Shown: positions 1 to 64,000 of the stretch, one piece after another
Position numbering within the stretch: position 1 is the stretch's first letter
How the letters are laid out: every line of letters begins with the position of its first letter
NCBI GenBank assembly: GCA_038087875.1
Contig: CM075978.1
Span: 170,004,001 to 170,068,000 of the forward strand
Length of the DNA stretch: 64,000 nt
Direction of reading: 5' to 3'
Source of the DNA: Malacoraja senta
Lineage: Eukaryota
Made by a program: the position numbers and the translations under genes
Notes under the pieces: generated by a model
The model's input: the letters and a program-made list of their open reading frames with translations, nothing else
Told to the model about the DNA's origin: nothing
The model's database searches: none

Positions 1-320
1 ACGTGCTACCACTAACCGACACACTAAAGTTACAACTTTAAAAGAGGCCAATTAACCTGCAAACCCGCACGTCTTTCGGATGTGGGAGGAAACCGGAGCT
101 CCCAGAGGAAACCCTCGCGGTCACAGGGGGAAAGTTGCAAACTCCACACAGACAGCACCCGAGGTCAGGATCGAACCCGGGACTCTGGCGCTGTGAGGCA
201 GCAGCGCTACCAGCTGCGCCGCCCCTCTCTGCCTAACGACTTTATCAATGGACCCTTGCGGCCTATCTCCCTTCCTCCCACCGCGTGTTATGGCTGTTCC
301 TCTGTCTTTATTTGAAACAG

Positions 321-565
321 AATACTACGCGGTGGTCACGGTCCCAGCGGGAGCTCGCAATATTCACGTGCAAGAGTTGGAGATCTCCACCAGTTACCTG
401 GCCGTGCGTGATCTGACAGGTAAATACCACCTGACCGGAGACTGGACCGTGGACTGGCCAGGCACGTTTGTCTTCGGGGGAGCCCACTTTGACTACCAGC
501 GCTCGTTCAACAAGCCAGAGAGTTTGTACTCATCCGGACCGACTAATGAGTCACTCGCCTTTGAA
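321..565 (+). CDS. ADAMTS18: ADAMTS18-like exon, spacer domain (EYYAVVTVPAGAR...GPTNESLAFE)
   Basis: AG acceptor at 319-320 after a pyrimidine tract, GTGAGT donor at 566. Translation matches the ADAMTS spacer and is closer to recalled ADAMTS18 (EYYPVVIIPAGARS...YQRSFNRPE) than to ADAMTS16. Phase 1 in, phase 0 out. Confidence 0.92.
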
Positions 566-1257
566 GTGAGTTTTCTTTTTATGTCCTCCTCTCCTTGTTC
601 TCTCCCATCACTTGTGTCTGCCGCAGAATTGCCCGCGACAGCTTGGCAGGCAGATCTGGGCTTCAGTGGGATCGGTAGCAGTGGGAGCTCCCCTCCCATG
701 TTTTAATTTAATTACAGCGCAGCGCTGTTTTCTGAGAACGATTCCGCCGCTATAGAATTTTCTAAATGGCCGGCGCTTAATCATTGCCGAGATGCCGGAA
801 TGAAAGGCCGATGTCTGCTTTGCACACAATATTTCCATCATTAGATACTCTGCTTTGAAAAGGGGGAACTGTTGTGGTTTTTCTTTCTTTCTTCATACGG
901 AATGAGAATTAAAATCCCAGACAGTGTGATGTAATGGCTGGGCTCTCATCTCAACGTGGTAGATGAAAGGAAAGTTTAATTGGATGCAACAGGTTACAAA
1001 ATAACGACATTAGTGCTTTGAAGAAAATTTTAATTGGGGGTCAGGTTGGGAGGACAGCGATGGGGAAGAGAACTCATTCAAGGGGTCACTATGGATGGTT
1101 TGTGGGATTTTTGTGAATCACCCGTGTATTTTGATTACCGTCTTTGCTTATGTGTTTATCTTGATGCAATGTTTGCTCCAAAACCTGTGGCTTTTTACAT
1201 TAGTTTTGTTCAGACTGCTCAATGTAAGTGTAATCAAATCAAGTGTAATGGGAACTT

Positions 1258-1630
1258 ACGAACACACACACAAACATGCACGCACACACGCACATACACA
1301 CACACATGCAAGGAAACAGGTGCACGCATGCAAACAGATATACACATGTAAGCATACACGGAGACACACAATCACCCAAGCATGAATGAACGCACACACA
1401 CTCCTACAACTGCATGCATATACATGCACTTTAATACATGCACAAACCTACCCATGTCAATATGTACATATGCGTATATGTACTAATGTCTTTATGTGCA
1501 CACACAGAAAAATAGATGAATATAGACATTCACAGGCAAACACACAAACACAAACAATACTCTGCATGTCTAGTTCCCCGCACGCATACAGTGGCACACA
1601 AGCTACACCCCACATGTATCCAAGACACAC
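1258..1630. repeat. Degenerate (CA)n / purine-pyrimidine repeat; a purer (CA)n lies at 2148-2180
   Basis: Direct inspection. Confidence 0.9.
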
Positions 1631-2102
1631 TAAATGGCAGAAAGTTGTGGACGCAGCCCAGACTATCACACAAGCCAACCTCCCCTCCATTTACTCATCC
1701 ACATTTCACGCTGCCTTGGCAAGGCCACCAGCATAATCAAGGACCTGGTCACATCCTCTTCTCCCCTGTCCCATCAGGCAAGAGGTGCAGACATTTGAAA
1801 ACGCACACCTCCAGATTCAGGGACAATTTCTACCCAGCTGTTAACAGGCAACTGAACCATCCTATCACCAACCAGAGAGCAGTCCTGACCTACCATCTAC
1901 CTTATTGAAGACCCTTGGACTATCTTTCATCAGACCTTACTGGACTTTATCTTGCACTAAACATTATGCCCTGTATCCGGTATCGATACACTGTGGACGG
2001 CTCGATTGTAATCATGTATAGGCTTTCTGCTCATTGTTTAGCACGCAGCAAAAAAGCTTTTCACTGTACCTTGGTACACATGATAATAATAATAAACTAA
2101 AC
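1630..2102 (+). mobile_element. Rex1/Babar-type LINE 3' end; further copies at about 8135-8520 (+), 15530-15990 (-), 37510-37770 (-), 39340-39770 (-), 53040-53290 (+), 56100-56490 (-), 63430-63680 (-)
   Basis: Encodes IIKD..HPGH.LFSPLPSGKR.R.LKTHTSRFRDNFYPAV.RQLN; 3' tail TTTCACTGTACC..GGTACACRTGACAATAAA(CTAAA)n. Confidence 0.75.
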
Positions 2103-2146
2103 ACAGGCATATCTACATGCAACCTACACTTGTGTGCATGCATGCC

Positions 2147-2184
<38 letters not shown>

Positions 2185-2949
2185 GCATGAATAATAAAAT
2201 ATCAACTTTCCAGGTAGAAACAGTACATTACAGAACAGGCTCTTCAGCCCGCAATGTCCATGCTGAATATGATGCCAAGTTAAACTAATTACTCTGCCTT
2301 TGTGTGATCCGACTCCTCCACTCACTGCATATCCATGTGTCTATCTAACAGCTTATCCACCTCCACCACCACCCGTGGCAGCGCTTTCCTTGCACCCACC
2401 CAAGACAGTGTTCATTTTTGATCCGTTAGAACCAGATAACTGAAACCCTACATCTCCTTCAAATTAGGTCCAAGCTGGGATCATCCAAACATTGATATCA
2501 ACAGAAGCTTGAAAGCACGCATCACCAGACTCACGAGCAGCTTCTTCCCCTCTGTTATCAGACTTCTGAGCAGTCCTTCCATAAGCTTCTGGGCTGCACA
2601 GTAGTGCAGCTGTAGAGTTGCAGCCTCAGTTCGATCCTGACTATGTGTGCTCTCTGCACGGAGTTTGTTAGTTCTCCCTGTGACCACGTGGGTTTTCTTT
2701 GGGTGCTCCGGTTTCCTCCCAGAAGAATTGACCTACTAACCTGTACACCTTTGGAGTGTGGGAGGAAACCGGAGCATCCGGAGAAAACCCACACAGTCAC
2801 AGGGTGAACGTACAAACTCAATCCAGACAGCAGGATCAAACCTCGGCACTGTGTGGCAGCAACTCTTCCACTGTGCCACTGTGACGTGTCACCCTTCTTC
2901 AGATTGATTCCAAAAGCCTTTATGTATTGTATTATCTGATTTAAACAAT

Positions 2950-3360
2950 TTGAAACATATAAGATTGTTAAGGGCTTGGATTGAAACATATAAGATTGTT
3001 AAGGGCTTGGACACAACTAGAGGCAGGAAACATGTTCCCGATGTTGGGGAGTCCAGAACCAGGGGCCACAGTTTAAGAATAAGGAGTAAGCCATTTAGAA
3101 TGGAGACGAGGAAACACTTTTTCTCACGGAGAGTGGTGAGTCTGTGGAATTCTCTGCCTCAGAGGGCGGTGGAGGCAGGTTCTCTGGATGCTTTCAAGGG
3201 AGAGCTAGATAGGGCTCTTAAAAATAGCGGAGTCAGGGGATATGGGGAGAAGGCAGGAACGGGGTACTGATTGTGGATGATCAGCCATGATCACATTGAA
3301 TGGCGGTGCTGGCTCGAAGGGCCAAATGGCCTGCTCCTGTACCTATTGTCTATTGTCTAT
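2950..3360 (+). mobile_element. CR1-clade (HER1-like) LINE 3' end
   Basis: Encodes IETYKIVKGLD...SRTRGHSLRIR...FFSRRVVSLWNSLP; ends in (CTATTGT)n tail. Confidence 0.9.
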
Positions 3361-4195
3361 TAATTGGACAGCATGCAAACAAAAGGTTTTCACTGCACCT
3401 CGGGTAAAGCTAAACCTAAATAACTAGAAAGTCACTGTATGCTGTCCTTGGGATTTTCTAAACAGTAAACGGTATTGCCATTTTCAGTAGCCATCCTGTG
3501 AATCAACTAGATACCAACAGCAATTTTTCACCCGCGAGGACTAGTGGTGCAATAGTGGTGATCAAGTTACAGGGACACATTGCATAAGTGGTGCTATCTA
3601 TCTTAACACACAGGAGGAAAGAAAGGGGGGCAGATTTGCGGATTGTTTATGGCTTTGGAAGGAGCAGGTGGAAGACAGAACTGTAGTCTACTGCATCAGT
3701 TATGGAGCCCGCTTCCGTGGTGTCCTGAATCAACGTTGGAGGTTAAACTCCTTGGCTGTTCCCAGAGTATAGTTACACTGGGAGCGAGACATAAACCTAT
3801 AAATATCGCTTCAGTGTCAAAACCAAATGTCATTTTTCATTATCGGCGAGTAATTCAAGGACAGCACCTCCGCCAAGTGCTGAAAGGAGCATGTATGTGG
3901 CTGATTCTCTGGAGCGACACTTGATTCCAGTGGGGGAGGAATAAGGGTACCTTTGTCAGGGAAGCAGGACTGTGTCCCATTAATCCCACTGTGCTCGCCA
4001 TGTGAAAGTACATCGAATACAGCTCCCCCACCCCCACAGCCTCCAACAAGTATCCGGGGAAGTCCCTGCATGATATTCAAATCTCCGCCACAGAACGGGA
4101 GCTTAAAGCAAGCAAACATTTGGCCCATCGTTGAGATGCGGATAAATATTTACTTAAGAGGGTCCTGAAAGTGGGGCCAGCTCGTGCTTCTTTTG

Positions 4196-4441
4196 TGTGG
4201 GAAGGAACTGCAGATGCTGACTTAAACCGAAGATAGACACAAAATGCTGGAGTAACTCAGCGGGACAGGCAGCATCTCTGGAGAGAAGGAATGGGTGACG
4301 TTTCAGGTCGAGACCCTTCTTCAGACTGAATTAGAGTCTGACATCTGAAGAAGGGACTCGACCCAAAACATCACCCATTCCTTCTCTCCAGAGATGCTGC
4401 CTGTCCCGCTGAGTTACTCCAGCATTTTGTGTCTATCTTCT
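4196..4441. mobile_element. Palindromic Penelope-derived mini-element; similar copies at about 6955-7175, 17880-18320, 22768-22990, 23880-24125, 30275-30650, 30845-31030, 45905-46125, 47405-47600, 49940-50105, 56658-56845, 60290-60460
   Basis: Arm GACACAAAATGCTGGAGTAACTCAGCGGG...GACGTTTCAGGTCGAGACCCTTCTTCAG followed by its reverse complement. Confidence 0.8.
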
Positions 4442-5973
4442 TGTGCCTCTTATGCCAGCTCATAAGCAGCACAGTGGTGCAGCTGGTGGAGTCGCTGCCA
4501 CGCAACACCTGGCACCTGGGTTCGATCCTGACTACGGGTGCTGTCTGTGTGCAGTTTGTACGTTCTCCCTGTGACCGCGAGGGTTTCCTTCGGGTGCTCC
4601 GGTTTCCTCCCACATCCCAAAGACGTGCGGGCTTGCAGGTTAATTGGCTTCTGTAAAAGTTGTCCCTTGTGCAGGATAGAACTAGTGCATGGGGTGATCA
4701 ATGGGCAGTATGCACTCGGTGGGCCGAAGGGGCTGTGTCTGTGCTGCATCTTTAAAACTAAAGCTCTCACATGTCTCACGGGCATGGGTGTTGATAAGTT
4801 AATTGTCCATTATGAATTGCTCCGAATGTGGGTGAAAAAAGGAAATATGAAAGTAGAAAGTAGAGATAGTGTGGGAAGCATTAAAAAAAGGTTAATGTCG
4901 GATTAGTGCAAATGGGCGGTACATGGTTGGCGTGGACTTGGTAGGCTGAAAGGCAAATATTTGTACTGTATGTCTGTGATTCTATGAAGCAGGCCATTCG
5001 GCCCATTGTGTTTGTCCCATATTTCATCACAACGTCAGTTTGACCACCAGAAGAAAGATTTAAAGGGGACCTGAGGCAGCATTTTGCCATCATAATCCTC
5101 TGAACATAGAATAGTACAGCACAGGAACAGCCCCTTCGGCCCACAAATTCTGTGCTGAACATGATGCCAAGTTAAACTAATCCCCTCTGCATGCATGTGA
5201 TCATTATTCCTGCATATCCATGTGCCTATCCAAAAGCCTCATAAATTCCATTAATGTATCTGTCTCCACCTCCACCTCTGACAATGCGCTCCCGCACATC
5301 TTCTTTCAACTTTGCCCTCTCACCTTAATTCAACCCATCACATTTTGGGGCGGCACGGAGGTACAGCGGTAGGGAATGTACAGTGGTAGGGAATTCCTGT
5401 CTGTACGGAATTTGCACGTTCTCGCTGTGACCGCGAGGTGCTTTTATTCAGGCGCTCCGCTTTCCTTTCACACTCCAAAGATGTGCAGGTTGGTAGGTTA
5501 ATTGGCTTCTGTAAATTGTCCCTGGTGTGTAGGATAGAACAGGTATATGGGGTGATCGCTGGTAGGTACAGACTCGGTGGGCAGAATGGGCCTCTTTCCA
5601 AGCTGTATCTCCAAAACTAAAACAAAGTCAACTCCACCAATCTTTTGTGGCAGATCCATTTTGCCTCCTCCTATCTTCTCCCTGTAATCTTTGATGACCT
5701 TAATGCATAACCTCCCCAAATGCATAACCTAACCTATCCCTGGATTATATTTCACTTGCTACGATTTCTGCCCTGCCAACCAGGTGGTATGTATCGTCTT
5801 GACTTTCAAAGCCTTTCTCCTCAATGCCCACCACACACCCGGCAATCCATCTGCGGGATTATGTTACCTGAACGACGAAGGATATAAGGAGGAAATTTTA
5901 GATTTTCATTCCAATAGGGTGTATTGATTCACCGTGTGATTCCATACAAACCACCAGCCCTCAAATGCTCTGC

Positions 5974-6023
5974 GTTCCCATAGAAACAACATGTCCGGAA
6001 GTGCCGAGTGTTTCCATGGATAC
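5974..6023. promoter_or_regulatory. Candidate RFX-ETS-RFX motif cluster
   Basis: GTTCCCATAGAAAC (5974-5987), CCGGAAGTG (5995-6003), GTTTCCATGGATAC (6010-6023). Confidence 0.4.
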
Positions 6024-6105
6024 CACCTCTGGTACCAATATGTTTCCAGATGGTCCAAGGTCGCACGTTTAAACAGGCCTTTCGCGTTCAGAAGAGGTTC
6101 ATCAG

Positions 6106-6625
6106 TAGGGTTGCCAACTTTCTCACTCCCAAAGGAACAAAAGCTCAAAATAAGGGACAAATTCCCGACGGCAATTCGTTGACCGACTTGGCCATGGCTG
6201 GGTGAGGGATGAGTTGGACCGGGTGCTGGACTGCACACAACGCCCAGCCAGTGGGTCAGCTGAGTAGTTTCGGCCCGGGCACCGGGCGCGACGTCGCGTG
6301 CAAAGTCAGGCACCCCATCCAACTCATGAACCGATGATCGGCCATTAGAAGGAGGGTGGTGGTGTCGGCAGTAAGCGAAGGTCGGACAGCTGGCCGGGCT
6401 GCCGACCGACGAGGCCACGGGCGAGGCGCTGCTGCTGCTGCACTCCTTGGGCTGCACCACGTCGGGACAAGTGAGGCGGGGCCGGACGCGGCGCTCCGAC
6501 CCGACAGTCCTCTCGACCCGAGTAGTACCAGTCAAATCCGGGACAAGGGCGGTCCCATATGGGACAAACCAATTTAGCCCAATATACAGGATGTCCCGGC
6601 TAATATGGAACAGTTGGCAACCCTA
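6106..6625. mobile_element. Non-autonomous hAT MITE, 520 bp
   Basis: 14-bp TIRs TAGGGTTGCCAACT / AGTTGGCAACCCTA; perfect 8-bp TSD TTCATCAG at 6098-6105 and 6626-6633; splits a CR1 fragment (VQKRFIR|MLPGLE). Confidence 0.9.
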
Positions 6626-9600
6626 TTCATCAGGATGTTGCCTGGATTAGAGTCTACTACCTGTAAGGAGTGACAAAATATCACCTTGCCAAACATTTTA
6701 ACTCCCTTTCCCATATTGATCTTTCTCTCCTGGGCCTCCTCCACTGTCAGAGTGTGGCCACACACACATTGGAGGTGCTTTCTGTCTGGAGTCTGTACGT
6801 TGCCCATGTGGCCACATGGGTTTTCTCTGGATGCTCCGGTTTCCTCTCCATGCCAAAGATGTGCAGGTTTGCAGGTTAATTGGCTTGTGTAAATTGTCCC
6901 TAGTGTGTAGGATAGAAATAGTGTGCGGGGTGATTGTTGACATGCAGTTTTGTAAGTTGTGCAGAGGAACTGCAGATGCTCGTTTATACTAATGATAGGC
7001 ACAAAGTGCTGGAGTAAATCAGGCAACATCTCTGGAGAAAAGGAAGAGGTGACGGTTCGGGTTGGAACCATTCTTCAGACTAATCTGAAGAAGGGTTCCG
7101 ACCTTAACATTATCTATTCCTTTTCTCCAGATGTTGCCTAACCTGCTGAGTTACTCCAACATTTTGCATCTATCCTAGCTTTATAGATTAATTGGCTTTG
7201 GTAAAAATTGTAAAATTGTTGCTAGTGTGTAGGATAGTGCTAATGTATGGGGTGATCGCTGGTCGGTGCAGACTCAATGGGCTGAAGGGCCTGTTTCCGC
7301 GCTGTATCTCTAGAGTAAAGCGTGAAGGTCACACCATCGTGTTTGGTAAAAGCACTGTGGGCTGAGTCGGCCTGTTTTTGTGCTGTACATTTTCCATCTT
7401 CTAGTTCTAGGTCTGCTTCTGAGAAAAGGAATTGCAAACAATCTGTAAAAAAAATATGCGGTGTCCATCAGAATCTTGGAGTAACATTGGGCCAATAGGG
7501 CTTCCGTCAGTGATTCTGGCTTAATTGGCGACCTTTATGTGGAAGCCTGATGTTTGTACAAGTGTTCAATGTATAAGCTGCAATCAAGTGCCCCCTCTCT
7601 CAAATACGGCTCAGTGTTTGAAGTCATTTGTCAGGCCAGCTGTAATGCAGCACCCAAACACATCTCTTAATGTGTACGCCCTGCGGGCTTGGCTCAAGCG
7701 GTTGTTAAAGGGAATTATTATCAGATATAGAGCCTCAGAAGAAACCGTGTAAATGAGTGTCTTGAGCACAGCGAGTAAACGTGTCTGAAGAGGACACTTG
7801 ACCTCAAAGTAAAAGTGAAATGGAAACCACTGACCTTTGAACTCTCCCAATGCCTCACCACTCTATTGGGAGGCAACACACTCACATGAGTGCTCTCTCC
7901 CACACCCTGGTCTCTTCAGGAATTAAGGTCGCCATTGGAAGCCACTCTACTTCCTCAAGGGAGTTATGAAGATGGCTATAATTGTGCAACATTAGTCTAC
8001 ATGTGTGGGACCAACTCTATGTTTAGTTTCAGATAGACACAAAATGCTGGAGTAACTTAGCCGGTCAGGCGGCCTCTCTGGAGAAAAGGAATAGGTGTCG
8101 TTTCGTGGTGAAGACCCTTCTTCAAACATTTTATCAGCATAATCAAGGACAAATCTCACCCCAGGTCACTCCCTCTTCTCCCCACTCCCATTGGGCATAA
8201 GGTACAGGAGAGTGAAAACACTATATCTCCAGATTCAGGGACAGCTTCTTCCCAGCTGTTATCAGGCAATTGAACCATCCTACCAATAATTAGTGATCCT
8301 GAGCCACTATCTACCTCATTGGAGACCTTCGGACTATCCTAGATCGGACTTTACTGGCTTTATCTTGCACTAAACTTTATTCACGTTATTCCCTTTATCG
8401 TGTATCTGTACACTGTGGATCGCTCGATTGTAATCACGTATTGTCTCCCCCGCTGACTGGCTTGCATGCAACAAAAGCTTTTCACTGTACCTCGGGACAC
8501 GTGACAATAAACCAAACTCAAAATGTGCAGTGGGTGAGGATTGAAAGAATCCCCAGTACAGCTGGAGATAAACATCAAGCCCCTTTCCGATGAGATAATT
8601 GAATAGGAGCAACAAATTATTTACTTCAACGCTCACTGTTGTCTCCCTTGGCTTCCATTAGTGCCTGAAGCTAAACTTGACAGAAACAGAATGCAGACGC
8701 AAGGGGGAAGAGCTACAGAGGTGCCTCATTCCAATACCAACACATATATTTATCTCGATTTAGCAAGCTGTAAAATTTATTGGTCTAAAATCCTGTAGTC
8801 AAGAGGGCACCATTTAGTGGCTGTTGTTATTCAGTGGCAGATGTTAAAGACTTGAATCAAGGATTTGAACATGTTGATACATGCCGTTTTTAAATGCCAA
8901 CCGTGCATCTTGGGAAGAGCTGATAATCAGTCCAAGGACTTGGGGCGGCACGGTGGCGCAGCCTTACAGTGCCAGGGAGCTGGGTTCGATCCTAACTATG
9001 GGTGCTGTCTGTGTGGAGTTTGTATATTCTCCCCATGACCCGTGTTCGTTTTCTCCGGGATCTCACTCCAAAAGACTCCCACACTCCAAAGACGGACAGG
9101 TTTGTAGGTCAATTGGTTTGGTATAATTATAGATTGTCCCTAGAGTGTAGAATAGTGCTGGTGTTTGTGGTGATCAGAAGACACAGGAGCAGAATTAGTA
9201 CAATTGGCCCATCGAGCCTGCATAGCCCTTTGATCATGGCTGATCTATCTTTCCCTCTAAACCCCATTCCCCTGCCTTCCAGTGACCTTTGATGCCCTTA
9301 CTAATTCAGACTTTAGAAATGCAGAACGGAAACAGGCCATTCGGCCCACCGAGTCTGTGCCAACCAGCGATTACCTCATACACTAACACTATACTACACA
9401 CTGGGGATAATTTTACTAAAGCCAGTTAACCTACAAATGTGTACGTCTTTGGAGCGTGGGAGGCAACCAGAGCACCCGGGGAAAACCCACGCGGGCACAG
9501 GGAGAACATACAGACTCAATGGAGACAGCGCCTGTAGTCAGGATTGAACCTGGATCTTTCGTGCTGTAAGGCAGCAACTCTACCAATGCGCCCCAATCGT

Positions 9601-10692
9601 GAAACTATCAATCTCATCTTTAATCAGGCAAATGAACTATCCTCAGCCCAGGTAGAGAGCTGTCCTGAACTCCCATCTACCTCATCTTGCACTGAACGTC
9701 ACACCCTTTATCCTGTATCTGTACACTGATAACAGAGGGGAAGAAACTGTTCTTGAGTCTGGTGGTGCGTGCTCCAAGCTACTGTATCTTCTGCTCGAAG
9801 AGATTGGGGAGTAGAAGGAATGATTGGTATATACTGCCTTGCTGTTAGAGTAAGATAAAGTCATTATGTTTTACGGCCACATAATATTTATATAAAACAC
9901 GGAACCACACCACAGTGTGATTTACTAGATTTTTTTTTCATTTTTATCTTCCCCAAGATTTATCTCAGGATTGGGAATACTGGGCCAGTAATTTAACTGC
10001 TGTTCCAGATGTATCACAGCTCACCTAGTTAAACATCTTGAACAGACACAAAATGCTGGAGTAACTCAGCGGGATAGGCAGCATCTCTGGAGAGAAGGAA
10101 TGGGTGACGTTTCAGATCGAGACCCTTCTTCACACCCTTCATTTTAATTCATTTATAATTAATTAATTACTATTAAACCCTGTGACCGCGTGGGTTTTCT
10201 CCGTGTGCTCCGGATTCGCCCCACTTCCCCAAAGACATGCAGGGTTGTAGGTTAATTAGCTTGTAAATTGCTCCTCGTGTGTAGGATAGAACTAGTGTAC
10301 GGGTGATCGTGGACGGCGCGGGCTTGGTGGGCCGAAAGGCCTGTTTCCATGCTTTGTATGTCTAAATGTGTATCTCTAAATGAAACATGTGATGGACTGG
10401 GTTACTCACAGAAATCTTCCATTAAGTAGGGTGCCATTCGTTTTCTCCAGAGATGCTGCCTGGTCCACTGAGTTACTCCAGCATATTGTGTTTATCTTCA
10501 GTGTAAACCCACATATGCAGTTCCTTCCTGCACAATCTGCCATTAACTTTGGTTCTAACTTTCTTTGTGCATGGGGAGCGATTCACACTAATCCTGTTCA
10601 ACATTTCTTTATGTTGCCCTCCTCCCTCTCCCCCCCTCCCCAATCTCCCTCTCTCCCTTCCACAACCTTCACCACCGCCCCTCCCCCTACAG

Positions 10693-10834
10693 ATTCTGTT
10701 GCAAGGCAAGAATCCAGGTATTGCCTGGGAGTACACGTTACCAAAGGTTGCTAATGAAAGCAAGGCAAGCGAGCAGAGGCACAACTACACCTGGGCGGTC
10801 GTGAGATCAGGTTGCTCTGCATCATGTGCTGGAG
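10693..10834 (+). CDS. ADAMTS18: ADAMTS18-like exon, end of spacer and start of TSP1 repeat (ILLQGKNPGIAWEY...CSASCAG)
   Basis: CAG acceptor ending at 10692, GTGAGT donor at 10835, 142 nt, phase 0 to 1. QGKNPGIAW motif as recalled for ADAMTS18. Confidence 0.93.
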
Positions 10835-10945
10835 GTGAGTAGCCCTCCCATTCATCGGAAGAAGAAAGCTCTTATATTGCTTTCTCTCTCTATCTTTCTC
10901 TATAGCTCTCTCTCCATCCCTTTCTATCTTGCTCTCCCTCTCTAT

Positions 10946-11282
10946 NNNNNNNNNNNNNNNNNNNNNNNNNNNNNNNNNNNNNNNNNNNNNNNNNNNNNNN
11001 NNNNNNNNNNNNNNNNNNNNNNNNNNNNNNNNNNNNNNNNNNNNNNNNNNNNNNNNNNNNNNNNNNNNNNNNNNNNNNNNNNNNNNNNNNNNNNNNNNNN
11101 NNNNNNNNNNNNNNNNNNNNNNNNNNNNNNNNNNNNNNNNNNNNNNNNNNNNNNNNNNNNNNNNNNNNNNNNNNNNNNNNNNNNNNNNNNNNNNNNNNNN
11201 NNNNNNNNNNNNNNNNNNNNNNNNNNNNNNNNNNNNNNNNNNNNNNNNNNNNNNNNNNNNNNNNNNNNNNNNNNNNNNNNNN
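10946..11282. other. Assembly gap (337 N) within a CT/CTAT microsatellite
   Basis: Run of N flanked by (CT)n/(CTAT)n. Confidence 0.99.
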
Positions 11283-13197
11283 CTCTCTCTATCTCTCTCT
11301 ATTTTTAGACTTTAGCGCAAAAACAGGCCCTTCGCCCTTGAGTCCGCGCCGACAAGCGATCACCCCTTACGCTAACACTATCCTACACACTGGGGACAAT
11401 TTTATAATTTCTATCCAAGCCAATTAACCTCCTACAAACCTGTAGGTCTTTGGAGTGTGGGAGGAAACCGGAGTACCCGGGGAAAACCCACGCGGACACG
11501 GGCAGAACGTACAAACTCCGTACAGACAGCACCTGAGGTCAGGATCGAACATGGGTCTCTGGTGCTGTAAGGCAGCAGCTGTACTGCTGCGCCGCTGTGA
11601 CGGGCCCTCCGGAGAGAAGAGAGAGACAGAGAAATGCTAACATACTTTCTGTTGGAGGCTTTGTCCTTTTTGTAGCCCTGGCCCCACGCATGAGGAACAG
11701 GCTGGTGAAGTGTTTCCAGTGGTGTGCTGATCTCTGAAGCCCAACACCGAAGGCTGGGCTCAGTGCAGCGGCTCACTAACATGCTGAGACCTGCCATCTC
11801 ATTCTCCCTTCTCTTCTTATTTCCCCTCCTGTTTGTTTTCCTTTGTGATCATCAATGTACCTGCTTCTAATTTTTTGATTGTAGCTGAGGTGATGTGCGA
11901 CGTTTAGTTTAGTTTAGAGATACACCATGGAAACAGGCCCTTAGACCCACCGGGTCAAAGCCAACCAGCGATCCCCGCACGCTAACACTATCCTACACAC
12001 TAGGGACAATGTACATTTTTTTTAAAGCTACACACCTGTACGTCTTTGGAGTGTGGGAGGAAACCAGAGCTCCCGGAAAAAACCCACGCGGGTCACAGGG
12101 AAAACATACAAACTGTACAGACAGCACCCATAGTCAGGATCAAACCTTTGGATCTCTGGCATTGTAAGGTAGCAACTAAACCACTGTGTGTGGTTAAAAA
12201 AACCAACCAAGAGATTTAGACATAACCCTGTGGTCTGTCCAGATCCCCTCAGTTTGATTTTACGCAGATTTTTAGTTTATTTCAGTTTATTGTCACGTGT
12301 ACCGAGATACAGTGAAAAGCTTTTTGTTTTGTGCTACACAGTCAGCGGAAAGACTATACACAATTACAATTGAGCCGTCCAGTGTACACGTATAGGATAA
12401 AAGGAACAATGTTTAGTGCAGGATAAATCCAGTGAAGTCCGATTGAAGATAGTCCGTGGGTTTTCAAGAGGTGGAGTTGGCACAGACATGATAGACCAAC
12501 TGGTCTCTCTCTCAGTGTTTTAGGGTTCTCAGAAGAATGAGAACTCTCTCCAGCCTATGGACAATAAGAGAGAGGGTACATCAGAGAATTACATAAGGAA
12601 CTAGAGTATCAGTCACCAACCTGCCCCAACAATTTGCTAATCCAGTTAATATAGTGATGACTGATCCAACATTGTCCTGAGGCCTGATTTCCCATAACCA
12701 CTGATTACAATATAGAGCGGGGGAGAGGGGGTGAGAGCTATGGGAGAATTAGGTATTCCCCAGGGTTGCGGGGTTAATGTGGTAAACAGGACAGAGACGG
12801 GGTGTGGGGAAGGTTTACTTGAAATTAGAGAATTCAGTGCTGATTTATGTTCATAAGTGATAGGAGAATACATAGGCCATTTGGCCCATCAAGTCTACTC
12901 TGCTGTTCATTCATGGCTGATCAAACTCTCCCTCTCAACCCCATTCTCCTGCCTTCTCCCCATACCCCTGACACACGTACCAATCAAGAATCTATCTATG
13001 GTACATGTGGTGAACAGGACAGAGACGGGGTGTAGGGAAGGTTTACTTGAAATTAGAGATTTACTTGAAATTAACACAAGAATCTATCTATCTCTGCCTT
13101 AAAAATATCCATTGATGGCTTCCGCAGCAATGAATTCCACAGATTCGCCACCCTCTAAAAAAAGAATGTCATCCTCGTCTCCTTCCTTAAGGAACGT

Positions 13198-13202
<5 letters not shown>

Positions 13203-13239
<37 letters not shown>

Positions 13240-14417
13240 TTATTTATTAGAAGTACATTACATCACAGCCACATACATTAATACTCGTCATTTATATCTT
13301 CTTACAATTAATGTACTCCCTTTATTTATTTTTTTTACACTAAAGAAAGAAAAGATTGAAAGAGTATTTTTTTTACACTAAAGAAAGAAAAGATTGAAAG
13401 AGAGAAGAAAGTGAAGGAAAACAGTGCAAGTGTAGAAAAGTGTAGAAAATGTAACAACAAAAAGGATGAAGACCCTATGAGAGCGAAATTAAAAACAAAA
13501 AGAAAAAGAGTTAAGAAATAGGCCCTAAGAAAAGAAAAGAGAGAGAGAAAAAAAGAAAAACAAATGTTTTTTTTTTGAGCATCACGTAAATAGGACATAC
13601 CAACTCTTCAACTATCATCCCCCCTTACCCGACCTCAATTTTTTATTTTTTTAAAGTACTTTTGCACCCTATGTTTGTAATAATTCTATTAAATGCAGAC
13701 CACGTCAGGTGGAAGTGATCTGGTTTACCTGCTAGGAGGAGTCTTATCTCTTCAAGGTGTAGTGTTTCAAACATATTTGAAATCCACATATTTATAGTTG
13801 GTATTGGAGCCTTCTTCCAAAATTTTAGAATTAGCTTTTTTCCAGTTATTAACCCATAATCCATTAATTTCTTTTGAAACACATTTAGTTCTGGATCATC
13901 TTCCGTTATTCCGAAGATAATCCATTCTGCTTTGGGTATCAGTCTTGTTTTAAATAACTTTGTAAAGATTTCAAAAATTTCATTCCAAAATTTTTGAATT
14001 TTTGTACAGAAGACAAATGAGTGCGCTATAGTTGCTTCTTGGGATTGACATTTATCACAAATAGATGATACGTTTTGGGAAAATTTTATGAATTTTAGTT
14101 TTCGAATAATATAATCTATGTAAAATTTTTAAATTGTATTAAAGTGTGTCTTACATTAAATCGAGCATTTATGTACTTTTAATAAGTATTCATTCCAACT
14201 TTCCTTTGAAATTTTAATAGCTAACTCTTGTTCCCAGTCTCTTCTGATACCCTCCGTAGATGGTATTTGTACATTTAAGATAATATTGTACAAATATGAT
14301 ATTAAGTTTGCTGATTCCGCTTTTATCTGCATTGCCTCGTCCAGTACATCTGCTGGGTTATTATGATGATCTTTTATATATTTTTTTCAAATAGTCGCAT
14401 ATTTGAAAGTATTTAAA
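13203..14417 (-). mobile_element. 5'-truncated L1-clade LINE with poly(A) tail and 14-bp TSD
   Basis: Poly-T at 13201-13234 next to a minus-strand AATAAA. TSD AAGGAACGTCCTTT at 13189-13202 and 14418-14431. Minus strand encodes an ORF2 C-terminus with a zinc knuckle (CDKC...H...C) and ...KKLILKFWK... Inserted into a CR1 fragment. Confidence 0.88.
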
Positions 14418-14518
14418 AAGGAACGTCCTTTAATTCTGTTTTTTTTGGAATGCAGTCACCTCACGAAATCGTTAGCTGAATTTACTCAAATATTTACACT
14501 CTCTTAATCTTCTTGCAG

Positions 14519-14647
14519 GTAAAATGGTGACCACGCCCTACTGTTTTGCAGGACCATCTCACACAAGTCAACACCACCCTGTGTTCTGTACCACGCAAGG
14601 CCCACGACAGGAACAATTACCTGTAACACACAGCCATGCCCAGCAAG
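14519..14647 (+). CDS. ADAMTS18: ADAMTS18-like TSP1 exon with two apparent 1-nt insertions (restored reading GKMVTTPYCLQDHLTQVNTTLCSVxxxPTTGTITCNTQPCPA)
   Basis: TTGCAG acceptor ending at 14518, AG|GTAAAT donor at 14648. Length is 129 nt but the flanking phases (1 in, 2 out) need 3n+1. Removing one T at 14544-14547 and one base near 14591-14603 restores TSP1 cysteine spacing. Absent from the ORF track. Confidence 0.85.
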
Positions 14648-16250
14648 GTAAATATCGAGAACTGACCTACACATGTGTGTGGAGCTCCCTCCCCCCTTAA
14701 TGGAGGAAATGGAGCAACTCAGCGGGTCAGGTAGCTTCTCTGGAGATAAAGGAACATGTGATGTCTCAGGTCGGAACCCATCTTCCAATTGAAAGTATGG
14801 GGGGGGGGGATTGGAGGTAAGAAGCCAGAATAAATCAGGCCCTGGTAACAGATACCAAGGAAGGGTGGAGCCCATGGAGGCCCATTGTTGGCTGTGGAAG
14901 AGGCGATAACAAAGGGATGTAAGGATGCAAACAGTGGTAGGACAACTAGTGTGGGGGAGAGAGGGACTGCAGGGGTTACTTGAAATTAGAGAAATCAGTA
15001 TTCATACCTCTGGGCTGTAAGCTGCCCAAGTGGAAGAGGCCCAGGACAGAAAGATCATAAGATCATAAGTGATAGGAGCAAAGTAGGCCATTCAGCCCAT
15101 CAAGTCTACTCCGACATTCAATCTTGGCTGATCTATCTCTCCTTCCTAACCCCATTCTTCTGCCTTCTCCCCATAACCTCTGACACCCTTACTAATCAAG
15201 AATCTATCAGGTGTGGTCAGTGTGGGAATCTATCAGAAAGATCAGTGTGAGAATGGGAAAGCGAGTTAAAATATTTGGCAACCGGGAGGTCATGTTTTTT
15301 GGGGCCTTCCAAGTCCTCTTGAAGAAAGTCATTTAAATGGTGAGAGATTACAGAGCTCGGAAATGGATCTGGGAATACTAGCTGGGACATTGTTGGCCGG
15401 TGGGGTCGAGTTGGGCCGAAGGGCCTGTTTCAACACTGTAGTTAATTTATGACTCTAGTGCATAGTTAATAGGCCAGTAAGCTATCAATTTATTGTGCAG
15501 GGGAATCACTATTTGTTAGTTTGGGTTTAGGTTTATTATTTGTCACATGTACCACGGTATAGTGAAAAACTTTCCATTCAAATGAGGTAATGCTATGCAT
15601 AAATACAACCAAGCCAAACTCAAAAACAATATGTAGAGCAACGGGGAAAATTTAGAGTGCGGAACATAGTTCTCAGTATTGTAGTGCTTCAGTTTCAGAG
15701 ACAAAGTCCAATGCCCGCAATGGGTTTTGATGTGAATTTGACAGTATCCTAGCTAAAGGCAGGACCATTCAGAAGCCTGATAACAGAGGGGAAGAAGCTG
15801 TTTCTCAGTCTGGTGGTGCGCGCATTCAAGCTTCTGTACCTTCTGCCCGACGGGAGTGTGGAGAATAATGAATGACCGGGGTGGGAAGAGTCTTTGATTA
15901 TGTTGGCTGCTTTCCCGAGAAGTCTGGTCTGTGTGATGAATTGAACTGCGTCTACAAATCTCTGACAGTGCTGTTCCCAAACTAGGCAGAGATGCAACCC
16001 AACCTGAAGTAGGAAGCTTACAGATCAAGAGCTCTCATGGACATTCGAGCAGCCATTTCCAATCCTACACAAATCCCATTTTATTACCCCCTATATTCCT
16101 CTCAAGTACTCTCATCCCTCTACATAATGTCATAAGGTCCTGTGATGGGAATAGAATTAGGCTTTTTGGCCCATTAGGTCTACTCTGCCATTCAGTCATG
16201 GCTGATCTATCTCTCCTTCCTAATCCCATTCTCCTGCCTTCTCCCCATTA

Positions 16251-16450
16251 NNNNNNNNNNNNNNNNNNNNNNNNNNNNNNNNNNNNNNNNNNNNNNNNNN
16301 NNNNNNNNNNNNNNNNNNNNNNNNNNNNNNNNNNNNNNNNNNNNNNNNNNNNNNNNNNNNNNNNNNNNNNNNNNNNNNNNNNNNNNNNNNNNNNNNNNNN
16401 NNNNNNNNNNNNNNNNNNNNNNNNNNNNNNNNNNNNNNNNNNNNNNNNNN
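16251..16450. other. Assembly gap (200 N)
   Basis: Run of N. Confidence 0.99.
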
Positions 16451-18819
16451 CTGGCGTCACCGGGTGTTGATATAGGTCAGGTTCCTTCCTACCTCCCCCG
16501 GCAGAGTGTTCCAGGCACTCACCACCCTGCTTCTTAATAGGCTGCAGAGTGACACAGTGGTAGAGTCGCTGCCTTACAGCGCCTGAGACCCGGGTTCGAT
16601 CCTGACTACAGGTGCTGTCTGTATGGAGTTTGTACTTTCTTCCTGTGACTTTTTTCCTGATTCTCTGGATTCCTCCCATATCCCAAAGACGTGCAGGTTT
16701 ATTGGCCTCCGTAAATTGCTCCAGTGTGCAGCATGCGTCAGAGGGATAACATAAATCTAGTGTACGGGTGATCGCTGGACGGCGTGGACTCGGTGGTTCA
16801 ATGGCCCTGTTTCCACACTGTACTCTAAACTAAACTAAATGTTAGATAGTACAGGCCTCCATCACCCACTTAGCCAGTGTGTTGTCTACCTCCCACTCTA
16901 TGGGTGGTCGGCTGGATAGTTGGTTGACATTTCTTTACCAGATCCCAGTGCACACTCCGTTATAATGCAGAAGAAATTTTAAATCATTGGGGCCACAACA
17001 AAGCAAAATGATACGACCGAGATTAAGCAGGGTGTACTGTTACTGCAAACGCAGAAGGGTAAACGATTGGATCTTTTTTAAACGCACATGACACTGACAG
17101 GGTTAACTTTTGAGACTTTGCAAAGACTGTGTGTCAGGGTCTGAGGGGTGACCCGATGGAAGCATTCTGAGAGACATATGTCAGGGTAAATTTACGAGAT
17201 GTATTGGCAGGGTAGTTTTTTCCCCCCCAGGCTGGAAATGTCAAAGACTAGAGGGCATAAAGCTTTAAAGTGAGACAGGGAAGGTTTAAAGGAAATGTAC
17301 GGGGCAATTTAATTTTCACACTGAGAATGATTGGTGACTGGAACACGCTGCTAGGGAACGCATTGGGAAGCAAATATGACAGTGATGTTGGAGAGACATT
17401 TAGACAGGCATCATGTATAGTCTTTTCTCTGACTGGGTAGCAGGCAACAAAAAAACCTTTTCACTGTACGCGGTACATGTGACAATAAACTAAACCAAAC
17501 TGAACTCTCCCCCATCCATCCACACACAGTTGAGGAGATTTCAGGCTTTGAAGCAGGTGAGCGGCACTTTGTAGTGTCAAGGTACCGACAAGTTGAAACC
17601 CGTTGCCCATGTCAAAGCCACACAAAGGCCATTGTGCATAGCGCTTTGTGTGTCTGTACTTCAGTCTCCGATGAGCATCGGAGGTATATTCCACAAAGCA
17701 TTGAATTAAAAGAAGGTTTATTTATCTATTTCTCCCCTCCCCTCTACGTGACTCTCCTCAGTTTCCTCCTCCTCAGGGGGAGGACAGGTCCATGGGTGTA
17801 ATCGGTTCCGCTCATTACCATTGTGACAGGACTTGTTTGAACCGAGTTCTCATGAGAACACGACAGGAGCTGTGAAAAGCAGAGTGCTGGAGTAACTCAG
17901 CGGGTCAGGCAGCATCTGTGGAGGCAACGGATTGGGTTGGAACCCTTCTTCAGAAGCAAGAGATTCTAGCAGGAAGAGTAGGCCCCTCAAGCCTGTCCCA
18001 CCATCCAATATAGTCATGGTTGAAAAAACACAAAGTGCTGGAGTAACTCATCTCTGGAGCGCATGTACTGTATAGGCAGTGTTTCACTTCGGTTCTGAAG
18101 AATGGATCCAACCCGAAACGTCATTATCCATGTTCTCTGGAGATGCCGCCTGACCTGCTGGGTTCCTCCAGCACTTTGTATCTTTGATAGACAAAAAATG
18201 CTGGAGTAACTCAGCGGGCCAGGCAGCATCTCAGGAGAGAAGGAGTGGGTGACCCTTCAGACTGACTTTCAGACTTTGTATCTTTGTTTGTAAACCAGCA
18301 TCGGTAGTTCCTTGTGTCTCCATCATAATGGTTGATCTGCGGCAGTACTCCAATGCTCGCAATTTCCTGACCTTTCAAAAACGTGTCTACCTCCTCTTTA
18401 AATACCACCAATGGTCAATCCTCTGGGGCAGAAAATTCCAGGGAGTCAGAATCTTCTGCAAGAATTTGTTCCTACGATAAGATATGATAGAACTTTATTT
18501 ATCCCAGGAGGGAAAATAATTTGCCAACAGTCCTAAAAAACACAACATGAAACATGAAAAATAAAGTGACGAGTGGTAAGGCTTTGGGGATGTGCAAAGA
18601 TTGAGGAGGTTGGGGGGGGGGGGGTCAGTCTCAGTCTCAGTCTACCCTACGACAGGAGGGGGAGGAGTTGTAAAGTATAATCGCCACAGGGGAGAAGGAT
18701 CTCCTGTGGCGTGCTACCCTGCATCTTGGTGGAAATGACTGGCCTGTGATCTTATAACCGAGTACCCTCATTCCCATCATCTACTCAGGCTGAACACAAG
18801 ATCTTTCATCATTCGGCCC

Positions 18820-19495
18820 CTGGATGAGAAGAGGATGTTTCCACTAGTTGGAGCGTCTAGAAACAGAGGCCATGGCCTCAGAATAAAAGGACGTACCTTT
18901 AGAAAGGAGATGAGGAAGAATGTCTTTAGCCAGAGGGTGGTGAATCTGTGGAATCCATTGCTACAGATGGCTGTGAAGGCCAAGTCATTGGGTATTTTAA
19001 AAGTGGAGAATGATATGTTTAGTTTATAGATACAGCGTGGAAACAGACCCTTCAGCCCACCAAGCCCACGCCAACCAACAATCACCCATACACTACTTCC
19101 ATCCTAAACAATTTACAGAGTCCAATTAACCTACAAACTTGCACGGCCAATTGACCTACAAACTTCCAAATGGGAAGAAACCTGGTTTCTTCCCATTTGG
19201 AACATGAGAAGAAACCAGAGCAGCCGGAGAAAGCCCACGCTATCACAGGGAGAATGTACAAACTCTGTACAGATAGCACCCGTAGTCAGGATTGAACCCA
19301 GATCCCTGACGCTTTGAGGCAACTTATCTATATCTACGGCACTGTGCCACCCACCGTGGTCTTGAGTAGTAAGGTTGTCAAAGGTTACGGGGAGAGGGGA
19401 TTGAGAGGGAAAAATAGATCAGCCATGATCGAATGGCAGAGCAGACTCGATGGGCCAACTGGCCTAATTCTGCTCCTATGTCCTATGAACATGAA
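18820..19495 (+). mobile_element. CR1-clade LINE 3' end interrupted by an antisense HE1 SINE (about 19018-19350)
   Basis: MFPLVGASRNRGHGLRIKG...VVNLWNPL; the LINE resumes after the SINE. Confidence 0.8.
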
Positions 19496-20310
19496 CAAAG
19501 TTTGCCCCGTCACTGACTGCCGCCGATGGCAGTAGACCTACATGCACACCCCTTAGTCCTCAGTAGATATAAGTTCACAGCCCCAACGCTGAACCCTGCT
19601 CATTTATCCTTGAGAGACTAAGAGAGAAGACATCTCTGGTTACTGTTCTTGATATTTACTGTTGTTTAACATTACATTCTTGCCACCATCGTTTTATTAT
19701 CGTTATTAATCTCAGCAAATTAAACTAGTTAAACTAATTAAACTACCCTGCGGTAGTGAGACAGAGGATAATTTGTTAATCAGTGCTATAAAACAAGTCC
19801 AGCAGGGAAATAATCTTTTTATTAGCTTGGCAATCCCAGCAAGGAGGGTGGGGAATGTCACTAGCAGGTGTGAGAGGTGGGGCGGCACTGTGGCGCAGTG
19901 GTATAGTTGCTGCCTTTACAGCGCTCACAACGTCAAAGATCCTGACTACGGGTGCTGTCTGTACGGAGTTTGTACGTTCTCCCCGTGACTGCGTGGGTTT
20001 TCTCCGAGATCTTCGGTTTCCTCCCACTCTCCACAGGCGTACTGGTTTGTAGGCTAATTGGCTGGGTATATTGTAAATCATTCCAAGTGTGTGTAGGATA
20101 GTGGGAAGGAACAGATATCGTTGTGCGGCATGGACTCAGTGGGCCAAATGGCCTGTTTCTGCACTGTATCTCTAAACTAAACTAAAAGTTTTAAAAAACT
20201 TACAGTATTCAAAAAGATAGTTAGTTGTGAAAACCCTGCGGGGAAAAATAATTTTGTTATTGGGAATCTGAATATCGCCCTTCACCTTCCCATTAACACA
20301 ATTGTTATTA

Positions 20311-20580
20311 TGCCCCTGTCCCACTTAGGAAACCTGAACGGAAACCTCTGGAGACTTTGCGCCCCACCCAAGGTTTCCGTGCGGTTCCCGGAGGTTTTTG
20401 TCAGTCTCCCTAATGGTCAAAAGTGGTTTCCGCTTCTTCTATGTTCCGGCGATTATTTCAAAAAATTCAAAACCGGCTGCGACTAAAAATAGGTTGCCGT
20501 TTTAAAAATCGTTAATTTTTTAGTCGAAGCCGGTTGCGATGCTGGTTCAAGGTGGTTGCCGGAGGTTGCAGGTAGTGGAA
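20311..20580. mobile_element. Partial Harbinger-type MITE (left end only)
   Basis: Begins GCCCCTGTCCCACTTA, similar to the TIR at 60911; no right TIR seen. Confidence 0.55.
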
Positions 20581-23500
20581 GGTTTAGGTTTATTAGGTTC
20601 CTTATTGCCACGTGTACCGTGAAAAGATTTGTTTTGCGTGCTTTCCAGTTAAGATCAGATAATATTATAAATAAATACAATCTTTAGTCAGAGGGTGGTG
20701 AATCTTTGGAATTTGTTGCCACAGAAGGCTGTGAAGGCCAAGTCGATGGATATTTGTAATGCAGAGATAGATAGTATGGGTGTCAGGGGTTATGGAGAGA
20801 AGGCAGGAGAATGGGGTTAGGAGAGAGAGATAGATCAGCCATGATTGAATGGCGGACGGAGTAGACGATGGGCCGATTGGCCTAATTCTGCTCCTATCAC
20901 TTATGAACAATCTTGACAACAAACATTCCAGAAATCAAGACAAATAATACTGAAGATAAACACAACATGCTGGAGTAACTCAGCAGGTCAGACAGCATCT
21001 CTGGAGAAAAGGAATAGGTGATGTGTCGGGTCAGAACCTTTCCACCAAATAATACTGAATATATCCAGCATGTCAGGCAGTTTGTGTGGAACGAGAGGCA
21101 GAGTTACGTTTTCAGATCTGGGACCCTTTATCAATTGAAATTCTGATGAAGGGCTTCAAACTTCAGACATCACTATGTCTCTTTCCACAGGTAATGCCTG
21201 AGTGTTTCCTGCTTTATCTGTTTAGTTTAGTTTCGAGACACACCGTGGTAACGGGCCCTTCGGCCCACAGAGTCCGCGCCGACCAGCGATCACCCAATAC
21301 ACGAGCACTATCCTACACACTAGGGATAATCTGCAAATTTTACCAAAGCCAAATTAACCTACAAACCTGCACATCTTTTGAGTGTGGGAGGCGCCAGGAG
21401 AAAATACATGCAGTTACAAGGAGAACGTACAAACTCCGTACAGGCAGCACCCTTGGTGAGGATTTAACCTGGGTCTCTGGCGCTGTAAGGCAGCAGCTCT
21501 AACCCTGCTCCACTATGCTGCCCACCCAACTCAACTTATTTTACGTTTCAGATTTCCAGTTTCTTGCTTTTCATTCCCCATAATCGAGGTATCTCTGCCT
21601 CGAGGGAGCTGCCAGATGAGATTGCTCGGTTATATCTGTTACTGTCATTTATTATTTTTTTTCAACCTGTTGAAAATTAAATGTTTCCGTGAAGGCTGAA
21701 GAATTGAAGTCTTGTGGGTTTGTGTTATGAGAATTGCGGCTGGTTGGAATTTCAGCAGTCTTTTAGCCCTGTATAAGATCTTGACAGTAATCCAGAACAT
21801 CATCACTAAACCTTTGCAAGAATTCATTTGACCATAGCATATTTATTAGATCAGGTACAGCCTTTTGAGTTTCTGCCAAGTCGCTATATTGTAACTGGCA
21901 ATTTAGTGTGATACAGTCTGCACTCAAGAGGTGTGTTATAAATCTCAGCCCAGAAGTAATATTAGACATTGTTAAATTCACATAAAAGTTAAGTTGATTT
22001 TTGAATGTTTCTGACAGCTCACCATAGCAGGAAGTTAGAAAATTCCAATTTGTTCCTGATTCGGTCAATCCTTCACTGTGTCTTAAGGATTTCAGGAAAG
22101 TTGAGAGATGGGTGTTCAACAGTTTCAATGCAACTGTACTCTGCTTTCCACAAGGAATTAAAGCCTGACTTCCCAAACTGCCCCCAATAGGACACATCTA
22201 CAAGGGTGAACTCGGGTGTAGAGAGCTGTGTCAAAATCTATTTTTCGGTTACTCTACTGATGAAAAACCTTGAAATGCTAAAATATAAACTGCGAAGAGA
22301 GAAGTTGGACAAACTTGGATTATTTTCTCTGGAATGCCAGAGGTTGAGGGAAAACCCGATGTGAATATACACAATTATGAGGCATAGGTAGGGTAGACAG
22401 TCAGACCCGTTTTCCCCAGGGTGGAAATGTCAAAGCCTAGAAGGTATAGCTTTAAGAAGAGATAGGGGAAATGTGGAGGTGCGGGGAAATTCTTTTAGAT
22501 AGATGCCTGTATTGTGTCACGAGGGGTGATGGTGGAGGCTGATACGATAGTGCTTTTAAAAGGCTTTTAGATAGGCACATGGATATGCAGGGAATGGAGA
22601 GATATGGATTATATACAGCCAGATGGGGTTAATGTATCTTGGCATTATGTTCAACACTGCCATTGTGGGCTGAAGGGTCTGATTTTGTGCTGTACTTTTC
22701 TATGTTCTATGTACCATAGCGACGTTCCAAGCACCATGTAGGGGTTGATCCAATGATAGAAACAAATGTAGACACAAAGTGCTGGAGTAAATCAGCGGGT
22801 CAGGCAGCATCTCTGGAGAACATGGATAGGCGGCGTTTTGGATCTGGACCCTTCTTCAGACTCGGTCGTCTTCAGACCCTCTTTCAGTCTGAAGAAGGGC
22901 CCCGACCTGAAATGTCACCCATCCTGTCCTCCAGAGATGCTGCCTGACCCGCTGAGTTACTCCAGCACTTTGTGTCTTCCTTTGTAAACCATATAACCAT
23001 ATAACCATAACAGCACGGAAACAGGCCATCTCGGCCCTTCAAGTCCGTGCCGAACATTAAAAAAAAAAACAGCCTCTGCAGTTCATTGTGTCTCCATTGA
23101 AACTAGTATTATGTTTACTGGCTGTTAGGCTGATTTGGTTTGACTGGGAGTAATGATCGGATATTCCATCTTGAACAAATCCCCAAGAATCGTTTACATC
23201 TCGACCAAAATACAATCAGTGTGGACATTCTTTTGGCTGTGCTGCCTGTTTTAAGTAGCAGATATGAAGGTCCTCAAAGAGGACTCTATCATTCAAGGAG
23301 ATTAGTTTGTTGGAGAATTTGGCGTGTACGGAGTATATAGTGAATGTAATAAGAGTACCAAAGCACTATTGAGCCAATCACTCAGTCTAGGCTGATGTTA
23401 GCTCACCTTTTGCAGATTGTCAGACTCAGTAATTGCTTTTCGCTGTCCCCAAATGGTGGTTATCAGTTTTTAATTCTGTGAGCTGATGCCCACTTAAGGT

Positions 23501-24254
23501 TGAGACTTCCCAGACACGTTTTACGCCGGCACAGACTGAAGCCTCCTAAATCATCTGTCTAGAAAGTGCTTCCTTTATTAATATCTAATATTGTTTGTAC
23601 TCTTGTGGCATCTTGTTGCAATGAAAATGCTTCAGATTGATCCACGTCAGGTGTAATGTTTCCACAGTGCAGCTAATAAAATGCTGAATGTCAGTGAAGT
23701 CAAACTCATGCAGATGATGTGCACTGTTCTGAATGCAAAATGCCTTGAATAAAGTGCCCAGCATCATTTGATGACTGACAGCAGTGAACAGTGGTATAGT
23801 TGGTCATACAATGCATACATATGCATATTTGTTACACGCACTGGATATGAACTGGAAAAATTAATATATCTTTTTTTTTAAAGACACAAGATGCTGGATT
23901 AATCAATGGGTGAGGCAGCATCACAGGAAAATAAGGATTGGTGATGTTTTGGGTTAGGACCCTTCTTCAGGCTGAAGGAAGTTCTGAAGAAGACCAAGTC
24001 TGAAGAAGGGCCCTGACCCAAAACATTGCCTATCCATGTTCCCCAGAGATGCTGCCTGGCCTGCTGAGTTATTCCAGCACTTTTGTGTTTTTTTGTTAAC
24101 CAGCATCTGCAGTTCCTAGTTTCTTTAATGAAACACTTGGGGATACACAGGTAACTGCAGATGCTGCAGAAACTCAGAGGGTCAGGCAGCATCTCTGGAG
24201 GAGTTGGTTGTCCACCCATCTGCCATCAAATCCCTCATCCCCTGTATATATCTA

Positions 24255-24595
24255 TCAGTGAGTGAGGCCCAGGGCAAATTGGAGGAACAGCACCTCATAT
24301 TTCGCTTGAGCAGCTTACACCTCAGCGGTATGAACAATGACTTCTCTAACTTCAAGTAGCCCTTGCTTTCCCTTTCTCTCCATCCCCTCCCCATTCCCAG
24401 TTCTCCCACCACTTACTGTCTCTGAGTCCATTTTATCTCTGTACCGGCCACTCCCCTGACATCAGTCTGAGGAAGGGTATCGACACAAAACGTCATCCAT
24501 TCCTTCTCTCTAGAGATGCTGCCTGTCCCGCTGAGTTACTCCAGCATTTTGTGTCTATCTTTGATTTAAACCAGCATCTGCAGTTCATTCCTATA
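24255..24595 (+). mobile_element. Penelope-like element 3' end (GIY-YIG C-terminus plus terminal repeat)
   Basis: Reads SEAQGKLEEQHLIFRLSSLHLSGMNNDFSNFK*, as recalled for the end of PLE GIY-YIG endonucleases, followed by the terminal repeat found throughout the window. The adjacent upstream peptide (AKHFNSLSHIDLSLLGLLHCQS) occurs at 6685-6775. Confidence 0.8.
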
Positions 24596-26169
24596 CCTAT
24601 CACTTGTCAGGCTTTGTCCCGCCCCTTACACATTTCCAGCTTTCTCCCCCCCCCCTCCCTTCTACAATTAGTCTGAAGAAGGGTCCCAACCTGAAATGTC
24701 ATCTATCCATGTCCTCCAGTGAGAATACCTGCTGCAGCTTTACAGGCACATTAGATGCATAAATGTACAATAAATCAGTAGATATTCTTAAGTAAACTAC
24801 ACCATGATAGTGTAAAAACCAAAGTATATAGAGCAATCAAAGTAGTGCAAAGATCATAGTGGTAGGATTGTGATTAGGGTTGTAGTTAGGGGTTGTGCAG
24901 AATGGTTCAAGAACCCAATAGTTGATGGGAGGATGGCACTGTGGCGAGGCAGTGGAGTTGCTGCCTTGCAGTGCCAGAGACCCGGGTTCCATCCTGACTA
25001 TGGATGCTATCTGTACAGAGTTTGTACCTTCTCCCTGTGACCATGTGGATTATTCTCTAGGTGCTTCGGTTTCCTCCCACATTCCAAAGACATGCAGGTT
25101 TGTGGGTTAATCAACTTTGGTAAAGATTGTAAATTGTCCCTAATGTGTAGGATAATGCCAGTGTATGAGGATTGCTGGTCGGCGCAGACGTGGTGGGCCA
25201 AAGGGACAGTTTCTGCACTGTTACTCTAAACGAAACTAAAAAAAGTTGTACTGAACTGGAGATAACAGGCCTCAGGTTCTTGTATCTTCTTTCTGAAGGT
25301 AGCAGCAAGAAGAGAGAGTGGCCAGGCGGGTGTGGGTATTTGATGATATTACTGTCCTCTTGAGACAGCACTTCTGTAGATCTCTTCAATGTTGGTGAGG
25401 TCAATATCCGTGATGAAACAGGCAAAGTCCACCATTTTCTGCAGCCTCCTTCATCGCTGAGCATTCAAATTTCCAAACCAGGCCGTGATGCAACCAGTCA
25501 GATAATAACTAGGATCTGACGTATAAATAATAACTTCTTAAAAATGTATGAGACTGAAATGTATGACCAATTGTGACATTGCCGGCCAAGAAAGAAATGT
25601 CCAGACGAATCCCATCTCTGAGCTCTCAGTCCAAAGCCACATGTGTTACATGATCTCAAGTGGTCTGGGTACCTTCCCATTGTTGAGAGGACATCTACTT
25701 TGACTAATATTCTAAATAGCAAGGTCCATACCCAGCCAATCCTTGGGTGAAACTTTCCTTCCTCGTCCCCTCATATCCTTCTAACGTTTACAAATTAGCA
25801 TCCCTTGCCATCCATTGTTCTCTGGTTAAGAGTCAGCATAGCAACAGGCCCTTCAGCCCATCAAGTCTGCGCTGACCATCAAGCACCCTTTTTCACTCGC
25901 CCTATTTTAATCTCTGCACACAGTGGAAGCGCCCTACATACCTGTAGATCAATGGACCCAACAACCAGCACGCCATTGGGATTAGAAGGAAGCCCCATCG
26001 AGCAATAGGGAGAACACTCCACAAAAACAACACCAGAGATCAGGATTAAATCTATATTTGGAAAGGGTTGCCAGAGGAAGCTATAGATGTGGATGCAATT
26101 ATGACTTTTTGGACACATTATATATGGATAGGTGGGGTTGAGAAAGCTATGGGCCAAATAGGACGCCCA

Positions 26170-26600
26170 TGGATAGAAACATAGAAAATAGGTGCAGGAG
26201 GAGGCCATTTGGCCCTTCGAGCCAGCCCATCATTCATTGTGATCATGGCTGATCATCCACAATCAGTAACCCATGCCTGCCTTCTCCCCGTATCCCTTGA
26301 CTCCGCTAGCCCCTAGAGCTCTATCTAACTCTCTTTTAAATTCATCCAGTGAATTGGCCTCTACTGCCTTCTGTGGCAGGGAATTCCACAAATTCACAAC
26401 TCTCTGCGTGAAAAAGCTTTTTTCTCATCTCAGTTTTAAATAGCCTCCCCTTTATTCTTAGACTGTGGCCCCTGGTTCTGGACTCCCAATCATTGGGAAC
26501 ATTTTTCCTGCATCTAGCTCGTCCAGTCCGTTTATAATTGTATACGTCTCTATAAGATGCCCTTTCATCCTTCTAAATTCCAGTGAAAACAAGCCCAGTT
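26170..26600 (-). mobile_element. CR1-clade LINE 3' end
   Basis: Reverse complement of the family at 2950 (LGLFSLEFRRMKGHLIETY). Confidence 0.85.
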
Positions 26601-28664
26601 TTTTGGGTCTGGATCCTTTGGCCCCAGTTAGCATGGCCAACGTGGGCCAGAGGGCCTATTTCTGTGCTGTACAGTTTTATGACTGGGTCAATGGTGTTGC
26701 GAAGTAGGAACTCTTACCAGCTGTGCCACTACGCTGTCCAAGAAGCTTCAGGGTTTTGTTTTTAATTTAATGTTTGGTTTCGGGCGGCACAGTGACGCAA
26801 CTGGTAGAGCTGCTGCCTCACTCTAGGTACGATCCAAAGTTTACACATTCTTACTATGACCCAGTTACAGTTTAGTTTATTGTCACGTGTTCCGTGGTAC
26901 TGTGAAAAGTTTTTGTTGCGTGCTATCCCGTATGGGTTTCTTCCAGGTCCTCTGGTTTCCTCCCACTTCTCAAAGATGTGTGAGTTTGTAGGTCAATTTT
27001 TAGTTTTACTTTAAAGATATAGCGCGGAAACAGACCCTTCTGCCCACCAAGTCCAAGGCAACCAGCGGTCCCTGCACACCAGCACCATCATACACCAACT
27101 AGGGACAATTCACAATTTGTACTAAAGCCAATTAACCTTCAAACCTGTACGTCTTTGGAATGTGGGAGGAAACCGGAGCTCCCGGAGAAAATCCACGCAG
27201 TCACAGGGAGAATGTACAAACTCCATACAGACACTACCCATAGTCAGGATCAAACCCGGGTCCCTGGCGCTGTGAGGCAGCAACTCTATCGCTGCGCCAC
27301 TGTAAGATGGACTCTGTAACTTGCCCCAAGAGTGTGAGGAGTGGATGCGAAAGTGGAATAGCATAGAACTAGTGTGAACGGGTGATTGATGGTCACCATG
27401 CATTCATTGGGCCGAAGGACCTGCTTCCATGCTGGATCTCTGAACTCTACATTCTAAACTCCATCGGAAGGGCTGGTACTGTGTGCAGCCATGACCCAAC
27501 CAAACCTAGCCAGGGTGACCCAGTGATCCCGAAACTAAACTATCGTTGCTGGAAACACCATGGATGTAATTTTACCGCTTGGAGAACTGACAATGAGAGG
27601 GGGGGGAGGGGCTGCTGATGATGCGGCTTGTGCCAAGTGAAGTGGCGGACAGTGTTCATCAGGTCTAGACTTGGTGGAAACACAAAAGGATCGGCTGCAA
27701 GAATGCAGTCAGCACGTATTCCTTGCTGACAGGTGTTCCCTTCTTGGTTTTTAACCCTTTGCCAGTCAAGACTACCTCAAAGATAATCCTGATTACCTTT
27801 GTGAAAGGAATTAGCAATAGTCGTCCAGCTGGTTTGTAGAAGTGACCTTACATGCGTCTGGTTTTCCTCTCTGACATATTTGCTTAATAACCGCTTAGTT
27901 TACAGCCATTTGACCTTCGCCAACTTCGCTAACAGTGACTTAGAGCACAAGAATAAAAGGTATTATTTATTAATGCAGGGGTATTATTTATTGCTCATCG
28001 CCAGTACTCTTTACCACCGCCTTACTGAGCGGTTGCAGTCTCTGTGCTGCTGCTGACACAGTGTGACTTCGAATATCCAACACACAACCTGATATTTAGT
28101 TTCGTTTATTGTCATGTTGTTGTTGTGTGGCAAACCAGTCAGCGGAAAGACAATACATGATTACAACCAAGTCATCCACAGGTATAGACACATGATAAAG
28201 GGAATAACGTTTAGTGCAAGATAAAGTCAAGTAAAATATGTTTGAAGATAGTCACAGGAAGAATTACAAACTCTGTACAGACAGCACCCGTCCGTAGTCA
28301 GGATGGAATCCGGGTCACTGGCGCTGTAAGGCAGCAACTCTATCACTATGCTGTCTGACCCGCTGAGTTACTCCAGCATTTTGTGTCTCTCGTTGTAAAA
28401 CCCCATTTGATTCGCGATTGTACTTCCATCCTTTCATGTTGTGTCCTATATGAGACTCCTGACCTCAAGTCATTGGTTCCATTCGAGGTTCACCTCATTG
28501 GGCAGTAAATGGCAGCTTTTGCAGAATTTGAAAAATATCGAATATATTTAAAATTAAGCTTTTATAAAAAATCAACTTGTAAAGTTGATGATAGTGTTGG
28601 ATATACCATTACATTTTCCGCGGTAATTGCTTCCATGAAGTGTTCGTGGAGTGTTCCACAAAGT

Positions 28665-28980
28665 GTTCTGGGGGAATCCAGAACCAGGGGCCACAATAAG
28701 GGGTAGGCCATTTAGAATGGAGATGAGGAAAAACTTTTTCACACAGAGGTTTGTGAATCTGTGGAATTCTCTGCCTCAGAATGCAGTGGAGGCCAATTCT
28801 CTGGATGCTTTCAAGAGAGAGTTGGATAGAACTCTTAAAGATAGCGGAGTCAAGGGATATGGGGAGAAGGCAGGAATGGGGTACTGATTGTGGATGATCA
28901 CAGTGAATGGCGGTACTGGCTCGAGGGGTCAAATGGCCTACTCCTGCACCTATTGTCTATTTCTATTGCCTATTGTCTAT
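28665..28980 (+). mobile_element. CR1-clade LINE 3' end
   Basis: Closely similar to 3045-3360. Confidence 0.85.
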
Positions 28981-29897
28981 TATGTTTTGTGACAAAGGAA
29001 ATTTGTAAATTGCAGCACTTTTAGAGGCATTGAATAAAAGTCCCGGGTCCAAATGTTTAACATTGTGTTAATTAAAGTTTGACAAGTCTCCCAAATCAAT
29101 CCCAAACCTGCCACGCATTTACATTCCTAAAACAATAAACAATTCTGTTTGTGATCTTCAGTCTGGATGCCATCATGGTTCACAATAAAAAGAAATCATT
29201 TTTCTCGTTAATGTTATCCAGACATCGCCCAATGGAATATCATAGAATCGCATGACTAGAAATTCATTCCCGGCTAGTGGTGCTAAATATGTTACATGGT
29301 AGTGTTGCACTCCGTCCCCAATATTTACTTCCAGTGAGATTCACAAACATCCAGTTTTCCAGCTGGCTATCCTGTGATTATTGCCTAGCTAGTTATCAAG
29401 GCTATTTGCAGTATTTCCGTGGGTTAGCATTAGTTCAGTTCAGAGATACAGTGTGGAAACAAGCCTTTAGGCCCACCGAGTTGGCGCCAACCAGCAATCA
29501 CCCCGTACACTACCACCATCCTACACACTAGGAACAATTTACAATTCTTCATAAAAGCCAATAGCGTTATAACGCATTTGCATTATTTTGTTTTTAGCTT
29601 TTAGAGATACAGTGTGGAAAGAGATCCTTTGGCCCACCAAGCCCGTCATGACCACCGATCACCCGTACACACTATCACTCCGACCTACACACTAGGGACA
29701 ATGTACAATTTTTACCACAGCCAATTAACCTACAACCCTGTACGTCTTTGGAGTGTGGGAGGAAACCGGAGCACCTGGAGAAAACCCATGCAGGTCACAG
29801 GGAGAACGTACAAACTCGTGCAGCCCCTGTTCTTTGTTTCAACACCTTGTTTTTTTTTTCTCCCCTCTCTCTTGTTCCTCTTTTGTTGGTGCCCCAG

Positions 29898-30102
29898 CTG
29901 GTCGACGGGCAAGTGGAGCGAGTGCAGCCGGCCGTGCGGGGGAGGGGAGCAGAGCCGCCAGATCCAGTGCTTCCGCAAGGCGGCTTTCCAGCGGGACCAG
30001 GCCGTGCCCCACTCCATGTGCCCCGTTGTGACGCCCTCCCAGGCTCAGCCCTGCAACATCCATGACTGCCCCCCAGAGTGGGCCGCTGGAACGTGGACCC
30101 AG
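29898..30102 (+). CDS. ADAMTS18: ADAMTS18-like TSP1 exon (WSTGKWSECSRPCGGGEQSRQIQC...CPPEWAAGTWTQ)
   Basis: CCCCAG acceptor ending at 29897 after a long pyrimidine tract, CAG|GTAAAC donor at 30103, 205 nt, phase 2 to 0. Confidence 0.93.
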
Positions 30103-32045
30103 GTAAACCCTGCAGCGCGTGGAGGTCGGGCAGTCCAAATCCCACATCTTAGTGTCATGGAGCCTGGTCACCAAGGGTTTCCCAGCGTTTCTGAGGGAGG
30201 CCCACAAAACTGGCAGCATTTATTAATTAATGTTTTGGGGATCTTATCATCGCCGGCAAGGCTGGAGTTTAGACGTTGCAAAATACTGGAGCAACTCATC
30301 AGGTCCAGCAGCATCTCTGGAGTACATGGATAGGTGAACATGGATACGTCACCTATCCATGTAGAAACAAAGAACTGCAGATGCTGGTTTATACCAAAGA
30401 TAGACACAAAGAGCTGGAGTGACACAGCGGGTCAGGCAGCATCTCTGGAGAAACTGACTGAAGAAGGATCCCGACCCAACACGTCAATTATCCTTTTTCC
30501 CCAGCGATGCTGCCTGACCCACTGAGTTACTCCAGCACTTTGTGTAAGTTATCTATCCATGTTTCCCAGATATGCTATCTGACCCTAGTGAGTTACTCTA
30601 GCACTCTGTATCTTTTTTTGTAAACCAGCATCTGCAGTTCCTTGTTTCCACTGCACTCTTCTATGTTCCATATATCCATAGCCTTTGGCTAAAATGGTGT
30701 TAGAATTCAAAGGCAAATTGGATCTGGGTGTGTTATCTCTGTTTTGAAACCACACCCTTCAATCCTTTGTGTTCTATTCTGATGTTGCTGTAAATAATAG
30801 AATCTGGTTATCTAAACATTAACGACTCCTGACTCCTTGTGGATACGTGGAACTGCAGGTGCTGGCTTACAAACAAAAAAGATGTAAAGTGCTGGAGTAA
30901 CTCAGTGGGTCAGTCAACATCTCTGGATAATATGGACCCCAAGGATCTCGACCAGAAATGTCACCTATCCATGTTCTCCAGGGATGCTGCCCGGCCCACT
31001 GAGTTACTCCAGCACTTTGTATCTTTTCTTGTCTCCTTGTGGTGGGCTGTATGGTGGAACACAGGAAGCGCTTCATGTCTCCATTGTAACAATTGATTGA
31101 AAGTGACACGGTGTGAAAAGATGAAGTGCAGAAGAAAGATTCTCAATAGATTCTATAGAAAAAATGTCGAACAAGGTAAATGTCAAGATTACTGTTAAGA
31201 TTGCATATGTGCAATGATTTGAGCAGCCTCTTTATAAAGCAGGCCAGGTGGGTAAAGTTACCTTCCCCTTTGCTGGATAATTTCTATTGCAGAGAAATAA
31301 TTCTTTGTGAGGATTTATGCAACTTTTTCCAACTCCCACAAAAATGAGTCCCTCGATCAAAACTTTGTGGCACAACCTGCTACACGCAACTATCATTTTT
31401 ATCAGCACGTCCGCAGAATGTTTGCAACATTAGTTAGTTTAGTGATACAGCGTGGAAACAGGCCCTTCGTCCCACAGAATCCATGCCGACCAACGATCAC
31501 CCACACTCTACCTTTTGCACAAGGGACAATTTTACAGAAGCCAATTAACCTACAACCTTGCACATCTGTGGGATGTGGAAGGAAACCTGAGCACCCGGAG
31601 AAAACCCACGCTGTCACAGGGAGAATGTGCAAGCTCTGTACAGACAGCACCGGCAGTAGTAAGAGTTTGTGCGTTCTCCCTGTGACCACATAGGTTTTCT
31701 TCGGATTCTCTGGTTTCCTCCCACACTCCAAAGACATACAGGTTTGTAGGTTAGCTAAAAAAAAAAAATTGTCGCTAGTATGTATGATAGTGCTAGTATA
31801 CGGGGTGATGGATGGTCGGCACGGGCTCGGTGGGCTGAAGGGCCTGTTTCCGCGCTGTATCTCTAAATTCTAAGTTCAGATTCGATTTGAAAATCCCTTT
31901 GTGTGTATTTATTCTCCGAGAATAGAACCCTTCATTGGATGAGTTCCAACATTTATAAACAGCCATTCATTTCCCATTAGACGTTTGACTGGGGCTAGAG
32001 GGAGTGAGGCTTTACTAAAAGTGATCCATCGTTTAGTAGCACGAT

Positions 32046-32065
32046 GCTGCTGCCCTCTGCTGGTC
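32046..32065 (-). promoter_or_regulatory. CTCF motif in unique intronic sequence
   Basis: Minus strand reads GACCAGCAGAGGGCAGCAGC, matching CCASYAGRKGGCR; binding not shown. Confidence 0.55.
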
Positions 32066-34807
32066 ATGTTCGGGGTTTCTGTTGTGCTGGAGACAGCTGT
32101 ATAAAAGAAGCCGCACCTGGGCTAGGCCTGGTGAGATGTCAAGTGCGCTGACATCTACAATCTACTGCTCTCCAGAGACTTGCAGCCTTTGTCTCGGGAC
32201 GATCACGTTTCAGACATGGCCGATTATTAGAACCTGCGAATCCTCAGCCACTTAATTTGCCAAGAAGACACGCGCCAGCACCAGGGTTGCTCCAAACTCC
32301 AGACGAAAATGATACCACTTGCAAATCCTTTATTGTACACGGTTCCGGTCTCGGGGATACTAAGAATAGAACAGTGAGGGTCTGGAAAAAAAAAAGCAGA
32401 AAATGGGAGATGTAAAGGAATGATAGCAGAAATGAACAGGTTTAACTATTAAGGCAGACAGATGCAAATTGAAGTGGAGGAAGGAACTGCAGATGCTGGT
32501 TTATACTGACGATAGACACAAAATGCTGCAGTATCTCAGCGGGTCAGGCAGCATCTCTGAACAGAAGGAATGGGTGACATTTCAGGTCGAGACCCTTCTT
32601 CAGACAGTTACGGTAGAGGAAGTCTGGAGATATGGAGGGGTAAAGTGTGTAAATGACAGATCAAAGCAGATGATGATGAGGAAATGTAGAATGGTTCATC
32701 GTTAGCTGAGGGGAATGGGACAACGCAGCATACAATCGGTAAAATTAATTGGAAGGACAGTGAAACTATGGTGGGGGAGTGAAAGAGAGAGAGGGAAAGC
32801 AAGGGTTACTTGAAGTTAGACACAAAGTGCTGGAGTAACACAGCAGGTCAGACAGCATGTGTTGGAAGGAACTCAGATGCTGGTATACACCGAAGACACA
32901 CAAAGTACTGGAGTAACTCAGCAGGTCAGACAGCATGTGTAGGAAGGAACTGCAGATGCTGATATATACTGAAGATAGACACAAAGTGCTGGAGCAACTC
33001 AGTGGGTCAGGCAGCCTCCCTGGAGAAAAAGGATGGGTGATGTTTCAGGTCGGGACCGGTAAAGGGGGATTGAAGAAGGGGTTGTAGAAAAATCTATAAT
33101 TTTAGGGAACTAACCTACAAACAGCCCCATCTATTTCCTTCCCCCCACCACCACCACCTCACCTCTTCCCCATGCCCCATCTGGATATGGACCCCTCACG
33201 TGTACCCTCCGGTCACTTGCCAGGCTTTGTCCGCTTGCCAGACTTGCCAGAGATCCTACCAGAGAAAACTCAGGCGGTCACAGGGAAAACGTACAAACTC
33301 CGTACAGGCAGCACCCTTAATATGGATCAAACCGGGGGCAAAGTCAAAGTCAATTTTATTTGTCACATGCACCCGAAGGTGCAGTGAAATGAATTTGCCA
33401 GCAGCGATACACTTAAAAAGAACACACAATACACAATAAGATTTAACACAAACATCCACCACATCATTCTTCACTGTGGTGGAAGTCAACAAAGTTCAGT
33501 CAGTCCTCCTCCTTTGTTCATCCGTGGTCGCCGCTACGAGCGGCCCGATGTACAGGCCCTCTCGTCGGGATGATCAAAATTCCGGGTCTCTGGCACAGTA
33601 AGGCAGCATCTCTACCGCTGAGCCATTTTGCCATCTACAGATGCTGCCTGGCCCGCTGAGCTCCTGCAGCACTTTGTATTTAATCTGTTTGAGTTCCTTC
33701 AGCAGTTCTATTTTGCTCCAAATTCCATCATCTACAGTCTCTTCTGTCTTAGAGTGTCTAAACTGTCCCGCACCTTCTCACACGAGAAGGTGACATGAAT
33801 CTAAGTACCCAAGAAGTATTTGGGGTCATTTATGTGATGGTATCAGTGGTTGGTTAGGTTTCAGGTTGGACAAGTCTCACATTCTAGCTACTGATAAAAT
33901 CTGATAGTCAGACTGGCACCTGGAATTTAACAATGAAAACTGAAGCTGCAAGGATTTCCTTTGTCTTCATTTGAACACCTTTAGGCAGAGCAATTCATCA
34001 TTTATTCATCAGGGGCAGATTGTGTTTCTTTCCCATTCATCTGCAAGCATGGTAAAGAATAGTGAAAACATGTAAATGTCCACTTGCAGGGAATCTTGGA
34101 TAGAAAACAGAAAAAGCTGGAAATATTCAGAGGGTTAGTCAGCCTGTGTGGAGGGAGATCCAACATTAACGTTTGAAGGCAACAAAAGTTCATCATCAAC
34201 CTTTCTTTACTGAAGTGTACAGAGAGAGTCCACTGAGCCCGCATGCAAGAGGCGCCATGTTTTGATGCCATTGATGCTCTAGTTCTGATGAGTGGTGCCC
34301 GATCCAGGCGAGCCCCAGGTTGCTGCAGGCCTCCAGCCGTCGCTTTCCTTGCCATGCGACGTATTTCTCCTTGTCCGACCACCTTTGTGCCCGGGGGGGG
34401 TCCTCCCGCAGCTGACCTTGAAGACGCGGTAGGCCAGACCCTGGTTCTCTCTGCCACCGGCCTCACCCATCGCGTCTGCCTTCATCGCCGGCTCCATCAT
34501 CCACGGCCTTCAGGGGACGAGCAGGGGCCGTCTCAACGGCATCCCCCCCCCCCCCACCGGTCGGCCACGGCCCCCTTTGTCTTGCATTTGGCCGTGTGGG
34601 TGGGGGGGCGAGCACAGGCCAGCTCGGCAGTTCTCTCTGCACGGCCGGCTGCCTCTCTCCCTGCAGGCCGGCCGTGACGTGCGGGGAGATTGTGAAACCT
34701 GCGTGGATCAGAAGGTGAAATAGGGAGATTCAAGATTTCCTGGACAAGGTTTAATCACATGCACTGTCCAGGCATTCATTGCTATTGAAGATTTGGGTAG
34801 TCGGGTA

Positions 34808-34930
34808 TGGTAGAGTAGAGGGTTATGTTACTGGACTAGCAACTAGCATCAATCCAGAGACTTTAGTTCGAATCCCACCGTGACAACTGAGGAATTTAAA
34901 TGCAGCTAATTAATTAAGTCTGGAATTAAA
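34808..34930 (+). mobile_element. Old tRNA-SINE head, SacSINE1/DeuSINE-like
   Basis: GTTACTGGACTAG...AATCCAGAG...GTTCGAATCCCACC...GGAATTTAAAT...TCTGGAATT matches my recollection of shark SacSINE1. Confidence 0.5.
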
Positions 34931-35012
34931 TAGAAGGCACATTGACACAACCAGTGGAGCTTCTGCCTCAGAGGTCCAGGGAGAAGAATCCATCCGAACC
35001 TCCAGAGCTCTT

Positions 35013-35073
35013 GAATGAATGAATAAATGAATGAAAGAATGAATGAATGAATGAATGAATGAATGAATGAATC
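35013..35073. repeat. (GAAT)n microsatellite
   Basis: Direct inspection; probably the tail of an antisense retroposon. Confidence 0.9.
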
Positions 35074-35136
35074 ATAGTGACAGTGAAATTCTTAACAATA
35101 GTCGCCCATGAATGGCGCTTACAAAGTTACAAATTC

Positions 35137-35230
35137 CCTTCCCCCATCGAGCCAGTTCACCCTACCCCCATCGAGCCAGTTCATCCTTCCCCCATCACGC
35201 CAGTTCACCCTTCCCCCATCGCGCCAGTTC
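35137..35230. repeat. 24-bp minisatellite, about 4 copies (CCTTCCCCCATCGAGCCAGTTCAC)
   Basis: Direct inspection; explains the PIEPVHP repeat in ORF 35077..35346. Confidence 0.9.
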
Positions 35231-35754
35231 TTTCCCCCCAGGCCGGGTCCCCATTGTGTCCCCTTTGTGTGGACCTTGCCCGTTCTTCCCATGACTACGT
35301 GGCTGTCCTTCTCTGGGTGCTCCGTGAAGACGGGGAACCGGAATGAGCAGGGAGTCAAACAGACGGATGCTGGTGAAAGGGCCGGCAGGAGGAGGTCCAG
35401 GGTGGTATAACCTCCCGCGTCTTCAAGGTCGGCTGTGGGAGGCTCCCCCCACCGCCCCCGGGGCACAAAGGCTGAGGGGCTCGCTGGTGAACAGTACAAG
35501 GGAGTGAGGCGGTCAGGCCATAGAGAACAAAGAGGAACTCGGCAGTGAAAGGGGGGTCTTCAAGAACAAAGAGGGACCATTGGGTCTCTAGTGAGTACTT
35601 TGTAACTTCATCATCATCATCCTCTCGCATCCCAAAGAGGTGCAGGTCAGTTAATTAGCTGCTGTAAATGATCCTGCAAGCCCAATTGAATTGGAGGAAT
35701 GGAGAGGGGCAGGTGAGAGAGAGGGGAGGGGGGAATGGGAATGAGGGGATTGTT

Positions 35755-36569
35755 TTGGGATTCTTTTTTTCTGTCTTTTTAAAATTTGTAGTCAGTTTTA
35801 AAAATTTGTTTTGGAGATTTCTTTAGCTTTTCTATGTGGGGGTGGGGGGTAGGGTAAGGGGGGAAACCGTTTCCCAGTCACTTCCTGGCGAGGACGCGAC
35901 TATTCTCTGAGCACCCCCCTCCTCGCGCCCTACCACCTGGATTGGAGCGGCCTTTCCTGCCGGGGACCCGGACCAGAGCTTCAGCAGCGGCGGCGCAGCG
36001 CTGGATTCACCGCGGAGCGGGCGATTGCTTACCTGGATCGCCGTTGAAGCTCCGGAGTGTTGGGTCTGCTGCTTGAACATCGGAGCTGTGGTTCGTAGAG
36101 CTTCCAGCGCAGGCGGCGCTGACTTCAACATCGCGGAGTCCTGGGGCTCTTTGCCGAGGGCCACCAGCGTTGAATCTCCGCCCAGCGCGGCCTGTGGACT
36201 TTGGGAGCCGCGGACTCCGGTAGGAAGTGGCCGATTCGGATGTCCAAGCCGCTGAGGATGTCCTCCAGTCCCGACGTCGGACTTCCATCACCCCGGCGAG
36301 CGGGCTTGAACATCGGGCCACCCGTAGCGGCGACAGCGGGGGGTTTAGGAGCCCCCCGACCACGGGAGGACAACAGAGGAGGACGACTGAATTTTGGAGC
36401 CTTCCCTCACAGTGGGAATCTTGATCCTGCTGTGTGGGGATGTCTGTGTTAAAAACTATCGTGTTCTGTGCTCTTTATTATTCGTATGGCTGTATGGTGA
36501 CCACACATTTCACTGTACCAACTGGTACATGTGACAAATAAATGTATCTTGTATCTTGTATCTTGTATC
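35755..36569 (+). mobile_element. CpG-rich non-coding retroposon, third subfamily
   Basis: T-rich tract, GGGGGAAAC, GC core, GCCTTCCCTCACAGTG hairpin, Rex1-like tail, (GTATCTT)n. Confidence 0.7.
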
Positions 36570-36641
36570 ACATGTGGGTTTGGCCTCTCTAAATAGCCCC
36601 TAGTGTGTAGAACAACCTCCACTTCATCCTGTCCATTTATT

Positions 36642-36952
36642 GGGCAGCACGGTGGCGCGGTGGTAGAGTTGCTGCCATACAGCGCCAGACACCCGGCTTC
36701 GATCCAGACTACGGGTGCTGTCTGTACGGAGTTTGTACGTTCTCCCTGTGACCGTGTGGGTTTTCCTCCGGGTGCTCCAGTACTCCAAAGATGTAGAGAT
36801 TTTTAGGTTAATCGGCAGATAAAATAGTTTAATTGTCCTTAGTGTGTAGGATAGTGCTAGTGTACGGGGTGATCCATGGTCGATGCGGACTCGGTGGGCC
36901 GAAGAGCCTGTTTCCGTGCTTTATCTCTGAGGTAAAGTAAAGTCTAAAGTAA
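36642..36952 (+). mobile_element. HE1/V-SINE tRNA-derived SINE, representative full copy; roughly 30 full or partial copies in the window, e.g. 1-225(-), 4467-4760(+), 5347-5622(+), 9305-9595(-), 11305-11597(-), 16545-16840(+), 19880-20186(+), 21220-21520(-), 24933-25240(+), 44370-44660(-), 48225-48525(-), 53760-54070(-), 58500-58795(+), 60595-60910(+), 63725-64000(+)
   Basis: tRNA-like head with A box (GGTGGCGCGGTGG) and B box (TTCGATCC), V-SINE core (GGAGTTTGTACGTTCTCCC...GTGGGTTT...CCGGGTGCTCC), CR1-like tail GGGCCGAAGGGCCTGTTTCC plus (TAAAC/G)n. Confidence 0.85.
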
Positions 36953-37260
36953 AGCACATGAGGGTTTGTAGGTTAATTGGTCTCTACATTACCCCTAGCA
37001 TGTGGAGCACCCTCTAAACCCATCCTATCCATATATCTGTCCAAATGTCTTTTAAAGTCGTAAATGTATCCATTATAATTTCCTCTGGCAGCTTATTTCA
37101 GATACAGACAATCCTCTTTTGACTGATAGTGGAAATGCAGGCCAGGAAAGTGTGGGTGAGCCATGGTGGGATCACATTGAATGGCAGAGGAAGTCCAAGA
37201 GGCCAGGGAGTCTGCATCTTCCCCTGTTTCTCACCTTCTTATTATGTCTCCCATTTCCAG

Positions 37261-37455
37261 TGCTCCAAGACCTGTGGCCGGGGGATGAGAAAGCGCAACG
37301 TCTACTGCAGAAGCACCAACCCCACGTCCAAACCGCACACCGTGCTGGATAGTCTGTGCATGCTGGACTCCAAGCCCAAGAGTCAGGAGATCTGTGTGGT
37401 GCGGAGGTGCCCGAAGAACGACCGATTACGATGGATCACGTCAGCATGGACAGAG
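37261..37455 (+). CDS. ADAMTS18: ADAMTS18-like TSP1 exon (CSKTCGRGMRKR...CPKNDRLRWITSAWTE)
   Basis: TTCCAG acceptor ending at 37260, GAG|GTCTGG donor at 37456, 195 nt, phase 0 to 0. CSKTCGRG and CPKNxRL motifs. Confidence 0.92.
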
Positions 37456-37912
37456 GTCTGGCAATTACTTAGTTTATTTTATTTTATTTTATTGTAATGT
37501 GTATAGTGACACATTTTTTTGCTGCTTGCTATCCAGTCATTGGAAAGTCTATACATGATTCCTAACAAGCCATCCACAGTGTACAGATACAGGATAAAGG
37601 ATTTAGTGCAAGATAAAGTCCGATTAAAGATAGTCCGAGTGTCTTCAATGAGGTAGATGGTAGCTCTCGTTGGTGATAGAATAGTTCAGTTGCCTGATAA
37701 CAGCTGGGAAGAAATTGAACCTGAATCTGGAGGTTAGTTTTCACACTTCTGTTCTTCTTGCCTGATCGAAGAGGCGATAAGTGCCTGAAGAAGGGTCTCG
37801 ACCAGAAACATCACCTATTCCTTCTCTCCAGAGATGCTACCTATCCAGCTAGCTTACTCCAGCATTTTGTGTCTATCTACGGGATAAACCAGCATCTACA
37901 GTTCCTTCCTTG

Positions 37913-38645
37913 ACCACCAGGGGCGCCACACGATTGGCAGCCCCGCCAACAGTCTATTTGTATTTTCGTCTTTTTTTTTATTATTAGTGTGTGTTGAAAG
38001 TTTGTGTAAATGTTCTCAGGTTTGTTTTATGTGGGGGGAGGGGGAAACTTTTTTTTTCAATTTCTTACCTTGCCAGAGATGCGATTAATTTTCGGATCGC
38101 AATCTCCGGTCGCTCTGCGGCCTACCATCGTTGAAGCTGGAGGCCTCCTCGGACTGACCTTGGGTCCCATCACGGGGCATGGACTTATCTCAGAGTTGAT
38201 CACTTGCCTGGGATCGCTCCAACAGCGGCCTGCGGACTTTACATCGGGATCTCGCAGCCTTGGGAGAGGGCGTGTATGTCGGAAGCTCCAACGTCACGGA
38301 AGGTTCGACCAGCCCCAACGCGGGGTTCGATCATCCGGCGCGGGCATCCGCCCGATGCAGGAGCTGATCGCCTCGGCGCGGAGGGCCTGCCGCCGGCTAC
38401 GGGAGTCAAGATCATCCCGTCAACAGAGGGCTCAAGGCACCCGACCGCAAGAGAGCAAAGGGAAGAGATTGAGCTTTTTTTTTTTGGCCTTCCATCACAG
38501 TGAGGAATGTGGAGTCACTGTGATGGATGTTTATGTTAAAATGTATTTCATGTGTTCCGTTTGTATGACTGACTTGGCAAATGAAATTCCTCGTATGTTG
38601 CAAAACATACTTGGCTAATAAAGTATTATTATTATCGTATTATTA
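37913..38645 (+). mobile_element. CpG-rich non-coding retroposon, same architecture as 62580; a 5'-truncated relative lies at about 57955-58280 (-)
   Basis: Same order of motifs; AATAAAG(TAT)n tail; inserted at the end of a Penelope arm. Confidence 0.7.
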
Positions 38646-39835
38646 CACATCTCAAAGCAGACCCTTACACATGGGCATCGGTTTCAGCGACTACTCTTTG
38701 ATATGGAAAAGAGAAAGGAACTTTTATATTTCCAAATTGGTACATTTTGTTGAAGTATTGTTCACAAACGAAAGAAGATAAAATTGTGGGAGAGAAATGG
38801 AGTGAATGTTTCGGGTTGAAGAACCTTCATCAGTAATGCATCACTACCTCCATATTAAGTGTTGACCAACTGTGATCAAAGACAAATGTCTAACCCCTCA
38901 CCTTTTTGCCTGCAAGGCATAATTATAATGCACAATGCTATAGAGAGGTTAGCGGAGTCAACCATTTAAGATTATCATTATATTGGATATTAAAAATAAA
39001 TTAGATATTCTCTTTGCTTTCACGGCAAATTTAATTAGCAAGGATCAGATGGAGAGGGCCGAGAGAATGAAAGTAATTTATATTTCTTGCTGGTGTGGTG
39101 GCAAGTCTGACATTGCTGACTTAACTCATTGAGTTGGCCATTTTCCTAGCTGTGCTCGGTTTAACTTGCACTGGATTACATTCACCTCAGTGGTGGGATG
39201 AGGAGGGTAAATGAGCAGGGCTATGGTCCTCTTTGGCAGCTTCTACACTGTCACACATTGGGGCAGCACAGTGGTGCAGTGGTAGAGTTGCTGCCTTACA
39301 GCGCCAGAGACCCGGGTTCTATTCTGACTACAATGATGCCATCCACACTGTACAGATAATGTTTAGTGTAAGATAAAGTCCGATTAATGATAATTCAAAG
39401 GTTTCCAATGAGATTGATGCTAGGTCAGGACTGCTGTCAAGCTGATGAGAGGACGGTTCAGTTGCCTGGTAACAGCTGGGAAGAAACAGTCCCTGAATCT
39501 GGAGGTCTGCGCTTTCAGACTTATGTACTTCTTGCCTGATGGGAGAGGGAAGGAGTGACCGGGTGAGACTGGTCCTTGTTTATGCTGCTGGCCTTGCCGA
39601 GGCAGCGTGAAGTGTGGAGGGAGTCAATGGAAGAGAGGGTGGTTTGTGTGATGGTCTGGGCTGCATCCACAACTCTCTACAGCTTCTTGGTTGGAGCTGT
39701 TCCCAAACCACTCCGTGATGCATCCCGATAAAATGCTTTCCACAGCGCATCTGTAGGAGTTGGTGAGAGTTTTTTTTCAGTTCTTTGCCACTACTTCTCT
39801 CGCATAAAACACTGCTTGTATTTCTCCTTGTACAG

Positions 39836-40060
39836 TGCTCAGTGTCCTGTGGTCCCGGCCTACAAAAACGAGAGCTAAAGTGCAGTGAGAAAAGTGTGTC
39901 CGGCAAGTACGTCCCTTTCCCCCAGCGGAGATGTCGCCATCTGCCCAAAGCGAAGGTTGATCTCGAACGAGCTTGTAACCTGGGCGCATGTCCCAATCCC
40001 GCCATGAACCAAATCCTCAACAACGCGGCACCAGCCTGGTATGCATCACCATGGCAACAG
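39836..40060 (+). CDS. ADAMTS18: ADAMTS18-like TSP1 exon (CSVSCGPGLQKRELKCSEK...WYASPWQQ)
   Basis: TACAG acceptor ending at 39835, CAG|GTAGGA donor at 40061, 225 nt, phase 0 to 0. Confidence 0.92.
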
Positions 40061-41132
40061 GTAGGATTATGATTCGGGTGTGGGATACGATACGATACGA
40101 TAGAACTTTATTTATCCCAGGAGGGAAATTGGTCTGCCTATAGTCATAAAACACAACAAGATAGAAACATAGAAAATAGGTGCAAAAGTAGGCCATTCGG
40201 CCCTTCGAGCCCGCACTGCCATTCAATATGATCCAAAATCAGTACCCTGTTCCTGCTTTTTTCCCATATCCCTTGATTCCGTTAGCTACATAAAGATAAG
40301 ATAACTGCTATCTTATAAGATAACAATAAGATACATGAAACATGAAATTAAAGTGACGAGTGGAAAGTCCAGGATTTGGGATGTGCAAAGTTTGGGGTAG
40401 CGGGGAGGTGGGGGGGGGGGGGGGGGGGGTTTAGGAGAAGGGGAGACAATCAACCCCACACCAGAAGGGGGAGGAGCTGTATAATTTGATAGCCACAGGG
40501 AAAAAAGGATCTCCTGTGGCGTTCTGTGCTGCATCTTGGTGGAACCAGTCTGTGGCTGAAGGTGCTCCTCAAGTTGACCAGTGTGTAATGCTGAGCAATT
40601 AGATGGTGTGGCACTGTTTATTCAGCCCCTTGTAACTGAATAGTGTTGTCATTTGCAGTAGATGGTGCTGGAGACTATTTACATTTTAGAAATGTAAAAC
40701 AAAGAACAGAACATGCCCTGAAGAAGCGCCCCAACCCAAAATGTCCCACCCATGTTGTCCAGAGATGCTGCCTGACCTACTGAATTACCCCAACACTTCG
40801 TGTCTATCTTTGACAAGAACAGACCCTTCGGCTCACAATATCTGCCCCAAACATGATGCCAATCGACATGAACATATTCCATATCAATCCATTCCCTGCC
40901 TATCCATGTGCCTTTCCAAAGTCTCTTAAACGCCAGTATCGCATCTGCCTTAACCAGCCCCCTGGCATCGTATTCCAGGCTCTCACTACTCTCTGTATAA
41001 TAGAAACTTGCTCTGCACATCTCCTTTAAACTTTACCCCTCTCACCTTAAGTGCCCTCTGATCACAATTTGAATAACTTCCCTTCAACAGTATACTTCAC
41101 TGCATATAAAGATATAAACAATATACTTGACT

Positions 41133-41432
41133 GAACCAGGGGCCACAGTTGAAGAATAATGGGTAGGCCATTTAGAACTGAGATGAGGAAAAACGTTTTC
41201 ACGCAGTGAGTTGTGAATTTGTGGAATTGTCTGCCTCAGGAGGCATTGGAGGCCGATTCACTGGATGCATTCAGACGAGAGCTAGATAGAGCTCTTAAGG
41301 CTTGCGTAATCAAGGAATATGGGGGGAAGGCAGGAACGGGGTACAGATTGTGGATGATCTGCCATGATCACATTGAATGGCGGTGCTGGCTCGAAGGGCC
41401 GAATTGCCTACTCCTGCACCTATTGTCTATGT
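41133..41432 (+). mobile_element. CR1-clade LINE 3' end
   Basis: Closely similar to 3057-3360. Confidence 0.85.
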
Positions 41433-42020
41433 ATCTATTTTTTCTTAGATGCAAGCCGATTATAGAATGGTAAAGCATGGCAATGAACTGCAAATAAGGG
41501 GATTCTTTAGCTAAAGGGCACAGGTTTAAGGTTAGAGGGGAAATAATTAAAGAAGCAACTTTTTCACATAGAGGGCAGTGGGTGCACGGGACAAGCTGCC
41601 AGAGGAGGTAGTTGACGCTGGTACAATAAAAACATTTAGTGTCACAGAGTCATACAGTGCAGAAACAATTCCTTCGGCCCAACTTGCCCATGCTGACCAA
41701 GATGCCTCTATGCTAGTCCCACCTGCCCGCATTTGCCTCACATCCCTCTAAACCTTTCCTATCCATGTACCTGACCAAATGTCTTTTAAATGTAGATGGG
41801 CTAACTTGGTAGAGTTGGGCCGAAGGGCCTGTTTCCGTGGTGTAAGACTTGATCGAGTCGAAGCATGTTGATGATTTTAATTTTGACGCTCCTATCATAT
41901 GGAAGATGAAAGGCTGTCTGTTTCGGTGTCACTGAGAAGGAAAAACAGACAAGAAGGGTGAAATTTAAAAAAAAAAGAAAAAAAAAGAAGGGTGAAATAA
42001 TTCCTTTCTTTCCCGTGCAG

Positions 42021-42165
42021 TGTACAGTCACGTGCGGAGGAGGAGTCCAGATCCGCACCATACACTGTCTACGACAGGGGAGACCCTCGGTGGGATGTCA
42101 CGGACACCAGAAACCAGCAGTGTCGAGAGCTTGCAATACAATCTTCTGTCCATCACCCAGGAAAG
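42021..42165 (+). CDS. ADAMTS18: ADAMTS18-like last TSP1 exon (CTVTCGGGVQIR...CNTIFCPSPRK)
   Basis: TGCAG acceptor ending at 42020, G|GTTAGT donor at 42166, 145 nt, phase 0 to 1. Confidence 0.93.
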
Positions 42166-42397
42166 GTTAGTACCCTCAGGTCTAGTCACCTCGATCTGCT
42201 TTGCAATGCTTTGAATGCAGAATTAACGATGGTGAATACAGGAGTGAGTGGGTGATAGAGTGGGTCTTTTACCCACGGTAGAGGAATCAAAAAACAGAAC
42301 AGTGGTTGAAGGTGAGAGGGGCAAGATTTAATATAAACTTGAAGGGAAACTTGTTCACTCTTGAGGGTGGTTGGTATAAGGAACATACTACCAGAGG

Positions 42398-42612
42398 TAG
42401 ACAAAAATGCTGGAGAAACTCAGCGGGTGAGACAGCATCCATGGAGAGAAGGAATATGTGACGTTTCGGGTCGAGACCCTTCTTCAGACTGAAGAAGGGT
42501 CTCGATCCAAAATGGCACCTATTCCTTCTCTCCATAGATGCTGCCGCACCCGCTGAGTTTCTCCAGCATTTTGTCTACCTTCGATTTTTCCGGCATCTGC
42601 AGTTCTTTCTTA
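42398..42612. mobile_element. Palindromic Penelope-derived mini-element with 16-bp TSD
   Basis: Two inverted arms meeting at CTTCTTCAGACTGAAGAAG; TSD AACATACTACCAGAGG at 42382-42397 and 42613-42628. Confidence 0.85.
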
Positions 42613-43044
42613 AACATACTACCAGAGGAGTTAATTGAGGCGGATATCAATTCAGCATTTAAAAGACATTTGGGCAGGTACATGGAGAGGAAAGATTTAA
42701 AGGGGTATGGGGCAAATGCGGTTAGGTGGGACTTGCTTAGATTGGAGATGGTGGTCGGCACGGACGAATTGAGCCGGTCTCCTAACTCAGCTCCCCTGTA
42801 GTCCTTCTATCAGGGAGGTTGTGGGGCTGATTTGGACATGGGTTAGTGGTTCTTTTTTCACCCCTTGTAAAGATTGACTTACCTAGTAGGTATCTTGCTG
42901 ACATCTGGTCGGACAAGAAGGACAAATGATGAAGAACCAGTTGGTTCTACTAATACAAGGACTCTGAAACATGAAGGGCAAGGGACCCTTTGGCTCTTGT
43001 GGCTTTTAACCTTTGCTGATGTGTATTTTCTTCTCCCATCGTAG

Positions 43045-43160
43045 ATCTCAACTGTGTCGACTACTTTAGTTGGTGCCACCTGGTTCCACAACATGGGCTC
43101 TGCAGCCACAAGTTCTACGGCAAGCAATGCTGCAAGTCCTGCAGCAAAATCAACCGATAG
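43045..43160 (+). CDS. ADAMTS18: ADAMTS18-like terminal coding exon, PLAC domain (DLNCVDYFSWCHLVPQHGLCSHKFYGKQCCKSCSKINR*)
   Basis: TAG acceptor ending at 43044; the phase-1 junction makes GAT (Asp). Six-cysteine PLAC motif; TAG stop at 43158-43160 followed at once by TGA. This frame is not in the ORF track. Confidence 0.93.
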
Positions 43161-45434
43161 TGACCGGCGTCTTCGCCACCACGATCACCTTGACCTTCTC
43201 CCCTCACTCCCTTTCCCCACAGATCACCCACCCCAACATGATTATTTATTAGCCGCTGTCAAGGAGGTTTTGTAGTCGTTCGCTCAGGGTGGTTCAGCGC
43301 AGACTTGGACAAAGGCTTAGTGGGTCTTTTTTCAACCCCCCACCCCCCAAAAAGATTGACAGACTGTTGGCATCTGGTAGGACAAGGACAAACAATGAAG
43401 ACGCATTGGTTCTACAAGACTTTGAAACTTTGAAAAGTGTTTGCCAGCCAGTCTTGCTCTTGTTGATGGAAAATTATCCTGCTGGATAAATTTAATCCTG
43501 GTCAGCGTGGAGAGTCTAGGTATATAAATATATATATAAATTGTCGAATTTTTTGTTTGTAAGAAGTATTAACAGTTTGTGTGGTCTGCATTTGATTGTT
43601 TTCATATGTTTACACCTCTGGGTATGTGTGTGTGTCTGTATGTGTGAGAGTGTGGGGATATTATATTAAAACAGTGCCCATTAACTGCTATTGCTTCACG
43701 AGAGAGCAAGGACAATGCACTTACCGATGGAAGGAGTATGATTGTCTATGATAGAATATCAAGCGCAGCGTTTAAGACTTTGTGGTGCTAATATCCAGCC
43801 AGACATTCAGTCAGGCTGTAACAAACTGCATTGTAGACCTTATTGTTCATGTACTATCGAAGGCTTCATCCACCAAACAATCTGTTTGTGTTTCTTTGAT
43901 AAAGTCGAAGAGAGAAAGGCATGTATTTTTAAAGGACATTTTGTCAGAGGGATCCTGGCGTTCTGGGGTGGGAGAAGCGAGGAATTTTAACAACCCCACG
44001 TGCTTGCTAATTGAAACTTTGAATTTTGCTAATTTGAGAATTGCTCTCTGCAAATAAATGCTGGAGGCCGGTTGTCACTGGCAATGGTGGCATCATTAGG
44101 TAGGTAATCATACAGGGTGGTAGGAGTCCATTCAGCCCACCATGGCTGTGCTGGACATCTGAAAGGGCTGATTTTAGACCTGCCCGGTGCATCATCTACA
44201 TAACATAGGGACAACTCAGACTGTGAATGATCCCAGTGTTTCATCTGGTGAACTTATTATTTAACTTAATTCTCCACCCTTACTTCCTCCACATCCTAAT
44301 AAGGAAATAAACATAACTAGTACATAGGATGTGAATAGCAATGGACACAAGGCTCTTCGAAACAAATAGAGTTTAGACTTTAGAGATACAGCACGAAAAC
44401 AGGCCCTTCGGCCCACCGAGTCCATGACTGCCATCGATAACCCGTACACTAGTTCAATCCTACACACTAAGGACAATTTACAGAAGCCAATAAACCTACA
44501 AACCTGCACGTCTTTCGAATGTGCGAGGAAACCAGAGCACCCGGACAAAACCCACTTGGTCACAGGGAGAGCGTACAAACTCCGTACAGACAGCAGCCGT
44601 AGTTAGGATCAAACCCGGGTCACTGCCGCTATAAGGCAGCAACTGCGCCACTGTGCCACCCTATATGTTATGGACAAAAGACAAGCACAAAAAGCTGGAA
44701 TAACTTAGCGCATCATGCAGCATCTCTGGAGAACATGGATAGGTGACGTTTTGAGTCTGACTCTTCCTCAGAGTTATAGACCTCATGCCTTGTCCCTTCT
44801 AAGAGTTGGATGGTAGAAGTGTGTCCAACAGTACAAAAGTCAACAGATTTCACTAGCAACATGTTCTATGACGATGAATCAGGGCCAAACTCGGTAAAGA
44901 CTCTTTCGGTGAAACATTTTGTAATGGCCGCACATCTGCTTCCATTGGCCTTCCACTGGAGAATAACATTAGACTTCAAAACGTTGATAGAGGCAGACCA
45001 AATTTTCTTCCAAGATTAACATTTCAAACGTAGAACAGTACAGCACAGAAACGGGCCACTCAGCCCACAATGTTTGTGCCAAGTTAAACTGATTCATCTG
45101 CCTGTACACAATGCATATGCCTCTATTCCCTGCACTTCCAGGTGTCTATCTAAAAGCCTGTTAAACGGCACTATCGTATCTGCCTCCTCCACCACCCCTC
45201 GCGATGTGTTCCTGTCCCCCACCGATTTCTGTGTAAAAAAACTTGCACTGTACATTTCCTTTAAACTTTCACCCTCTCATCTTAAAGTTCTGCCCTCTAG
45301 TGGTGGACATTTCCACCTGGGGAAACAGTTCCAACTGTCTACCCTATCTGTGTCTCATAATTTTATTCACTTCATAATTTCATATAATCCTACACATACA
45401 AAAGAATTCATCAAAGCACAAACCAGTACCTTTA

Positions 45435-45665
45435 GGTACACAAAAATGCTGGAGAAACTCAGCGGGTGCAGCAGCATCTATGGAGCGAAGGAAATAGGCA
45501 ACGTTTCGGGCCGAAACCCTTCTTCAGACTGATAGGGGGTGGGGAGAAGAAAGGAAAAAAGGAAAAAGGCGGAGGAGGAGCCTGAGGGCTGGGGGAAGGG
45601 AGGAGACAACCAGAGGGCTGATGAAGGGGAGGGGACAGCAGGGGCTAGCAGAATTGGGAGAATTC
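45435..45665 (-). mobile_element. Single Penelope terminal-repeat insertion with 14-bp TSD
   Basis: TSD AACCAGTACCTTTA at 45421-45434 and 45666-45679; hammerhead-like core at 45499-45527 on the minus strand. Confidence 0.82.
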
Positions 45666-46260
45666 AACCAGTACCTTTATCTTGCCTCATCTTCATCAAC
45701 CCAGTGCCTGTAGAATTGTCAATTGCTTGAATACGTTTTTTTGCAGGTTCCATCAAATGATACGATACATTTAAGAGGCTTTTAGATAAGCCCAGGGATA
45801 TGCAGGGAATGGACATGGATCACATGCAAACAATGATTAGTTTGCATTGACACGATCGGCATGGACTTTGTGGGCCGATGGCCAAATATTCCTGGCTCCC
45901 CACATTCAGTCTGAAGAACAGTCCCAACGTGAAGCATCACCTATCCATGTTCTCCAGAGAAACTGCCTGACGCGCTGAATTAATCCAGCACTTCCTGTTT
46001 TTGTTTGTAAAATCTAGACACAAAAAGCTGGAGTAACTCAGCGGGTCAGGCAACATATCTGGAAAAAATGAATAGATGACGTTTCGGGTTGGGACCCTTC
46101 CTGCATCTGCAGTTCCTTGTGTCTTCATGGGGAATAACACATTTAGTTTTATTCTGCCTGATTTCCAGAAGCTCATTTATATATTATGTCTCTGATTGTT
46201 GGGTTAGTAGACCTTCCTAAACAAAATATTTTATTATTATTACTTCTTGTACATTTTTAA

Positions 46261-46440
46261 TTTATTAATAAATTCATGTAGTGGGTTTTCCGATGTACAA
46301 GCAAAGCAGGAATGGAAGATTATTGTGATGGTTACATTATTGAGAGAGGCTGTAGTTTGCTCTTTGTGTGTGCATTAATACTGTAAGTATTATTTAAATT
46401 TTTGTAAATCTTTTTGTAATAAAATTCATTCACACGTTAA
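46261..46440 (+). terminator. Probable polyadenylation region of the ADAMTS gene (implies a 3' UTR of about 3.3 kb)
   Basis: AATAAA at 46267-46272 and 46418-46423 in AT-rich unique sequence with upstream TGTA motifs. More proximal AATAAA at 44053 and 44306 are alternatives. Confidence 0.5.
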
Positions 46441-49400
46441 CGCACGTTATGAAAGGAATGATGTTAGGGTGTGATGCAGGAATCCTGGTTGAGTGCACTT
46501 TGCATCTAATCCTCTTACATTTGAAAGATACATCATGGAAACAGGCCCTTCGGCCCACGCCAACTATCGATCACCTGTTCACAATAGTTTATGTTATTTC
46601 ACTTTCTCATCTACTCCCTATACACTAGGGACAGATTGCAGCAGGCCAATTGCTGCAAATCCCACATGCATTGTGATGTGGGAGGAAACACAAAGGGTGG
46701 GACAAGCTGCCAGAGGAGGTACTTGAGGCAGGGACTATCCCAAATTTTAAGAAACAGTTAGACAGGTACATGGATAGGACAAGTTTGGATGGATATAGAC
46801 CGAATATGGCCAAGTGGGACTAGTGTAGCTGGGACATGTTGGCCGGTGTGGGCACGTTGGGCCGAAGAGCCTGTTTCCATGCTGTACACTCTATGACTCT
46901 ATGAAACCGGAGCACCATGCGGTCATGAAGAGAACATGCAAACTCTACACAGGTCAGGATCGAAACCGGGTCTCCAGCGCTGTGAGGCAGCAGCACTACC
47001 AGCTGTGCCACCGTGCTGCTATAGTAACAATAATGGAAAGACTATGTTTCTAGTGAGTCTGCTCCACCGTTCACTAAAATCTTGGCCTCGCACCATTTTC
47101 CTGCCTCTTCCCCTCAACCCACAAATCCAAAACCTTGTCTGCTCCACGCTTGGAAATTTTCAAAGATTCCACCTCCACAACTCACTGGCAAGGAGAATTG
47201 CAAATATGCATGATCTACTGAATGAAGGATTCCTCCATCTTGAATGACCAACCTCTTGTTCTGAGATCATGTCTCTGCTTCAAGATGCCAGAACTGAGAT
47301 ATTGTTCAAAGCTGATGCTACAGTCATCTGGTGCTACGTTGTCATCACAAGGTATCGACGGATGTCAGGAAGTCAATTTAACTCTGTCCAACCCTTTTCA
47401 CCCTGTGATAGACACAACATGCACAGTGGGGCAGGCAGCATCTCTGGAGAACATCAGTATGTGACATTTCAGGTTCAGGACCCTTCTTCCTGACCCGAAT
47501 CGTTATCTATCCATTTTCTCCAGAGATGCTGCCTGACTCGCTGAGTTACTCCAGCATTTTGTGTCTATCTTTGGTATAAAGCAGCATCTGTAGTTCCTTT
47601 ATATTATCCATTTTCCCAATCCCTGAACTTCTGGAGTTTACTTTTATTAAATTATTCTCGTGTATTAACCTCACTTTTCATCCATTTATGAAGATAGATA
47701 TAGGTCCAGATGTTGGTTTATGAAAAGAGACACTAATTCTGAAGAAGGTTCCTGACCTGAAATATCACCAATCCATGACATCCAGAGATGGTGCGTGACC
47801 TGCTGTTACTACAGCACTTTGAGCACAACCTACTGCCTGCCTCAATCGTTGCCTTTAGTATAGTATTACACTTAAAAAATATACAGGTTTTGGGCCATCC
47901 CAATGTTGAAAGGCATGAGGCAAGTTAAAGGTGGTTTGTAAAGTGGAGATTGACAGATTCTTGGTTAGTAAGGGAGTCAAGGGTCCTGGGGCAAAAGCAG
48001 GCGAATGGGGTTGAGAGGGAACGATAGATCAGCCGAGAGTGAATAGCTGAGTAGACTTGATGGCCCAAATGGCCTAATTCATATTAAAACGTATGAACTA
48101 AAGCTCTGATGTGTTGCTGCTGACAATACAACAGATGCCTTTGATCATTCTAAGTAATGGATCCCCGCTACTTTCTTTGCTGTTTGCTTGTGGCTTTTGC
48201 TGTGGTGTATGTACTCCGTGTTGGGTTTAGTTCAGTTTAGTTCCAGCATGGAAACTGGTCCTTTGGCCAACTGAGTGCACGCCGACCAGCGATCACCCGT
48301 ACACTAGCACTATCCTACACACTAGGGACAAGTTACAGAAGCCAATGAACCTACAAATTGACATGTCTTTGTGATGTGAGAGGAAACCGGAGCACCCGGA
48401 GAAAACCCACGTGGTCACAGGGAGAACGTGCAAACACTGCACAGCAAGCACCAGTGGTCAGGCTCGAACCCGGGTATCTGGTGCTGTAAGGCAGCCACTC
48501 TACCTCTGCGCCACTGTGCCGCCCCATGTTCATGTATGTAACTCACCCAGTCTTGTTCTGCGAACGTAATGGCACTTAAACAGTGAATACTGATTCCCAT
48601 CCCTTTTTAAGTGTCAATAAGTTGTTAATTTTAAATTACTTTGATGAAGTTTGTGCCCACAACACATTAAAAAAATAATTTGCTTCTTTTTATTACTTGC
48701 CTGGGCAGAGTAATCCCTGCTGGAGATATCGGATGAGATTTTATTCATCGTGTGCATGGAATATAAATGTGTGAATATTTCAATTGCTCTTTGAGCTCTT
48801 ACAAAACTATTTCTTGATCCTGTAAATTGCCTTTCAAAAGGCCTCTGCTGCAGAAGCAAGTTAGTTACAACTACAAGGGTATTAATAATGCCTTGGCATC
48901 ATAGCTACTGGAGAACAGAGGTATCTAAAAGTAGAGGGCTAATATTTAGAGTAAGTGGAAAGAAGCTCAGAGAGAGAATATGGGGAAGAATATATATTTT
49001 TTTAATCTAGAGGGCGATTGGCAACTGGAGTACAAAGCCTTGCAGCGCCAGAGACTCAGGTTCGATCCCGATCTCAGGGACTGTCTGTGTGGAGTTTGCA
49101 CATTCTCTCTGTGACCTCATGGGTTTCCTCCGGGTGCTCTGGATACCCCCCACATTCCAAAGATGTACTTGTTTAGATAGTTCTTAAATGCTGTAAGAAT
49201 ACCTAACTCTATCACCCACTCAGGCATGTTTAGTTTAGTTTAGAGGTATAACAGAGAAACAGGCCAATTGGCCCACTGTGTCCATGCTGACCAGTTTTTA
49301 GGTTTTGGCCTCTGTAAATTACCCCTAGTGTGTAGGATGCGAAACTGGGATAACATAGAACCAATGAATGGATGACCATTGGTCACTCTTGGCCTTCTTT

Positions 49401-51894
49401 ACCTTGATGTACAACAGAGGCCTGACTGAAACAGAGGCAGGCAGTCAATGTAATTTACAAAATTGTTTGAATGGAGCTGCACTGAAATGAGACCATTCGT
49501 CCCAAAGGGTCTGGGCCATCCCTTTCTATGAGAAATCCCGTTGATCCAATTCTGCTATTCCTGTTGACTCAGAGTTTAGTTTAGCTTAGAGATAAAATGT
49601 GGAAACAGGCCCTTCAGCCCACCGAATGCGAGCTGACCAGTAACCCCCATTCACAAGCAATATCCCACACAATTTACAATTTTTACTGAAGCTAATTGAC
49701 CTATAAAACTTTGGAGCGTGGAAGGAGACCGGAGCACATGGACAAAGCCCATGCAGTCACAGGTAGATTGTACAAAATCTATAAAGACAATACCCGGGTC
49801 TCTGGCGCTATAAGGCAGCAACTCTACCGCTGCGCCACTGTGCCACCCAGCACCATGACACCCTCTAGAGCAGTTTGCTTCAGGATGTAATAAAATATTG
49901 TTCTCTCACAAGCCGAGTGATCTCCTGTTCCTGTGATTGATAGAAAGTGCTGGAGTAATTCAGCGGGTCAGGTAGCATCTCTGGAGAACAATGGATAGGT
50001 GACGAAGAGTCCCGACCCACAAATGTCACCCATCCATGTTCTCCATAGGTGCTGCCAGCATTTTGTGTCTATCATTGGTATAAACCAGCATCTGCAGTTC
50101 CTTCGGATTACCTCCTTGCCCTGTGCTTGGAGCTGACCACTGCAAGATGGGACAATCACTCTGCACGAGAACGTGGATGATCGGAGGGGGCAGCCCCATG
50201 CAACCTCTGGAAGCAAGTCTGACAACACAGATGGTTTACACGCGTCCCTACAGGCTTTGTTGGCTGAGCAGTGTGTGCTGATTCCGGGCCAAGTCAACAG
50301 TTACAGAAGGAACTGCAGATGTTGGTTTACGCCGAAGATAGACACAAAAAGGAGGAGTAACTCAGCGGGTCAGATAGCATCCCCCCACCCTTTGTCAGAC
50401 ACTAACCCCCGTCAAGTTATCTTCTGGCCACGATGTGCAAGGTGAATCTCCCTCACCACCAGCAAAAATGACACACCTCAGAGAACATCATCATTTTGCA
50501 CCACCCCCTCTTCCCCCCCACCGGATATCTATTCCATGAAAAGAGACGTGACATTCTACTGCTCATATCTTAATATGCATTGTCGCAATCCCCCATATTG
50601 AACATAGAACAGTACAGTACAGGAACAAAGCCTTCACTGGTGCAATGGTTCAGTGGTTCTATATTGTCATGAATGCACAGCACAGTTAAATTCTTTTGCT
50701 CAACTCACAAATGCGCAGTTGCCATATTTTGGTGCCAAGAGAAAGAAACAGTCCAAAGTCCACATGTTGGATGTACTGGAACATCTCCGATCCAGGTAAG
50801 CCTAGGTAAGCCCCAGGCTGCTGCAGAGCCTCCTCCGTCACCCTCGACTGGCTCGGCCTGCGAACCCATGTCCCTCTCCTCGCCCAACTGCCTCGGTGTA
50901 CCAGGGGTGCAGCCGACCTTGAAGTTGCTGGAGGCAACGCCCCGGTCCTTCTCCTACCGGCCCACTCCTCACGTCCACCGCCGCCAACAGCTCCCTCCTC
51001 GATACTCTGGTCATCGGGGCTTCCAAGCTCCCTCTGGCAGGCAGTAGCCCACAGGGCAACCAGACCATGAGGACACCCTGGGTCTACGTTCTCGTTGGCC
51101 GCCAAGGTCCATCCTTGTTCTCAGTCTGTGCCAAACATGTTGCCACGTTTACCTTATCTCCCCTGCCTGCATCTGATCCACATCCTGCCATTCCCTGCAT
51201 ATCCATGTGCCTATCGCAAATTGCATTGTGCATTGCTAGTACACATGACACTTAAACACTCTTGACTCCTAATAGCTCTTGAGAAGGTGGTGATGTACCA
51301 ACTTCTTGAACGGCATTATTCCTAGAAATTAATTGCTTTAAAACAGAAGGAAAACCAGTTTATAATTTTGCAATAACAGTGGCAATTCGCCGCACGCACC
51401 CTTGCTTTAGCGGAAACTCCCCTTTTGCCATCTCAGACTGAACCTCAAATGGACTGAGGTGAAATATTTGCCATTTTCAATCTGAACCACCAGATGGTGC
51501 ACATGGGCTGCAATTAAACTGGTATCAGTTACAAATATCCTTATTTTTAACAAATAATGTAGATTTCTTTTGAGACATAGAGTCATTGCCAACCAAAATC
51601 CCCCATCTACTCCAGTCCCACCTACCCATGTTAGGCCCTCTAAATCTTCCCTATCCATGTATCCGTCCAAGTGTATTTTAAATGTCCTCATAGTACCTGC
51701 TACTTCCTCCAGCAGCTCGCTCCATGTACCCACCACCCCCGGTGGAAAACAGTTGTCCATCAGGTTCCTATTAAATATTTACCCTCTCACCTTAACCCAT
51801 ATCCTCTGGTTCTTGACTCCTTACTATGGGTACAACAAATTCTGTGTATTCACCCCCATCTATTACCCTCAGGATCCAATACACCTCTATAACA

Positions 51895-52460
51895 TTTTTA
51901 TTTTATTTTATTTATCATTACACTTATAGGGCGCCTTTCAAAGACTCTCAAGGACGCCTTGCAGATAAGCAGATTACAAAACATATAAGCAGAATAAAAA
52001 ATTAAAAAATAGTAGGGACATCAACAACATCACAATACACAAATTAAGGACAGAATTCATTTCAAAGGGACAAAAAAGAAAATCAGAAACACAATTTGAG
52101 GCGAGAGCAGCGGCAGCTAAACCGTGCCAGCGTCCACTCTCCCCTCCGACCGCCATCTTGAACACAGACTAACAAAGACACAGCACACAAAAATCACCCC
52201 CCCACAATGAATTACCACTGTGGGGGAAGGCACAGTGTCCAGTCCCCAACCCCAGTTCTCCCAAAGACGGCATATTGAGGCCTCCACAGTTGCCTCTACG
52301 GAGGCCCGATGTTCCTGGCCGTTCTCGCCGGGTGCAGTTGTCCCGGCGTCGGGAGAGTCCTTGCAGCGGCTGGGACGGCTGGAACGGCCGATCTCCTATT
52401 GGAGTCCGTGGCACCTGAAGCCAACAAGGCCACGCCGATTACCCCTCAGGCTCCTGTGCT
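51895..52460 (-). mobile_element. CpG-rich retroposon relative with an L2-like 3' tail
   Basis: Core similar to 36290-36440; minus-strand tail AAGGCGTCCTTGAG...GAAAGGCGCCCTATA...AATAAAATAAA. Confidence 0.6.
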
Positions 52461-54334
52461 TCAGGCTGCCCAACCTCAGGCCCTCAGGTGATATGCTCGT
52501 AAATCTCTGCACTCTTTCCACCTTAGCAGCATTGTTCCTATGGCAGGGTGACTCACAAATACTATTACAGCTGATTCCCCTACTCTGGGTAAAAGGCTCT
52601 TGCTTAATATAATCCTAATTTAACTGCACCATTTTAATCCTAGCTTGCTTTAATCCTCTTGCTTTTGCTTATTCTAAAAATTATATTTCTGGTAGTGAGT
52701 CTAATGTGTTGTTGAAGTGGGCTTGTAATGTGAAAGGTTTCCTGTAATGATATCAAGGAGATGAGTAGACCCAAGCGCTGAGAGACATAGGAGTCGTGAG
52801 TAAATTAAACTCAAAAACAGCTAGAATCCTGATTAAAGAATACAAGGGTCAGCATGAGAAAATCAAAGACAGAGACAAAATATCTGCACTGAAATAAGTG
52901 AATTAATAGGTAACAGAACATATGTAGGCACAAAAAACTGGAGTAATTCAGCTGGCCAGGCAGCATCTCTGGAGAAAAGGAATAGGTGACGTTTAAGATC
53001 AAGACCGTTCTTCAGCTGACTAAAATGATAACGATCTGATCTGAACTGAACTGTCCTCCCACCAACTGGAGAGCGGTCCTGACCTCCCATCTACCTTATT
53101 GGAGACCATCGAACTATCTTTAATCTGACTTTAACTTGCACTCAACGCTATACCCATTATCCTGTATCTGTGCATTGTGGACAGCTTGATTGTAATCATG
53201 TATAGACTTTTCGTTGACAGGATAGCACGCAACAAAAAGCTTTTCATTGAATGTCGGTACACGTGGCAATAAACTAAACTAAACTACAAAACTAAAATAA
53301 TTAAAGATAATTGAACAAAAGACAACTCAGTCTATGCCATCCTCAGTAATCAGTGGACGGATCAGCAGACATTGTGACAGGTTCCCGATGAGGTTGAAGA
53401 TCTTCACTAATGGCCTGCAAAAACCAAACTAAAGGAGGAACTCTGCAGGTCAGGCAGCATCAGTGGAGGGAATGGACAGAAAATGTTTTAGGTCAGAACC
53501 TTTTCTTCAGACTGAGCCACAGAAGATAGCACAGGTTAGGGTAAAGTGGAACAGGGATGAATCTTTTGACCCAATGGGTCTTTGGAATGAGGAACTTAGT
53601 GCCTGAAGAGGTGCTGGAAGAGACACACTCACAATATTTAACAATTATCCTAGTCGAGCTAGGCATAGAAAGGTAAAACAATTGCCTGTAAATAGGAGAC
53701 TCCTAGATGGACACTTGATAGGGAGTGTGACATAGTGGAGAGAAGGGCTTTTGTGTGCTTTTAGTTCAGTATAGTTTAGTTCAGTGATACTGCACGGAAA
53801 CAGGCCGTTCGGCTCACCAATTCCACGCCGACAGCAATCATCCCGCACACTACCCTATACACACACTACGGACAATTTTACAACTTGCCGAAGCCAATTA
53901 TCCTGCAAACCTGTGCATCTTTGGAGTGTGGGAGGAAGCCGGAGCACCCGGACAAAACCCACGCGGGTTTCGGGGAGAAAGTACAAACTTCTTAGAGACA
54001 GCACCTGTAGTCAGGCTTGAACCCAAGTCATTGGCGCTGTAAGGCAGCAACTCCACCGCTGCGCCACCATGTGCTGTATGACTATACAGTAGCTGTGTTT
54101 TGGTTGATATGATAAGGAATGTTACAAATTATAGGATTATATTCATCTATTGATCATTTGAAGAAAGGTCCTGACCCAAAATGTCATCTGTCCATTGTCT
54201 CCACAGATGCTGCCTGATCTGCTGAGTTCTTCCAGCACTTACATAGAACATAGGACAAAGACAGCACAGCACAGGAACAGGCCCTTCAGCCCACAATGTT
54301 TGTGCCATACATGATGCCTAGTAGAACCTTCTTC

Positions 54335-55320
54335 AAATGACACTAAGCTGGGTGGCAGTGTCAACTGTGAGGAGCATGCTATGAGGATGCAGGGTGACTT
54401 GGACAGGTTGGGTGAGTGGGCAGATGCATGGCAGATGGAGTTTAATGTGGATAAATATGAGGTTATTGACTTTGGTGGCAAGAACAGGAAGGCAGATTAT
54501 TATCTGAATGGTGTCATTGGGAAAAGGGAAAGTACAATGACATCTGGGTGTCCTTGTACATCAGTCACTGAAAGTAAGCATGCAGGTACAGCAGGCAGTG
54601 AAGAAAGCTGATGGGCTGTTGTCCTTCATAAAAAGAGGAGTTGAGTATAGGAGCAAAGAGGTCCTTCTGCAGATGTACAGGGCCTTGGTGAGACCACACC
54701 TGGAGTATTGTGTGCAGTTTTGGTCTCCAAATATGAGGAAGGACATTCTTGCTATTGAGGGAGTGCAGCTTAGGTTCACAAGGTTAATTCCCGGGATGGC
54801 GGGACTGTCATATGTTGAAGGAATGGAGCGTCTGGGCTTATATACACTGGAATTTAGAAGTATGACAATAGACAATAGACAATAGGTGCAAGAGTAGGCC
54901 ATTCGGCCCTTCGAGCCAGCACCGCCATGAGAGGGGATCTTATTGAACCATATAAGATTATTAAGGGGTTGGACACGCAATAGGCAGAAAACATGTTCCC
55001 GATGTTGGGGGAGTCCAGAACCAGGGGCCAAATTTAAGAATAAGGGGTAGGCCATTTAGAACGGAGATGAGGAAAAAAAAATTCACCCAGAGAGTTGTGA
55101 ATCTGTGGAATTCTCTGCCTTAGAAGACAGTGGAGGCCGATTCTCTGGATGCTTTCAAGAGAGAGTTAGATAGAGCTCTAAAAGATAGTGGAGTCAAGGG
55201 ATATGGGAAGAAGGCAGGAATGAGGTACTGATTGTGGATGATCAGCCATAATCACAGTGAAGGGCAGTGCTGGCTCGAAGGGCTGAATGGCCTACTCATG
55301 CACCTATTGTCTATTGTCTA
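54335..55320 (+). mobile_element. CR1-clade (HER1-like) LINE 3' kilobase, degenerate RT C-terminus
   Basis: DTKLGG...MQGDLDRLGEWADAWQMEFNVDK and YRALVRPHLEYCVQFWSP motifs; CTATTGT tail. Confidence 0.92.
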
Positions 55321-58300
55321 CTGACCGATCTCATCTGCCTGTACATGAACCTCTATTCCACTGCACTTCCTATCTAAAAGACTCTTATACACCAGTATCG
55401 TATTTGCCTCCACCACCACCACTGGCGATCTGTTCCAGGCCTACCCTGCACATCTCCATTAAACTTTTCCTCTCTCACCTTACATCCATGCCCTCTAGTA
55501 TTGGATATTTCCACCCTGGGGAAAGAAGTTCTAACCGTCTACCCTATCTATGCCTCTAATAATTTTATATAATACTATCACCCCTCACCTCAACCTCCGA
55601 AGTCTGTTCATCCTCTCCCTGTAGCTGAAACCCTCGAATCCAGGTAAGATTCTGGTAAACCTCCTCTGCACCCTCTCCAGAGCTTCCACATCTTTTCTGT
55701 AATGGAGCGATCTGAGCTGCACTTTGTGCGTTGCCCAGGATTCCAGCATTTGCAGTTTCTTGTGCACTCGTTCGTTCGCTCTGCCCGGTTAAAGGTAACC
55801 ATGGAAACACAGGCTTTGGTTCTGACTTTTCCGCTCTCTTGACAACCTGTGGAGTGTTTCATTTCCAATTCTCTCGTTGACTTTGTGAGCAACCAGACAT
55901 CCGACATTCCGCCTGACCTGTTGAGTATTTTCAGCAGTTTCTGCTCGATTTCAGATTTTCAAATATCTGCTGGTTCTCACCTTTTATGTTTGAGTTTATG
56001 AAGATTAAAAGGAATCCTGTGATGTGACAGTGCAACTCCTGGAGTTATAGAGATAGTTATTGGCTTATTTCTGTCAGATGTACTAAGATGCAGTGAACAA
56101 TTTTAGTTCTGGGTGCTATCCAGGTACGTAAATCATATCATTCACGAGTACGTCAGTGCAAAAGAGAAAATAAGCTGAGTTCAGGATACAGTGTTACAGC
56201 CGCAGGGAAAGTGCAGATTATAAAAAAGTGCAAGTGCCACTAAAAGGTAGATTGGAAGATCGAGAATTCATCCGTGGCATACGAGAAGCCCGTTCGAAAG
56301 TCTGAGAAAAGATGGCCTTGAATCTGGTGGAAGGCTCTCCCGACAGGACAGGGGAGAAGATGATATGACCGGGGTGTGTGGTCTTTGATTATGTTGGCTG
56401 CTTTCCTGAGGCATCGTAAAATGGAGATGGAGTCGATGAAGGGGGGTTTTGTATGATGGACTGGACTGTGTCCGCAACTCTCTGTTGTGTACCTAATCTC
56501 CCATCCCCAAGTGATGAAGAGTAGAACAATCTCCAAATTGCGGTGGGTGATGAAGGAAGACTGTTGAGTGCCTTGTACTGCTAACCATTGACGCTGTTCT
56601 GGGCAATCAATGTTGGATGTGCTGATCTCCAAGGAAAGCAATCCTTCCCTTGACTGATAGACACAAAATGCTGGAGTAACTCAGCGGGTCAGGCAGTGTC
56701 TCTGGAGAACATGGATAGGTGACGTTTCAGGTCGGGACCCGAAAACATCACCTGTTCATTTTCTCCAGAGACGCTGCCTGAGCCGCTGAGTTACTCCAGC
56801 ATTTTGTGTCTATCTTTGGTATAAACCAGCATCTACAGTTCTTTTTTATTACTTCCCTCAACTACTCAACCCCTCTGCAATGTTTTAATTTCTTTTTCCC
56901 ACACAACAGCTCCTTGGGGTGAGATCTATTTAAGTCCCAGCCAACAAACGTCTAAGGCATTGGCAGCTCCAATGGCTGAGTTGCAGGAAAGAATAGAATG
57001 TCTGGATGGAGGACACCTGTACTATGTTCATGCTGGGCCCTGATACAGGTAGGGTGGAGGATCCCTCACCACTGACGCTAGCCAACGTAAACAAGACAGC
57101 AGATCAATGCATCCATTGTACCCTCACCAACCTCCAACCCGTGAAGTTCCAGGTCATTGGAGCAGATGTGTGAAAGGGCAAGAGCTAAACAATAAAGCAA
57201 AGCAATCCCTTTAGAAACGAACAGGCCAATGCCGGCATTAGGGGGTATTACCTTCAGGGTGAGGTTGGACAGACTTGGATAATTTCCTCTGGAACACCAG
57301 AGGTTGTGGGGAAACCTGATGGTATATGTATGTACTGTACATAAGTACTGGATATGGAATTATGAGAGACATACATAGGGTAAAAGGTCAGAAGCCTTTT
57401 TCCCAGGATATAAAAATCAAATATTAGAGCACATAACTTTATGGTGAGAGGGGCTAAGTTTCTAGGATATTTTTTTACACAGTGGGTGGTGGGTACCTGG
57501 CTTGTACGGCTGAGACAGATATGATAGTGGCATTGAAGAGCCATTTGGAAAGGCACATGGATATGCAGGGAATGGAGGGATATAGATCATGTGCAGGCAG
57601 ATGTTGACCTTGGCATCATGTGCAGCACAGACGATGTGGAGCGAAGGGCCTGTCCTTGTGCTGTACTATTCCATGTTCTATGTTCCAACTCAAATTCGCA
57701 TGGCCATGGATCGTTTGAAATGTCATAACATTTAAGAGTCATTAAGCTGCAGGAAAGATTCACCAGGGTGTTTCCAGGACTTGAGGGTTTGAGTTATATG
57801 GAGAGACTGTGTACTCTCAGTTGCAACCACAGTACTGTGTTGTACCAATAATACAGTAGGTTTAAGGTGAGGGGGGAAAGATGTAGTAGGAACCTCAGGG
57901 GTAATATTTTTGGTGGATGGTGTAAGGGTGGTGGGTGTATGGTGGTATGATTGTATGGATCAAGCAGCCTGCCACACAATCATACCAATAAAAAGCAACA
58001 AAACACACAAAATACATTTAACATGAACACCCACCACAGTGACTCCTCCACATTCCTCACTGTAATGGAAGGCCAAAAAAAAGTTCAATCTCTTCCCTTC
58101 TTTGTCCTCCTGCGGTCGGGGGCCTCGAGCCTTCTGTTGACGGGACGATCTCAGGCCCTCCGCATCGGGGCAATCAAGCTCCCGCATCGGGGGGGATCTC
58201 AGCTCCCCTGCACCAGATGATCGGACCCCGAGTTGGGGCTGGTCGAACCTCTTGCGACTTTGGAGCTTCCCGACATCAGTATCACTGATTATAGTTAGAT

Positions 58301-59192
58301 ATCCTATACTCAAATCAGGGCTAACATACTACTTATCTTCCTCATTGCTTGCTTTACCTGTATGTTTGCAGTCAGTTACTGGTGTTTAAGAACAATCAAG
58401 CCTCTTCGTGCATCTACTCTTCACAATCTCACGCTGGTTAAGTTATGCACTGTCTTTCTGTTATCCATACCGGTAGATAACTTCACATTATCCACAATGG
58501 ACAGCACAGTGACGCAGCAGTAGAGTTGCTGCCTTACAGTGCCAGAGACCCGGGTTCAATTCTGACTAGGTACCGTCTGTCCGGAGTTTGTACCTTCTCC
58601 CTATGACCGCATAGGTTTTCACCGGGTGCTCCGGTTTCCTCCCAAATTCCAAAGAGGTACAGGTTTCTAGGTTAATTGGCCGCCGTAAATTGTCCCTAGT
58701 GTGTAGGATAGAACTAGTATTACAGGGTGATTGTTGGTCGACTTTAACTCAATGGACCGAAGGGCCTGTTTCCACGCTGTATCTTTAAGCTAAAATTTAT
58801 TGCATCTGCTGTGTGTCAGATTAATTGCTCAGTCTGTCAACGACACCTTGAATCTTCTTTGCGTTTTCTTCATATCTCATGATCCCACTTACTCAGCGCC
58901 TTCATGAATCACGAGTTAGAGGTGGGTTTGTAGACGTAACAGATGGAGACAGCGTAATCTGAACACGTTAGAGCATACACACTTGCCTATAAGGATGTGG
59001 GATTGAGGCCCGAATCTGTTAATGTCATGTTGAGATTAATGTCAAGGCCACCTACAGATGTCATAGCTACGATCCAAGGCATTGCCACTTCCAACCCAAC
59101 AATCTTCCCAGAACTATCACTTCTCTGAACCTGGACCTGTAAATTTCATTGTTTGACAATTGGTGGCCATGCCATTCAGTCCCAAGAACTCA

Positions 59193-59540
59193 CCCCCTCT
59201 CTCTCGCTCTCTCTCTTTCATTCTCTGTGCCATTCCACCATTCCCCCTCGCTCACTCTCCCTCCATCTCATTCCTCCTCTCACTCTTTCTCTCATTCCTC
59301 CCTCTCTCTCTCATTCCCCCTCTGTCTCTCTCATTCCCCCCAACTCTCTCATCCCCTCCCTTTCATTCTCCCCTCTCTCTCCCCCTCATCCGCCCCCTCT
59401 CCCCCCCTCTCTCTCTCTCTCTCTCTCATTCCCTCTTTCTCTCTCACTCCCCCTTCTCTCTTTCTCATTCCCCCTCTTACACTTTCATTCCCTCTCTCTC
59501 GCTCTCTCCACTCCTCTCTGTCATTCTCCCCATCTCAGCT
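59193..59540. repeat. Polypyrimidine low-complexity array of (CTCTCATTCCC)-like units
   Basis: Direct inspection; a mirror GA-rich tract lies at 61633-61720. Confidence 0.9.
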
Positions 59541-60910
59541 TTTTCGGGTCAACCTTTGCCCATCCGGCCTGATCTCTCTCTGGCCTTGTGTCGTTAGGTA
59601 AACTATATTTCAGTGTTGCATGTTAAATGCACTGGTGCAGTCCACTGCATTTTTGCAGGCGCCATATCAATGCAAGGAGTTGTTGTTATTGTTGTTGTTG
59701 GTTGATAGAAACCATGACCATTCCTTCAGTTGCAGCGCCCCCTGCTGTGAATCACCGGCCTGGCAGGGAGTGCCTCTCATTGACTCACCCACTGAGTCAG
59801 CTGAACAGCCAGCGTGTCAAAGGGCAATTGTCCCATTACTCAATTGATTTAAGAGGAAGGATTAATTGTATTGCCAGTGCCAAACTAAATAGAAATTATT
59901 CATGTCATTAGCAGTTTGCATCTGAAAGTATGGGCTTTATTAAATTTGCAAGAATTGAAATCAGCATTAAATCTGCTTCCTTGTATCTGTCATTATGGTT
60001 AATTACTTCCACGTTCTCACAGACAAGGCCTAAAACTGCAGGGTCCTCTGTGGCTTTTATTCAAGTATCTATATTTTCCCCAAGGGAAATCAATTAGGGC
60101 GGCACAGCGGGTAGAGCTGCTGCCTCACAGATGCAGAGACTGGGTTCGATTCCGACCTTGGGTGCTGCCGGTTGTGTGGAGTTTTAACGTTCTCCCTGTG
60201 AACGTGTGGGTTTCCTCCAGGTGCTCTGGTTTCTTCCCACATCCCAAAGATGTGCGGGTTTGTAGGTTAATTGGTTCCTGATGTGCAGGAAAGCGCTGGG
60301 GTAACTTAGCGGGTCAGGCAGCATCTCTGGAGAAAAAGGATGTGTGATTTTTTGGGTTGGAGCATGTCTGAAGAAGGTCTCCAACCCGAAAACCTAAGTT
60401 ACTCCAGCACTTTGTGTCTATCTTCGGTATATACCAGCATCTTCAGTTCTTTCCTACACATGATGTGTTGGGAGTGGATGTGAAAATGGAATAACCTGTA
60501 ACTCGTGTGAATGGGTCTTCGATTGTCCACATAGACTCAGTGGGCTGAAGCACCTGCTTCAATACTGTAATGTAAACTAAATGAATTAACAGGAGGCGGC
60601 ACAGTGGAGCAGCGGTCGAGTTGCTCCCGAACAGCTTCAGAGACCTAGTTTTGATTCTGATTATGGATAATGCCTGTAAGGAGTGTGTACGTTCTCCCTG
60701 TGACCACATGGGTTTTCTCTAGGTGCTCTGGTTTCCTCCCACATTCCAAAGAAGTACAGGTTTGTAGATCTGTTGGCTTCAGTGAAAAAAAATTGTAAAT
60801 TGTCCCCAGTGTGTAGGATAGCGTTAGTGTAGGGGGTGATCGCTGGTCTGCGCAGACTCGGTGGGCTGAGGGCCTGTTTCCACGCTGTATCTCTAAAGTA
60901 TAAAGTCTAA

Positions 60911-61367
60911 AGGGCCTGTCCCATGGGCATGCGACTCCATGCGGCAAGCGTGACCTAACCGCAAGCGGGGGCCGCGCGGGGGTCGAGTGATCCCCGTACA
61001 GGGCCGGTCCCACCAGCATGCGACTGCATGCGGCAAGCGCTACCAAATCGGAAGCGGGGGCCGCGCGGAGGTCGAGTGACGTCAAGACAGTGCGTACGGC
61101 GGCGAGGCGGTATGCACGGCCGTTGAGGCGGTGCGCACGGCCGTCGATGCAGCTGCGGGGCGGCAGGCCGTTGCCGCACGGAATTTTTGATCAGTGTCAG
61201 TTTTTCGGAGCCCCGCGCGATGTCGGGACCAGCTCCGCACAACTCCATACGGCTCCAGCGATCGAAGTGGGACCGGCCCCGCGACCCCCGCGCGGCCCCC
61301 GCACGGTCCCCGCTTGCGGTTAGGTCGCGCTTGCCACATGGAGTCGCATGCCCGTGGGACAGGCCCT
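60911..61367. mobile_element. PIF/Harbinger-type MITE, 457 bp
   Basis: Long TIRs starting AGGGCCTGTCCCA and ending TGGGACAGGCCCT, TAA 3-bp TSD, GC-rich interior; inserted in an HE1 SINE tail. Confidence 0.88.
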
Positions 61368-62579
61368 TAAATCTACAACGTTCTGTAATTTGTTACATTC
61401 TTGGGCACAGCTGTTCCCAAACCAAGCTGTGATGCAACCCTATTGTATGCTCAAGGCATTGGAGAATGACAATTGTTATCCATTTTACCTGCAATGGATC
61501 CATTGAAGGCTGTACAGTTCATGCACCATCATATTTTAATAATAAACTATGTTAGATGCCTGCAGCAAATCATTGAACATTTCTCATAAAATCCAATTGT
61601 TTTCCTTGTTCCAGCAACACAGTTTGGATAAAAGAGCGAGAGAGAGGGAGGGGGAGAGGGAGAGGGAGGGGGAGGCGGAGGGGGAGGGAGAGGGAGAGGG
61701 AGAGGGAGAGAGAGAGAGACACACCTGAACTCATTCACACGGAGAGATTAATAGATTGTTGCCCCTTTTAACATTGAGTCTAAATTGTTTAATTGATCAT
61801 GCTTGTCTGAATTGGATTTATTAGCTATGTACACATTGGAAGATTCATTAGAATTTCATTGTTGCCTCAAATTTGACCTTCTCATTTAATCTTAGTCAAT
61901 TCTAAATGAGAAGAGCATGCATTAAAACCTTCAGCCCTTGGTGGTAAAGTGACAGGAATCCTGGAATACTTACGATGAAGCACAGATGCATTATCCTCAC
62001 ACACGTCGTCTTCGCTTGAGTCAGACTGAAATATTCAATGACAGATTTCTGTGGCAGAACTTGCTTTTGATTCCACACTTATCCAGTCATAGTGTCATAG
62101 AGTCATACAGCACGGAAACAGGCCGTTCAACTTGTCCATGCCAACCAACATGCCTCATTTACGCTAGTCCCATTTGAGTGAAAAAGTTGCCCCTCAAGTT
62201 CCTATTAAATATTTCCTCTCCCTTAAGCCTATGTCCTCTTGTTCTTGATTCCCCTACCCTGGGTAAAATACTTTGTGCATTCACCCTATCTATTCCTCTC
62301 ATAATCTCATGCACTTTCCATGACTTCCACAGTATTGTTCCATTGTTTTGAAGTGCCTGCCGTAATTCATATGGATGCTAATGCATTTAGTAAGGCAGGG
62401 ACCACAGGTGCACTACGGACTATAAGTTCGGTGCAAAAGTTTAGTTTAATTTAGGTTAGTTTATTATTATCACTAACGAGGTACAATGAAAAGCTTTTTT
62501 TTGCGCGTGCTATCCAGTAATAGAAAAGACTATATATGATTACAATCAAGTCATCCACAGTGTACAGATACAGGATAGA

Positions 62580-63430
62580 AGTGGCGGCGCCTAACGGCAG
62601 CGGCTCGACTGCAGTCCGTCTGTCTTTTTTTTATTTTTGTCTAGTTAAATGTAGTTGTTTGTGTTTTTTTTGTATTGTTTTTAACTGTGTATATGTGGGG
62701 AGCGGGGGCGGGGGAAACTTAAAAAAATCTCTTCCCTGTATGGAGGACCCGACCTTTCTCTGTCGGGTCTCCGTTGTCGTTGGGGCCTAGCACCGTGGAG
62801 AGGCCTCCAACCGGAACGACCTGGGGCTCGAGTCGCGGAGCCTGCGGACTACTCACCATCGTGGAGCTGGCCGAGTTCGGAGTGTGGAGAGCTGCGGTGA
62901 CGCGCGGCTGTGACCCGACCCCGGAGATTCGGAGGCTCCAGCCGCAGGTCTGGTGGACGGTGACATCGGGGAGCTCGCGGGTCCCTGGTGGGAGACCGCT
63001 TTTCGGGGCTCCCGCAACGGCAACTTCTCCCGCCCGAGTTGCGGGGTTGAAGATGACCTGGAGCTGGGTCTAACATCGCCCCGCGCGGCTTTAATGGCCG
63101 CGGGACTTGCTAGCGCTACCGGGGGCTCCAACATCCAGACCCGGAGGGCGGCCTTGCATCGCCCGGCGCGGCTTTAATGGCCGCGGGACTTATTTTCCAT
63201 CGCCCGCCGGGGGCTCTGACTCTGACATCGGGAGGAGAATGGGGAGTGCGGGCGAGAGATACGATTTTGCCTTCCATCACAGCGAGGAGGAGATTCGCTG
63301 TGATGGATGTTTGTGTAAATTGTGTTGTGTCTTGGTTCTTTTTACTTGTTTGTATGACTGCAGAAACCAAATTTCGTTTCAACTTCATTTGAGGTTCAAA
63401 TGACAATAAGTGGTATTGTATTGTATTGTA
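62580..63430 (+). mobile_element. CpG-rich non-coding retroposon, unnamed family, apparently full-length
   Basis: GGCGCC..GGCAGC head, T-rich tract, G-run, hairpin, GC-rich core, 13-bp hairpin, Rex1-like tail and (GTATT)n; interrupts a Rex1 tail fragment. Confidence 0.7.
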
Positions 63431-64000
63431 CAGAGGGAATACCATTTAGTGCAAGATAAAGTCCAGTAAAGTCTAAAGACAGTTTGATGGCCTGCAATGA
63501 GGTAGAAGATAGGTTAGGATCGTTTTCTAGTTGGTTATAGGATGGTTCAGTTGCCTGATAACAGCTGGGAAGAAACTGCCCCAGAATCTGGAGATTTGCA
63601 TTTTTAAACTTCTGTTCCTTTTGCCCGAGGGGAGAGGGGAGAGTGTCCAGGGAGAAACTGGTCCTTGATTCTTGCTCTCCATATTATCTATAACCCTCAT
63701 TATGCTTCCCCTTCGCCTCCTAGGATGGCACAGTGGCGCAGCGGTACAGTTTGCTGCCTCACAGCACCAGAGATCCAGGCTCCATCCTGACCTCTGGTGC
63801 TGTCCGTGCGGAGTTTCCACGTTCTCCCTGTGACCCTGTGGGTTTTCTCCGGGTGCTTCGGTTTCCTCCCAAAGGATGGGTTCCAAAGACGTGCGGGTTT
63901 GTAGGTTAATTGGCTTCTATAAATTGCCCCGATTGTGTAGGGACTGGATGGGAAAGTGGGGTGTAGGATGTAAAACTGGAGTAACAGGACTATTGTACGG

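What the first reader, a model, noticed from the sequence alone, without database searches (positions are those of the whole stretch)
35755..63430. Family of CpG-rich, non-tRNA retroposons held together by a covarying RNA hairpin
Seen: six elements (35755-36569+, 37913-38645+, 62580-63430+, 57955-58280-, 51895-52460-, 33340-33580-) align poorly overall, yet the longer copies share one architecture. The order is: GGCGCC..GGCAGC head (in the two copies with an intact 5' end), T/GT-rich tract, GGGGGAAAC, a 5' hairpin (38072-38110; 62742-62772), a GC core with recurring ACATCG..GAGC and GCCTGYGGACT modules, then GCCTTCC plus a hairpin. That stem is TCCATCACAGTGA/TCACTGTGATGGA at 38491-38527 and TCCATCACAGCGA/TCGCTGTGATGGA at 63273-63307, a T-A to C-G compensatory change with a different loop. 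Variants at 36403-36440, 52198-52228, 58031-58068 and 33455-33483 keep pairing with different sequence. No credible ORF and no Pol III A/B boxes were found. Inference: a non-autonomous LINE parasite whose RNA structure is selected, possibly undescribed in chondrichthyans; function of the hairpin unknown.
Basis: partly seen in the sequence, partly recalled or inferred. Interest (0 to 1): 0.75.

Follow-up and report, generated by a model that had tools for sequence, protein, structure and literature searches.

The report
Abundant non-coding LINE-dependent skate retroposons
Six copies of a very abundant, protein-less jumping element sit in the introns of a skate ADAMTS-like gene; they borrow the 3' end of a LINE to get copied and keep a base-paired RNA hairpin intact through compensating mutations, which makes them a familiar kind of genomic parasite in an unusual, CpG-rich, non-SINE form.

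Summary
The six stretches are homologous (nhmmer E 1e-10 to 1e-27). A 13-bp hairpin follows GCCTTCC in all six. In the six-copy alignment, 76 of 77 cells pair, 4 of 13 pairs changed on both sides, and there are 11 G-U cells against 0 A-C, which points to sense-strand RNA.

It is a LINE-dependent, non-coding retroposon family. Copies A and F end in the same stem-loop plus short-repeat tail as two truncated LINE 3' ends in this window. Copy C is an insertion with matching empty sites in paralogous repeat copies. Copy F has a 6-bp target duplication.

There is no tRNA, Rfam or Pfam match. T8-T11 runs about 50 nt from the 5' end rule out Pol III, so these are not SINEs in the strict sense. The cores are CpG-island grade (observed/expected 0.93-0.99 against 0.46 for the rest of the window). 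More than 25,000 contig pieces match in each of two organisms.

Caveats:
- There are only six copies.
- The showcased B/C "compensatory" change is two CpG decays.
- The hairpin's role is inferred.
- Dfam and Repbase could not be searched.

The scan has noted this family before in other windows; one follow-up (s1-213396) reached the same reading.

The parts
37913..38645 (+). Copy B, full length (733 nt): GC head, T/GT-rich tract, GGGGGAAAC, CpG-rich core, proximal hairpin, GT-rich spacer, distal stem-loop, AATAAA, (TATTA)n-like tail
62578..63433 (+). Copy C, full length (856 nt), inserted into another repeat; ends in (GTATT)n
   Evidence: Boundaries from empty-site joints 62577->63434 seen in contigs of two organisms
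35755..36569 (+). Copy A, 5'-truncated inside the T-rich tract; ends in (TGTATCT)n
33339..33580 (-). Copy F, strongly 5'-truncated, inserted in a tRNA-type SINE with a 6-bp target duplication (ACCCGG / CCCCGG); closest to A (76% in the core)
57996..58280 (-). Copy D, truncated at both ends; closest to B (79% core, 93% hairpin block)
51895..52500 (-). Copy E: core and hairpin homologous to A (52435-52170), followed by about 270 nt unrelated to the other copies with its own stem-loop and (AAAAT)n tail
38491..38527 (+). Proximal hairpin of B (13 bp, 11-nt loop)
63273..63307 (+). Proximal hairpin of C (13-14 bp, 7-9-nt loop)
36403..36440 (+). Proximal hairpin of A (15 bp with a 1x1 internal loop or bulge)
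58031..58068 (-). Proximal hairpin of D (13 bp, three U-G pairs)
52198..52228 (-). Proximal hairpin of E (12-14 bp, 4-nt loop); found by a covariance model built without E
33455..33483 (-). Proximal hairpin of F (9 bp; inner part of the 3' arm deleted)
36510..36534 (+). Distal LINE-type stem-loop of A, directly before ACAAATAAA and the repeat tail
33363..33387 (-). Distal LINE-type stem-loop of F (U-A to C-G change relative to A)
38593..38610 (+). Distal stem-loop of B (different sequence, same position before AATAAAG)
63371..63407 (+). Distal stem-loop of C (different sequence, same position)
15528..16021 (-). 5'-truncated LINE copy: C-terminal end of the reverse-transcriptase ORF, about 230-nt 3' UTR, and the same terminal stem-loop as A and F, followed by an (AAACC)-like tail. 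Likely partner family of A and F
17420..17510 (+). Second, very short copy of the same LINE 3' end
38072..38110 (+). 5' hairpin of B
62742..62772 (+). 5' hairpin of C

Best explanation
These are copies of a very abundant, ORF-less, non-autonomous retroposon family of a skate, 0.73-0.86 kb when full length, copied by the reverse transcriptase of stringent-type LINEs (stem-loop plus short-repeat tail).

Shown:
- The copies are homologous.
- They are insertions.
- They end in a stem-loop, an A-rich motif and a microsatellite; for the A/F subfamily this end is the same as that of LINE 3' ends in the window.
- They carry no small-RNA head.
- They carry long T runs that would stop RNA polymerase III about 50-60 nt from the 5' end.
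- Their cores are CpG-island grade.

Inferred:
- They are transcribed by RNA polymerase II from a defined start at the GC-rich head. B and C begin at the same homologous position.
- The CpG-rich body may act as an internal promoter.
- The distal stem-loop is the element bound by the LINE ORF2 protein for target-primed reverse transcription.

The proximal hairpin after GCCTTCC belongs to the body, not to the borrowed tail. It is kept in all subfamilies, including E with its unrelated 3' end. It lies about 100 nt from the 3' end in A, B, C and F, and it is maintained as sense-strand RNA pairing. My best guess, about 45% of the weight, is that it is a cis-acting RNA element the retroposon needs for its own propagation. 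It could act as a second protein-docking stem in the retrotransposition RNP, or as a stable clamp that keeps the GC-rich core from pairing into the tail so the distal stem-loop stays exposed.
For: - Homology.
- Hairpin in all six copies.
- Pair counts: 98.7% of cells paired, 4 of 13 pairs changed on both sides, and the covariation score is reached by 4 of 500 shuffles. Slid controls pair in 31-58% of cells.
- The same stem is predicted de novo by RNAalifold.
- A model built without E finds E at E = 2e-4.
- Cell types: 65 Watson-Crick, 11 G-U and 0 A-C.
- The hairpin block is the best conserved part, at 59-93% identity against 41-55% for the core between subfamilies.
- The LINE tail is shared by A, F and two LINE ends.
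- The LINE fragment's relatives carry RVT_1 upstream of the matched C-terminus.
- Empty-site joints exist for C, and more than 25,000 contig pieces at 80% identity or better match in each of two organisms.
- 31-mers of C are held by runs under about 10 organism labels.
- T8-T11 runs start at positions 48-59 of B and C.
- No tRNA, Rfam or Pfam match.
- CpG observed/expected is 0.93-0.99 in the cores against 0.46 elsewhere.
- ORF2 proteins of stringent LINEs bind the 3' tail stem-loop (PMC4176376).
Against: - There are only six copies, falling into about four lineages ({A,F}, {B,D}, C, E). The shuffle control does not correct for relatedness, and alignment A7 was fitted to the structure.
- The B/C double change is two CpG decays.
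- No partner LINE for the B, C or E tails is present in the window.
- No transcript start, strand or length could be shown. All runs laid were contigs, the 'RNA?' labels are guesses, and the copies sit in introns.
- The whole-element fold z-scores are not strand-specific.
- The function of the proximal hairpin is untested.
Confidence: 0.7

Rival explanations
1. Bipartite, internally deleted LINE. The element is the 5' UTR plus the 3' UTR of a CR1-group LINE (L2, CR1 or Rex1) that lost its ORFs. The proximal hairpin would be part of that LINE's own untranslated region, not a feature specific to the retroposon. This overlaps with the best explanation on mobilisation and differs on origin.
For: - Pol II-type features, no small-RNA head, a defined 5' end and an ORF-less body.
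- Bipartite ORF-less non-autonomous LINEs are a known kind (PMC5786205).
- Rex1 coverage is highest in rays, and Rex1 has a conserved 3' UTR followed by short repeats (PMC13343379; PMC6274825).
Against: - The one LINE 3' UTR available here (15528-15790) shares only the last roughly 35 nt with A and F and has no GCCTTCC hairpin.
- The body persists with at least two unrelated 3' ends, E against the rest.
- Such ORF-less bipartite elements were reported only for RTE, Ingi, Vingi and R2.
- No full-length LINE was available for comparing 5' UTRs.
Confidence: 0.25
2. The proximal hairpin is a fossil of an earlier LINE tail (stem-loop followed by a degenerate GT-rich repeat). It was kept by descent after new tails were added downstream and has no present function.
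For: - The 60 nt after the hairpin are GT-rich and look like a decayed short repeat.
- E shows that new 3' ends can be added behind the hairpin.
Against: - A, B, C and F share the segment downstream of the hairpin (GTATGRCTG ... GGCAAAT ... ATTTC), so that segment predates their split. The both-sided changes that distinguish them arose afterwards, while the hairpin was already internal.
- 76 of 77 cells still pair although the loops differ in length and sequence (4-14 nt).
Confidence: 0.15
3. The palindrome acts at the DNA level, as a protein-binding inverted repeat or cruciform. For example, it contains the heptamer CACAGTG and its complement, like a recombination-signal heptamer pair.
For: The two arms contain CACAG[T/C]G and its reverse complement in most copies. 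The whole-element fold z-score is as low on the antisense strand of B as on the sense strand.
Against: - 11 G-U (G-T) cells against 0 A-C cells means pairing is kept on one strand only.
- The 3'-arm heptamer is not conserved (CGCTGTG, TGCTGTG, CATTGTG).
- No nonamer-like partner was seen.
- A heptamer alone is expected by chance every 16 kb.
Confidence: 0.04
4. Unrelated GC-rich sequences with chance hairpins; not a real family.
For: Core identity between subfamilies is only 41-55%. Short inverted repeats are not rare in the window (24 pairs).
Against: nhmmer E-values reach 1e-27 and 1e-46. The signature motif occurs only in the six copies. Tens of thousands of matching contig pieces exist in two organisms.
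Confidence: 0.01

Closest known systems
SINE-LINE pairs with a shared 3' tail (eel UnaSINE1/UnaL2; elasmobranch HE1/HER1; SacSINE1 and CmiSINE with L2-2_CM)
   Same: A non-autonomous element ends in the stem-loop and short-repeat tail of a stringent LINE and is presumably recognised through it (PMC4176376; PMC5499810). Tails are exchanged between lineages, and copies are 5'-truncated.
   Different: No tRNA, 5S or 7SL head and no A/B boxes. Length is 0.73-0.86 kb rather than 0.1-0.5 kb. T8-T11 runs near the 5' end would terminate Pol III. The body is CpG-island grade.
Bipartite ORF-less non-autonomous LINEs (Kojima 2018, PMC5786205)
   Same: Protein-less, presumably Pol II-transcribed, with a defined 5' end and a LINE 3' end; can exchange tails.
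   Different: Derivation of the 5' part from a LINE 5' UTR is untested here. The class was reported only for the RTE, Ingi, Vingi and R2 clades, whereas these tails are of the stem-loop plus microsatellite type typical of the CR1 group.
SVA elements of hominids
   Same: Non-coding, GC/CpG-rich, LINE-mobilised composite retroposon without a Pol III head. The body grows by internal tandem duplication; C has an 83-bp duplication at 85% identity.
   Different: SVA uses the relaxed, poly(A)-dependent L1 pathway and is built from Alu-like, VNTR and SINE-R parts. There is no sequence relation.
Highly conserved domains of SINE bodies (CORE, V, Deu, Nin, Ceph)
   Same: A central block is retained while heads, cores and tails diverge or are exchanged. 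Its function is debated: LINE interaction, recombination hot spot or host function (PMC5499810).
   Different: Here the conserved unit is a hairpin kept by compensatory change, not a conserved primary sequence. Similarity to the known domains could not be tested, because no reference sequences were at hand.

Membership tests
SINE (SINEBase sense: Pol III-transcribed, small-RNA-derived head) | Head derived from tRNA, 5S or 7SL RNA, with an internal Pol III promoter (A and B boxes) | tested here: not met
   ARAGORN found 0 genes. Rfam gave no hit at gathering or at E<=5. Only isolated one-mismatch box-like matches, none as a correctly spaced pair near the 5' end.
SINE (SINEBase sense: Pol III-transcribed, small-RNA-derived head) | Transcript can be completed by Pol III (no internal T-run terminators); length about 80-500 nt | tested here: not met
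   T8-T11 runs start at positions 48-59 of the full-length copies B and C. Their lengths are 733 and 856 nt.
LINE-dependent non-autonomous retroposon, stringent type | 3' end shared with an autonomous LINE of the same genome | tested here: met
   A and F share about 35 nt (stem-loop plus ACAA(A)TAA) with LINE 3' ends at 15528-15575 and 17452-17500. The first of these follows the end of an RT ORF whose relatives carry RVT_1. No partner for the B, C or E tails is present in the window.
LINE-dependent non-autonomous retroposon, stringent type | Terminal stem-loop followed by short tandem repeats | tested here: met
   Distal stem-loops are present in A, F, B, C and E. Tails are (TGTATCT)n, (GTATT)n, a TTGACT repeat, a TATTA-like repeat and (AAAAT)n.
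LINE-dependent non-autonomous retroposon, stringent type | Insertions with variable 5' truncation and empty sites or target duplications; no coding capacity | tested here: met
   Empty-site joints for C. F has a 6-bp duplication inside a SINE. A, D and F are 5'-truncated. No conserved ORF and no Pfam match.
Bipartite non-autonomous LINE | 5' part identical to the 5' end or UTR of the parent LINE | not testable with these tools
Dfam and Repbase were not available.
Structured RNA element under selection (proximal hairpin) | Pairing kept by changes on both sides, more than controls; strand-specific wobble pattern | tested here: met
   4 of 13 pairs changed on both sides and 98.7% of cells pair. 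The covariation score is reached by 4 of 500 shuffles; slid controls pair in 31-58% of cells. 11 G-U against 0 A-C cells. Power is limited to six copies, and the alignment was fitted to the structure.
Any Rfam family | Covariance-model match | tested here: not met
   the best chance-level hits are at E 0.17-2.8, far below the gathering scores.

The most novel reading that the evidence does not exclude
A distinct class of Pol II-type, ORF-less retroposons partnered with CR1-group LINEs. Its identity is defined by a body-borne, covarying RNA hairpin that survives repeated tail swaps, and it has seeded tens of thousands of CpG-island-grade sequences across skate genomes. The hairpin would be a new kind of conserved retroposon domain, conserved as structure rather than sequence, with a specific protein partner. 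The CpG-rich bodies might stay unmethylated and act as promoters.
Probability: 0.25. Interest if true: 0.65.

Novelty: new variant of a known kind. Interest (0 to 1): 0.42.

Why it matters
- **Conserved domains in retroposons.** Why non-autonomous retroposons keep internal conserved domains is a long-standing open question. Here the conserved unit is a simple hairpin with visible compensatory changes, in a family that has several tails. It can therefore be tested directly with stem-disrupting and stem-restoring mutants in a LINE retrotransposition assay.
- **Range of ORF-less non-autonomous elements.** The family would extend ORF-less, non-Pol III non-autonomous elements to LINEs with stem-loop and microsatellite tails.
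- **CpG content of skate genomes.** The cores have CpG observed/expected near 1, and matching contig pieces number in the tens of thousands. The family may therefore contribute a large share of the CpG-rich sequence in skate genomes. That matters for CpG-island calling, methylation studies and repeat masking in these assemblies.

Tried and rejected
- **More copies for a larger covariation test, part 1.** A scan of metagenome contigs for the 20-nt hairpin signature gave six hits, all chance matches in GC-rich bacterial contigs without the hairpin.
- **More copies, part 2.** The word search with B's 202-aa ORF gave one Logan protein, P0001, which is another copy read as an ORF.
- **Reads.** Read laying gives per-column variants only. 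63297 G>A, the 3'-arm CpG, is seen in about 60% of depth, but its partner column was not among the rows shown. No linkage could be read from the table.
- **Coding capacity.** B's ORF and P0001 have no Pfam family.
- **Small-RNA origin.** Rfam at permissive thresholds and ARAGORN found nothing.
- **E as a template-switch chimera.** I tested whether E carries a second element's head after the hairpin. Local alignment scores against the heads of B and C were within the shuffled range, so the idea is dropped.
- **5' hairpin as a family feature.** It is present in B and C and not conserved in A.
- **Whole-element fold z-scores.** B+ gave -1.75, C+ gave -3.86 and B- gave -3.39. They are not strand-specific and rest on 20 shuffles, so they are uninformative.
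- **Other CpG-rich patches.** The patches at 6.0-6.6 kb and 60.7-61.4 kb are unrelated terminal-inverted-repeat elements.
- **LINE clade.** Pfam found nothing in the 90-aa fragment and the ESM Atlas gave only weak leads. The clade of the partner (L2, CR1 or Rex1) stays open.
- **Literature.** A full-text search for four signature strings returned no paper.

Full report
**Setting**

The window lies in an intron-rich ADAMTS-like gene on the + strand. Pfam finds ADAMTS_spacer1 at 248-706 and a TSP1_ADAMTS repeat in the ORF at 29614-30333. An exon at about 37260-37456 also reads like a TSP1 repeat but was not scanned. Earlier notes of this scan call the genome a skate; I did not verify the species. 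The window is crowded with interspersed repeats.

Yes.
- blastn and nhmmer show that the six stretches are homologous. A, B and C match over their whole lengths (E 1e-16 to 1e-22). A-F gives 8e-27, B-D gives 1.5e-46 and A-E gives 5.5e-17.
- They fall into about four lineages: {A,F}, {B,D}, C and E. Core identity is 76-79% within the pairs and only 41-55% between lineages.
- The 75-column block around the hairpin is the best conserved part, at 59-93% identity.
- The signature CTTCCNNCACAGYG occurs in exactly these six places, against 0.54 expected.
- GCCTGYGGACT and GGGGGAAAC occur only in the three long copies.
- The stated hairpin coordinates are correct.

**Anatomy of a full-length copy (B, 733 nt; C, 856 nt)**

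Reading 5' to 3':
1. A GC-rich head of about 35 nt that itself folds into a small hairpin.
2. A T/GT-rich tract of about 100 nt with T8-T9 runs.
3. G runs ending in GGGGGAAAC.
4. A 5' hairpin, present in B and C and not conserved in A.
5. A 420-530-nt core with GC 0.60-0.66 and CpG observed/expected 0.93-0.99. The rest of the window is at 0.46.
6. The proximal hairpin, directly after GCCTTCC.
7. About 60 nt of GT-rich spacer.
8. A distal stem-loop, an A-rich motif (AATAAA in A, B and F) and a short tandem repeat.

The core contains recurring (A/C)CATCG modules and internal duplications. C has an 83-bp duplication at 85% identity.

B and C begin at the same homologous position. C's ends are fixed by contigs of paralogous copies of the host repeat, which join 62577 directly to 63434. 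F sits inside a tRNA-type SINE, flanked by ACCCGG and CCCCGG. A, D and F are 5'-truncated. D also lacks its 3' end.

**The proximal hairpin**

- Each copy folds into it on its own, at -17 to -24 kcal/mol and z -1.9 to -5.0.
- It persists as a separate local hairpin in the whole-element folds of B and C.
- A covariance model built from five copies finds the sixth, E, at E = 2e-4.
- On the resulting six-row alignment, 76 of 77 cells pair. Five pairs never vary, four vary on one side, and four have changes on both sides: A-U/C-G; U-A/U-G/C-G; U-A/U-G/C-G; and A-U/G-U/G-C.
- The covariation score and the paired fraction are each reached by 4 of 500 column shuffles. Sliding the 3' partners by 1-3 columns drops pairing to 31-58%.
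- RNAalifold predicts the same 13 pairs de novo.
- The cells are 65 Watson-Crick, 11 G-U, one G-A and no A-C. A duplex-level or antisense constraint would give A-C as often as G-U, so the pairing is kept on the sense strand.
- The loop varies from 4 to 14 nt.

Four caveats apply:
- Six copies in about four lineages is a small sample.
- The shuffle control ignores relatedness.
- The alignment was fitted to the structure.
Read laying shows the A variant at 63297 in about 60% of family depth.

The transversion-type and non-CpG double changes in A, E and F carry more weight.

**The LINE link**

In A and F, the last roughly 35 nt are a stem-loop of the form TTTCACTGYACC..GGTRCATGTGA followed by CAAATAA. 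Two other places in the window carry the same sequence, 15528-15575 (-) and 17452-17500 (+).

The first of these lies about 230 nt downstream of the stop of an ORF fragment ending ...NSFFPSVIRLLN. That 90-aa fragment has 2190 relatives in the representative library. In P0081, RVT_1 and PF09004 precede the matched C-terminus. The fragment is therefore the 3' end of a 5'-truncated non-LTR retrotransposon.

The LINE 3' UTR has no GCCTTCC hairpin. Beyond the terminal stem-loop it shares nothing with the retroposons. B and C have different distal stem-loops at the same position, and E has a third type behind an unrelated 270-nt segment. Their partners are not in the window.

ORF2 proteins of stringent LINEs bind the stem-loop of the 3' tail (PMC4176376). 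This is the established mechanism I infer for the distal hairpin.

**Transcription**

Nothing points to Pol III:
- ARAGORN finds no tRNA.
- Rfam finds no family, even at E<=5.
- There is no properly placed A/B-box pair.
- T8-T11 runs start 48-59 nt from the 5' end. By established knowledge these terminate Pol III.

Pol II transcription from the head is the inference. It was not shown. All four runs laid were contigs, the 'RNA?' labels are guesses, and the elements are intronic.

B's 202-aa ORF is not coding. It is broken in A and C, it lacks any Pfam family, and its single relative, P0001, is another copy.

**Abundance and spread**

At 80% identity or better, 25,503 contig pieces in run X1 and 32,080 in run X3 (a different organism label) lay on the 1051-base stretch around C. 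Some belong to the flanking repeat. Several thousand pieces are at 99% identity or better. 31-mers of C are held by runs under about ten organism labels in 12 studies. The family is therefore very abundant, recently active and shared by related species.

**Mechanism and rivals**

Best reading: a Pol II-type non-coding retroposon whose exchangeable distal stem-loop and repeat tail recruit a LINE reverse transcriptase. Its body carries a proximal hairpin that is maintained as RNA because active source copies need it.

Timing supports this. A, B, C and F share the spacer downstream of the hairpin, yet they differ by compensated changes in the stem. The selection therefore acted while the hairpin was already internal, which argues against a mere fossil tail.

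What the hairpin does is inference. I put about 45% on a role in forming the retrotransposition RNP or in keeping the tail accessible. I put about 25% on RNA stability, processing or export, and the rest on no function or a DNA-level role.

A bipartite-LINE origin of the head and core remains open, at about 25%. It could not be tested without full-length LINEs.

**Comparison with what is known**

The element works like a SINE with a LINE-derived tail, but it fails the defining features of a SINE. It resembles the bipartite ORF-less non-autonomous LINEs of Kojima (PMC5786205). Those were reported only for RTE, Ingi, Vingi and R2. It also resembles SVA in being a GC-rich, internally duplicating, LINE-mobilised non-coding element. 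The conserved hairpin block parallels the 'highly conserved domains' of SINE bodies, whose function is still debated (PMC5499810).

I therefore rate it a new variant of a known kind. Whether it has already been described is open, because Dfam and Repbase could not be searched. A full-text search for four signature strings found no paper.

**Earlier notes**

The scan has noted this family repeatedly in other windows. One follow-up, s1-213396, independently reached the same reading. That is not independent evidence.

Noticed in passing
window 60905-61370: CpG-rich element (GC 0.64-0.68, CpG observed/expected 1.1-1.2) bounded by roughly 60-nt terminal inverted repeats, with an internal 89-bp tandem duplication. 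It looks like a MITE-type DNA transposon inserted right after a tRNA-type SINE. It is unrelated to the retroposon family.
   Followed up: partly
window 6100-6640 (-): Second CpG-rich element with terminal inverted repeats (GGGTTGCCAAC ... GTTGGCAACCC). Its 209-aa ORF (5906-6535) has no Pfam match.
   Followed up: partly
window 42404-42572: Large near-perfect palindrome: two 84-nt arms, 90% complementary, 1 nt apart. A perfect 19-nt-arm palindrome lies at 19164-19202.
   Followed up: no
window 36640-36950, 60600-60905, and 33280-33338 with 33581-33650: Copies of a tRNA-headed SINE with a (TAAAG/GTAAA)n-type tail. ARAGORN and Rfam call no tRNA in them. The excess of A-box and B-box pattern matches in the window may stem from such copies, which I did not check hit by hit. 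F is inserted into one of these copies.
   Followed up: partly
window 51895-52170 (-): The 3' part of copy E starts with CAAGATGGCGG (YY1-site-like). It then runs through a T-rich stretch to a stem-loop (GGCGTCCTT...AAGGCGCC) and an (AAAAT)n tail. This tail type is different from the other copies, and its partner is unknown. It has been noted separately as s1-181395.
   Followed up: partly
proteins P0039 and P0008: Public predicted proteins that match the LINE C-terminal fragment are sometimes fused to host-type domains: AIG1 GTPase plus a piece of RVT_1 in P0039, and PRDM PR domains in P0008. These are probably gene-model artefacts that swallowed LINE fragments.
   Followed up: no
window 38496-38502, 38516-38522 and the homologous places in the other copies: The proximal stem contains the heptamer CACAGTG and its complement CACTGTG, the same letters as a V(D)J recombination-signal heptamer. 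No nonamer was seen, and the 3'-arm heptamer is not conserved. It is most likely coincidence.
   Followed up: partly
window 248-706, 29614-30333, 37260-37456: Exons of an ADAMTS-like host gene on the + strand: Pfam finds the spacer domain in the first and a TSP1 repeat in the second; the third reads like a TSP1 repeat by eye only. A, B and C are in sense orientation in its introns. A and B carry AATAAA near their 3' ends.
   Followed up: partly
window 35859-35867, 38030-38048, 62695-62718: Three or four G runs directly before GGGGGAAAC in A, B and C could form a G-quadruplex at the boundary between the T-rich tract and the core.
   Followed up: no
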